The notes: generated by a model from the sequence alone, not told the origin. 64,000 nucleotides of DNA from Carcharhinus longimanus (GCA_030264375.1 JASCQW010000119.1:7926026-7990025), one strand, 5' to 3'; counted from the stretch's first letter, positions 1-64,000 are shown. A program made the numbers and translations.

Positions 1-640
1 ACTTTCAGGTTAGTTTCGGTGAATTTGTCAGGCGCTACCGGCTCGATTTGCAGCGAGTTCCCTGGACATCAATGTTCAGACAAGGCTCGGGGGCAAGGCA
101 TTGCAGGGGACGGGAACGATGTGCAGCCGATGGCGGGGTGTCAGTTCTCGGCCATGGGCAGCAAGGTTCAGGTTAATGTCGGTGAAGGTGTCAGTCGGTG
201 CGGGCTTCACGTACTGCGACTGGAGGGTTACAGGTATCTTACACGTGTATCAATGTTCGGACTAGGCTCGGGGAGAGGCGTTGGAGCGGGGGTTGGGAGG
301 GAGGTTGCTAATTATTTGCAGCCATTGACGGGTTTTCATCTCTCTGCCCCGTGCAGCACGTTCAGGTTGATATCGGGTGAAGGTGTCAAGCGGTGCGGGC
401 TCTGTTGGCAGCGGTTGGCGGAGTTGCAAGCCTCTTCCACAGGCCTCAATGTTCAGACAAGGCTCCGGGAAGGCTTTGGAATGGATGGGCACGATTTGCA
501 GCCATTGGCGCGGTATCAGCTCTCAGCCACATGCAACAACGTTTAGGTTAATGCTGGTGAAGGTGCCAGGCAGTGCGGGCTCGATTTGCAGCGGCTGGCG
601 GGGTTGCAGATGTCTTCCCCGGGCAACAACGTTCAGACTG
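1..640. repeat. GC-rich degenerate tandem repeat, ~90-bp units alternating in two types (~185-bp higher-order period)
   Basis: gttcaggttaatgtcggtgaaggtg-like motif at ~4, 166, 360, 541; aatgttcagacaaggctc-like motif at ~71, 251, 447, 628. Confidence 0.75.
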
Positions 641-2600
641 CCAGTTACCCAGTCTTCTAGCCATGTCAGGATCTTTCACACACCACCATGGGGAGTTAAC
701 TTATTTAACTGGCTCTTATGCAGCACCCTGTCAAAGGCCTTCCGGAAAACTAATTAAATCATGTCCACTGGTCCCCTTTTACTGACATTCCTTATTGTCT
801 CATCAATAACTTCGACAAATTTTGTAGACATGACCTCCCCTTGACAAAGCCGTGCTCACTCAGTCCTACTTTATAATGCAGACCCAAGTCTTCTGCGATC
901 TCATCGAAAATAATGAACTCTAAAATCTTGCCAATAACCAAAGTCAGGCTAACTGACCTGAAATGTCCCGTCTGTTGCCTCCCTCCCTTCTTAAACAACA
1001 ATGTTAGTTTCGTTACTTTCCAGTCCTCTGGTACCCTGCCTGTCTCCTGTGATTTCTGAAAGTTCAGCACCGAAGACTACACAATTTCCTCAGCCATCTA
1101 TTTTGGAAACCTGGAGTGTAGTCCTTCCGGTCCAGGTGCTTTATGCAACTTGAAACCTTTCCCTTTTCTCAGAACCTTCTTCTTATTTATTGCCACTACA
1201 CTCACCTGTGCCCTCGACTCCTTATGGAGCTCGAGCACGTCACTGGTTTCTTTGACCGTGAAGACTGATGCAATGTAATTATTCACTTCCTATGCCATTG
1301 TTTTGTTTCCTATTATTACTTACCCAGCCTCATTGCGAGTGGTCCAATGCCTACGATCCCTATCTTCTTTTATATTGCTAGGTCGTCATTATACACTTAT
1401 TTCATTTTCGCTCGGCCCTCACCACCACCCCACCCCGCAACCACTCACCACTCTTGTTTTTTTAGTTGTCCTCTTCTCTTTGTTAGGCGCTTCCCAATCC
1501 TGTCGCTTCCCACCATCCTTGCCACTTTGTGCGCTTTTTATTTTGTTTTTTATGCTGTCATTGGCGTCCCTCGTCACCCATAATGTCTTGTCCTCCCCTT
1601 ATCATGTTTTGTTTTCGTGCTTTGGAATGAATTCCTTTTATGCTCCCTGTTCACTTGTCTTCCCAGATAGGCTCCCCTACCAAATAACCCTGGCCAGCTC
1701 CTCCCCCATGTTTTTGTAGCTACGTTTATTTAATTATAATAAGGGTGGCACGGTAGCACACTGATTAGCAATGCTGTTTCACAGCTCCATGGATCTGGGT
1801 TCGATTCATGGGTTGCTGCCTGTGTGGAGTTTGCACATTCTCCTCGTGTCTGCGAGAGTTCCCACCGGATGCTCCAGTGTCCTTCTGCAGTCCAAAGGTG
1901 TGCGGGTTTGGTTGATTGGCCACGCTAAAATTGCCCGTTAGTGTCCTGAGATGCGTATGTAAGAGGGATTAGCAGGTAAAATATGTAGGGATATGAAGGT
2001 AGGGCCTGTGTGGGTTTGTGGTCAATGCAGATACGATGCGCCGAATGACCTCCGTCTGCACTGGATGGTTTCTATTTTTTTCTATGATTCTATGTAATAC
2101 TATTACATCTGATTTCATCCCCTCCCTCTCAAACAGAAGGGTAACTTATATCACAGTGTGGTCATTGCTCCATAAAGTTCCCACATCATAAGTTCCCAAG
2201 TCAAGTCTGCCTCATTACACTTCACCAAACCCAGTATGTCATGTTCCCCAGTAGGCTCTGTCCAAACCTGCCGCAGAATCCCATCCCTTAGACATTCCAC
2301 AAATTAATATTCTTCGGAATCACTACCAACTTGAATTTCCTAGTCCACCTGTGTATTGAAGTCCCCTTTGATTATTGTAACACTGTTTTTTATATACATT
2401 TTCTATCTTCTGATTCATGTTCTGCCCCACATCTGACGACTGCCAGAAGGTCCGTGCATATCTCCAATCTGTCTATTTTTACCTTTGCTTTTGGTCAACT
2501 CGACCCACAGAGATTGTATGCCTTCTGATCCGATTTTACTTTTTGCCATCAATTTAAATTCATTCCTTAGTAACAATGCAACCCAATTGACAATGTTATT
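640..2600 (-). mobile_element. CR1-like LINE ORF2 fragment (degenerate), interrupted by a SINE
   Basis: ORF 792-1070 VPEDWKVTKLTLLFKKGGRQQTGHFRSVSLTLVIGKILE...GFVKGRSCL and ORF 1098-1286 KAPGPEGLH are CR1 RT-region motifs. Confidence 0.9.
1743..2095 (+). mobile_element. tRNA-derived SINE (HE1-like shark type), nested in CR1
   Basis: gggtggcacggtagcac..attagcaatgctg A-box region, gggttcgattc B-box, tgtgtggagtttgcacattctcc core, tctatgattctatg tail. Confidence 0.85.
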
Positions 2601-2685
2601 TTAAGGCACCTGTAGAAAGCCATGCATTTTTATTTTATTTTCGCCTCTCATTTTTCCCCTCTGTTATATTCACTTTTCTCCACAG

Positions 2686-3052
2686 AACCGCTGCCTGCCC
2701 TTTCGAGCCACCTACGACTGAACTCCGGTTCGGATGTGAGGCCGCCAAGTTCCCTTTTTGAATTGAAACATGTGGAAAATGGCAGCATTTCGAGCATTGT
2801 GAAAGGCTTCGGTGGTGCGTCCCTCTGATGATCGTTCACTCAAATCCCTGTGGAATTGCACCACGATAATGGAAATAAGTGGCACTTCTGCTCTGAGTAA
2901 TCTCTCTGCTTTAAATCCCATTTTCTTTGGTCCAGTCAATCACCTCCAATCGACATAAGAACTCGACTCCAGAAACGCGCACTGCAACGTCTCGGCGGGC
3001 ATGTTGGTGGATTTAATATATTTTCCTTGTCGATGAGAATCATAACATGCCG
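2686..3052 (+). pseudogene. Candidate degenerate Ig-V-like exon (stops and frameshift)
   Basis: Strong acceptor cttttctccacag and donor cg|gtaagt, 367 nt apart. GSDVRPPSSLF resembles B-strand GxxVxLPC; ELDSRNAHCNVS in another frame resembles DxGxYxC. Confidence 0.3.
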
Positions 3053-3515
3053 GTAAGTCTGAATATGTCAGGTTGATGTACCCTTTGACAAAACCCTCAT
3101 CTTAAAAACGTATAAGTAGAACAGGTTGAGCATTTTTCCTCCACGATCTGTTCACATCGGCCAATGCACTTCAATGATGGAATTGCATGATTTTACCCCG
3201 GAGTGGGCGGAAGAGGAATATTTAATTGTTACAAAGATAAAATGTGGTCCGCCAGTTATCATAGTAAACATACACCGTTTAGGGGATGGTAGCTTACAAT
3301 AATCCTGAAAAAATGGGAGCACAGTATGCCTTTTTGAATTGATGAACAAAATGCAATCTACTCACCTCAGTCGCATAGGAGTGAACAAAAAAAAAACTCT
3401 GCAAGATAAGGCATCATGGGATCGTAACATCGCGTCAGTAGCTCAATTAGATAAAAATAAAACAGAAGAAATGTGAATATATAATTGTGGATTATATGTA
3501 ATTACTGTGCCATAG

Positions 3516-3530
3516 GCGTACTCGACCAAC
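3516..3530 (+). CDS. Candidate 15-nt microexon (GVLDQ)
   Basis: ctgtgccatag|GCGTACTCGACCAAC|gtaagt; open in phase 1. Confidence 0.4.
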
Positions 3531-4682
3531 GTAAGTAAATGGTGTTGCCTGACCTATTGGCTGAAGTGTCATTTTTTGAACGATTACAGAAGCCTTAAAA
3601 TGTAAAGCAGACCTAAAGAAAACAAGTAAGTTGGACATAATGCTGACAGAATTAAGCATCGGTGAAAAAAATGACGTGTTTTACATACTATAATCGAAGC
3701 CAGCAGATATGCTTGACACAAGTTACACAATGTCTAGAAAAACATAAGTGATGNNNNNNNNNNNNNNNNNNNNNNNNNNNNNNNNNNNNNNNNNNNNNNN
3801 NNNNNNNNNNNNNNNNNNNNNNNNNNNNNNNNNNNNNNNNNNNNNNNNNNNNNNNNNNNNNNNNNNNNNNNNNNNNNNNNNNNNNNNNNNNNNNNNNNNN
3901 NNNNNNNNNNNNNNNNNNNNNNNNNNNNNNNNNNNNNNNNNNNNNNNNNNNNNNNNNNNNNNNNNNNNNNNNNNNNNNNNNNNNNNNNNNNNNNNNNNNN
4001 NNNNNNNNNNNNNNNNNNNNNNNNNNNNNNNNNNNNNNNNNNNNNNNNNNNNNNNNNNNNNNNNNNNNNNNNNNNNNNNNNNNNNNNNNNNNNNNNNNNN
4101 NNNNNNNNNNNNNNNNNNNNNNNNNNNNNNNNNNNNNNNNNNNNNNNNNNNNNNNNNNNNNNNNNNNNNNNNNNNNNNNNNNNNNNNNNNNNNNNNNNNN
4201 NNNNNNNNNNNNNNNNNNNNNNNNNNNNNNNNNNNNNNNNNNNNNNNNNNNNNNNNNNNNNNNNNNNNNNNNNNNNNNNNNNNNNNNNNNNNNNNNNNNN
4301 NNNNNNNNNNNNNNNNNNNNNNNNNNNNNNNNNNNNNNNNNNNNNNNNNNNNNNNNNNNNNNNNNNNNNNNNNNNNNNNNNNNNNNNNNNNNNNNNNNNN
4401 NNNNNNNNNNNNNNNNNNNNNNNNNNNNNNNNNNNNNNNNNNNNNNNNNNNNNNNNNNNNNNNNNNNNNNNNNNNNNNNNNNNNNNNNNCATCATAGGGA
4501 TTCCCAGTTAGTTCAGCAGTATCACATATTTGTTATTTTTCTTTTTCAGCTGAGATATGAATGAATTGAATGTTTCATCATTGGAGTTAATTAACAAAAT
4601 CAATATTAAAATAGTGGAACGTATTTTCTGATATAACACATACACGTATTTTCTTGTTTTCTATGTTGCCCGGGTCAATCAG

Positions 4683-4959
4683 AAGACAATTGACTCTGAA
4701 CAAATCGCATTAACCTCAGCGTCATTTTATTTGGACGTCATTATTTCTGGATTCATCTTCATTGATATGATAACTGGTTTATGTTGTTTAATATGACCAG
4801 CTCCATGATCTGGATGATCTCCATGACCAGCCCATAACCGGCTTCAGAAACAATTGATAACATGACGAAATTCAGTGTAGCGTTACCCAATGTATCATTA
4901 TGCTTGCCTGTTGGTATGGAGGATTGAAGACGTGTTGGAGACTTTCAGTCGAGAAATTG
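4683..4959 (+). pseudogene. Candidate degenerate transmembrane-like exon
   Basis: Frame at 4683 reads ...SASFYLDVIISGFIFIDMITGLCCLI*; a later frame reads ACLLVWRIEDVLETFSREI and ends in phase 1 at g|gtaaat. Confidence 0.2.
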
Positions 4960-5189
4960 GTAAATATTTGCATGATACATATTAACTTAATCTTAGAGCA
5001 GCAGGGTTGAAAGTAAATACCATGCATGAAAACAATCCACAGATAACGCACAGGGTCATTTCATTCTGTGGTGTAACAAACATGATGACATTCTGAAGCA
5101 TTGGCCGTAGAGTACATGTGCGACTGTGTCAAATTCGGAGGTCCTGTCATGGTATATAGTTAGAATTTGCCAAAGAACCTCAATAGACG

Positions 5190-8100
5190 ATCATAATTTC
5201 ACACACCAACAAGTTATTGGAGTAGAATTAGGCCATTTGGCCAATCCAGCACGCTGTGCCATTCGATCCTGATTGATATGATCCTTATCCCAATTTCGCT
5301 GCCTTCTCCTATTACATTTCAACCTATTACCAATTAAAAGTTTGTCCACCTCCTCTTTAAATTTACTCACTTTCCGAGCATTCACCACACAAATGGACAG
5401 CGATTACACGGAATCACAACACTGTGTGAGAAGTTTTTTTTTTCAACTCTGCTTTAAATTTGCTGTCCCCTTTCCTCAGCCAATCACCTCTTGTCTTAGT
5501 ATCCACTCCGTGTCTACTCTATCCATACCTTTTGTCATGTTGTATACATCAATTTAATTTCCTCTAATTCTTCTAAATTCCAGAGAGAATAGGTAAAACT
5601 GTTCAATCTCTTGTCATGCGACAAACCCCTACATCTCTGTAATCAAGCGAGAGAAACTCTTCTGAATCTCTTGCAATGCCAGTACATCTCTCCTTGAAAT
5701 GCAGTCCATACTACTCCTGGTGCGACTTCACTAATGCCCTGTAAAGTTGTAGCAATACTTCTGTAGGCTAATATTCTGCCCCCTTAGCTGCAAATGCCAA
5801 TATGTCCTTTGTTTTCTTTATTACCTGCTAGTTTTCTGTCCCATATGAACGATGACACCCAGATCCCTCTGCAGTGGAGCACCCCAAAGTTTCTTCCCAT
5901 TTAGACAATAAGTTGCCTATTCTTTTTTTCCAACCAAAATGCACAACCTAGGCTTACTAACATTAAACTACTGCTGCCACAATTTGACCCACACTCAAAA
6001 CCTCTCTGTATCAACTTACGAGGTTCTTATTCCCTCATTGCATGGTACCGTCCTGCCTACGTTTGTGTCATGCTCAACTTGACAACAGGGACTTTTACCC
6101 CTGCCTCCAGATCGTTAATAAAGGTTTTGAGTAGTTGGGGCCCGAGTACAACTCCCTGAGGAACACCATTAGTTACGTCTTGGGATCCAAAACAAAACTC
6201 ATTTATTCTGACTGTCTTTCTTCTGTCCATCCGTCAGTCACCTATTCAAGTTAATAAATCATCCCTAATCCCATGAGAAATAATCTTGTGAATTAACCTT
6301 TTGTCTGGCACATTGTCAATCACCTTCCGGATGTCCAGCTATATAACATCTACAGGATCGATAATATTCACTTTGATTGTTACAATCTGGACGAACTCTA
6401 TACAAATAGTCAAACATGAGTTGCATTTTAGAAAACCACGCTCTGATTGATGGTGTTTTGACTTTCCAAATGTTATGATATTGCGTCCTCAATGACTGAT
6501 TTTAGCTCTTTGCCAACAACAGATGTCAAAGTAACTGTTCTGTAATTTAATACATGTTGGCTCCCTCCCTTTTTTGAATAAGGGTGTCACTTTCGCATTT
6601 TTCAATACATTGGACCCTTTCTTGTTTCCAGGAAATTGTTGAAATATTATAACCAATGGATCCGCTATCTCCACTGTCACTGTCTTTGATAACCATGGAT
6701 ATAATCTACCATTTCCATGGTGCTTACCTGCGCTCAATCCCAGTAGTTTGGTCAGTGTATTTTCCCTATCGATATTTCCCCTATTATAATTTGACCATTC
6801 ACTTCCATCTGACTTACCCGTTACTACAGGATTTGTATAATGTCCTCCATCGTGAAAACTGAGCCAAAACATTGAGTTAGCATCTCTGCCATGTCAGCGT
6901 TCCCCAGAATAAACTATCAGGGATCATCTTCCAAGGTACGGAAATTCACCCGAGTGATTTTCTTCTCATTTATATACCCACCATTTTTTTTTTGCTATCC
7001 TAAACTGTGTTTGTTTTCTTTTGCAATTTAACTGTGTTTTATTTATTTTTTTTATTATTTTCTATTTGTTTATTTTTGAAAGTTTCCCTGTCGCCAAGGT
7101 GCCACTGGCCTTCGCAATATTTTGTACCTTAACAGTTTATGTATTTATCACAAATAAGGCTCGCATTAACACTGCAATAAATATACTGTGAAATTCTTCT
7201 CGTCGCCAAACTCCACGCCTGTTCGGTCCAATGCACCAAAGTAGCACGTCTTTGACATTATAGGAGGAAACCGGAGCAGCCAGAGGAAACTCATGCAGAT
7301 AAGGGAAGAACATGCAAACTCGACACAGTCCCCAAGGCGGGCATCGAGCTTGTGTCACTGGCCCTTTGAGGCAACAGTGCGAACCACTTTAACACCGTGC
7401 TCCCCATTATATTGTACTTGAACTTATTGCTTAATCATGGATGCCTTATAAAACTTATTATTGTTTATCTTCACTCGGATACATTTTATTCGGGAGGACT
7501 TGAGCATCTCTTAAACAATTGACACTGCTCACCCTCTGCACTACATGTAGACTTTCTGCCCACTTGCGTCGGGTGAAAGCTATCTCCTTATCTATGTATT
7601 TTGTTTTGTTTAATTCCAGAACACTATTGTCTGGCTCTGCTTTATCACCCCCAAATTGAATTTTGAATGTTATCATACTTATGGTCACTAGTCCCCAGAG
7701 GATCCTGAACTATGAGGATATCAATTATCCTCTTCTCATTAAACAGTGTCAAATCCAGAGTAGCCAGCTCCCTCGGTGGTTCCAGAACATATTGTTCCAA
7801 GAAACAGTATCTAATACATTCAATGAACACGGCCTCCAGGCTACCTTTGCCATTTTGATTTTCCCAGTGTATGTGCATATTACAATCTCCAGTGATTATT
7901 GGCATACTTTTCTTGCAAACCTCCTGTACTTCCCGGTTTATATTGCAACTAATTGTGAAACTACATCTTGTTAACCTTAAGATTATTACTTCCGAGTTCA
8001 TCTATGCTTTGCTATTGTTTTCTTTTATCTCTATCCAGACTTATTCCACATGTTGATCTCCAGTGGTTATGTCATTTCTCATTAGAGTTCTGATCCATTT

Positions 8101-8280
8101 GCTTCACCAACAAAGTTGCACCAAAAGGTTTTAATTTCAATCCATCATTCCGAAATGCTGAGCTCCTTTTAATATTCAATTCTCATTCCTGCCCTCCTTA
8201 TAAGCTTGTCTCAGTCGTTGCCAGCAAATCAGAGCGTTTTATTTATGTTTGTTCAACGAACTCATTTTTTTTTTCCGAAT
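5190..8280 (-). mobile_element. Degenerate CR1-like LINE (~3 kb; 3' end at left)
   Basis: 3' UTR-type sequence near 5190-5340; EIADPLVIIFQ...NAKVTPLFKKG (6489-6872); APE motifs GDCNMHIHW...LDLTL...PLGTSDH (7645-8001). Confidence 0.85.
7135..7405 (-). mobile_element. tRNA-derived SINE nested in CR1
   Basis: Reverse complement of the SINE core: ggaggaaaccggagca...gaacatgcaaactc...cagtgcgaaccact..caccgtgctccc. Confidence 0.85.
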
Positions 8281-8299
8281 GCTTTGTGCATTTAAACAG

Positions 8300-8329
8300 A
8301 CTGGAGTCGTCCTACATCAAAAAAGCCTG
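8300..8329 (+). CDS. 30-nt microexon DWSRPTSKKP
   Basis: tttaaacag|...cctg|gtgagt. Confidence 0.7.
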
Positions 8330-11300
8330 GTGAGTGGCTGGACATTCTGTATCAGTTGAGGTTCTGACGGGCAACATTCCATTTTCGACAAAATGTTAGA
8401 TATTATGCAACAGAAAGTTGCTGGCATCGGAACATATTAAGGTGTGGAAAAAACAAACTGGTATTCGGAGTTAAGGCATATGAGCAGGGATCGGATGAAA
8501 TATTTTGATGAATTGGAGCAGTTGAATAATGTATCATCATCCCCCTTCCAAGTGTGCAATTGTTATTGTTCACGGGTGCAATGGGTATTGGACACAAATG
8601 GAACCTGACATGGGGACATTTTAAGGGATGCATTTAAAAAAAAAATTGTTCTATCTCGAAACTTACCTACTCGTTTATAATCCGGTGCATAAAGATTTGA
8701 CCCTTTCTATCCCTCTCTTTCATTGTCTGGTTATAATCTGCCACATTCCTAACTTGCATTCTTACCTCCTCCTTCAATTTGAATTTCCAATTTCCCCTGA
8801 ATCTGAACTGTCCCCCTGTTCAGTTTGAACTGCTATCTCCATCACCAGTGATAACACGGGCTAAGGTTTCGGTCCAGCATATGTTGAAGGATGACTGTCA
8901 CATTGACACTGATCCCGTCTTCCTCAGTGCTGGTGCCNNNNNNNNNNNNNNNNNNNNNNNNNNNNNNNNNNNNNNNNNNNNNNNNNNNNNNNNNNNNNNN
9001 NNNNNNNNNNNNNNNNNNNNNNNNNNNNNNNNNNNNNACTTTGTCCTCCTCCATCTGCACCAGAAACTCCACCATACAATGATCACTCTCCCCAAGAGGA
9101 TCCTTCACCGCAAGTTTCCTAATTCTACCCGCCTCATTACATAGCACCAGATCCAAGATGCTGTTAACTACGTGGACCACGTAAATTTTAACCGTGGACT
9201 CGAAGTTCCACTGCAATCTCGATGAGATATCTTGACCCGTGCACCAGTTCGGCAACACAACGTGCAGGTCCCTCGAATCTGGTCACAGAGAACATTATCT
9301 ACTGCCGTACGTTTGCTCTTCCCAATTGCAACTACGTTATCTTCAACATTCTTCACGTGAATGGCTCCCTGCACTACAGTGCTGCTATCAAAGGGCACAT
9401 TCTCCCTTCAGTTTCCTTTGCCGTCCACACAGGAAACAATAATATTGAATCAGTTGGACAAGGACAACGGCGGAGACACCTGCAAACCTGTCTCACGATT
9501 CCTCTACCTGCCTCACTCATAGACTCTTGTCCCTCACAACTGGCTGAGTTAAAGTTAGTTATTTAAAATCAGTTAACTGATGCTCTGCAAGTTAACAGTA
9601 GGCCATCCATTCAAACTGAAATCAAGCCAGGATATTTGTGTTCATACCAGAGGCACTGATTAATTCAGAATCCCTTCTGCAATGTGTAAACACATTTAAA
9701 AAATACCGAAACTACGCCCTCTTGTTTTCCTTCAGACGGGTCAGAAGCATCAACAATAACGCCTGGTGAGTGACTGGAAATTCTGTATCATCGTGTTTCT
9801 GAGGGGCAACTTTCCATTTTCGCCAAACTGTTATATATTATGCAACAGCAAGTTGTTGGCATCGGAACATGTTAAGATGTGTGGAGAAAAATAAACTGGC
9901 ATTCGGATTTAAGGCATATCAGTAGGGATCCGATTAATTATTTTGATGAATTGGAGCAGTTGAATTATGTATCCTGTTCTCTCTTCCAAGGGTGCAATTG
10001 TTATTGTCCGAGAGGGCAATGGGTATTAGATACAAGTTCAATGTGATATGAGGACATTTTAAGATATGTATTTTAAAAAAAAGTTCTACCACGAAATTTA
10101 CCATCTCGTTTCTAATTCGGTGCAGAAAGACAATCACCCTTTCTATCTCTGTCTTTCATTGTCTGGTAACTATCTACCGCATTGCTAACCCACATTCTTA
10201 CCTCCTCCTTCAATTTGGGTTTCCAATTTCCCCCGAAACTGAACTGTCCCCCTGTTCAGTTTGAACTGCTATCTCCACCACCAGTGATGACACGGGCTAC
10301 GATTGCCGTCCAGCGTATACTGGATGATGACTGTCTCATTGGCACTGATCCGGTCTTCCTCAGTACTGGTGCCAGTGTCCCAGGAACTCAAATATGTTCC
10401 TCCCACATCAATCTTTAAGCCATGCAGTGAACTGCATAATTTTATTGCCCCTTTGCCGATTTGCTCGTGGCTTAGCTTTGAATCCTGAAATGATTACTCT
10501 TTTGGCTGTGATTCTTTTTAACGTATTCCTCGTCGCTCCTAATTCTCCTTGAACAGAGCCTCTGACCTTGTTTTATCTATGTTGTTGTTAACTACGTGGA
10601 CCACGTAAACTTCAACCGCGCACTCTCAGTTCCCCTGCGACCTGGATGAGATATCCTGACCCGTGCACCAGTTCGGCAACGCAACGTGCAGGCCTCTCGA
10701 ATCTGGTCGCAGAGAACATTATCTGCTGCTGTACATTTGCTGTTCCCAATAGCAACTACATTTTCTTTCACTATCTTCACGTGAATGGCTCCCTGCACTA
10801 CCGTGCTGCTAACAATGGGCTAATTCTCCCTTCAGTTCCCTTTCCCGTCCACACAGGAAGCAATAATGTCGAATCCGTTGGACAAGGACAACGGCGAAGA
10901 CTCCTGCAAACCTATCTCACGATTCCTCTACCTGACTCACTCATAGTCTCTTGTCCCTCACATCTGGCTGAGTTACAATTCGTTATTTTAAGTAAGTAAA
11001 TTCTTGTTCTGCAAGTTAACACTAGGTCATCCATTGGTACTAAAATCAGGCCAGAATATTTGTGTTCATATCAGAGGCACTGATTAATTCAGAATCCCTT
11101 CTGCAATGTTGAAACACATTAAAAAATACCGAAACTATGCCCTCTTCTTTACCTTCAGGTTTGTCAAAACCATCAACTGCACCGCCTGGTGAGTGACTGG
11201 ACATTCTGTATCAGTCGTGTTTCTGAGGGGCAACATTCCATTTTCGCCAATCTGTTAGATATTATGCAACTGAAATTTGTTGGCATCGGATCATATTAAG

Positions 11301-14300
11301 GTGTGTGGGAAAAAAAAAACTGGCATTCGGAGTTAAGGCATATCAGTAGGGATCCGATGAATTATTTTGATGAATTGGAGCAGTTGAATGATGTATCCTC
11401 TGCCCTCTTCCGAGGGTGCAATTGTTACTGTCGGAGGATACAATTGGTATTGGACACCGCTTCAAGCTGATATGCGGACATTTTAAGGTTTGTGAGAAGG
11501 GGAGGTTCTTCATACAGAAGTTGTTGGGTATCGGGAACGAGCCGCCAGGGGGTCTCGTCGAAGCAGGCACAATGTCATCACTGAAGAGATATATGAATGG
11601 GAGAATAAGGAGGATTTACACAGGGTAGGACCGATTAAGGGGAGAAGATGCATTTTTGTTGAGACATCATGATCAGCACATGCTTCGAGGGCCGAGGGGC
11701 ATGTTCCTGATCTGTGCATCCCTTTGTTCTTTGTTCTTTGATTTGAAATATTGATGGAGGCAAAGTTCCCATCATCTTCAGCAGATTTAGGGAAAATGTC
11801 TAGTCGGCACATTAGCAAGTAGCTTTATTTTAGAATGTATTGCCACTCCAGACACTGAGAGGAAGATTAGCAGAAATATGCACTTAATTCCAAATTTTAT
11901 AATCGACAGTCATAAGTTTGTATGAGTGATTTAGTTGTTGGTAGATCCGTTTATATTAATGATCTACAGGTAGGGACAGATGAAACATGGATATATTTGC
12001 AGATGACACAAAACAACTGGGAAAGCAGGATGTGCTGAGATGATAGTTAGATTACAAATGAATATGACAAGCTAAGGAATGGACCAGAATTTGCAGACGG
12101 AATTTAATGTGGATAAATGAGTAGGTAGGTGTTTTGGCTGGGTACATATAAAGAAATAAAAGCGTAAATTATTATTTCAGTGAGGAACGAGAAAAAGGAA
12201 ACAACGCCTGTGCAGAGGTATCTGGGTGCCCATTTTTGCATGAGTTATAGAAATGAGGTATGCATGTGCAGAATGTTAATAAGAAGGCGAATTTAATCTT
12301 AGTCTTTATTGCAAAGTGTTTCGATTGTACAGGTAGAAAAAAAAGAAAGCGTTAAACTGAGATAAAACGTGGGAGCGTACTTAGTGTATTCATGTATTCA
12401 TTTTTCGTCGGCTTCTTTGGGGGAGGATGCCACGATACTGGAGGCAGTTTAGAAGAGGTTTAACAGATTGATTCTAGGTTTGTACGGGCTATCGTATGAG
12501 GAATGGTTGAGCAGCTTGATGTTTTTACTCGCTCGTGTATACAAGGTTGAGGGGGACTTGGTTGAAGTACATAAATTGTTCCCTTTTTCAGTAGTCCAGG
12601 ATAAGAGGTCATTGTTGTCGTGCAACAAGTGGAACGATAAAGAGAAAGTTCAGGAGCAATTACCCATGGAAGGTTATGAACCTTTGAAACACACTCCACA
12701 GAGTGTAGCAATGGATACAGAAGAGTGATAAATGAATATTTGATCGAAAATCGGATAAAGTGGTTAGGGAAAATGCAGGGTAGTGGTTTTAGGATGAGGT
12801 GCAGATTAGCCATGATCATACAGAACGGTGGAGCGGGCGTGAATGGCTCACCTACCGATTCCTGCTCCTAATTCCTACGTTCATATGTTCATTTGTCATG
12901 GAACCGTTTGGCTTCAAAGTTCATATGACTATTGAAGTTTTACCGGAATTCATTTGGCAATTTTGCCAATTTCCAAATTTTAACAGAAAATAAATTAATA
13001 CTGAATATGCAAGGAATGAATCGTAATGACAGACGCCATTTGTCTTTATAACAGTGCATGTTTATCTTTGAAAATCGACCATTGAAATGACAAAGCACAT
13101 ATATAGTGTCCGGCTGCCTAAAATGAAGTCTACGATTAATATGTACGAACACTGCTATCTATTAGTCCTTTCGAATGGGGCTTTGGTTGGCAGCAAATGA
13201 GAAAAAAAAGCATTTGCACTATTCCCTATAATCAACATTTTGGACGACGTCTAAGGCACTACTGTGTGCATATGATTCAAATACAGGTAGAAATACAATC
13301 GTCTCCACTTTGCTAAATGCACATTTCGTTTCACACAAAGAATGTTCAATAGCATGATGTACAATGTATCGCAAGTTACTGGCAAACATGCTTAACATAA
13401 CAAATGCCTGTTGCTTGCCAAAAATGCAATTGCATTCTATGAACCACCGAAAACCTGCAAATTTGTATCGCGCAACATTTACAAGAAACAACTTTCCAAA
13501 CATACGGCATCTGCATTGGTGAATGCTCAAATTTAATAGAAAACTGGGGCTAGCTGTACTTTCAAGTGATACACCATGTTATTGGCGATGCTAAGTGCGA
13601 AATACGTTATCGTCCAGTTTGATGTGTGTAAAAAATAAATGTCCATCCATTCATATCGCAAGACACGTTTGTAAATATGTTAAGAAATTGCGCTGCAACA
13701 AAGCAAATTTCTGATCTCGACGACTGCCACAAAACAATTAATCGTTTTGATTACATTTGTATATATTCACTTTGTAGAAACGACTTATTATTGCTACAGT
13801 GCATTGTGAACATGTGTGCGTGTTTGAGTGTGTGCGTATGTTTCTGTGTGCACGCGTGCAAGCAGGCACTCTTGTGTGAATTTTTTTAAGTTAATGGAAA
13901 GGTGTTGGAGAGCGATATCTGATTTCTGGCGTATGGAAGTATTTCTTCTCACCAGCAACTCGTCAGAAGTTCAGGTGGAACATAATGTACTCTATCTGCA
14001 ATCAATATAACTGTAATTCAAACATAACTCGTAATGTCCTTCGTGACCAAGTAGAACATTAAAACATAAAGATATCTGCACAGATAAAACATCGAAACTA
14101 TAAATTACGGTTTTTTTTTCTCGCTTTTCAAATGCATGCGATGTTACACTCCTTACTTAACATAAGTAGCACCATATCAAATGAAGTTCAAATGTATTTA
14201 CTGTTGAACGTCTTTACTGATTATATGTTTACATTTCTCTGAACCAGGAGCAACGACTGTGCACAACGAACTAGGTAAGTGCATTTTTTTAACAATACAT

Positions 14301-17300
14301 TTCGTACTTATGAAGTTTGATGGAGAGGCTACTGAACACGGGATTGCAATTTCTTTCAATTCCCCTCCAAATTTCTGGAGGTTCAGCTTATCAGTGTAAA
14401 GCGAATGCAACTCAATTAAAAGCGAGTGTGTCATCTTAACGACGCATCAGTTACCAAAGTTGGGGGGGGGGGGGGGGTGCGGCGAAGAGAAATGAGACTT
14501 ACAACAATGAGTGGAGGGAACTGCGTGGCGAGCTGCGAAACTTAATTAACGTGAAGGGAAGTCAAATTATGTACGAAAAAATGTGTAAAACGTGAAACAT
14601 TGAGATCATTATTACGTCCAGGGGAAAAAAAGAAGAGCTGACAAAAATATGATCCAGAGTTTTTTTTTGTCAAACTGAACGCTGCTATCACCCATTTTAC
14701 ACAAATATAACACACATGCGAAGCTGGCCAAATTATATCTCACAATATTGAATATTTTAACAGCCGGGGGTTGTTCGGCGGTGAAACATAACTGCTGAGT
14801 ACATCCGGCAAAATATTGAGAGTGTTTTGTAAACTTGACAATGATTGTCTCATGCTTAGTCAACTGCTCAGAACACGGTGACACAGTGGTTAGCACTGCT
14901 GCCTCACAGCGCCAGGGACGGCGTTGTATTCCTGGTTTGGTCACTGTCTGTGTCGAGTTTGCACATTCTCCCCCTAATGTTCCTCCGGGTGCTCTTGTTT
15001 CCTCCCAAAGCCCAACGATGTGCGGTCTAGATGGATTGACTATACTAAATTACTGCCAGACGGACGAGCTATATTAAATGCATGGGGTTACCGGATAGGG
15101 CCTGGGCGTGATTCTGATCAGTGCAGAATCGATGGGCTCAATGATCCTCTTCAGCACTCTATGATTCTGCGATTCTGTGAACAGCACTGGTGGGAACACG
15201 GATTAGTTAGAAAGTTTGTCATTCCGAGAAAAAAAAACAAGGCATTTCGCTTGGAAAATCCGAAGAACCTATTCCTGCCCAACGTTTTATCAGAAGATGC
15301 TGAAATGAAAGTCTTTTTTTTAAGTCAAAGATGAATAACAAATTCGAGCGTAGGCAGATCGAACATTTAAGCCGTCTCTGACTTTTATCATTATCATGTA
15401 CATAAAAATTGAACTGTATGCCTTTGGCCCTAGCCATGTCGACATTCTTCTTGGAAACATTTGATTATTTGTCCACGCCTGATGTCTCCGATGGAGAATT
15501 CCTCAGACTCAGCCCTGAGTTCATCTGAGTCCTAAATCGTCGATCGTGCATTTTAAATCTGTGTTCCCTGGTTCGTGTTTCCGCGCCATCGAAACATATT
15601 TATTTCACAAAGCCCCTCCACTGTTACTGGAACTTCATAATTTTCTACCGTATTCCCCTTCCTTCCCCGCATTATGAAAATAGCAGAGAATATAACTCGA
15701 GCCAGCGAAAACTCTTCTCAAATGTCATTTCTGCCATCCCAGATTTCAAACCCGTAATACCAATTCCCACTCCTTCCAATGTAACCGATCCTTTTCAGAC
15801 AGTGGGATGAAAGCTTCAAAGAATATTGCAGATCTGGTGTCACGAAGCCTGAGTATGTATTCAGCCTGGTTACAGGGCATTATGATATACGGAGAGACAC
15901 AAATGAGTTATAAATCACTTGTTGAAGAAAATATTCGCTGTTTGAAAGGGTAACTTCAAATATTAACAAACGTAATTATCATCACGTGAAAACAATAATC
16001 CCAAATTGGATATGCTAATTTATTTGTTCATCGAAAATATTCAACCGTTCCGCTAATTGCACTGAACCCATGAAACGGGTATTTCGCTAATGTCTGCACA
16101 GCGATGAAATATCCGCCTTAAATTGACCTAATATGCACTAGCAATGATCGATGCGAAAAAAAAAATGCAGACCTTGAAAGCTTCCCTGAGGGTGAAATTT
16201 TCATACTCTACATTCGAGTCAGGAGTGGCCATTAATCAAAGGCATATCCACACGCCAAGTGTACACAATGGCGTCAAAACGTTTCGGGTATTGGGGTTTT
16301 CGGAGGAGATTACCTGAGACAAAAAGACACCAGCGAAAGATGCAAGTGAATTTTCTGATTCAAAATATTTGAATTTTCATCATGGTTATCCGGCCAACAG
16401 TACTCATTGAAACATATCGGGCAAGTCAAAGCAAACATACAAGACACATTATAAAACTTTTTTTTCCAAATTTGTTGCTCGAGCTCAAGCTTTCAAAAGA
16501 AGATTTAAGCAACAGCGTGCAACATGCCCCCTGCACACCTGAAATGACATGCAACGCCGATACCATTTAGAAACGGAACGTATCTGACAGCAGACGGACC
16601 ACTCACTGAGACCAAACGGTGAAATTCACTGGCCATAAACATTACCTACGTCAGCCACAACAAAGGTTCCATTCATTCAAACAGAACAAATGATCTTTCT
16701 GTTCTGATGTTGAGCACTGGCGTTTATCTTCTCATTTTGACTAAAATGAAATTATCAAGTAAATGGAAAGAAATTTTAGAACTGTGATGTGCTGTAGCAG
16801 ACTGCAGAAAAATTGTGTTAATGAAGATGAAACGATTTCTAATCGAGTGTGGAGGTTTTAATTGCTTAACCAATACTTAACACATTTCTGCCATCTCTTC
16901 GTTCATACTTCAACATAAAATCCTGTTGTTTGGTATTTATGGAGGAAAAAAAATGATGGTTTCATTTTCAAAAGAGCTGATGCCATCTAATAATGCACTT
17001 AAGTCCATTATCACGAAAGCACATAAAACAAAAGCGTGCACATTTTTGTTTTCAAGTTGGTTTTCATGTAATTATGATAGAACATTGCATTATTGCATGG
17101 AACGATTTAGTTCTGCACAGAAATTTACTTGGGGTGTGGGCGTTGCTGCCTCACCAGCATTTCTTGCCCATCTCGAGGGCAGTTGAGAGTTAGCGACATT
17201 AGGGTGGCTCGGGAGTCACATATGGGCCAGGCCAGATAAGGATGGCAGATTTCCTTCTCTAAAATGAATTAATGAACCAGACCGGGGTTTCTGGCAATGA

Positions 17301-20300
17301 TCTCATCTGTAGATACTTAATTTCAGGTATTAATTCATTGAGTTAAAATTCACCACCTGCTGCGGTGGGATTCGAACCCGAATCCCCAGAACACTTGCCG
17401 AGTTCCTGAATTAATAGTCCAGCGATAATACTGTCAGGCCATTGCTTCCCCGTAAAGATACTAGTTAAATTAGGAACATTCCGATGAAGCCTTCCCTCCC
17501 AATTATCAAGGAAACGCTGAGGACGAAAGGAAGAACCCGGAGTGCAGCCGCCATGGTGCAGAAATAAATTATTCCACTTTTCAAGAGTGCATGCAGCAAC
17601 AACGGAAAGGTTCGATTGACAATCAGTTCATCGTTAATGTCATAAACAGTTGATGCAAAGGTATGAAGAATCGCTTTATAGTTATTTCCACTGATGTTTT
17701 ATTAATATTTTAAGATAAATGTGAACAACTTCTGCAAGACCTCAGTAAGTGTGACAATTTCTTCGTTAGGAAGAACATTAGTCTCATTCAGCTGTACAAT
17801 TAATGAAATAGAATGTTAACCGTTCTTATGTCATCTTCGTTGATTTCCTTAAGATAATAATTCATGTTATTNNNNNNNNNNNNNNNNNNNNNNNNNNNNN
17901 NNNNNNNNNNNNNNNNNNNNNNNNNNNNNNNNNNNNNNNNNNNNNNNNNNNNNNNNNNNNNNNNNNNNNNNNNNNNNNNNNNNNNNNNNNNNNNNNNNNN
18001 NNNNNNNNNNNNNNNNNNNNTTACGTAATAACTCACCGGAGAGACATGTTTAACATTTCGACATGAGCCTGGAACCACGCCTATTTCTGTTCAATTCCAT
18101 ACCAAATCCTTGCATACTATGCTTAATTTTCTGCTGTAACACCCTGCGGACCCGAGCATTGCAATACCCTGACGATGTTGTACAATAGATCACGAATTTT
18201 GTGAAGTATTGTATTGTAATTAAAACAAAGAAAAACATCTCAACGTGCTCGAATGATTGCCTCAGCACTTACAGCGCCATTCAAGTTCGAAAATAGCTCT
18301 GCTGCTCCTTGTCTTTTCATCAAGCACTCAATTAAGAAATGTGAAGCCCGCTTTATTTTCGTTCTTCTTTTTTCGGCCTTTTCCACCCTGTCGCAGTTTT
18401 GTTTTTCTTTTACCAAAGCGACTTACCTTGCGTTCTTTGTCCATAATCCCCATTATTTGGATGTCTGAGTAACGTGTGATATCAAAAATGTGAATTATCT
18501 GACTGCTTTTTTGTGTCGATCCGATTGACATTCGACTCTACAATATAGCACGGAACGTCCATTTAAAGTCACATACAGTCCCATAAGTATTCCAAACATG
18601 ATTACTTTGACAGCTGACATTCCAATGTTACAGGTGTTCCAAGCTGCAGCCCTGCGTTCCTTTGAAGGAAGTGGTTATATTTCCCTGTGTAGCACTCAAG
18701 TCTGTCGGGCAAATTCTTGAAATTTTCCCTCTAATGTGTTCACTGCAGCAATTTGGTTCACAACGCAGCAACTTGTTGAAACAGTTATCCTACTTCGTTC
18801 AGATAGGAAGACAGAACCCGACTGTTTTAACAGTTGGATGTGAATAAACGAATGACATTTTTCATTAGAGGCCAGATTGCTTCTAATATTCAGCGGTCAA
18901 TTACTATACTAATAAACTTGATGCAAAAAAAAGAAATGATATTTAAATATGACACGGTTTAATTCAACTGGCCAGCCATTCTCTCCAAATTATTTAACTT
19001 CATAATGTGCAGCGAATAGTTGTAAAGACAAGAGTATCAACTTTATTTCCTCAATAAAAAAAAACAAGTTATTTGTTTTACTTTACGTATTTCATTGAAT
19101 GCAATGCTACGTGTATTTTCAAATAGTGAACCAACATATGACCCTGACACAAGGTAAGTACAGTTACTCATTACATTTCTTAAGAAAATGTTTTTATCAT
19201 TAGATCATACAAATCCGATCCCAACGTCATCATTTTGTTCATTTAATCCCGATCTTACTTCCCTTCAGTTCTGTCGAAGGTCGAGAGGAGAGAAGCAGAT
19301 GAACGACGAGGATGTTACACTTGCCGTGGATCACATGCAATTACGGTGTCTGGGTGTTTCCCATAATTCATAATTAAGCTAAAAAAAAACATATTTTCTC
19401 CCCGTTACTCAGCCTTCCTTCATCGAAATCTGACCATCGCTGTGATTTATTAGAGTGCAAAAGAAGCACCAATAACTCGACCCCGGTGCTCGACTCCATT
19501 ACAACGCGGACGGAGACCAGAATTCATCCTTCCCCCATCCCACGAACCTGCCATTATCACAACCGGTATCGGACCTGGATTTCCACACTTTTTCTCTTTG
19601 TTTTTCCCCTATGTCCCCAGCTCTTCTTCCGACCACATCGGCTAGCACTAAATGTTCCTCATTCAACGGCCCACGAAGCTTTGACGTGCGACCTTCCTGC
19701 CACAGAGCTTAACTACAAACATCCCTCGATTCTTCGCATCGCTTATCTTCCATGAAAAGCGTGGAACTCAAACACCCAAAACAACCACTCCCTCGTTATC
19801 TGATGATTAAAAGCATCAGTCCAGTTTGCCCACCGGCGATGCCCAACAAACATGATGTCATACCTCTCTACATTATATCCAAACATTTTGACTGTTAACT
19901 TCGTATAAGTCTGTCGTTGCTCATTCCGCATTTGAACACAATTTACAGAAAACTGCTCCAATTAAACTGCGGCTTGCTTTTCTTCTCTACTATCCCTTTC
20001 GAACTGCATTTCCGATCCACGGAAGCAATGGGTTCCCGGGATCTCTGCAGTCCTAGTCTCAATGCTTGGCAATTCATTTCGCAACGATTTGCCAGGCTGG
20101 GACGCATACAATTTGATAAGGCTGAGTTGGAACTGAATGCACATCCGACACTGCATTCGACTTTTTTTTTACTTTCTTGCCCTGAACACCAAAAGATGAG
20201 ATGTTGCTACAGTTAACAAATTGTGGTCTTCATCATATTTTTCCATACCAGCATATTGATCCATAAGTTTCCTTCGAGTTTCTTTGGCCAACTTTGGTTC

Positions 20301-23300
20301 TGAAACAGTATTTCTTGACGTTTTCATTGGAGGAAGCCAGTCACAGCTGAAGTAAAAACAAATGCAGACGGGCACGGCATATTTTACATGACACAAGTAC
20401 AGCAAAATTCAGCAGACTTGCAGGCTTGCGGACGTGGTTTTTTTTCACTCATAGTAATGGCAATCCGTGCTGCGAATGTTTGCTGGACTGATGCCCTCCA
20501 CTATTATGAGTAGTGAGAATGATGCTTTTCGATTAAAATAATAATTTCCACACATTTCAATATTGTTCAAAACAATTGTTGTTAGCCTCTCCGAAGATCC
20601 GCCGGTAAAAATCGAGGTATACACGGTTATCTGTCTGGCTTTAAAGTTTGCTGAATATTTTCAACTTCAGAAAATAGCCGACTGCAAGATGAACTAAATA
20701 ATGCGGGTATGAAAACTGTTCAATGCATATAAATTTGTTTGTACTTAAGTAAGCAAGTGAGTTTCAGGCCAGCTGAAGGTTGTGTTGAAAGTAATCCCAT
20801 TCAACAATAGATCTAATGGAATATTAATCATGAAGTGCAATGGTTTTTAAATGTATTTTTTTTTTGATGGAAAATGGAACAATGACTACCAACGCCCGCT
20901 GTCTCTACAATACCATCCGACAATCTATTTTATGTTCGCCAATTCTCAGCTGTTTATATCGCTAGAACATTTCATCTTATGTCAGAGAAGAATAAATACA
21001 TGCATTTGTGAATTCTCTTGCACGAAATAGCCACCAATACAGACCCATTCTCTACGTTAATTCGATACTTGAAAGTAAGGTAATCGTTTTGTTTTACTGA
21101 TACACTTACACAATTGAAAACATAATTTTGCCTGATATCGAGCATGCGAAGATGAAAATTGTCGCAATGGGTAATGACTGCTTAATCTGAATACCCCACC
21201 ATTTATGCGTGGCTGAAAGGGCACATTAATTTTCGAGTTTCGGAACAACTTCCCGCCAGGAACGCACCATGCAAATTTTTCGGCAGGCAGAGGCATCTTT
21301 TGTTTTAGTGTCCAATGCCGTGTTCTGGTAGAGTTCTCGATTGAGAAAAAAAAAGTTAACAGATCCACAGCAGAACTTTCATCCCAAAGAAAATTTCAAA
21401 CGTGTTGCCATTGAATGTGAGTTCTACCAAATACTGAGAAACGCAAATATGCGGAAGTTGATGTGCAATGCACGAACTATTTTACACGTCACTGCTGAGC
21501 ACAGAATTGGAATGGGCATGAACTGATGCAATATCTCTGGGTGGTAATGATAAAAATAATATAGGTTGTGGCATCAAGCTTTTTGCCGGTAGCTGCATCC
21601 CCGTGCAATTAAGAAGCACTGGCAATTCAGAAAGCAATACTAATTTTTAATTGCAGAATTAGTATGGGATTTTTAAATGTGCGCTTGCAAATACAATGTC
21701 TGCAATTTTCTGTATGAGAACGCCGGTTATATTTTGGTAAATCGGAAACAATTGTCAACACAAATTTCTATAACAGCCATGTTGAATGGCCTTGAGATGG
21801 TTACAATATTGTCTGTGTTCAGCAGCAATTAAGTTTGTTTCATAAATAAAAATTGTTTGAAATTTTCCTCTGAACCTATGAGACGATTTCAGACATTTCA
21901 CTTTTTTTCTGTTTCGCCTAAAATTGGGCCTAATATCCTGAAATAAATAATTGTTCTTGTTTATTTTATTTTTAGCTCGGAGAGGCTGCGTTGTGGTGGA
22001 AAATGCCTAATTATGTATTGTCACTTTTCTCTTCCAGAATATGAACGTAAAACATTGAAACAGGGTAATCAGAACAATGTGGACATACCATCAATGGTGT
22101 CAATATTGTAACACGTACTGTGACCCTTTTCAATTCATCGAATATTGAAATTTCTAAATGTCTTTAGTATAGCACAGTTCAAACATGTGCATGCAAAAGC
22201 ATAAGCAAAATGCAATTCGTCGGGATGTTGCCTGGCAAATTAAGCGTTAACTGAAGGAATACATGAAGTGAAAACAGTAATCCTTAGATCGTCTGAATGC
22301 GTGTTCTGATTAGCGTGCAATATTGTTCTTTACTTTAATGTCAACTTGAAGTTTCAAGGAGTGTTAACCACTGACATATATGCTGCCGACCGATTATTCC
22401 TGCAGCCTCAATGAGTTCCAAGTCTGATTCAACATAATTAAGTGGCTTCCCGATTACGTCTAGTTTCTTTAATTAATCAATCTTCACATATGTCATAACA
22501 TTTGGAATCACACTAAACTCATAACAGGCCGAAGGTTATTTTTTTTTGTTCTGTGCTGTACATAAGAACATAAGAATATAGGAAATAGGAGCAGGAGTAG
22601 GCCATCTAGTCCCTCGAGCCTGCCCCGCCATTCAATAAGATCATGGCTGATCTGATAGTGGTTNNNNNNNNNNNNNNNNNNNNNNNNNNNNNNNNNNNNN
22701 NNNNNNNNNNNNNNNNNNNNNNNNNNNNNNNNNNNNNNNTCCACCGTGTCAATGGGCAGAAAATTCCAAAGATTCACTACTCTCTGAGAGAAGAAGTTCC
22801 TCCTCAACTCTGTTCTAAATTGACTCCCCCTTATTTGAGACTGTGCCCTCCAGTTCTTGTTTCCATTCTAAGTGGGAATAATCTCTCTGCTGCTACCCTG
22901 TTTAGCCACTTCATTATCGTATATGTTTCTATTAGATTCCCCCCCCCACCTCCAACCTTCTAAACTCCCACGAGTACAGGCCTAGTCTAAGCAATATCTC
23001 CTCACAAGCTAACCCTATCATCTCCGGAATCAACCTGCTGAACTTTCTCTGCAATCCCTCCAAAGCTAAACTATCCTTTCTCAAAGAAGGGGACCAAAAT
23101 TGCACAGTACTCTAGGTGCGGCCTCACCAGCACCCTGTACAATTGCAGCAAGATCTCTCTGCTTTTATACTCTGTCCCTGTCGCGATAAAGGTCAACATT
23201 CCATTTGCCTTCTTGATCACATGCTGCACCTGCAAACAGACAGTTTGTCCTTCATGCTCAAGGACCCCCGAGTCCCTCTGCATAGTAGCATTTTGAAATT

Positions 23301-26300
23301 TTTCACCATTTAAATAATAAACCATTTTACCTGTTATTCCTTCCAAAGTGGATAACCTCACACTTGCCACCGTTGTACTCCCTCTGCCAGGTCCTTGGCC
23401 ACTCACTTAGCCTATCTCACTCTCTCTGCAGACTTTCCGTGTTCTCCTCGCAATTTGCTTTCCCATTCATCTGTGTGTCATCCGCAAACTTTGTTACCCT
23501 ACACTCGGTCCCCTCCTCCAGATCGTCTATGTATATGCTAAATTGTTGAGGCCCAGGCACCGATCCCTGCAGCACGCCACTAGTCGCCAACTGCCAACCG
23601 GAAAAAAAGCTGCCATTTATTCTAACAATCTGTTTTTTTGTTAGATAGCCAATCCTTAGTCCGCGCTAAGACTTTACCCCCAACTCTGTGTAACTTAACC
23701 TTAAGCAGCAACCTTTTGTGAGACACCTTATCAAAACTTGTTGGGCAGGGGCACTGGCTTGGGGATGCGATATGTAAACGAGATGGAGAAGGTGATTTGT
23801 GAATTGGAAGGCCAGCAGTAGGAAAGAAAAACTGATAAAGACAAATTGGTGAGATTAAAGAAAGAAAATAAATAAGGTAAATTACGATGGGGTGACCTCA
23901 ATTTCCTGAATAATGCGTTCTCCACGGAATGTCTTAAATTCGAGAGAAGTAGAGGAATGGGTTACGCCTGCTGTACATTTCTATTCTCTGGCTATGACAC
24001 GAAGTTACCATCAAACGGTCAAGAATACATGTTGTCACTTACTTTGATTTGCACTTTACACTGCAACATTGATATTGTTGTGCTTATTGGACATTACCTG
24101 AAATACGGTTGTGCCTTAACGGTATTCTTTCCACAATGCATACATTCATGGATCTTTACAAATAAGCTGTGCTAAATTCATTTGTATTCCAAACAGTGTT
24201 GATCCCAATTATTGTTACAGTTTTCAATACACACGGCTTGATTTAATCTAAGTTTAATTTTTAACTTCAGGTTTTTAGCCACGATATTTCTGATTTTCAT
24301 GATTATGCTTCCCTGTTGGTTACAAAATTTATGGAACTTATAACATTCATGAGCTAATGCTGAGTCAATGGTTGGCATTGTAATATTAAAAACAACAAAT
24401 ATATGTTTGCCATGCAAGAGTGAAATGATGCATCAATATTGCCTGTTTTTTTTTCCCCAGAAATAAAAGGCTTGAAAAGTGAAATACCACAGCTAGGTCA
24501 GTAGAAAAAAATACAACAGGAACACTATTTGTGTCCAAATAGATTTTTTTGGCTCTGATAGGAATCAATGAATTTGATTTGCTCCAATAATTCATATATT
24601 TCTACTGAATACACACTATCCAAGTTCTGATGTCTGGAACAAAGGAACGTGTAAGCTTCTCAGCTGCAGTCTTTTATGACGCAGTACACACGCCGCTTTG
24701 GCGATAACAGAATTATTTCGAATGTGCTCGCTGGAAAATCAATTGATTGCTTCGCTTAACTTTACACTGACTTACGAAGAAACCAGGGAAGCATATGCAA
24801 TCATCTTTGAGCTTTAGGAAGGAGCATTTCCTTCCATAAATAGGGTTGTTCGTCGATCAGGACGTGGTTTTAAACAAATGTATCTGCTCCTTTGAGCGAG
24901 TGCGGGAGCACTAGCACACGTTCTTTTCCCTGAGCCAATAAAGCGTTGCATTCTGCAGTGCAATGGCGGAAAAAAAAATCTTTTGAGACTGATTGAAACA
25001 GAAATTACGTTCAGGAACTTCAAATGTGCATTCGAAATGACGCCCTGTAGCGTTAGATGGTAGAAACGCTTCCGAGTGTGATGGACATTCATTAGATGAC
25101 CTCATGAATTTCGAAGGAATGCACTGTAATGAACTGAAAAAAAAAATCATGGAGCGGATAATTATTTAATACCCATCACCTGGCAAACGAGGGTTAATTA
25201 TCCGAATGACCCGTGGATTGTATTTATTGATATCTCTTCTCTCCCACAACATGTCCTTCGCACTTTTGATTAGTTGGAAGAAATGCTGCCTCAGAGCGAC
25301 AGGTTCCTGGGCTGATTCTGATCTGTGATGAATTAAGTGAAAATTGCACGTTCTCCATATGTGCGTGTCTTTGCTCCGCGTGCGTCGATATTCTTCCGCA
25401 GTCTAAAGTTGTTTGGTTATGCCTGTTGGTATATTTACGTGGATAGGTGTCGCATAGGCCTGATACGATATTCTGTTTGGATTTTCGTTGCAGACCCGAT
25501 TGGACGAATAACCTCTGTCTGGAAATAGGGGTTCTGTAACGCAACGATTAGCATTGCAGTGTGTGTGATGTAGAGGTCGCAGCAAGAAAAGAAAACACCA
25601 CAAGCGTGAAGTTCAACGTGTTGGTGATGCCATACATGGGCGGGAATCTCTGACTGTGCTTACCTAAAACTCGGAGATCCCCGCCCGACGTCAAATGACA
25701 TTTACTTGGTGCCACCCCTTCACCCACTCGCCCAATCGATAGAATTCCAGTGGTGCGTAAAATGGGAGAAATTTGTCAATATAATCCAAGTTTTATGATT
25801 GTTTAAATATTTGTTTCATTTAATCTGACCAAACCGTCGCCTTCAATGTAACAAATATCAGAAATGATGCTCCAATTCAACCATGAAATATTTAGCAAAG
25901 TTTGTGGAAATGCTTTCCATTACTCAGGAAGCTAACATGATCAACAAGCCTTTGTATATTCATTCTAATTGTTCTATTATTTGATTGAATAGAACAACTG
26001 CTGCAAAAGAAAGAACAAGGTAATTAACATGACGAAAATGCAGTGCACAACTGTGGAAAGTGTGTTGTGTGTTTTCTGCTGTATGAAGACTTGCGTTTAG
26101 CATTATTAGATAACCATTTCATTTCTAACATATCGATGGTGTTTCCCCATCCGCGTCCGCGACTTTTCTTGCGGGTCCGGCCGGCTGCGGCCTTGAAGAG
26201 GGATCTGCGCTAGCACCGGTTCCCGGTCCTCATCTCTCAGAGCCGGCGAGCAGTTGCCCGCCAGACCCGGCAGGAATCCGATTGAACAACAGCGAAGTTT

Positions 26301-29300
26301 TTTTTCCTAAAATCTATTTGAATTATGGAGGATCGCTGATTATCGGAACCTTTCGGGCCCGGAACCAATCTCCCACCTCATCAGAGTTCTTCATTTCGGT
26401 GGTGTTCAGACGAAGTTCCCACGTTCGTGAAGCTAGCGGGAGTCAACGCCGGAATGGAGAAGAGCGCCAACGAATTCCCCCAGGGCATGGGCACCTTAAC
26501 AGTGCCAGACTGTGAACAACTGGCAATGCCCAAAGTGCTAATGCTCAGGGGACACCTTGACATTGCCCATCGGTCATCGGGCAGTGCCAAAGAACAAAGA
26601 ACAGACACAGCCGGGGAAACAGGCCCTTCTGTCCAACGAGCCCGCCCCGCCATTTTAACATTACCAGCGCCGCACCCCCCCACCCCCCACTGCACCCATG
26701 ACCCTTATCTATTGTTTATGGCATTCCACATTGAGGGAAACTAACTTAGGGACACCTTATTACCTCCAATCAGCCTAATAACACATCTTTGGGGTGTGGG
26801 AGGGAACCGGAGCACCAGGAGAAAACCCACGCAAGCACGGGGAGAATGCGCAAACTCCCACAGACACTGGACCAAATCCATGTGTCTGCACAACAAACAG
26901 TGATAGTCATTGAGCTGTCGTGTTGCCCAGCATCTGGTCCAGTTTAAGCACACACGAACAACATGAAGCACTGGGCTACTCTCGAACATTCAAGAGCAGC
27001 CCAAGTACGACCCATCGCGTGTATGCCCCTCGTTGGACAACAAGACGGACCGACTTAAAACCTGTGAATTAAAAGAGAAAATCATTAGTATCATTCCTCA
27101 TCCTTATAGATTACCAGGGACGTCCCAATGCTAATGAACCTTATTTAAAACAATCTCCTATATCCTCCCATCTCCAACCCACTCATNNNNNNNNNNNNNN
27201 NNNNNNNNNNNNNNNNNNNNNNNNNNNNNNNNNNNNNNNNNNNNNNNNNNNNNNNNNNNNNNNNNNNNNNNNNNNNNNNNNNNNNNGCATACATCCTATC
27301 CCTAAGAATCCTCTCCATCAACTTACCTACCACTGACGTTAAGCTCACCGGCCTATAGTTACCTGGGCTATCCCTCCTACCCTTTTTAAACAACGGTACC
27401 ACGTTCGCCATCCTCCAGTCCTCTGGGACCTCACCTGTGTCCAAAGAAGAGACAAAGATTTGCTGGCCAGCAAACGGACGTTTGACGGTTTGCGGCCACT
27501 GCGTATGCGCAGAGCTCCAGAATTGTCAAGATCCAACACGCATAGGCCCCGCGCCCTGGTTATGTAATGAGATTTTCCACTGGGTACTCTTCAGTGATGG
27601 GTAATGCAGTGCATATAAAGACGCAAACATTGTATAAAAACATAAAGACAGAAAGTTTGTGTTTTTATTTGCCCTGTAAGTGAACAGAACTCCCACTTGC
27701 TTGATGAAGGATTTGCGCTCGGAAAGCTCGTGGTTTGTGCAACCAAAGAAAACTGTCGGAATTTTACCTGTTGTTGTGACACTTCTTACTCTTCAGTGAA
27801 CAGAGTGCGGAGATTTAGGTGACAAGCTGAACTGTCAGAAGTGTCGCGATCCAGAACGGGTTTTCCGCCAAATCAGCACTTCTTCATGAATCGCCCCCAT
27901 CGTTCATTCTGCTGCTGTGCGGAACTTCAATTTTGAACAAAACAGATTCAAACCTTTGGTAATGATCTGAAGATGTGACGGGTATTTACGAATATTCGGC
28001 AGCTGCTAAGCCCGGGATAAAAGTTTGCATTTATGAACGTCTGGCAGTATCTCATAGAACAAAAAAAAAGTGAATTATTCTTTTTTGACCAAGCGCCAAT
28101 CAATGTGGCCGTTCTTGCAAACAACATAATAGTATCTAAATATCACTGCATCAAATCGTTGTTTTTTTTTAAATTGTATTTCTTTCCCACAGCACTGGAT
28201 GAAAAATGTCCATCCTCCGGTAAGAAACTAACTACACACATGTTTCAATTGTCTTTATTTTTTACACACAAGCAACTGACAACCAACAACGAGGCATGGG
28301 GAACGTGAAAACATTTGCAGGCATATTATATGCATCGTATTTCATTGGTACACATAGAACTCAGCCAAACACACCGGCCGTCAGCAGAATTTATATCAAA
28401 GAGTTTAATTCGAGGCTGGCATGACATCGCGCAGGAAATTATTGTTGTTCCATACAAATTAAATCCTCGGTTGAATAATCAACATAAATGTGGGGATTAA
28501 ATGCAATCGAAATGCATTTGAGTAAATAGGGCTCGCCAAACGGCTGAAAATATAATGCCTCAGAAACAAAATTGCCACGTCCCAGCTCGTTTCATTACAA
28601 GCAGCGTTAAACAACAATGCCATATTGGTTTTCCAATATGTCATGGTGTTATTTTGAAGGAATTGATAACATCGGTGTTGTCAACTTAATATATCTAGTG
28701 GAATTGTTCTTCAACTGATATTTCGTTGTACAAAACAACACGAAAAACTGTGCGTAGTGATCACCAATCTCTGAAAAAATTTCCTTCAGGAAGTTAATGT
28801 CGGGAAGCTGGAAGACAAATCAAGCATCAATACTTAGGACAAGGGAGCTGACAAACGCTTCATCAAAAATAAATTGTCTTGCAAAGTGCATACGTTTGGG
28901 GACATAGATCTGGGATTAAAATTAGAAAGGCCAACAATTCTTCATGGCATTCAATCAGGCAGAACAGCTCATTTCGTCTCCAGAGCGTCCGTGTTCTGAG
29001 CACTCAAGAGATGATCCTCAAACCTGTTTTATTATGTGTGTAACAATGTTCCAATCTAATGCCAATATTTTCTCGTTGAAGTAATGCAGACTATTTTATA
29101 TAACCAGAATTAAATGATGTTTTTCATGGCACATTCAGTGCTTCCATGAGGATCACTTTCCGAACTATGCCTAACACTCTGGCTTGAATGCATTCATTTC
29201 TGTCTTTTTTTGAAGTGTGTCATTTACTGCAGAAATCGTGTTTACTTTTTTTGGTCTGACCTGTTAAACCTTGTTCACATTATCACTTTAATTTCGCCTG

Positions 29301-32300
29301 ACTGACGGCAAACACAATCAACTTCTCTAAGATAACGCAAAATCAGAAAAAAAAACGTAGAACCATAGCTGAAGGCCAGCACAAAAATAAACAAAACAAG
29401 TACACACACATATGTTGCCTGCACGCAACTGTACAATAAATCTGGGAAACTGCTAACGGTCATGACCTTACGACCTCATCGAATAATACATATGACTCTG
29501 GGTAACCTGTAAGCTGAAATAAATCAAGAAGTTCTTTTCCGTGACAAATTCCAAAAACATTTGACGCTGGACAATTGGACACGTTAGAATGAAATATATT
29601 CAGTGAAATTTGTGTGGAGATAAATAGACAGAGATTTAAAAAGACGAACGCGCGAGTCGTGTACTAAATTGCATGAGCCTCCAAACAGCATGTTATCCCA
29701 ATGTCCTTCTAAGTTGTTCCGTTTATGGGCATTAGATTCCTGATGTAAAATATCGCAATAGATCTCCAAAACATACATAAGAAAAAATACAGCTTAGTTA
29801 CAACGGAGTGTGAGGAAATTTGAAACAGGTTCAAGTTTTCAGAGTTGAGATAACAAATCATGAACAGTGATAGTGGATCAAAAATAGCATTAATAAGCAT
29901 TACTGCAGCTGAAACAGGATGACGGAGTTCCATAACTGGCAGGACAATTTAACTGGTTAGTTTACCTTCCAATCAGGCAAATTAAGCAAAATGGTCAAGA
30001 GACGCGCAGATGTCTTCAGGACAAAGCAACACTAGTTTTAGGGCTGGCGTTAATGTGAAGTGTTTATTGTGTTTGAATGGTCTGGTACAATGGCAAGATA
30101 GCATTCATCATTAAGCACCGAGAAAAATAAATATTATCGAGTTGCCAAGTAACATTGACGAGTAACAGTATTTGACATCATTTATTTGCATCACGCGCAG
30201 CAAAAAAAATCATATTCAATAAACAATGTTCAGGAGATCTCCAGGATGGGCCCCTTCTGATCTCAAAGTCTCTCCGGTGACAGTGGGGAAAGCCTAATTG
30301 ATTGTTGATCCGATGTTGAAGTTCAGACGTTTCGGGCGGCTATGAAATGAGTTATTTCCACTTACTAAGGACACGAGTTTCAAAAAGAAAACAAGTTCGC
30401 CAAATACAACCATTTTGTTTCCTCACTTTTTTCTGCAAGCGTTAAACGTTCTTACTTTTTTTTTGTTCCCCAGTTGCAGCAAAACAATGTACTGATTGCA
30501 CCTGCATTTGCAATTAGAGGAATTATTCTCTCAGCCCCAAATCAACGGAACCAATATATTTAATGCTCGGCGGAATTCCGAGTGGATACAATTCCTTCCT
30601 TCCTTGGGTCCCGATACATCGTGATGACATCACGAAATGTTCTCGCCCCTAATTTGCATGCAAGCTCTGCTGTGATGTCTGTCTTTGCTCAAACGGCTGA
30701 AAAGGGATATGCTATTCGTTCTCTGATGCGCTATCCCTCCAACGATGGCTAAGTACAACATGGATACTAGTCTGTACATATTATGTGGAAATAATGCGTG
30801 TTCCAAGTTTCCAAACTGTACTTTTTATTCTACTCGTTATTAGCTGAATGATCTTTAAACTTACATAATGATAGAAAACAGACAAAAAGTACTTGTGTCA
30901 TTATTCGCTGCCAGTTATCTCCTGATGAATCATAAGTTTTTTTTGTAATTTCCAAGTCTTCCATACAATGAAAACTTGAATTTTTGTTAATCTCTTTCGT
31001 TCGATCTTCCAAAAATATACTTCATCGCTACCAATAATTGGATACATTTGTAACTAATGAAAAATTGAAATTCAATTTTCCACTTGTTCTGCAAATGATA
31101 TAAGAGAAATCAAAATATGGACTGGTTTTGCATTCGCATATTCTGGAAAGATAAAGTTTCTTTTGGAAGACAACCTTCGAGTACCCTGATCCAATGGCAG
31201 ATTATTTCTTCCGGAATCTTTTTGTTTGCAACTCAGTGATTCTTCATAAAGCAAATATGAAAAGCAAACGTATTTTCCTATTTTTAAATAACGCAAAACA
31301 ACAAAAAATGCAAACTCTTGAAAAAAGTGTCAGCTCCTAATTTGCCAGTAGATCCAATTGAGGTTTAACGTGGAAAATGTCGATCCATTCAGGTATTAAT
31401 TTGGCCGTCAAATTACATTCCACCCCCCAAACCAAGTGCTAGTGCCTTTTTGAGTGAAGCCCATCGCTGTTGAGGCCAATATGCCGGTCACTTGCTGCTG
31501 CTGGTGCTATCGGACCTTTCCTTTATAGTGCCGGGATTTTCATATACTTGCTGATGCAACTGGAAGGAATTCAGTTGGCCCATTCTTTATGCTGTTTCCG
31601 CTCTCACTGTTCTCCTATTCGCCTTACCTTCATATAATCTTTGTTATCACCACTGCCGCTCTGCAGGCCTCTTTCTTGTTTCCCTCTTTCATTCTTGGCA
31701 AAGTTTTTGAAAGTTGAATTCAGATCACAATGATCAAAAGGGAATGACATTTTAAGATCCATGATGTTCAGGTGAAGCACGTGAATCGCTTATGGTCCAA
31801 AACAATAAGCGTTTTTGCAGAAAACATTTGAAAATAAATTACTTGAACGTCATGTTGCGGGAATAAAAATGTAAGTTGTCAGGCAGTAAAAGTGTTATAT
31901 AGTAACATGGGAAAAGTATGTACTTTCAAGATTGAGCTCATATTTTATTTAACAGACCAGCGAGTGATTGATCTTAAAGAAGGTAAGACCAGCAGATTAA
32001 TCCTGATAATGGGTGTTTCATTATATTGATAACAGAAGTAAAGAAACATGCCTGCAGAACTTCAAACGTTGATTGATATCCGGAACATTCAAATGGCATA
32101 TTTTCCAGACTACCAATTCGTTAAGAAACCATCCGTAAGGTTGGCACGAGCGAGTCAGTACAGAATTCGTCCTGGACGGTTGTGCGGGTCCAAGAAGCAT
32201 GAACTTTTTTTTTCTGGTTCGGGTTGTCGTGCTGGTGGTGCGGGTTGGTGGGTGGCACAACATTAGAATGGCAGCGCTGAAGGACGTGATTCGGGCAGCA

Positions 32301-35300
32301 TTGAACTTAAGAAATTATGGGGGACCTCCAATGCAGGTGAAGATCCGTTACACTATTTGTATCATTTTGGATGTTGTGATGCTGGAAAGATGTTGGGGGT
32401 GGGGTGGGGTGGGGTGGGGTGGAGAGGAGCGGTCGGTCGACGAGAATCGTGTGTGCTGGTGACACATTCGCTGTAGGGACCCTGATGGACTTAGTATGTT
32501 TTGACCTCTTCATTTCGTGGTTCGTTGGTGGCTCTTAAAGTAGTTACCCTGAAGGTATGACTTTTATTCGATCTTCTAAACTTTCCATGTAGTTATTGTT
32601 CGAAGTCAGTAATGTTCAACGAAATTATTCTATTGATTAACACGAAAATACTTTGGACACCTGACATAGACTTCATGAATTCTGACAGAAAGAAGAAAAT
32701 AAAAATCTGCCGCAGCTTGAACGTTGATCAGGCCAACATTTTTTTTTTAATGCAGCCATCAAGCGAAGGAGATATAACGTCTCTGATTGTTTGAATGTTT
32801 CAGAGGTCCCGATTGTTCAGATTGATGAGAACAATGAGCTGTGTCATCTCCAAGTCAGGAAAGCTTTTGGGGTTTATACAAGCATCATCACCTCATAACA
32901 AATGCTCAGAGCTTGTTAAAATATTTATAGATGTAATTTTTGCGCTGAACATATGTTCCTGAATTCGATGCATTTTGGATGAATTGTGGTAATGCACAGA
33001 CCAGTTTCATATCGTTTACAAGATGTATATTTATAACAGTAATAAAGCAATCAAAATTCTCAGAGAATACCGACCAACGAATTCAACAACATTGCCCTGA
33101 AGGCAGCTTTGTCCCATCAAAATAAGTCGCTTTATGCATCCCTGTGAAATGACATGGGCACATTAAGGTGAAATAATTACGGCATATTCAGAGAGGCTAA
33201 GTTTAAATTTATTATTGATGTATTATAACTACAAATATAACTCACAGTTGACACATATTAGAAAAATGCTCAAGGCTTTCTTCTTGTAGTTTATTATTAG
33301 CATTGTTTAGTTTTATTGTTTATTATTATTGTTATCCTTCTACATAATTCTAATCCTCTCAACACGAGGGAAAAATAGCAGCAGTTTGCTCCATCTACAA
33401 GGTTAAATGCAGCACCATACGAAGCCTATTAGACAGTACCTTCCAAAACCAAGATCACTACACACTATCAAGACAAGAACATCAGCTGCCTGAGGACATC
33501 AACAACTGGAACTTTGTCTGCATGTCACTCATTGTTCAGACATGAAATATGTATTGCCGTTCCTTCCCTGTCGCTCTTTCCGGTTATGAACCTCCTCCTC
33601 TAGCCGCACGTTGAGTTTATCTGCACCTCAGAAATGGTTGCAAAAACAGCTCTCCATCACTTTCTCCTGGTCAACTGAGGATTCGGAATGAATGTTGGTT
33701 TTGCGAACTCTGAGCATATCTCCGTTATTGAATAGCATTGGAACAATATATAAAGTCAAGGTTAACAACCGTTTGCTGGTTTTGTTCCAGTGAACATAAG
33801 TCGGGAAATTGCACCAATTAAAAACAAAACACGAAAACATCGAGTAGCCTTCCTTCATCCTGCATTTCAGTATTTGCCAGGAACAAGGAGGTTGTTGTCG
33901 AATAATGCTCGTTCCGTAAAATTATCTGTTCAAATTTGATGCCAAACATTTGTAAAGTTAGATATATCTATCTCCGATATACTTGAAGAAGATCACATGC
34001 ACTTTTTTTTTCATTTTGAATATCCAAGCTTTGAATCTGAACACAGCGCTTTGGGGGGGGGGNNNNNNNNNNAACACAGCGATTTCCCCCCCCCCGCCCC
34101 CCCATCTGGCCAAGTACGTGCTCAGCCAATTATTGTACTTGCAGTGTGGGAAACTCTAAATTAAATCATTGATTGCAACTGAAGTGTTATAAATGAAATA
34201 TTCGATCAAAGATGACATCGTACACTGTTGAGGGCACATAACACAACGGCCGAAACTGTTAATGTTACATACGTCTGACGCTTTCATCGGCTGACGCTCT
34301 GTTAGCAGTGCCATTGAACATTTCTTTGTAAACTTGTTCTATCTGTAAATTAGACACCGCTTTCAATGACATTAAAGCATTCGCCGACTGAAAGTCAACA
34401 CAAATTGATGGCCTGGGAGTTAAAATGAAACACTCTGGGTGAAATAATCTTCTGTTTGGCAAAACGACAACAAGCTTCGAAAAATCTTGACTTTCCACTG
34501 GTGGCAATTTTTATAAGCGGCAAGGTATGTTATGCGGCAGCATACTTAGACAATTGAAAAACAAAATTCTTAATGAGGCATTCCATTAATTCTGTCGTTG
34601 TGTGGGTGTGTGTGTGTGTGTGATATGTTGCAGGAATCTGTGTACATCAACAAGTGCCACCAACTGCGTGCGTGTTCTTCATTGAACGTCATTTCACTTG
34701 CCACCTCAACACGGAGGGGAATGGCAAAGCCCCCGCGCATCCAGAGAGTGGAGGTAATGGAGGTAATACAGCTCCATGTTTCGAGGACATCCTTCCTCAA
34801 GATTCTGAGAGATTGCAATCTATTATCTACCCTGTTATGGTAATTGTTTATGGCGGAGCAAGGATGCGGCGCCACCACAAATCAGCCACCAGTACCGCAA
34901 CCCCCCCCNNNNNNNNNNNNNNNNNNNNNNNNNNNNNNNNNNNNNNNNNNNNNNNNNNNNNNNNNNNNNNNNNNNNNNNNNNNNNNNNNNNNNNNNNNNN
35001 NNNNNNNNNNNNNNNNNNNNNNNNNNNNNNNNNNNNNNNNNNNNNNNNNNNNNNNNNNNNNNNNNNNNNNNNNNNNNNNNNNNNNNNNNNNNNNNNNNNN
35101 NNNNNNNNNNNNNNNNNNNNNNNNNNNNNNNNNNNNNNNNNNNNNNNNNNNNNNNNNNNNNNNNNNNNNNNNNNNNNNNNNNNNNNNNNNNNNNNNNNNN
35201 NNNNNNNNNNNNNNNNNNNNNNNNNNNNNNNNNNNNNNNNNNNNNNNNNNNNNNNNNNNNNNNNNNNNNNNNNNNNNNNNNNNNNNNNNNNNNNNNNNNN

Positions 35301-38300
35301 NNNNNNNNNNNNNNNNNNNNNNNNNNNNNNNNNNNNNNNNNNNNNNNNNNNNNNNNNNNNNNNNNNNNNNNNNNNNNNNNNNNNNNNNNNNNNNNNNNNN
35401 NNNNNNNNNNNNNNNNNNNNNNNNNNNNNNNNNNNNNNNNNNNNNNNNNNNNNNNNNNNNNNNNNNNNNNNNNNNNNNNNNNNNNNNNNNNNNNNNNNNN
35501 NNNNNNNNNNNNNNNNNNNNNNNNNNNNNNNNNNNNCACTAGGCCCCGATGCTGCAGAGGACAAGCGCCAATGCCATCTCACACCACAGCGCATGCCATC
35601 TAAATATCGGCCTTCTCCCTTTATGTTTTTGTCATACACGGGTAGAATAACATAAGACGAAGGATAGAAAGGCGAGGAATATTTAATATTCACAGATTTA
35701 CCACTCACATTTCTTATCACATTTGGACAACAATGTTCTTATTGGATCTCAGAATAAAATGTTTCTTAAGCAGTTGCGTACATCTGAGTCAAAATAAAGT
35801 CCAAAAGGCAACACACTGAACATTCCAATCATATTTTATCCATTCAAACAGCTCATTTTCGACATTCCTTCGTACTGATGCAGCACATCACAGAGATAAT
35901 GGGTCGCCTAGATAATGGACCCCCGCCCCCCGCCACACACACACAAACACACACACACAAACACACATACACACACACACACACAAACACACACTGTAGT
36001 CATGTCCACCAGTGAAGGGATTTGGGACTCATCACATCATTCGGACTCTTCTCCAAACAATGTCTCTGTTAGCGGTGCCATTGAACATCGTACTGCGTGT
36101 AATTATTGTAGCTGTCTGCTACTGGTGAGTTTTTATTTTAATGCACAATGTTGATAAAATGCCCACGTCATTGGGGGTTCGCCATCTGTCACTCAGAAAC
36201 TCAGAGTTATTCACCTCACGGTGCCTCTTCACCATTACTCTGCAATGTTTTGAGAATGGAACAACTACATAACTCCCACGACATGAACCTCAGAATCCAT
36301 GACTGTGCTTTGTTACTAAAAGTCAGAAAAACAACAACTCTCAAGTTATAGCTTTCCAGTGGTCAACATATTCCCAATCACAGAAGACGGGTGATGCTAA
36401 AATTCGAAAACATACCTCCATCTATGTTCTCCCTTAGAAAAGACAGATGTTCAGCCAGATGGATGTTTTTTGTCTCTCTGTAACTCATCACTGTTTTGTC
36501 CTCATTGGTCATCTCTACATCCTGCTCATCAGGGGACCTGGGCCAAATATTCAGGAGCGGATCAGACAGCGGCTTATTCTGGTTGACGTATGTGGCTGTG
36601 TTTGGAGCAGCACCAAACGAGAATGTGCGAGATCCTCCCCACACTCTTTTTGCGCGCTGCACTGCCGCGTACCCCCAACACCCGCGATGCGGTTTCGCCC
36701 GATATCACAAACAAATACTTTTCGCTATTGCCTTCGTACAAATCTGCCGTTGCTCACTCTGTATTGAACCTTGAATTACTGAAACCTGCTCCAATTGAAT
36801 TGTGATGTCTCCATCATCACTATTATTCTGTTGGAATTTCACTTCTGAACGCCTCTGAAACATATTACTCTCGGATCTCGTTGTAATGATTTGCACGCAG
36901 GAATGCATCTTGTGGATAAAACAAATAAATTATGCAATTTATCCATCTCTAACCGTCAGTTCTGACGCAGTCATTTCTTAGTTTACCTTGGCGAAATTAC
37001 AGTCACAGTTGAAAGGAGGAAGACAAAACGGATTCGGCATGCTTTAGTATCACATAACGCAGCAAAAATAACCAGGCTTTCAGGATTCGGATGTGTATCG
37101 ATTTTGTTTTTTGTTTGTTTGTTTTCCCATAATCACAGTCATGACAATACACCACAATGTGATTTCTTTCTGGATTGATGCTCTTCGCGATTATGAGTTG
37201 CGAGATTAATGCTCTTTCATGAAAAAAGAACAGTTACCCACGTTTCAAATTAATTCAAAACATTTTTCGCATTAAATTGTTCGAGACTTCCTGGAGTAAC
37301 AATGGAAGAATATTTTCATTCAGGATTGAAATTTTGCTGAATACTTTGAATTTCCGTTTTCAGAAAATACCCGGCTGCAAAATGGACTAAAGAATGCTAG
37401 TATGAAAAATTTTCATTGTATATGCTGTTCTTGTAATTAAGAGGGCAAATGAGTTTCCGACCAGTTTGAGGTTGTGTTGGCTGTTATTCCATTTAGCGCT
37501 CAATTTAATGAAACATCAATCAGGCAGTAAAATGTGTTTTAGATGATATCCAGTCACTTTATATGAAATATAATCCATCAATTTACTCCAAATTTGCCAA
37601 CTCTCAGTCCATTTGTGTCTTGAGATTTTCCCTTTGAAAGAGAAAAAAAAACGTATTTTTTTTTCCCCCACGAAATTTGGATCTATTCTTTTTGTTGAGC
37701 CGATCCTTCGAACAAAGGTAATCGTTGTATATACCTTACACAATTGAACACATAATTTTGCCTGATATGAAGCATGCGAAGATAAAATTATTGCACGGAA
37801 TAATGGCCCTGCTTCAATTCGAAGTCTCTGTTTTTTTTGTGCGTTTGTGAATGGGTGCATGCATCTTTGCAGCCGAAATCAATTTCTTGCCATACAGATG
37901 TCTCTTGTGTTTTAGTGTTCAATGTCGTGCTGAGGTGTAGTCTCGAAAGAGAAAAAGTGAATGGATTCACTTGTGGTGCACAACATTCATCCAGGGATAA
38001 TATTTCAAATCACTTGCAATTAAATGTGAGTTCTACCAAATACTGACAGGCGCAAACATACGAATTTGGAGGTCGATGCATTGCCTGTTATTCACGCGAG
38101 CATCACTCACGCAATTGGAATGGAAATGAACTCATGAATTACCTCTGGGAGGTACTGATAAAAGTAACACTGGCAGCCAGGCCTTTTTTTCTCTCACGTA
38201 GCGGATTCACCGCTGCAATTACGAAGCGCTGACAGTTCAAAAGCAAATACTAACATTTTATTAGTTGCAGAAATGTGTAAAGTGATTTAAAAAATTAGTT

Positions 38301-41300
38301 CCCTTTATTTTAATTTTCTGTCTTGGTTTCTTGCTATTTGTACATTATCCATTAAAATGTATTCCAGCATTTGAAAATAGATATCTGCGTTGTGTTTTTG
38401 GTGCAAAAACGGCCAATAAAATTTCGAAAATCGATTACAATGAGCACACAATTTTTTGTTTAAAATCTATGTTGAATAGCCTTGTGATGGTGATAGGACA
38501 TTCCGTGATTAGTATAATTTAATTTTGTTTCATGATTATAAATGCTTGACATTGTGTTCCGAACCACAAGGCGATTAAAAACATCTCACTTGTGTTTTTT
38601 TTTCTGCGCCTCTGTGTGCCTAAAATGCTGAAAATAATATGCATTCTTTTTGATCGTTAAGATTACTTTGTGGTGCAAAGTATCTAATTCAGTTGGAACA
38701 CCTCTCTCGCAGACGATAAACTTAAACAGGTGCAGCAAGGTAATCAGAACAATATGAATGTACTATCAGAGGTGATAATATCGTAACTTATATATTGTTT
38801 GACTCTTGCAAATGCTAACTGTCTGAAATACAAAACACTTCATACATGTGCAGGGAAAAAAAAGGCAAAATGGAACTTGACGGAATGTTGCTAGGAAGGT
38901 TAACGATTATACTGGAAAATGCATGAGTGGAAAACATTGATCTTTATACCCTATCAATGTGTAGCCAGGTTTGTGTGCAATTATCTTTACTTTAATTCCG
39001 GCTTAATGTTTCGTGGAGCAATAGTCTTCAAAATGTACGCTGGATATTTAATATTCCGCACACACAGCGAGTTCCAAGTCGAATTCAAATGATTAAGCTG
39101 CTACCCGAATACTTCCATTCCTTTGATAAATTGACCAATAAATGTGCCACAACATTTGCAATCACACTAATTGGCCGAAGGACATGTTCTGTGCTGTAAA
39201 ATTATAACAGTGTATTACGCCATATGCGCACTGCATGAAGTCCAGCGCCGGAGAAATTGGATCAGAAGAAAATTTGCTTAAACCTATCAGAGGGGAATAC
39301 GTCAACATTCACATTTGCTGAAGTCACAACAGCATACGCAAAGCTTTGTTAATCAGTCACAAGAATAAATGAAGTTATACTGTACATATTGTCATAAAAT
39401 GTGACAAAGGGAAATGCATTTAACAAGATTAACAACAACTGTTGTGCTGAGACATATGTATGGCTCTCATGTATGACTACCAACACGCCATAGTATCACA
39501 GTAATCTTTTTGCGTATTTTCCTTTAGTTAGAGTAGGAAAATTGAAAACTCGGATGTCACATTACCTGCGCGTCAGAAGTTTGTGACCCCATGTGAATTT
39601 TTTGCAAACATCTTAGAGATGTCGACCGAATGTACAACATTCTGGCATTAGAACCGCTTAGAGATTAGTGTCCGGCACCATTAATTAGTTGCAAAGGTTG
39701 CCGCGAGCGGAAAGTCCTCGCATGATAGGCGTGCACGAACGAATAATTGATCATCGCAGTCAGGAAGGCTAACGCCCATTAGACCGTTTGATTTAAATGT
39801 CTAATTGCATATCTCAGTTGAGCTCAAATTGAAAGGGCGGCAATATCAACGATCCATCGCTGAAGAAAATATACACAATACAGTAAAACGATAAGGAAGG
39901 ACTTCGTCTAACAAAAAAGATTGGGAACCAAGAACAGTCTCCGGCTGGAGGATGGAACTATTCCGTAACAATTAACTTGGATTTTAACGTGCGTTCCGAT
40001 GTCTTCCAATAGTTCAGCCAGGCATTCATAAGAGCTTAATCCATGTTTTCATCAAAATATTACTTACGAGTTTTCCAAAACTGCAAGAGAGACCAATGCG
40101 GCTGCTTTTGCATCCCAAACAAACAGTTGCGTGGGCTCGTCACTTGATCATGATGAAATAAATTTCGGATTATCTCATGAAGCATAATCTTCTTCCACAG
40201 AATAAATTCATCATTAGTCCCCTCGTTTTGACACAAAACGCACCTGATGGAACAGAAATGTTGTTCATCTCCGTTGGTTAAACAGCTAAGAGTGAGTCGA
40301 AGGATGAACTGTTATTTTTAGGCATAGAAAGCAGGATGATAAAAAAAGACAGGAAAGCAGAAAAGCTGAGAATGAGAAAGGTTGTCAGCAATTTGAAAGA
40401 ACAGTGACAATGGAGTCACTCAGGAGGAGAAGAAGCAACTTTGTGTGAAACTATCGTCACTGAATCTGTCACTAACTTTTGTAACTCATATCTTGACTCA
40501 CCAACACCTATCCACCATTTAACAGAGCACATTTTAGGAATTGTATGGATTAGTCTCAATTTGCCGCACGAGTGCACGTCTAAACATGTTCCGCAAATTT
40601 GAAAACTACCGCCACAAATCGGCATATTTATTCGCACACCTTGCTCAAAGAATAAGTTTGTTCGACACGACGGAACACTGTTCGATGTGTGCTCTGTCTA
40701 TTTGAAATATTTCGGAAACGTAACAACGTTTCATCAGACACAGAAACAAAAAATGGTGGAAACTCTCACCAGTTTTGATAGCATCACTGGAGACCCAACA
40801 GATCCAAGGTTTCGATTCAGAAATTGAAGAAAACCAGGAAACGTCAGACTACAGTCTTTTTTTTGTGGGGGGTGGGGGGCGGCGGTGCGGGCAGGAGGAT
40901 GCGTTTNNNNNNNNNNNNNNNNNNNNNNNNNNNNNNNNNNNNNNNNNNNNNNNNNNNNNNNNNNNNNNNNNNNNNNNNNNNNNNNNNNNNNNNNAATGTA
41001 AGTGTTATAATGAAGGTTGACAAACGTGCTCTAAGCGCCCAACAAGTGATCTGAATATGCAAATGGCGGAACGGAGGATCAGATTGTAAGTGGACTAACA
41101 TAAATGTGGCAGTATCCTGAAAAGTGGGCGTGGGGGAGGGGGGGGGGTGGCGTCAGGGGATCGGAGGGCAGGTGTGTTGGAAACAATGTGGAGAAAGGCA
41201 TTTGCGAAGAGGAATCATGGAAATAAAATTGAAAAGTGGCAAACCTGAATAGATGCAATTAAATTTTGAAAGGAAAAAGGAAATCAGATGAATTGCAATG

Positions 41301-41805
41301 GGTGACCTTCCTTTCTTAAATCATGCGTTCAAATGGAAAGCCTGAATTTCACGGAAATAGATGAGTAGGCTATGACTGTGTGGATTTCTGTTACCTGACC
41401 ATGTCATGAAATTACAACCAAACTGTCAAGTAAACACAGTTTCACTTACATTTGTTTCGCATTTTGCCCTGCCGTATTGACAATATTATTTTATTGACGA
41501 CTCTTCAAGCATGTTTCTCTTTCAAATGTATTTTTTACAGAATTTGTAAATTCAGGGAAATGGACCAATTATGCTGTGCTAAATTCTTCACGATTCTAAA
41601 AAAAATGTTGATTTCATTTGTTTTTAGTGTTTTAAATATACGGCTTAACTTCATCTAAGTTTGCTTTTTAACTTAAGTTTTAAACCATGACATTTCTGAC
41701 TTCCAAAATTATGCCTTCTGTGTTTTTTTTTTGTTTACAAAAATCAGAAAGCATACAATATTCACAATCTAGTATTGTGTTACCTATTTGTACTATAACA
41801 TTATA

Positions 41806-41840
<35 letters not shown>

Positions 41841-44800
41841 GATTCATATGTAAATTATTTGCATCAAGTAGTGTCTGTGTGTGTTTCAGAAGTAAAAGTT
41901 TACAAAGAGGAAATCACAGACTTAGGTCAGAAAAAAAACTCGTATTTATGTCAAATTTCATGCTGCTACTCTCATGTGAATCAATACATTTGATATGATC
42001 CAATTCATTCGTATTTTTCGACTTAATTTACCGATTAGATTTTTGGTTGTATAGTGCCAAAAAAAAGCTCTGAATCTCTCAGCTACCTTTTTTCATTACA
42101 GAGTAAACAAACTGTTTACGAGATAACAGAAGCATTGCGAGAATGCGACGTGAGAATTAAATGGTTTGCATCTCTTTACGCGTTTTGTTTTATGAGGAGA
42201 CAAGGAAGAAATATATGCAATCAACTTCAACCTTTCGGAATAAAAATTTGCTTCCCCAAACATGGTCGTGAGTAGATCATGACGTGGTTTAGCAACATTT
42301 GTGAGCATCTATGCGTGTGTGGTTGAAAACGCGCACAAGGTCTTTCCTTTTGATCCAAAAAAAATGTTGCATTCTGCAGTGCAATGACTGAAGAAAGCAG
42401 TTCAATCAGATTCAAACAAACTTGCCTTAAGGAACTTCAAATCTTAATTCTAAAGCACGTCATAGCTCTGCCGGGAAAGATGGCACAACCTCTTTGGAGT
42501 GTGGTGAACATTTATTTGATGGCGTCATGAATTTGATGGTGTCATGTATTCCGTTGGACAGTCCGTGCAGACCCCATAGAAGTAATTATCTTTGTCTGCA
42601 AATAAGGTTTGCACAATTCCCTGATTAGAATTATAGTGTCTGTGAGGTTGATGTCGCAGAGAAAAAAAAATCACAAGAATTGAGATACAGGTATCGCTGA
42701 GATGGGCGGAAATCTTTGGCCTTGATAACCTAAGAACCTGAGTTCTCCGCCAGACCTCAATTGGATTTTGCATGATCTCGCCCCCTTCCCCCGTCCCCCA
42801 CCCCTTCCTGACCCCAATAGACTCAACTGCCCGCCCCCTACCTCCTCCCCTNNNNNNNNNNNNNNNNNNNNNNNNNNNNNNNNNNNNNNNNNNNNNNNNN
42901 NNNNNNNNNNNNNNNNNNNNNNNNNNNNNNNNNNNNNNNNNNNNNNNNNNNTCTCCGCCAGACCTCAAGTGGATTGTGCATGAGCTCGCCCCCGTCCCCC
43001 GTCCCCCACCCCGTCCTGACCCCAAAAGACGCAACTGCCCGCCCCCTCCCTCCTCCCCTCCTAACGGAATTAAAGTGGCAGACAGGATGGGAGAATCATG
43101 GCCAATATCATTGCAGTCTTACATTCCAACCTTTGCCTCATTCCATCGACCTTCACCATCGGCTTGCATACCACAAATATCAGAAACGATGTCCCAGTCC
43201 TGCCCTCTATTATTCTCAAAAATTTGGGGGATGTTTTCCTCTACTCAGACAGGTAACTTATGTAAAACGCGGTATATATCCGACAATGGCAAATGTAGAC
43301 TGTTAGCTCTTAGAGAAATTACAGAGACCACTGTGAAATTAACTATTAAATCTGCCATTTGATTGAATAGGAAAACATTTGGAAAAGAAAGAGCAAGGTA
43401 TTAATAAGGCAACAAACCTGTGCAGATCTGTAGAAAATGCAACGTGCCCGTTCTTCTGCATGCCGACATGCGTTTAGCACTACTAGATAAACATGTCATA
43501 TGTAGCGTACCTCTTGTGTTTCTGTTGTTATGCAGAGCTACATTTCTGATATATGCAAAGTCAAATACCTGGCAATAGTCGAAAAATGTGACGGGCCTAG
43601 CAGAACATTAGATGTCCACTTCGCCTGGGATCAAATATTATATTCACGGACGACCGGCAGCATCTTATGAAATCAAATATATAGAAATAATGATTTCAAC
43701 TTGATCAAGCATCAACCAGCATGGCCGTTCTTGCAAACAACACTATATTGCTGATACTCCAAGGTATTGAATTGTTTGAACTTGAACTGTAGTATTTTTT
43801 TTTTCCATAGCCTTTGATAAGAAATGCCCAACGACAAGTATGTAGTTTAATATACACATGTCAAAATCATTGTGTTTATTTCAAATCAACAACTTGCCAT
43901 CCAACAGGGAGGCAGAGGAAACGAAATTGCATGCGTCAGACGACTCATCTTGGTTCAGTTGCACACGTTGAATTATGCTAAGCTTACCAGTGGTTGGCAG
44001 AATCAATATCAGATAATTCAATTCGAGGCTGCCACAATATTTTGAAGGTAATCATTATTAATCCACGCAAGTGAAATTCTGCGTTGAGTAATCAAAATTA
44101 AAAGGGGACTAAAGGCTACCGAGATGCTGTTGGGTAAATCGAACTCGCAAAACTTGTCAGCATACAGCACCTCAGAGACAAATTTGTCACTTGCTATTGC
44201 AAGGTGCATTAAACAACAATGTAAATTTGCGCCATGTTTGTTTTCTATATATTATGATATGATTTTGGAATAATTGCTAACATTAGCGTTATCAAATTAT
44301 TATTTCTATTGGAATTTTTCTTCTCTATACATATTATAAAACATAATAAACATGACTGTGCATAGTGACCACCAATCTCTGAAAAAAAAAAGTTCCTTCA
44401 GAAAGTTAGTATCAAGAAGATGGAATACAAATTTTACCTCAATAATTATGACGAGGAGGCTGACAAACATTTGTTCAAAACGGACGTTCTTGTTCAGTAG
44501 ACAGGATTGGGGATATAGGTGGGAGAGTAAAATAATAGACAAAAATTCATACATTTTACCTGGGAGTGAATCAGACAGAACAAGTCATTCAATCATCAGG
44601 GCGTCTCTGTTCTGAACACACCAGAGGCGTTCCTGCAACTTATTCTATTATACATTTCACCATGCACCAATTAATTACAAACATGTTTTCTGTTTAAATC
44701 ATGCAGATTTTTCTATTATAACCACAGTGAAATATTGTTTTCATGTCATTGCCAATGCCGCTATGAGGGGAAGTCCCCTATCTGTTCCTAACAATCTGAC

Positions 44801-47800
44801 TTAAATGTTTTCATATATTTATATTTTTTATGTGTGCTCACATTTATTAAAGAACACATAATTATGTCCAATTCGTCTGACCTGTTAAATGTTTTTCACA
44901 TTAACTCTTTAATTTGTTGCGTCGGCCAATACAGTCAAATTCGCCAGCAGAAACCCAGAAAACAAAGCAAATCTGGAGCCACGGTAGAGGGCCAGAACAA
45001 TAAGAACCAAAAAAAAAACACGCACACATGATCACCTATTTGCAACTATGCATTAAATCTCAGAAGCTGCTCACCTGACCGACCTCACGAACGAACCGAA
45101 TAATGTATATATTGTCAGTCAGTAACCCCTGAGCTGAAGTAAATTCCAAACTGAATTTGGAATCCAGTTCAAATTCCAAATGCAATTGTCGTTGAACAAT
45201 TGGCCCGTTAGAATTAAATATAACCAGTGATATTACATTCACAAAATAAACACACATTAAAGACGAGACAAGAGTCATGCAGTTAATTGCAGGTGTCTCG
45301 AAACGGCCATTTATTCAAATGTCCTTCTAAATTATCAGGTTTGCAGGGCATTAGCTTCCCGATGTAAAATATCATAAGAAAACATACGGCTAAATAAAAT
45401 TGAACGACAGTGAAAACGGAGAGCGTGCAATATATAAAGAGGTTCAAGTGCTCAGCGTTAAACACCAATGACTAATAAGCACCGTGGATCGAAAACAGCA
45501 TTAATTTATGTGACTGCACCGGAAACAAGGTCAAGAAGTTCCATAACTGGCACAGAAAAACAAATCGACTGTTTTACCCCCTGACCGAACAAATTGAACG
45601 GGATGGTCAACAGACGCGTAAATAACTCAAAGACGAATTAATTACTGCTTTAAGTCTAATGGTATTATTAAGCATTATTACGTGTTTTTGTTCTGGTAAA
45701 CTGCCAAGATAGCGTTCATCGTTACACACGGAAAACATAAATATCTCCGAGTTGTCATGTCACAGTGAATAGTAACAATTTTATACATGGTTTATNNNNN
45801 NNNNNNNNNNNNNNNNNNNNNNNNNNNNNNNNNNNNNNNNNNNNNNNNNNNNNNNNNNNNNNNNNNNNNNNNNNNNNNNNNNNNNNNNNNNNNNNNNNNN
45901 NNNNNNNNNNNNNNNNNNNNNNNNNNNNNNNNNNNNNNNNNNNNNNNNNNNNNNNNNNNNNNNNNNNNNNNNNNNNNNNNNNNNNNNNNNNNNNNNNTGA
46001 CGACGTCAATTTCAATACGAGAAGAAGTTCACCAAACAAAACCATTCTGATTCCCACATTTGTACGCAAACATTACATATTCTTATCTTTTCCAGGCACA
46101 GCAAATCAATGGGCTGATTGCATCCACACTCGAGGTCACAGAGACGACTGCCTATGCCTCAAACCAGCGAATCAACATATTTAATGTTCGGTTGATTACC
46201 GAGCGGGCACATACTCCCTCTTTCTTTGGAGCCCCATGTAATAAAGGATACATCGTTTAATGTTTCTGTTCATAATTGCAAGCAGGGACTGCTGTGAAAG
46301 ACGTCTTTGCTCAAGCTGCTGAGCAGAATTTCCCATTCGTCCTCTAATGCACAATCCCTTCAGAGGTGGCGATGCGCCAAGCGAACACTGGTCTGCGAAT
46401 CTCACATGGAATCATCGCTCCAAGTCAGCAAGCTGTATTTTTTTTTATTCTGCTCGTTATTCGAATCTATTTAAATTGAGAAAATAGAAAATAAATGTTC
46501 ATTATTCGCTGCCAGTTTTCTGCTGTTGTATCATATGTGAAATTATTTTCTTCATAAGCCTTCCGCGAAATGAAAATGTCCATTTCTTTTCCTACAAATG
46601 ACCTTAGTAGTAAGTTCCAAATATCTTGTTCATTGCAACAGTAATTGGAAATATTTATAATTAATAATAAATTAATATTCTCGTATCTACTCGTTCTGTA
46701 AACGATGTAGATCACGTCAAAATATAGCCTTGTTTTGCATTTGCGTAATATCGAAAGGCCAGACTTCTCTAGGAACACAATCTTCTGTAATCCTGACGCA
46801 ATGACAACTTATTTTTCCCGGAATGTGCAGCTCCATCGAAACTTAGTCATCCATCAACATCGACATTAAGAGCACAGAGCAGTAAGCATTCAGAACGTGT
46901 TTGAATGCCACACAGAAAACTAAGTTTTCAAAAAGTGTCTGCTCCTAATTTACCAATAGATCTAATTAAAGTGCAAAGTAACGTGGGAAATATGAATCAA
47001 TTCAGGTGTTAACGTTGCCGTAAAATCACACTCCATCTCCAAAGCAAAGTGCTACTGCCACTCTGAATCAAACATATTACTGTTGAACACAAAATGCCGC
47101 ACACGCCTGCCGCTATCAGAGCTGTCTGCTATATTGCGAGGTCAATGATATTCTTGCTGCTGCAACCGGGGACACATTAGAAGGCCATTAGTACACATTA
47201 GTATACAGTGGTGGAAAAATTTCTAACAAATGACTACAACAGTAAGATGCATGCTGTTCAGTTGAAATTCGTGAATCACACGTGGTCGAAATCAATGAGT
47301 ATTTTTCATACAACATTTGAAGGTAAATTGCTTGAAGATCATATCTCGGGAATTGAAATAAAATCTGACAGATAGTGAAGTTATAATGAATTAACGTTGT
47401 CATATTCTTTCTTTTCAACATCGATACCATACTTTTATTCAATAGACCAGCGAGTGCTTGAGCTTAGAGAAGGTAAGACTAGCGGAATTACCCTGGCAAA
47501 GGACATTATGTTACATTAAGGCATAGGTAAATTACTATACCGACAGATTTTCCAACTGTGATTCAAATCCAGAAACGAAAAATAAACATATGTCCTCGAC
47601 TACTAATTAGATAAGAAACGGTTAGTTTGGTTGGCATGGGTGACTCAGTGCATATCTGCACCTTGTCGTTGGTGTGGACCAAGCGATATGCATGTTTATT
47701 CTGACTTGTGTGGTNNNNNNNNNNNNNNNNNNNNNNNNNNNNNNNNNNNNNNNNNNNNNNNNNNNNNNNNNNNNNNNNNNNNNNNNNNNNNNNNNNNNNN

Positions 47801-50800
47801 NNNNNNNNNNNNNNNNNNNNNNNNNNNNNNNNNNNNNNNNNNNNNNNNNNNNNNNNNNNNNNNNNNNNNNNNNNNNNNNNNNNNNNNNNNNNNNNNNNNN
47901 NNNNNNNNNNNNNNNNNNNNNNNNNNNNNNNNNNNNNNNNNNNNNNNNNNNNNNNNNNNNNNNNNNNNNNNNNNNNNNNNNNNNNNNNNNNNNNNNNNNN
48001 NNNNNNNNNNNNNNNNNNNNNNNNNNNNNNNNNNNNNNNNNNNNNNNNNNNNNNNNNNNNNNNNNNNNNNNNNNNNNNNNNNNNNNNNNNNNNNNNNNNN
48101 NNNNNNNNNNNNNNNNNNNNNNNNNNNNNNNNNNNNNNNNNNNNNNNNNNNNNNNNNNNNNNNNNNNNNNNNNNNNNNNNNNNNNNNNNNNNNNNNNNNN
48201 NNNNNNNNNNNNNNNNNNNNNNNNNNNNNNNNNNNNNNNNNNNNNNNNNNNNNNNNNNNNNNNNNNNNNNNNNNNNNNNNNNNNNNNNNNNNNNNNNNNN
48301 NNNNNNNNNNNNNNNNNNNNNNNNNNNNNNNNNNNNNNNNNNNNNNNNNNNNNNNNNNNNNNNNNNNNNNNNNNNNNNNNNNNNNNNNNNNNNNNNNNNN
48401 NNNNNNNNNNNNNNNNNNNNNNNNNNNNNNNNNNNNNNNNNNNNNNNNNNNNNNNNNNNNNNNNNNNNNNNNNNNNNNNNNNNNNNNNNNNNNNNNNNNN
48501 NNNNNNNNACCCCCTCCACTCCCTATTCCCCCCCCCCCCCAGGATGATACTGCTTTACATATATTTGCTTTACGCCGTTTTCATCGAATTTTACTGATTC
48601 CAATCACCTCCTACTGTACTCACTGCTAGATAAACAGGGAAAAGGTGTATCTCGTGTCGTTGTTTACGTAAATGCGCACATCTACCAATCCACCCGGGAG
48701 CTTACCATCGACTATTTAAAAGCCAACGTGATATCAACATCAGAACTGACTCTCTTCTGCGATAATCAGAAGATAATCATTAATCCTGAGAGAACATAAC
48801 CCACGAGCCCCTCCACCATCCCTACCACGACCCCAACACACACGCAAACATGCACACACTCATTCCCGTCCTCCTTGTCCTTTCGATGGTGCAATACCTG
48901 GCTCTCCCGCTCTACTCCGTTTACGTGCCAACCTGCTCATTTTGTGGCTTCACAATTTGTTCAGCCACAACAGCGGGTTGGCTATTTTCCAGATATATTC
49001 ACATGCATGTTCTCTGAACTAAGTGCCATACAGTCTCATAGTTCTCCCTTTAAAATGCATACGGACTGGATTTTTTTTTCAGCGCTCATTACGGATTGTT
49101 TCCTACCACCATCCATTTACCACGGCTTACATAGCCTGAATGGTAGTACACCTGGAATCACCTGGCACTAAGACCTCAAGGGCAATAATAACCCCACACC
49201 AATCACAGCAAAAGTACCTCGCATTCCGTTCCACACACACAAGAATTCCATTCCAACCCATGATCTTCCTGCAATTGGAATTACTCATGCTGATTTCATA
49301 TTGGCGCTCTTACATCTGAACGTGCTGCTGGGTGTGATGTCACCGAGTGTTCCTTGTTAAAAATATATTGTGAAATGTACCCGATTGACAACAGGACACC
49401 AGTAACAATATTTCAAGCGTCATGGTGGTTTCCAGTGATCTGCCGGCCAATGATAGAATCATGAAAACAATTTAGATGTTTGACCTTTCTGGATCCATGA
49501 AAACGGGGACATTGGGGAAAACACTATCGTGAATCCCATTTTGTTTTCCTGGCTTGTTAGTTTATGATCCCTGCATACTAACCTCCTGCGGTACGAGTGG
49601 TAGACGTGCCCCGCATTTTCCTACGAAAGCAGTTCTCTTTCCTTCTGGTAAGAACGGGGAGGGAAAGGAGCGACACTTATCCACTATTGATATTTTGAAC
49701 CTGACCTCTGCTTAACAGTTATGCTTCCTGTTTCAGAACTGAAAATTGTTAAACAAAAGTTTGAAACCAAAGGTCAGAACGAGTAATTGCAACTTAAGAT
49801 GCAGAATTAAATTCATAGACAATTGCTTGACAACATTCTCCATTTTTTTTTAACCTTGGAGAGATACGTACATTTTGTAGACTACAACGGATGCATACGG
49901 CATCCCCATTTTATTAAAGATTTGCAACGTTTTGTGGCCGAGCCGATTGAAGGCATGCTCATGAGATATGAAGGGATGAAGTCATTTAAGAAACCTTACG
50001 ACAATTTGAAAATAAACAAACGTTCATTGTTCATTTGTGCGAGAAAATAAGCATTTTGAAGGCCCGTTTAAATCATGAAAATAGAGTAATTGCACAAACA
50101 TGAAATGCTGCGTTGAGGCGAATTCCTATGGACAGGAACCCAATAGTCTAAATGGTCTAATCTTAATCTGAAATAAAAAGTTACATTCGCACTTCATACG
50201 GTTTGACAGAACGAATATGTTTCAACATATAGGACCTTTCGAAATGATGATCCAAAAAGATGTACCTGAAATAATTCAGATGAATAGACAACTGGTATTT
50301 ATTTCAGGTTTTCGGTCCTGCTTCTGAAGTAAGGGCAAACGATTTTAAGTCTTGTTTAGGAAGGGAGAAATATCACAAAAACAGTTAACTGCAGCACCCA
50401 TCACCGCATGTAGAATTTAAGGATGAAAAAATAATAACTCAGTTGAACCTCTGCACATAATTTATAGAACGAATTGGGCAGTTTTGCTAACATATGTGGG
50501 TGAAGAATCATGCCAGTCAGCTTGCTTGAAGTTCAGAAAATTGCATGCCGTTTTCGAAAAAATCTGTGTTTCTTTTCTGAAATGTTGCAGATGTGAAAAC
50601 AGTGGCATCTTTGAAAGATTTTATGTACTTCTAATTTTGTGTGCTGTCTGTGTTCACCACCGTTGGTCTTGGAATCACACTACATTTAAAAGGTCAGTCT
50701 CTGGTCTAGAACCTGCGATTCCATATGCAGTTTATGCCAACAGAGCGTAACGGCGCCCACGACCTGCAGCACTGATAATATTGGGGCAAATAGTTTTGCA

Positions 50801-53800
50801 AATATTTGTCCTTTTTCACAGTGACATTGATGGGACTATGGGAGTGCCGACAATGAGTATATTGGACTGTTTTCTGAGTGGGAGTTTCTCACGCAGATGA
50901 ACATTGTTTATTCACCCTCTTCCACAATAACTATGACTGTGATTGTCACAAATTCGACAGGATCCTAGCTACCTCTCTCTCTCTGTCTCTGTCTCTCTCT
51001 TTCCCTCTGCCTGCGCCATTCTTTCCCACTCATTCATCAATAGCAGCCAATTATCACACAGTTTTCCTTGCAACCTTAAAGATGCAACTTTTGCCATTAT
51101 CCTCCTCTCGTTACGGAATGACAAGTTCTCAGATATTTATTTCAGAGAACCAGAGGGCGAGAAATCTTTCATCGTGCTATTTCAAATTGTTTTACCCTTT
51201 TGGCTGTTACACATGCAATCTCCTCTACTTGAAGCAGAATAAGCATTTGGCACAACACGTTACCCCTGTAACAAAACCAAGAACCCACCCTATTTATGGA
51301 TTCATATTTCAGCCCATCCTCGTGCCACGTGGGCTTCTCAGCATTCTGGGATGCTCATTTTAATTTGATTTAATTTAGTTTATAATCACTGACTCCCCTT
51401 GTGGTGGAGCACATTGTGTTCGCCATTATTAGGACGGGAGTTTTAGTTTCCATATTTTCTGACTTTTTTTTGATGCAAAACTACTTATCCAAACCTTGAT
51501 TTCTCAACCCACACGTGTCCATTTTACACGTTTTTTTTTTCTGCAGTGCTGCTTTCACCAAATATTGCCATGAATTTTTCGATTAATACATTCTTCAACA
51601 CAACTCAATGCCAATATTAGGATATATATTTCAACTTCATCTTCAACATAGGTTGTTTTGCCTCGTGACCAGAAAAATGGTTCCCAACTGAACATCTCCC
51701 AATAATACATGACTTTCTACTCTGCTACTGCCCGTTGTGTGAAGTGTGCATTCCGTATCTCCCCCCTGAGGAAGAGTCATATTGCTCAACGTTTTGTTTC
51801 CGTTCCCCCCCCCTCCTCCCTTCACATAAGTTTGCAAGGATACATGCAATTTTCCGAATGCTCTGCCCTGATAATGATGCTCTAAAATTCTTAAATCCTC
51901 TTCCATGATAAATCCAATGATTAAGGGTTTCGAGGCTATGCTTCTTGATTTTGTTTTTTGCGGAACTCAACGGAATGTCGAAGCAGAACCTCAATTATAG
52001 TCAAGACCATATCTCTGCTCACTAAGAACAGCAGTACGTCTGTATCCTCCTCTCCAACTGAATGTTCGTCACCAGTACGGAGTGGATGATCTGGACCTTG
52101 AAAACAAAGAGTGCGCAGTGGTCTAAACTACTAAAATGTACCATAGTTATTACGCCAACTGTCCCAAATGTACTCCGTCCAAGTGCCGATGCATGAATTT
52201 CTGCGTCCGCACGCTGGAAGTTTTTACACACCACAGTGGCTTGACTAGTGCACTCTTGCACAAGCTGACAAATCCACAAGCCGAATAGACACATGCTCAA
52301 TTCCGCTGTTCCTGCGCGCTGATTCCCCCTACTTGCTTCCCTTCCATCTAACTGGTACTCTGCATTAGCACTGCCCAGATAAGTAACAAAATCGGACGTC
52401 GTCCTTAGACGTAACAATCACCTGTTTTTCTTCATAGTGTTCAGAGTTTGAACTTATGATTATGATAGTACTTATGCGTACGCTCAAATACACACACGCG
52501 CGCGCGCACACACACAAGCACACACACACACGCACACACACACACACACACACATTCATGTGGAGATTTAAACAAACTTAGCAATCGAATAAAATGTGGG
52601 TCTTTACCTGATTCATAACGTGTTATATTCTTCTCCTTTAGCAGAGTAAAATAATCAGAAAAAAACGCACTCTATATTTTAGTAATGACTTCTGATGTAA
52701 AATAGAATTCGGCAATCAGATTTTTTGCATGGATTGCATGAATGCCTTGACGATATCGATTTATGTGTATGATACTTCGGGATTGTCATGGCAATGCATG
52801 CGATAACACGCTCCCCAATAGTCAAAATATGTGAGTCATGTAAATTAATTAACGCGTGTACACTTTTAGCGTGTTTACTTTGCAATTTGACACCACAAAT
52901 GAAACAAATCGCTGAGACATTGTTGACAATTCTTGATGACCTTCAGTACAATCCGAAAAAAGCAAAAAAAAAGACCCGTGTAATATATAATTATGGACTT
53001 ATTTTGAAGCAGCTTTCAATGAAATGTATACATGAAAAAAATGTTTATTTTCAGTGTTATTTTTGAATTAAGAATGGGAGAAATACCTCAGTACAATTTT
53101 TTATTTCAATGGGGCATGCATGTTCCACATTTCTCCATTGAATATGGAAGTTAAGTTGACTGATATCAGCCTTCAAAGTGCTGAGTTCGAACTTGTTTCT
53201 TCAAACGTGGTATTGAACCTGATATACGTTCACCTAAGCATTTTCCTCAAAGGAACCAGTAGCTACACATCTCCATTTAAAATATTTTGAGATACAATAA
53301 AGTTCATCAATGTTCACAATTTGCACCGAAACATATCCGAAGAGTTTTCAGTAATGTGGGCTTAAAAATGGCAGAGGCAGCATCTAAGAATGAAGATGCA
53401 TATTGAAGGGTTCAACAAGTAAGAGTTGGAATTGTGTGGTTTCGTTCTCTTGTAAGTTTCTTCACTCCAAGTTTTAAAAGGTCGATAAACCCTTTGGAAA
53501 GTAGTATACTCCTCCTTGCATTTTACCCAGATGACATGAACAATGTGTTATTTATTGCAGTGTTACATCCAGCCAAGTTGCCATCGCATTCTGAAACATG
53601 CCGAGAGGACGGTAGGAAAAAAACAAAAATATTTACTTGACTTAACAGGTAACCGTGTGGTCTACGTCAGCACTTTTAATGCCAGGGATACATTTCAGAT
53701 GACAGCACAGAACAGATGGCTAATTTGTTACGGCCAACTTTACAACATTCCCAACAATGCAAAATCCAGGAGTTGCGGTCACTGGAGCGGGAGTATGACA

Positions 53801-56800
53801 CAGATAGATTTGTACGTTAGGCAGAAATAGGTTAATATATCTAAAGTTGTGTTGCCCTTTTCATTTCACCGGACAGGCTCCATTCAGACCTTTTTCTCCA
53901 ATGGAATTTTATGAATTATTTATCTTCCAGCCATGCATGTAACATTAATTTAATTGACTCAGGGCTTGTCGTTTCACAAACGAATAGGGGACGAAATTCA
54001 ATGTTATGAATAACATCTGCGGGCAAATTGAATTTAATTGGTGAAATTTTATGGCAATGTTATTTTTTGAAATTCCATGTACTTTGTGTTAATAATTGAA
54101 AGCAAATATATAAATATTATACGCCAGATGATGCTAATGCCGACTACCTTAATAATCAATACAGAATTGTCGGGCAATATTGTGGAAAACCTACTACCAC
54201 TGCTGCCAATGCTCGTTCTCTGGTATCTTTAGGGTGCAAAATGGAAAATATCAAGCAAAGAAATCTCATGAAAGAAGTGCTTGATTCTGCTTACATTGTC
54301 AATGGCTGTGCATGTTCTGCCCCTGAACTTGACGTGCATTTATGAATCTGAGTAGAGGCATTATTGATGGATATTTCAAGTTCCCTTATATGCCGCCCCG
54401 CAATTTCGGATTCAAAATGAAAAGGAAACTAAGAGAGGATAAACATAAAAGAAGTATAGAAAAGAGTGTTACACAGCAAATGAAATGCTCATTCCCAGAA
54501 GGTGTCCTTGCTGGAATCATGGAGGACCAGACGATTGATTAACTTGAAGGACCAGTCTCTTTATAGGGTGATTACACAAGCGCTGAAAGTTAGAAAACTC
54601 GCCCTCAGTAATGCTTTTGCAAAGCAATCATATATATTATTATGAAGGCCAAGTCGACATCAGTAGACTGCAACTCAGAGTCCCACCGTTAGGGGAAACA
54701 TGACCTGTATGTCGCAGCGCTGCACTGCAAGAACATTTTTTTTGAAAAAGAAACCCGTAATCAGCAGGTTAAACGTGAGTGAGATTCGTACATTGCTGAA
54801 TGTTATAACGATTAGTGACTCATGTTTGAAGACTTGTGGCGAAAAACAAATGTATCGTGTTGGGAGCGGAACGGTGAAATGTAGAATTTGAAGTATGCAT
54901 AAGCCAATCGACCGTTCGGGCTGCTCTACCATTCATTTTGATCATGGCTGTTCATGAATTCAATATCCTGATTTCCCCCTCATCCAGTATTTATTGAACT
55001 TTTTCAGCTCTCGGACTGTTCCGAATTTCCTTTTGAAATAAGGAACTGCTTGCCCGATGCCATTTCCAAGTACCATTCCGTCAGACAGCAGATGAACAGA
55101 CACCTTCATCTCACGAGCCGCGGTGTTGAAGGTCTCCAATATCTATACCCGATATCTCACCACTTCAAGGATCGTATGAAGGACTGTTCTCACAACCTTG
55201 TTAGCCTTCCCGGCTACGCAGTGAACTGACCTTCAAACGCACCTGCTTTATGACAGTGAGTGGCGCATTTTGGTCTCAAAGTTTATTCATTAGTGTCGCA
55301 AGAAGGCATAAATTTACATTGCAATACAAGTAATGAGCCATTGCCATAGTCGCCATGCTCTGGCGACTGTTCGAGTACAACGAGGAAACATTTAGCATGG
55401 CATTTGCACGTAACTATCATGTCTGTCAGACTGTGAAAGTACGCTGACACACCCAAAACACACTCCGGCAGACATGGTTGAACGTGCAGAATCCACACAA
55501 GCCGGGAATTGAACCGAGTTTGCCAGCGCCCTGAAGCAACATTGTTACGCACTGCGACCGTGCTGCCCAAATGTTTTTTTTCCGTCTCAACAGTAAGCTT
55601 ACATTAACACTATGATAAAGTTATTGGGGAACTTCCGCACTCACCACACTTCACTGCCTTTTCGGCTACACTGGGGGGGAATTTAGCATGACTAGTGGAC
55701 CTAATTGTCGCATACTTCGGGTGTGGGAAGGAAGTAGAGCATCCTGGGGAACATCATCCAGAAGGACATGTGGACTTTGCATCGACAGTGAACTAATACA
55801 GGGATCAAATCTGTGCCCGTGGTGCTTTGAAACGGCAGTGCAATTTATGTTCCACAGTGCCATCCTCTGTGCATCCATACAGTTCCGTGCATGAACAATC
55901 AATACTTAATATCGGAATGTGTTGTTCTTATATATGTGTATATGCACGGCAAATTTGCTGTGTTGATCCCTAAATCTTTGCTGTCTTCATACCAAACATC
56001 ATCCATCCTGAGGCTTGTTATGGGATGTTTCCTGCAGTCGTTATTGCCTTTTTTCACTACTGCACCGCCCCATCCTCCCGCTCCCCATTAAGCGCCACCC
56101 GCACCAATTCTAAAGCGGACATATTATTTAATGACTATCTCAGCAGAATAAGGGGAAAATCTTCCCTCTAGATTTGAACATGTTGCATTGTCCATCGAGT
56201 ATTAATTACAGCAGCTTTACTAATGTTGTATGTTTGATGTTGTCTGTATCTCACTGTTACATTTTTTAATCCATCTTGTGAACGCCTTGCATCCAGCCGT
56301 AGTTGCTTTGTCCATCATGGTTTGATGTACGATCATCCTGTCGTTAAGTCCTTTGTTTTTTTTGTGCAATGTTACTTTTTTCTTTCAAATGTCTTACCAT
56401 TCACATCAGTCATATACTGCAAGGGTCGTGGGATCCGTGGTTTGCTTGCAATAGGACAGGCGATCTGTCTTTCCTCCAGAAAGAGTGGGAAGGATTGGTG
56501 GTGAGAAGAAGTTTTTTTCAGGAAATCATAGATTTTCAAAAATTAAGAAGAAGAGCATTTGGCTGATCAAGTCTGACCATAATCTTTGAAAGATGAACTT
56601 CACAGCATTCTCTCTCTACCCCATTGATCCACGCGTTTGCCACTACTGAAATACATAACCAACGGATTTTTGAAAATTGTGGGGCACTTTTGCATTACGT
56701 ATCAACCTGAGGCGCAACGTGTGGGATTAGGCGGATGAACCCAAAACAATCCCTCATATATATATAAAAGAAAAAAAAACGTGCGAACTCCACAGCGTCT

Positions 56801-59800
56801 TCCAACGCCTGATTCGAATCTGTGTCTCTGGCACGACTAGGCAACTGTTCTAACCACTCCCGCCACAGCCCTAATAAAATATACTTTGCAGTGTTTTTGT
56901 CGAATGTGTAAAGCTTGATATTTCAGTGGCATGGAGACAACTTAATATCCGAATGCTGTTTCAGGACCAATTGCATGCGAAGGTATCATAACGATACCTC
57001 GATAAAATTGAGTGAGAAATTGAGTACCAATGGATCAAGTATTTTAAACAAGAAAACAACATCTTTGGTTATACTTCTTATTGAATGATCAATCGGGCTT
57101 ATATTATGAACATAGAGCATGCCCCCGATTTTTTTTTATATCATCTTCTGGAGTGCCTGAGATCAGAAATCTTGGCGATGGATTAATAGTTCATTTTTCA
57201 CGCATGCGCCCAGTATAAATTCGCACTTGTTTTCGTCTGATAATTACAAGCTACCCTCCACAGAAGGAAGCACACTGCACAGTTAGTGATTAGCCAACAG
57301 AAAAAGAAAACACCGTTGCAGGAATAAAAAATCATGCTGCATTCAAAATTCTGCTTTATTTCAATGTTTGGCAGGGCTGGGAACAAATACTGAATTTTTT
57401 GGGCGTATTCTTACCGTCACGTCCGCCCGAGGTACGTACGATCCCGCCTGAGGCCAATGGAGAATGCTATTCTCGAATCTCGCCCGCCCCTGCATTCAGG
57501 CCTGGCGCGCCAATAAGATGCTGCCACTGTTTTATAAATCCGCGATAATCGCGTTGAATCCTCCAATTCGTCTTCACAACTGTGCGGCATCTCTTCTATT
57601 GCTTCACATCACCAAAATCAATCAATAATTTAAAGAAGTGAAAGATAATTTGTTATTGTCGCGTTCGCACGTCAGGTCTGCAATTCGCAATGCATTACTA
57701 CTGAAACTTCACTCGTTCTGTTGTTATAACTTTCCATAAATTGCATTTATTCTATTTTAACGTTATGACCTTTGTTCGAAGAAATTTCAAATGTCTTATT
57801 TCCGATTTCGNNNNNNNNNNNCCCAACCCCACATCCAATGTCGAGCACTCAGTTTTGCCAAACATTTATTTTTCAGAGCTTCAGGAACTTCTACAAAAGA
57901 CAAGTAAATAACCAAAGCTATTTTCTCTTAATGATTGAATGACTGCAACAACGGGAGACAATTTATAGTTAATGGCCGGCTTATGCATCTCAAATACTGT
58001 GTTTTTGGTGACAAATTTGTCAACGTGTTCTAAGTTTGTTTTTGGGGCAAGCATTCAACAAACACCGTCCAACGCGCGATCAGATAGTAAGTTGTTTGAA
58101 ATCAGAATATGCCATTACCGGATTTGAGCATAGACAATAACGTCCGCTATAATCATATTTCCCAAATGAAAGCAGCTGCTTGAAATGTGTTAGTAAAACA
58201 CTCAAAGCCAGAAGTTTGAAATAGCGATCGACGTGAAAACACAAGATGAGAGCGAACATGCGTTTTTTTTTCCCGTAAAGTTAAACCTTTCCTGATGTCC
58301 GTAAGAGTCAGTTGTAGAGAATTCACCTCCCAGAAGCCAGACATTTAACTTTCCTGTTGAAGAAACTGTCCTGCGAATATGACGACGATTCGCGTCTTAC
58401 TCACTTATAGTAACTGTTGAAATAACACTAATATGTTCAGATTTATTTCGAAATATTGGTGATGTGATGTCACGTTGTTCTTTTAGCAAAATAAATTTGA
58501 AATATGTAACTTGATGATAAAAATCGCAACCTAACGTAGAAATAAGAATATGATGATCATAGAGAATAAATGTTGAAATGTTTTGCTAATAGTTTGCTAC
58601 ATTCATGCTAATTCTGCATCAGACCTATTTCATGCAAGAACAGAGGAGTAATACCCTGCCGAAAAAAAGCGGAAAAATCGTTCAGATTTTGAACTCTGGC
58701 CTGAAAAAATAACATATGCAACACATCGTCTTTTCGAGTTTGATTTGTTTGATCTCTGAAAGGGCATTGTCGAAAATACGTTTGATGTGCCACTCGTTCT
58801 TAGACGTTAAGGTCGCTCACTAAATACTTCCCTTAAAAGAGCGCCCCCTTCACAACTCATCATGCTTTGACCTCGCACAGAGCAATAAGTCAATTAAACA
58901 GAAATTGTCAACTATATGTTCCAGAATTTTGAGCGAGTATTCGCCCCTGGTTAAGTTCGTCCAGTTATGTTGTTATTAGGAAAAAAAAATCATTTCCAAT
59001 GCTATCAACAATCAATGGTACCGTTATATGGTTAGATATAATGGGATATAAAGGAAATGACAATAACGTTTAGAACTGATTTATTAGTCTCAAGTAGGCT
59101 TACATTAGCATCACAATAAAATTAATGTGAAATTCCGCTCGTCACCACATTCCAGCCTGTTCAGATAAATTCACGTAACCAGCACGTTTTCAGACTGCTA
59201 AACCTGCAAACGAACGTACGGTTTACGAGGAGCAACATGGTGTAGTTCGTACTGTTTTGAAATTCTAAAAGATCATGGATGATTTGATTGTGGCCTTAAT
59301 TCCCGATTCAACGTATCGCTAATAACGTTTCAATACACGGAGGAGATTGTTGCCGACAATTCATTCTCACCTGAGGGAAATAAAACGCCGGATCCTAATC
59401 TGCATCCTAGTTTGCAGATAAAGAGGCTTAATTCATTTCTCTCGTCCTGGTCTGCACCATGAACAGAGTAATGATTGTTTGGATACACTCCGTCAACTTG
59501 CCTTTGGATCTCATATGTTGCAATGGGAGCTAGTTTCATTCTTCTCTCCGACTTTTATTCTAATCTCATCTTGTCAATACTTCCATAATAAGATGAATTC
59601 CTGAGGCATGATAAATCCATCAGCCAAGCGAATCTTCCCTGAACCGTTTGTAAATAAGTTTACTGCTTATTTAATGGACATGACGAACCGGTCCACAGTA
59701 ATCCACATGCAATTTGTTTTTTACTGCTTATTTAATTGAAATAACGAAACTGTCCACAGTAATGCAAATGCAGTTTCATCAACTCCTTGTTAAATGTAAA

Positions 59801-62477
59801 TATAACGGTCGTCTTCAATATAATTTGACTTACATTGATTGTTGTTATATTCAAACGCCTAAAGTGTAGCTCTGGTGCGCGGACAAAATATAATAAAACG
59901 TGATTTTATCTGTTTTCTAGTGAACACATTGTTTGAGTCAGAAAAAGGTATGTTGTGCCACAAAACAACGTGTAGAAAAGATGATTAAGTTGGGATTTAT
60001 TTCATGTAGACGGAAACAAATAAAACACAAATATCAAATCAGGAATGTTGCAAGTGTTAACGAAATGCATGTATGAACAGAATGATGCACAATGAATCGC
60101 ATTCAGAATATTACAACTCGATCCATTTTGCAAGAGAGAGACAAAAAAGAAACACTTGAGCACTGAGTTCAACATCAGTACATAACGGCTCTATTTAATA
60201 CATGGAAAATATTATTCTAGATGCCAATTTGTGCCATCATGCCCTCTTATTTGAAATATTGTTCAGACGCAATTAAAGTGTGGAAATCTTCGAAGAGCAC
60301 CTCCCTGGAAGGATAAATATTTTTATAAATGTATAAAAAGGAAGAGGCTGGCTAGGGTGAACGTTGGTCCCTTAGAGGATGAGAAGGGGGACTTAGTGGT
60401 AGGGGATGNNNNNNNNNNNNNNNNNNNNNNNNNNNNNNNNNNNNNNNNNNNNNNNNNNNNNNNNNNNNNNNNNNNNNNNNNNNNNNNNNNNNNNNNNNNN
60501 NNNNNNNNTTATTGAATGGCGGGGCAGGCTCGAAGGGCTAGATGGCCTACTCCTGCACCTATTTCTTATGTTCTTATGTTCTTATAACTTACTGAAAAAA
60601 AAGAGAACATGTGTTGTAGAAGTTCGACTTGACTTGCTCAAACACTTACAGTCTACATAATGCTAAAAAAACGTTGGGAACAATTGCAACTTGTCTAAAA
60701 TGTTAGCATTGTTCATATCGTTTCCGTCTTCTTGTTTTCTCTCCTAAATTATAGTGAAGCTGTGTTGAAACATCTGTGAAGGATGCGCAGAACGGCAATG
60801 TGCATATTTCACAAGCGCATAAAAAAAAAAGTGGTCCAACAATAATTGTGTTGTACAGGAACATTTCACTTCCTGTTTGTTTTGTTTTAAGAAATGTCTT
60901 TGACATTCAAATAAAAGATCTGCGACTTCAGCATGCAATGTCCTAGTATGTTCTGAATAACGGTATGATACAGGTCTCTTGATACTGCCATGAGTGAACT
61001 TGGAAACAAATGGCGTGCTATAAATTTTATATTTCGAACAAAATGAGAAATAAGATGCGAACATCACCGATTCTTTCTGACCGAGAAAGCTATGGCGTTT
61101 CGTTTCAGAGGTTAAGAAGTTTGAAAGTAATCGTGAGGATCATGGTTCGTGTCAATTATTCGTGCCACAATTATCTTTGGAAGTTAAATATATTGAAAGA
61201 ATTGTTAGTCCTTACAGCGCCCAATCGATGTATCCTAGCATAGAGTTTTGAGTGGTGGGGACAACACTCGAATTTCCTTACAAATGTATACAGTTTGCAG
61301 TTGGACATCCTGGTAATATATAGGAAGTCCATCAATCGTAAACATCAAAATGGTTCTTCTCCAAATGTCATGTGTTCCAGATATTCTGTAAAGCTGTAAA
61401 GTAACATCTGCAACATAATCTGTACACAATGTCGCATTGTTATGTCACTCTCAATCAAATATTCAGTTACTTTTTGAGGTTTGCCACTCCACAAGCTGAA
61501 CATTAACTGCAATCTAGACAACAATAATTATTGATGTGCAATTCAAATAATCATTGGAACCCTGCATTATTTGCGATTATAAAGAAATGTGTCCACTTTA
61601 CTCGATTTTTTTCAGTAGAAAACAAATTATAACGGAGAACAAAGAAAGTTGCAACACAGGAACTGGCCTTTGGGACATTCTGTCTGTCTGAAATAAACCA
61701 CCCGACACTTCCGAGGACCACACCCCTCCATTCGCATTCAATGTACATAATTGTACATAAGCCCTTAAAATTCACTATCGTATTTGTTTCCACGACCAAC
61801 CTTGGCACTGAGTTCCACAAACACATCACCACGCCTTCAACCTATGCCCCCTATTAAGAGACAATTCCATTCTGGGCGACAAAAAAAAACGCTTCCAACT
61901 ATCCACTCTGTCCATGCTGCCGATCATCTTGTAGACTTCAACCACTTTCTTTCCAGCGAGAACAGACCATGTTTCTCCATCCTTCCCAATTACTGATGCC
62001 CTCCAAACCACACGGCAACGTGGTAAAGCTTTTGATGTTCCACGCATTGCTCTTTAATTTTGGAAAGACGTTACTGAATTACTTAGCAACATTGCACGTC
62101 GAAGCACTTTGGTACAATTTCCGCTTTAGCCCCAAAGCACTAAATTTTCAAAAGAAACAGTCGTCAGTATGTATCAAGTTCGCAAGTTTCTAAATGTTAC
62201 TAGTACACGTTCGGGAGTAGTCTTGCAAAAGTCATAATGTCGCTCCTCCTCAATATTAAATTATTGCATAAGTATTAATGTGACTGTTTGTTCATGTTGT
62301 GTTGCATTTCTCTCAAAATGGATATGGAATCACAATAAAGTGTGCGTCGCATATATTCTGTGATGCAATTAACATGTGAAAAGCAGACAACAATGTCAAA
62401 TAACTGTATGAACTTTTTGAAACCTGCATACGTCTTAATTTACGTGACAGAAGAGACCGTGAAGAAGTGTGAGAATG
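8300..62477 (+). CDS. Partial multi-exon gene built of at least 20 phase-1 microexons, encoding an S/T/P-rich segment plus a coiled-coil-like region; identity unknown
   Basis: 20 AG|exon|GT units, all 3n long (13x27, 4x30, 3x36 nt). Spliced frame is open: DWSRPTSKKP-DGSEASTITP-GLSKPSTAPP-GATTVHNEL-DKCEQLLQDL-MNQHMTLTQ-ENSRLQDELNNA-EYERKTLKQ-EQLLQKKEQ-ALDEKCPSS-DQRVIDLKE-ENTRLQNGLKNA-NDKLKQVQQ-GKHLEKKEQ-AFDKKCPTT-NQRVLELRE-ELKIVKQKFETK-...-ELQELLQKT-MNTLFESEK-EETVKKCEN. Confidence 0.8.
9736..9765 (+). CDS. 30-nt microexon DGSEASTITP
   Basis: cttgttttccttcag|...cctg|gtgagt. Confidence 0.8.
11159..11188 (+). CDS. 30-nt microexon GLSKPSTAPP
   Basis: ctcttctttaccttcag|...cctg|gtgagt. Confidence 0.8.
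11480..12890 (+). mobile_element. Two degenerate CR1-like LINE 3' fragments (~11480-11740 and ~11870-12890)
   Basis: tatattaatgatcta..tttgcagatgacacaaaa (FADDTK-like) near 11955-12015; CR1 3' UTR cagattagccatgatc...cctgctcctaattcctacgttc. Confidence 0.75.
14248..14274 (+). CDS. 27-nt microexon GATTVHNEL
   Basis: catttctctgaaccag|...ctag|gtaagt. Confidence 0.8.
   Translation, partial: EQRLCTTN
14872..15178 (+). mobile_element. tRNA-derived SINE (HE1-like)
   Basis: cacggtgacacagtggttagcactgctgcctcacagcgccagggac...gagtttgcacattctcc...ctctatgattctg. Confidence 0.88.
15380..15870 (-). mobile_element. Highly degenerate CR1-like 3' fragment
   Basis: Resembles the CR1 3' end at 22740-23150 (gagaattcctcagactcag...ctaaat; gaatattgcagatctggtgtcac). 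Confidence 0.5.
17130..17455 (-). mobile_element. tRNA-derived SINE of a second family
   Basis: gcggtgggattcgaacccg is a reverse B-box; its tail resembles the 3' end of the LINE-like fragment at ~33680. Confidence 0.7.
17715..17744 (+). CDS. 30-nt microexon DKCEQLLQDL
   Basis: ttaatattttaag|...ctca|gtaagt. Confidence 0.75.
19127..19153 (+). CDS. 27-nt microexon MNQHMTLTQ
   Basis: tattttcaaatag|...caag|gtaagt. Confidence 0.8.
20671..20706 (+). CDS. 36-nt microexon ENSRLQDELNNA
   Basis: ttttcaacttcag|...gcgg|gtatga; paralog at 37364. Confidence 0.85.
22038..22064 (+). CDS. 27-nt microexon EYERKTLKQ
   Basis: cttttctcttccag|...cagg|gtaatc; paralog at 38713. Confidence 0.85.
22561..23735 (-). 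mobile_element. 5'-truncated, relatively young CR1-like LINE
   Basis: cataagaacataagaa tail; RRNFFSQRVVNLWN; KKANGMLTFI...LLQLYRVLVRPHLEYC. Confidence 0.92.
25250..25480 (+). mobile_element. Degenerate SINE, present only in duplication copy 1
   Basis: tgctgcctcagagcgacagg...ttgcacgttctccatatgtgcgtg. Confidence 0.6.
25993..26019 (+). CDS. 27-nt microexon EQLLQKKEQ
   Basis: ttgattgaatag|...caag|gtaatt; paralog at 43371. Confidence 0.85.
26591..26928 (-). mobile_element. tRNA-derived SINE
   Basis: agaacaaagaaca tail; gggaaccggagcacc...ggagaatgcgcaaactcccacagac. Confidence 0.8.
27150..27465 (-). mobile_element. Well-preserved CR1 RT fragment spanning a gap
   Basis: DTGEVPEDWRMANVVPLFKKGRRDSPGNYRPVSLTSVVGKLMERILRD. 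Confidence 0.92.
28193..28219 (+). CDS. 27-nt microexon ALDEKCPSS
   Basis: tttctttcccacag|...tccg|gtaaga; paralog at 43811. Confidence 0.85.
31956..31982 (+). CDS. 27-nt microexon DQRVIDLKE
   Basis: ttttatttaacag|...gaag|gtaaga; paralog at 47446. Confidence 0.88.
33350..33735 (+). mobile_element. Degenerate LINE-like 3' fragment
   Basis: ccatctacaag...taccttccaaaacc...gttccttc..tgtcgct...gcagctctccatcactttctc; 3' end similar to the SINE tail at 17130. Confidence 0.5.
35935..35994. repeat. (CA)n microsatellite
   Basis: Imperfect CA run. Confidence 0.9.
37364..37399 (+). CDS. 36-nt microexon ENTRLQNGLKNA
   Basis: tttccgttttcag|...gcta|gtatga. Confidence 0.85.
38713..38739 (+). CDS. 27-nt microexon NDKLKQVQQ
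   Basis: cctctctcgcag|...caag|gtaatc. Confidence 0.85.
41808..41838. repeat. (TG)n microsatellite
   Basis: Perfect TG run; absent at the corresponding site of copy 1. Confidence 0.9.
43371..43397 (+). CDS. 27-nt microexon GKHLEKKEQ
   Basis: tttgattgaatag|...caag|gtatta. Confidence 0.8.
43811..43837 (+). CDS. 27-nt microexon AFDKKCPTT
   Basis: ttttttttccatag|...acaa|gtatgt. Confidence 0.85.
47446..47472 (+). CDS. 27-nt microexon NQRVLELRE
   Basis: cttttattcaatag|...gaag|gtaaga. Confidence 0.88.
49737..49772 (+). CDS. 36-nt microexon ELKIVKQKFETK
   Basis: cttcctgtttcag|...aaag|gtcaga; continues the coiled-coil pattern. Confidence 0.75.
51640..52350 (-). mobile_element. Highly degenerate CR1-like fragment
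   Basis: Resembles the other minus-strand CR1 3' regions (gaagagtcatattgctc...gtgcgcagtggtctaaac). Confidence 0.45.
52489..52555. repeat. (CA)n/(CG)n microsatellite
   Basis: Alternating purine-pyrimidine run. Confidence 0.9.
55281..55865 (-). mobile_element. Two adjacent tRNA SINEs (~55281-55568 and ~55570-55865)
   Basis: Each has a reverse core (aacgtgcagaatccacac / acatgtggactttgcat), a reverse B-box (gggaattgaacc / gggatcaaatc) and a ccgtgctgccc-type head. Confidence 0.75.
56480..56500 (+). CDS. Candidate 21-nt microexon ERVGRIG
   Basis: ctgtctttcctccag|...ggtg|gtgaga; open in phase 1 but atypical composition. Confidence 0.35.
56640..56872 (-). mobile_element. Degenerate SINE
   Basis: aacgtgcgaactccacag...gattcgaatc...ggcaactgttctaaccact. 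Confidence 0.65.
57877..57903 (+). CDS. 27-nt microexon ELQELLQKT
   Basis: atttatttttcag|...acaa|gtaaat. Confidence 0.7.
59659..59776. repeat. ~60-bp tandem duplication
   Basis: tttactgcttatttaat...gtccacagtaat...atgca occurs twice. Confidence 0.85.
59921..59947 (+). CDS. 27-nt microexon MNTLFESEK
   Basis: ttatctgttttctag|...aaag|gtatgt. Confidence 0.8.
60325..60585 (+). mobile_element. Young CR1-like LINE (interior lies in a gap)
   Basis: 3' end attgaatggcggggcaggctcga...ttcttatgttcttatgttctta, near-identical to the reverse complement of 22561-22640. Confidence 0.88.
61630..62000 (-). mobile_element. CR1-like 3' fragment
   Basis: CLWNSVPRLVVETNTIVNFK; EVYKMIGSMDRVD...RGHRLK. Confidence 0.75.
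62451..62477 (+). CDS. 27-nt microexon EETVKKCEN
   Basis: cttaatttacgtgacag|...aatg|gtagga. Confidence 0.7.
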
Positions 62478-63463
62478 GTAGGAACAAATTAAATCCGTGT
62501 GAGTTCTCAAATCTTCGTCTATCCATGCGAAATCAATTGTTGTGCAATTCGGGGAATTATATAAGAGAAAGAAAAAAAAAATATTTTGTAAATGTACCAC
62601 AAGTTTTGGCCTGTTCTTGATGGCGCGCATTGTCTTGTTCATTCAGTATGCATTGTTGAGCATTGCATGTGAATTTCCAAAGCGGCATCAACTTTATTTT
62701 CCGTGTCTTTTCGACTGCATATTGTGTTTTATTTCACTTGTAACTTGTATGCACATTAGAAAGACAATTGTGAGAGACATTAGGACAGAGGGGATGGCGG
62801 TTTGCCAGAAAGCCTGTAAATCGACATTTTTTTAAATCAAGATAAGGGACAGGGACTTGACAGACATAATGTTCTCGTTCCTGTTGTGACGGCGCCATGT
62901 CTCCTTTGTTTAAAATTGAAACTTTACTCGTAATTTTCATTCATGTCATCGATTTCAATTCAGGCTCTTGCATGTGTTGGAATTCTCCCGTCCCACCCAC
63001 CAGGGGAATTGTTGCGTCCTGGAGGCGGACCATGCAAATATCTCTTGAGCTCGGGCAATATTTTCCGGTTCTGAGCCGAAAGTAGCGGATGAATTCCACC
63101 AGTTATTTTTGTTGGTCCTAAGCAAGCACTGACAAGCACACAACCAACTAAAAACAAAAGGATTTATAACATATTTCATGAGTAGTCGAAATAACAGCAC
63201 ATCATATTAAGATGTTCTTCCACCCACCGAGACTGAGCCGACGCATGCCGATTCTGTCAGCTAAAGACGCTCGATTTTATCCGCGTGGTCCGTATCCCTC
63301 AATGCCCTGTCGATTATATATCTGCCAATATGCTTTTTAAGCGACACTATTGCATCCGCTTCCCCCAAATCCTCTGGCAGTATATTCCATCAGCTTATCA
63401 CGTCCTGGAAAAAATGCCGCTCACATCTTATGGTACCATCACACCCACCCCCCTCCCCCCCCG

Positions 63464-63546
63464 ACACACACATACGCGCGGGCGCACACACAAACACACA
63501 CACGCGCGGGCGCAAACGCAACCACACACACAAGCGCACACACACA
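63464..63546. repeat. Imperfect (CA)n/(CG)n microsatellite inside a degenerate CR1 3' fragment (~63260-63620)
   Basis: cacacacatacgcgcg...cacacacattt; flanked by cctctggcagtatattccat...tggaaaaaatgccgctcacatc. Confidence 0.75.
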
Positions 63547-64000
63547 TTTGACACTAAACATGCACCCGGTAATACTCGTTCTACTCAGCGCAAAAAACAA
63601 CGTCCAACTATACATTCTACGTTTGTCTTTCGTTGTTGTGTAAGCTTCCAAGAGTTCGCCCAACCGCCTACGACGTTCAAGTAAAGGCAAACCGCGTTTT
63701 CCAATCAATCGTAACAATCAATACATTCGAAACAAGTGAAAGCTTCTCTGTTCCAAAACGTCGTCACTCTTCTCATACTGTGGCAATTATAAATGCAAAA
63801 ACCTGGCCTAACGAAATGTCTTAAAACTGCAACATGACTTGTGACGTCATATCCTTTATGTCCCGTTCGAAGAAGGCACGAATATCATCCAACTTGTGAT
63901 CTACTTACCCACTTAATCGCCACTTTTCGGGAACAGGGGGCCTGTACACTTAAGTGTGTCTGGATGTTACAGTAGTCAGATTACTGCTGTTCACGGTATG

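Follow-up and report, generated by a model that had tools for sequence, protein, structure and literature searches.

Does a row of very short, splice-bounded segments in Carcharhinus longimanus DNA represent a gene, and if so, what does it encode? The stretch analysed (hereafter the window) is 64,000 nt long. A preliminary description had proposed a 54-kb gene of 20 such segments within it, at 8300–62477, joining to 193 codons and encoding a modular coiled coil. The AG and GT ends were found where they had been placed, but 22 segments were counted in that range (three of 30 nt, thirteen of 27 nt and six of 36 nt; 657 nt in total), and the recount gives 219 codons. The joined segments contain no stop in phase 1, as had been claimed, against 17 and 26 stops in the other phases. 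Candidates at 46364 (27 nt), 56480 (21 nt) and 9745 (21 nt, within the exon at 9736) were omitted from the 22 as weak or overlapping. The spacing measured 413–8104 nt, in line with the 0.4–8 kb previously given. No convincing long ORF is present in the window; the longer stretches left open correspond to runs of N, to LINE-like fragments or to frames without explanation.

Predicted microexons of the window

All predicted exons lie on the plus strand. An additional 36-nt phase-1 exon, upstream of the range first described, was located at 3590–3625 (score 23.8 with a splice model trained solely on flanking DNA), and the array goes on upstream of the window. Three 30-nt exons follow at 8300–8329, 9736–9765 and 11159–11188, which are copies 1, 2 and 3 of a recent tandem triplication of a 1.43-kb unit made of intron and exon (8315–11493, about 85% identical). 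They are succeeded by 27-nt exons at 14248–14274 (score 16.7) and 19127–19153 (8.9, with a weak acceptor and a strong donor), the latter similar to that at 59921. An old tandem duplication of about 16.5 kb (19886–47652; 19.9–32.2 versus 36.7–47.7 kb, about 66–71% identical) carries six exons in two copies. These pairs are 20671–20706 and 37364–37399 (36 nt), 22038–22064 and 38713–38739 (27 nt), 24461–24496 and 41890–41925 (36 nt), 25993–26019 and 43371–43397 (27 nt), 28193–28219 and 43811–43837 (27 nt, with a Cys-Pro hinge), and 31956–31982 and 47446–47472 (27 nt). Further downstream are exons of 36 nt at 49737–49772 (26.9), 27 nt at 57877–57903, whose peptide is identical to that of a paralogue exon at C119:6928803 on the minus strand, 27 nt at 59921–59947 (20.5), 36 nt at 61109–61144 (15.0, weak donor) and 27 nt at 62451–62477 (17.8), after which the array continues beyond the window.

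The minus-strand and shuffle controls proposed in the preliminary description both came out in favour of the segments. With a generic splice scan, 27-nt segments were found 12 times on the plus strand of the window and three times on the minus strand. The flank-trained model detected 17 segments on the plus strand and one on the minus strand, whereas 30 shuffled versions yielded 0.3 on average. Over 1.064 Mb, lengths of 21, 27 and 36 nt occurred 55, 73 and 66 times on the plus strand, where other lengths averaged 14 (maximum 23), and 15, 17 and 15 times on the minus strand; 185 of the 194 segments were open in phase 1, as opposed to 94 in phase 0 and 101 in phase 2. The segments are real and well beyond chance. 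A read run (X1) considered as transcript support was rejected: it covers introns evenly, so that it is in effect DNA, possibly of the source sample, and therefore gives no independent support. The triplet TGC before acceptors is a neural microexon signal; as it was not enriched here (61/207 versus 1119/4014), there is no sign of that signal.

The duplications bear on the constraint acting on these exons. In the old duplication, AG, GT and length were retained in all six exon pairs, while the introns drifted to about 71% identity; background survival in the aligned block was 135/329 for AG and 154/358 for GT, giving a rough chance of 2.5e-7 for six of six. Second codon positions were conserved at 50 of 60 sites, versus 39/60 and 39/60 for the other two positions (p=0.014). 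The pN of the older duplicate pairs was below their pS (0.31 and 0.52), and the two were equal (0.43) in five younger pairs. The copies of the 30-nt exon differ from one another at 10, 13 and 17 positions per 30, versus 13–15% in their flanks; given the pN and pS values of the duplicate pairs, a case for diversifying selection rests on these three non-independent 30-nt comparisons. The encoded rod would lengthen through such tandem duplication of intron-plus-exon blocks.

The claim that a helical pattern runs across exon junctions holds, the three peptides quoted in its support being reproduced by exons 19127+20671, 31956+37364 and 47446+49737. The coiled coil proposed for these segments is upheld; the three 30-nt exons, which are Ser/Thr/Pro-rich, are not helical. 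The hydrophobic period of 3.55 was equalled in 0/1000 residue shuffles and 0/1000 shuffles of exon order. Leu and Ile occupy positions 2, 5, 9 and 12 of the 36-nt exons, position 4 of the 27-nt exons and position 2 of the 21-nt exons. Every exon would add a whole number of helical turns and so keep the register: 21 nt would amount to one heptad, 36+27 nt to three heptads, and 36+27+27+27 nt to five heptads and a four-residue stutter. Cysteines occur at 46 of 311 core d positions versus 19 of 1708 positions elsewhere, and the rod is composed of 17.5% Lys, 6% Gln, 3% Cys and 1% Pro.

A predicted megabase array and its B30.2 family

The extent of 54 kb was wrong, as the window covers about 5% of a unit of about 1.3 Mb. 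The array runs past both window edges; spread over some 1.27 Mb, it comprises about 240 predicted exons of 21, 27 and 36 nt, or about 2,250 codons. Its upstream limit, at about C119:7257709, is a 111-nt exon that is likely the second of the gene. About 50 21-nt heptad exons lie upstream of the window, at 7.4–7.8 Mb; none is secure inside it. Downstream, the array closes with an exon of 21 nt that bears a Cys, followed by a single B30.2 (PRY-SPRY) exon at C119:8528663-8529183, 540 kb past the window, where the gene would end; a similar ending is found at 9018199. No other B30.2 was found in the intervening sequenced part. A signal-like ATG exon at C119:8522225 stands directly ahead of the last two small exons. 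The exon type shifts from one part of the unit to another, and in the 5' block the likeness is to a different paralogue.

The automatic join of 241 exons has two junction stops, with about 20 false exons expected from the minus-strand control. All exons are symmetric, and a stop is created by 329 of 28,920 skip-joins; variation of length through exon skipping is possible. The segments likely belong to one shark gene of about 1.27 Mb, and it is highly probable, judging from the DNA, that they are spliced into one transcript. The 1.32-Mb stretch contains 10% N, 192 gaps and at least one misplaced contig, so that the exon order, the 5' block at 7.26–7.40 Mb and the absence of Ig and transmembrane exons are not secure.

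Six B30.2 exons, all devoid of stops, are present within 5 Mb of this elasmobranch scaffold (C119), and five of them terminate sampled microexon arrays. The heads share 35–58% identity, the closest pair (58%) being that of this gene and of a paralogue at 6.33–7.22 Mb on the minus strand, six sampled exons of which match exons of this gene in the same order. Pfam SPRY scored above cut-off for two paralogous heads; the head of this gene was assigned at 0.96 to SPRY clusters and matched the head at 9018199 with E 3.6e-49. The best matches of the head profile among solved structures were BTN3A1 (E 6e-30) and then TRIM21 (1e-24). Each family head contains 0–1 Cys; since two heads outside the family, on scaffold C81, also contain one, the low Cys content is a weak argument. 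Ordinary V-set plus B30.2 neighbours sit on C81. The suggestion of an unannotated, lineage-restricted family of symmetric phase-1 microexons is upheld. Protein searches returned no relative. They yielded 0/400 candidates at E<=1e-10 for the 9018199 head (proteins of 302–2000 aa), 0/16 at E<=1e-5 for the head of this gene (125–399 aa), and no match of the 39-aa 5' exon to 1.84 billion representatives; they are weak negatives, owing to word-index limits, to a short query and to the upper size bound of 2000 aa in the searches made with a head. No description of the family was found in the literature consulted, which took in few subscription papers.

No first exon was located for this gene, and there are N gaps of 3481 and 2906 nt on its upstream side. 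A paralogue has, at C119:9694798, a first exon that resembles a signal peptide; gaps of unknown size separate it from a 111-nt exon that is paralogous to the one in this gene. Only three distinct signal-like first exons were found in 3.6 million strand-bases, with thresholds that were chosen after the match was seen, and in the left paralogue the donor of the signal-like candidate is weak. In three paralogues, a similar and mostly polar exon of 111 or 120 nt immediately precedes the rod. Candidate exons of 111, 120 and 348 nt had no Pfam match. No RING or B-box exon was apparent in exon scans of three 5' regions.

Nature of the encoded protein

Starting from what is observed, namely the exon pattern, its frame and heptad register, the duplications, the six B30.2 exons and the collinearity with a paralogue, the reading preferred here is that of a coiled-coil rod, probably secreted and stapled by disulphides, of at least 2,000 residues and about 330 nm, with a B30.2 head and likely acting as a long-reach multivalent binder. 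This composite is given an even chance; secretion, taken separately, is rather probable. Chains would pair in parallel, and the core d cysteines would cross-link them outside the cell. The paired heads would then meet their target some 330 nm away from an anchored or bundled N-terminus, presented much as lectin heads are on collectin stalks. Recognition rather than a purely mechanical job is overall an evenly poised proposal, the most likely site being an immune surface, extracellular or mucosal. The B30.2 domains of butyrophilins and TRIM proteins are described as intracellular, and this known location is a point against the secreted reading.

The first alternative, an unlikely one, is a membrane-bound or cytoplasmic derivative of butyrophilin or BG proteins, in which the rod would be a cytoplasmic tail or a soluble actin-myosin zipper, the Ig and transmembrane exons having been lost or fallen into gaps. 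Butyrophilins, described as Ig-Ig-TM-heptads-B30.2, and BG tails of 27–37 exons of 21 nt offer a precedent, the head profile favours BTN3A1 over TRIM21, and unsized gaps do separate the paralogue's signal-like and 111-nt exons. An Ig profile built from HEPACAM2 proteins, however, matched a single exon among 38,582 six-frame segments (10% N in the DNA). This HEPACAM2 exon (C119:7559206) was rejected as the head of the gene, as the other HEPACAM2 exons are on C132 and C190 and its contig is thus misplaced. A V-set search gave 0/150 scored matches (of 928 candidates) at C119:6.3-11.3 Mb, and a scan of 1.28 Mb (7.21–8.49 Mb, with gaps remaining) for hydrophobic phase-1 exons returned six weak rows, none before the rod, where the three paralogues carry their polar exon instead. 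Also against it, Cys is concentrated at d positions. With core cysteines in the rod, and a search for Ig and transmembrane exons that returned none, a cytoplasmic tail of the BG type is probably not what is encoded; the kinship with butyrophilins and BG first suggested is upheld in general, the terminal B30.2 having butyrophilin BTN3A1 as its best match among solved structures. A type II C-type lectin was also considered and discarded (0/83 Lectin_C matches on C119).

Slightly less likely again is the same secreted anatomy with a mechanical job, the rods being bundled into a fibre or into a gel such as mucus, egg jelly, ampullary jelly or the like, in which the head only sets the register or cross-links. 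This would suit rod residues that are free to vary at fixed length and frame, the Pro-poor composition with Lys, Gln and Cys, the possible glycosylation of a Ser/Thr/Pro insert, and six paralogues of differing lengths; the divergence of heads that are nevertheless all intact rather suits distinct ligands. Improbable is a micro-exon cassette used in subsets, as in the schistosome MEG, or several shorter genes with internal promoters, without any full-length rod. The symmetry of the exons, the rarity of stops in skip-joins, the signal-like exon near the 3' end and the changes of exon type along the unit are in keeping with it, but the heptad register needs the exon order, and this order is conserved in the collinear paralogue. 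Register and conserved order both speak for splicing that normally joins each exon to the next. That the segments arose by chance, or are what is left of a dead gene, is extremely improbable: contig C10255 does carry a fourth copy of the 30-nt unit in which the GT donor is lost, but the strand, length and phase bias, the preserved duplicate pairs, the register, the collinear paralogue and the stop-free state of six of six B30.2 exons speak against it.

The secreted rod with a B30.2 head leads to a wider proposal, put forward tentatively and at slightly less than even confidence. An undescribed shark family of megabase genes, which would rank with the vertebrate genes richest in exons (220–300 in the present one), would have repurposed the intracellular heptad-plus-B30.2 tail of butyrophilins as a secreted rod, stapled by disulphides and hundreds of nm long. 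Its length would be tuned in steps of 7, 9 and 12 residues through exon duplication and skipping, and it would form a new extracellular class of B30.2 recognition or matrix proteins.

Comparison with known systems

Titin has about 360 exons. If spliced as predicted, the shark gene rivals the most exon-rich vertebrate genes with almost only 21–36-nt exons, and is a natural test of the splicing of hundreds of consecutive microexons across 3-kb introns. About 5 Mb of one shark scaffold apparently consists of six such genes, without relatives in the protein searches made. Should the proposed architecture be true, B30.2, mainly known as an intracellular immune sensor, would be placed at the end of a giant stalk outside the cell.

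Enterophilins combine a long heptad zipper with B30.2 and are not known to carry Ig or transmembrane segments. The shark gene, in which no Ig or transmembrane exon was found, resembles them in this respect, but enterophilins, from rodent gut, are intracellular and have only a few dozen heptads. TRIM proteins also have a coiled coil followed by B30.2, but require an N-terminal RING and B-box; the 5' exons seen in the shark family are a signal-like exon and a 111-nt exon.

Schistosome MEG encode secreted proteins from 3n microexons missed by annotation (10.1101/2023.06.21.545858), and share with the shark array mostly symmetric 3n microexons. They differ in having 10–20 exons, mostly of 15 nt, and are described with neither a coiled-coil rod nor B30.2; the likeness is an analogy only. 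Vespryns (ohanin) are described as secreted B30.2-like proteins of about 12 kDa with a signal peptide, a single cysteine and a short N-terminal extension (PMC4566206), whereas the shark gene has about 2,250 predicted rod codons before its head; the likeness is by description, and a short alternative form is possible.

The chicken BG and BG-derived zipper protein form a long coiled coil from a variable number of split-codon 21-nt exons (PMC5938342), similar to the roughly 50 tail-type heptad exons at 7.4–7.8 Mb. Chicken BG has an IgV domain, a transmembrane segment and 27–37 tail exons, in an organisation described without B30.2. The exon number of the shark array is about sevenfold that of BG, with a mix of 21, 27 and 36 nt and a B30.2 end; IgV and transmembrane exons were not found. 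Butyrophilins (BTN/BTNL) are described as IgV-IgC2 proteins with a transmembrane segment and few heptads (PMC8813856, PMC12841164). The shark gene is like them in that small exons encode heptad repeats ahead of a terminal B30.2, whose closest match among solved structures is BTN3A1; it differs in its rod of about 240 exons of three sizes, in its core cysteines and in the Ig and transmembrane exons not found in sequence with 10% N. The comparison bears on the evolution of the butyrophilin/BG heptad-exon cassette in early jawed vertebrates.

Predicted microexons in the window and along the contig

The window (C119:7926026–7990025), from an assembly of 2.68 Gb, contains no convincing long coding frame in its 64 kb. 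A generic splice-site scan returned twelve 27-nt AG..GT segments on the plus strand versus three on the minus strand. To escape the selection bias of the preliminary description, a splice model was trained on flanking DNA only. At a threshold of 14, it recovered 17 segments on the plus strand, one on the minus strand and a mean of 0.3 (maximum 2) in 30 shuffled sequences, so that the plus strand is far richer than both controls that had been proposed initially. Sixteen of the 17 lie between window positions 8300 and 62477, the range first described. Adding three segments of 30 nt and three 27-mers with weaker scores (19127, 43371 and 43811) gives 22 segments of 657 nt in total (219 codons), spaced 413–8104 nt apart. 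When joined, they contain no stop in phase 1, whereas the two other phases contain 17 and 26. The coordinates, splice ends and junction peptides of the preliminary description held; its totals of 20 segments and 193 codons did not recur exactly. An additional plus-strand segment is present outside that range, at 3590. Weaker candidates at 46364–46390 (27 nt) and 56480–56500 (21 nt) were excluded from the count; the former lies within a duplicated block and has no scoring partner in the other copy. Within positions 1–640, a degenerate ~90-nt repeat lies beside a LINE-like fragment.

The array extends past both ends of the window. Over 1.064 Mb, segments of 21, 27 and 36 nt number 55, 73 and 66 on the plus strand and 15, 17 and 15 on the minus strand, other lengths averaging 14 on the plus strand; phase 1 is open in 185 of these 194 plus-strand segments. 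Between 7.257 and 8.529 Mb of the contig (C119), a cross-validated model found 254 segments on the plus strand (248 open) and 29 on the minus strand (20 open). Removal of closed and overlapping plus-strand segments left 241 predicted exons (62 of 21 nt, 110 of 27 nt and 69 of 36 nt), with 2,252 codons and a median spacing of 3.3 kb. At the standard 0.1485 nm per residue, the predicted rod would measure about 334 nm if all codons formed coiled coil. An Ig exon at C119:7559206 (L078:3181–3477) is 96–97% identical to shark HEPACAM2 proteins. It is the lone third Ig exon of HEPACAM2, and since the remaining exons are on contigs C132 and C190, the piece carrying it is misplaced inside the array. 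Because of this misplacement, the N content (10%, 192 gaps) and two junction stops in the automatic exon join, exon order is provisional and the exon count is estimated at 220–300.

Conservation and periodicity of the exons

An old tandem duplication relates window positions 19.9–32.2 kb to 36.7–47.7 kb, with 71% identity and one gap per 37 columns. Across the block, 135 of 329 AG and 154 of 358 GT dinucleotides survive; AG, GT and length are retained in all six exon pairs, for which the neutral chance is roughly 2.5e-7. In duplicate pairs, codon position 2 is conserved in 50 of 60 cases versus 39 of 60 at positions 1 and 3 each (p = 0.014). Duplicate exons share 2–7 identical residues each, indicating loosely constrained residues. 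The pN was 0.31 versus a pS of 0.52 in older pairs (n = 12), and both were 0.43 in younger ones (n = 5). The window also contains a recent triplication of a 1.43-kb unit. Among the 30-nt Ser/Thr/Pro exons, pairwise differences amount to 10, 13 and 17 of 30 bases versus 13–15% for the downstream flanks (p = 0.003 to 2e-7; three sequences, comparisons not independent). A fourth copy of the unit, on contig C10255 (L003), has AT instead of GT as donor of its 30-nt exon, and is either an unplaced copy or another allele.

Hydrophobic residues occupy positions 2, 5, 9 and less often 12 in 36-nt exons, position 4 in 27-nt exons and position 2 in 21-nt exons. On this basis, 36 + 27 nt form three in-register heptads, and 36 + 27 + 27 + 27 nt form five heptads plus a stutter. 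The strongest hydrophobic period over 15 exons (14248 to 49737) is 3.55, a strength equalled by none of 1000 residue shuffles and none of 1000 exon-order shuffles; the heptad register therefore depends on genomic exon order. Cysteine is found at 46 of 311 d positions versus 19 of 1708 positions elsewhere, d having been assigned from the hydrophobic register after the profiles had been viewed. If the coil is parallel, cysteines in its core would point to disulphide bonds between chains and so to an oxidising compartment.

Terminal B30.2 exons and their genomic setting

Downstream, the array ends with a 36-nt exon, a 21-nt Cys exon and a phase-1 exon at C119:8528663, which encodes 172 residues before a stop and is, by sequence comparison, a B30.2 domain. 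This head scores 0.96 to atlas SPRY clusters, and two paralogous heads match Pfam SPRY. A profile built from four C119 heads and two from contig C81 matched the solved structures of BTN3A1 (E 6e-30) and TRIM21 (E 1e-24). Stop-free B30.2 exons are located on C119 at 6.33 (−), 8.53 (+), 9.02 (+), 9.09 (−), 10.68 (+) and 11.29 Mb (+). Identities are 35–58% among these six and 30–39% to the two nearest C81 heads, the nearest relative outside the family being C81:94266552. The 85–102 Mb region of C81 is dense in B30.2, V-set and lectin exons; its V-set/B30.2 pairs, 7–15 kb apart on one strand, are ordinary butyrophilin-like genes.

Microexon arrays on the matching strand precede five of the six heads, as sampled at 100–120-kb steps; the single 8-kb stretch sampled for the sixth gave no match. 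The closest pair of heads is that of the window's gene and the left paralogue (6.33–7.22 Mb, minus strand). Six sampled exons of the latter have at least 70% identity to the window's gene, in collinear order: those at 7.14, 6.93, 6.83, 6.73, 6.53 and 6.43 Mb best match 7.74, 7.98 (window exon 57877), 8.08, 8.18, 8.31 and 8.43 Mb. This collinearity, and the lack of further B30.2 in the sequenced part of the interval between the window and the 8.53-Mb head, support the assignment of the window exons to that head. The array probably belongs to a family of six genes for giant proteins that combine a coiled coil with B30.2.

Left of the cluster, a PDB match identifies an exon of capicua (CIC) at 5.34 Mb (L173:4174–4311, −), and an ETS-domain exon of ERF/ETV3 type lies at 5.83 Mb (L169:~7300–7560, +); CIC adjoins ERF in human 19q13. 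Ig-domain genes occupy 1.1–5.1 Mb. Just past the 3' end of the left paralogue, at 6.30 Mb (L165:1777–2700, +), a 308-codon single-exon frame has several hydrophobic segments and is GPCR-like by eye.

The 5' end, the predicted product and known families

For the window's gene, no first exon was found, and the upstream sequence contains two large gaps. The 10.68-Mb paralogue apparently starts with an ATG exon at C119:9694798, whose 20 codons include Lys and then a hydrophobic stretch and which has a strong donor; a 111-nt exon lies 26 kb downstream of it. Only three distinct signal-like exons of this kind occur in 3.6 million strand-bases, at thresholds chosen after the hit had been seen. The same start is shared by a 111-nt exon at C119:7257709 (+), and a 120-nt homologue heads the left paralogue at C119:7220152 (−). 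The three exons begin with small and hydrophobic residues, much as at the cleavage site of a signal peptide, the remainder being polar. The 7.26–7.40 Mb block resembles the 9.7-Mb paralogue, unlike the left paralogue, which enters 21-nt exons almost directly; it could thus be misplaced, and the gene would then span about 1.13 Mb. Another ATG exon with a signal-like hydrophobic stretch, at C119:8522225 (+; L188:~2200), lies 1.2 kb upstream of the final 36-nt exon; it could give rise to a short B30.2 protein that is secreted, or be due to chance. A 348-nt open AG..GT segment at C119:7252512 (L128:2165–2512, −), between two divergent genes, has no match in Pfam.

The product would most likely be secreted, as a parallel coiled coil with disulphide staples. 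Cys-Pro and Ser/Thr/Pro inserts would kink the rod, and B30.2 heads held at its far end could bind targets by avidity as in collectins, an analogy drawn from general knowledge. A membrane or cytosolic derivative of butyrophilins or BG is an unlikely alternative. No Ig exon was found by Ig profile or V-set search (150 of 928 V-set candidates scored), the misplaced HEPACAM2 aside, and no transmembrane exon precedes the rod in a hydrophobic phase-1 exon scan of the gapped 7.21–8.49 Mb sequence. A structural protein of a gel or fibre is slightly less probable still, and an exon-skipping cassette, or several shorter genes, appears improbable. The array in the window is real and constrained, and can hardly be a relic. 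The one sequencing run examined was DNA-like.

No protein relative was found for the 9018199 head (0 of 400 candidates of 302–2000 aa, E ≤ 1e-10), the head of the window's gene (0 of 16 candidates of 125–399 aa, E ≤ 1e-5) or the 39-aa 5' exon, a short query (none among 1.84 billion representatives). The literature covered by the searches gave no account of such shark genes. Schistosome MEG genes likewise have microexons of 3n length, with no B30.2 or rod in the description consulted (10.1101/2023.06.21.545858). Vespryns, as presented in PMC4566206, are secreted B30.2-like proteins without the rod predicted here. Chicken BG is without B30.2 as described in PMC5938342, whereas the window's gene has one. 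With its heptad microexons and B30.2, the window's gene resembles a butyrophilin tail set free; butyrophilins, as outlined in PMC8813856 and PMC12841164, have Ig and transmembrane parts, of which none was found here. A variant of the exon architecture of butyrophilins and BG is encountered here at an extreme scale, in a predicted product that is probably located across the membrane from their tails.
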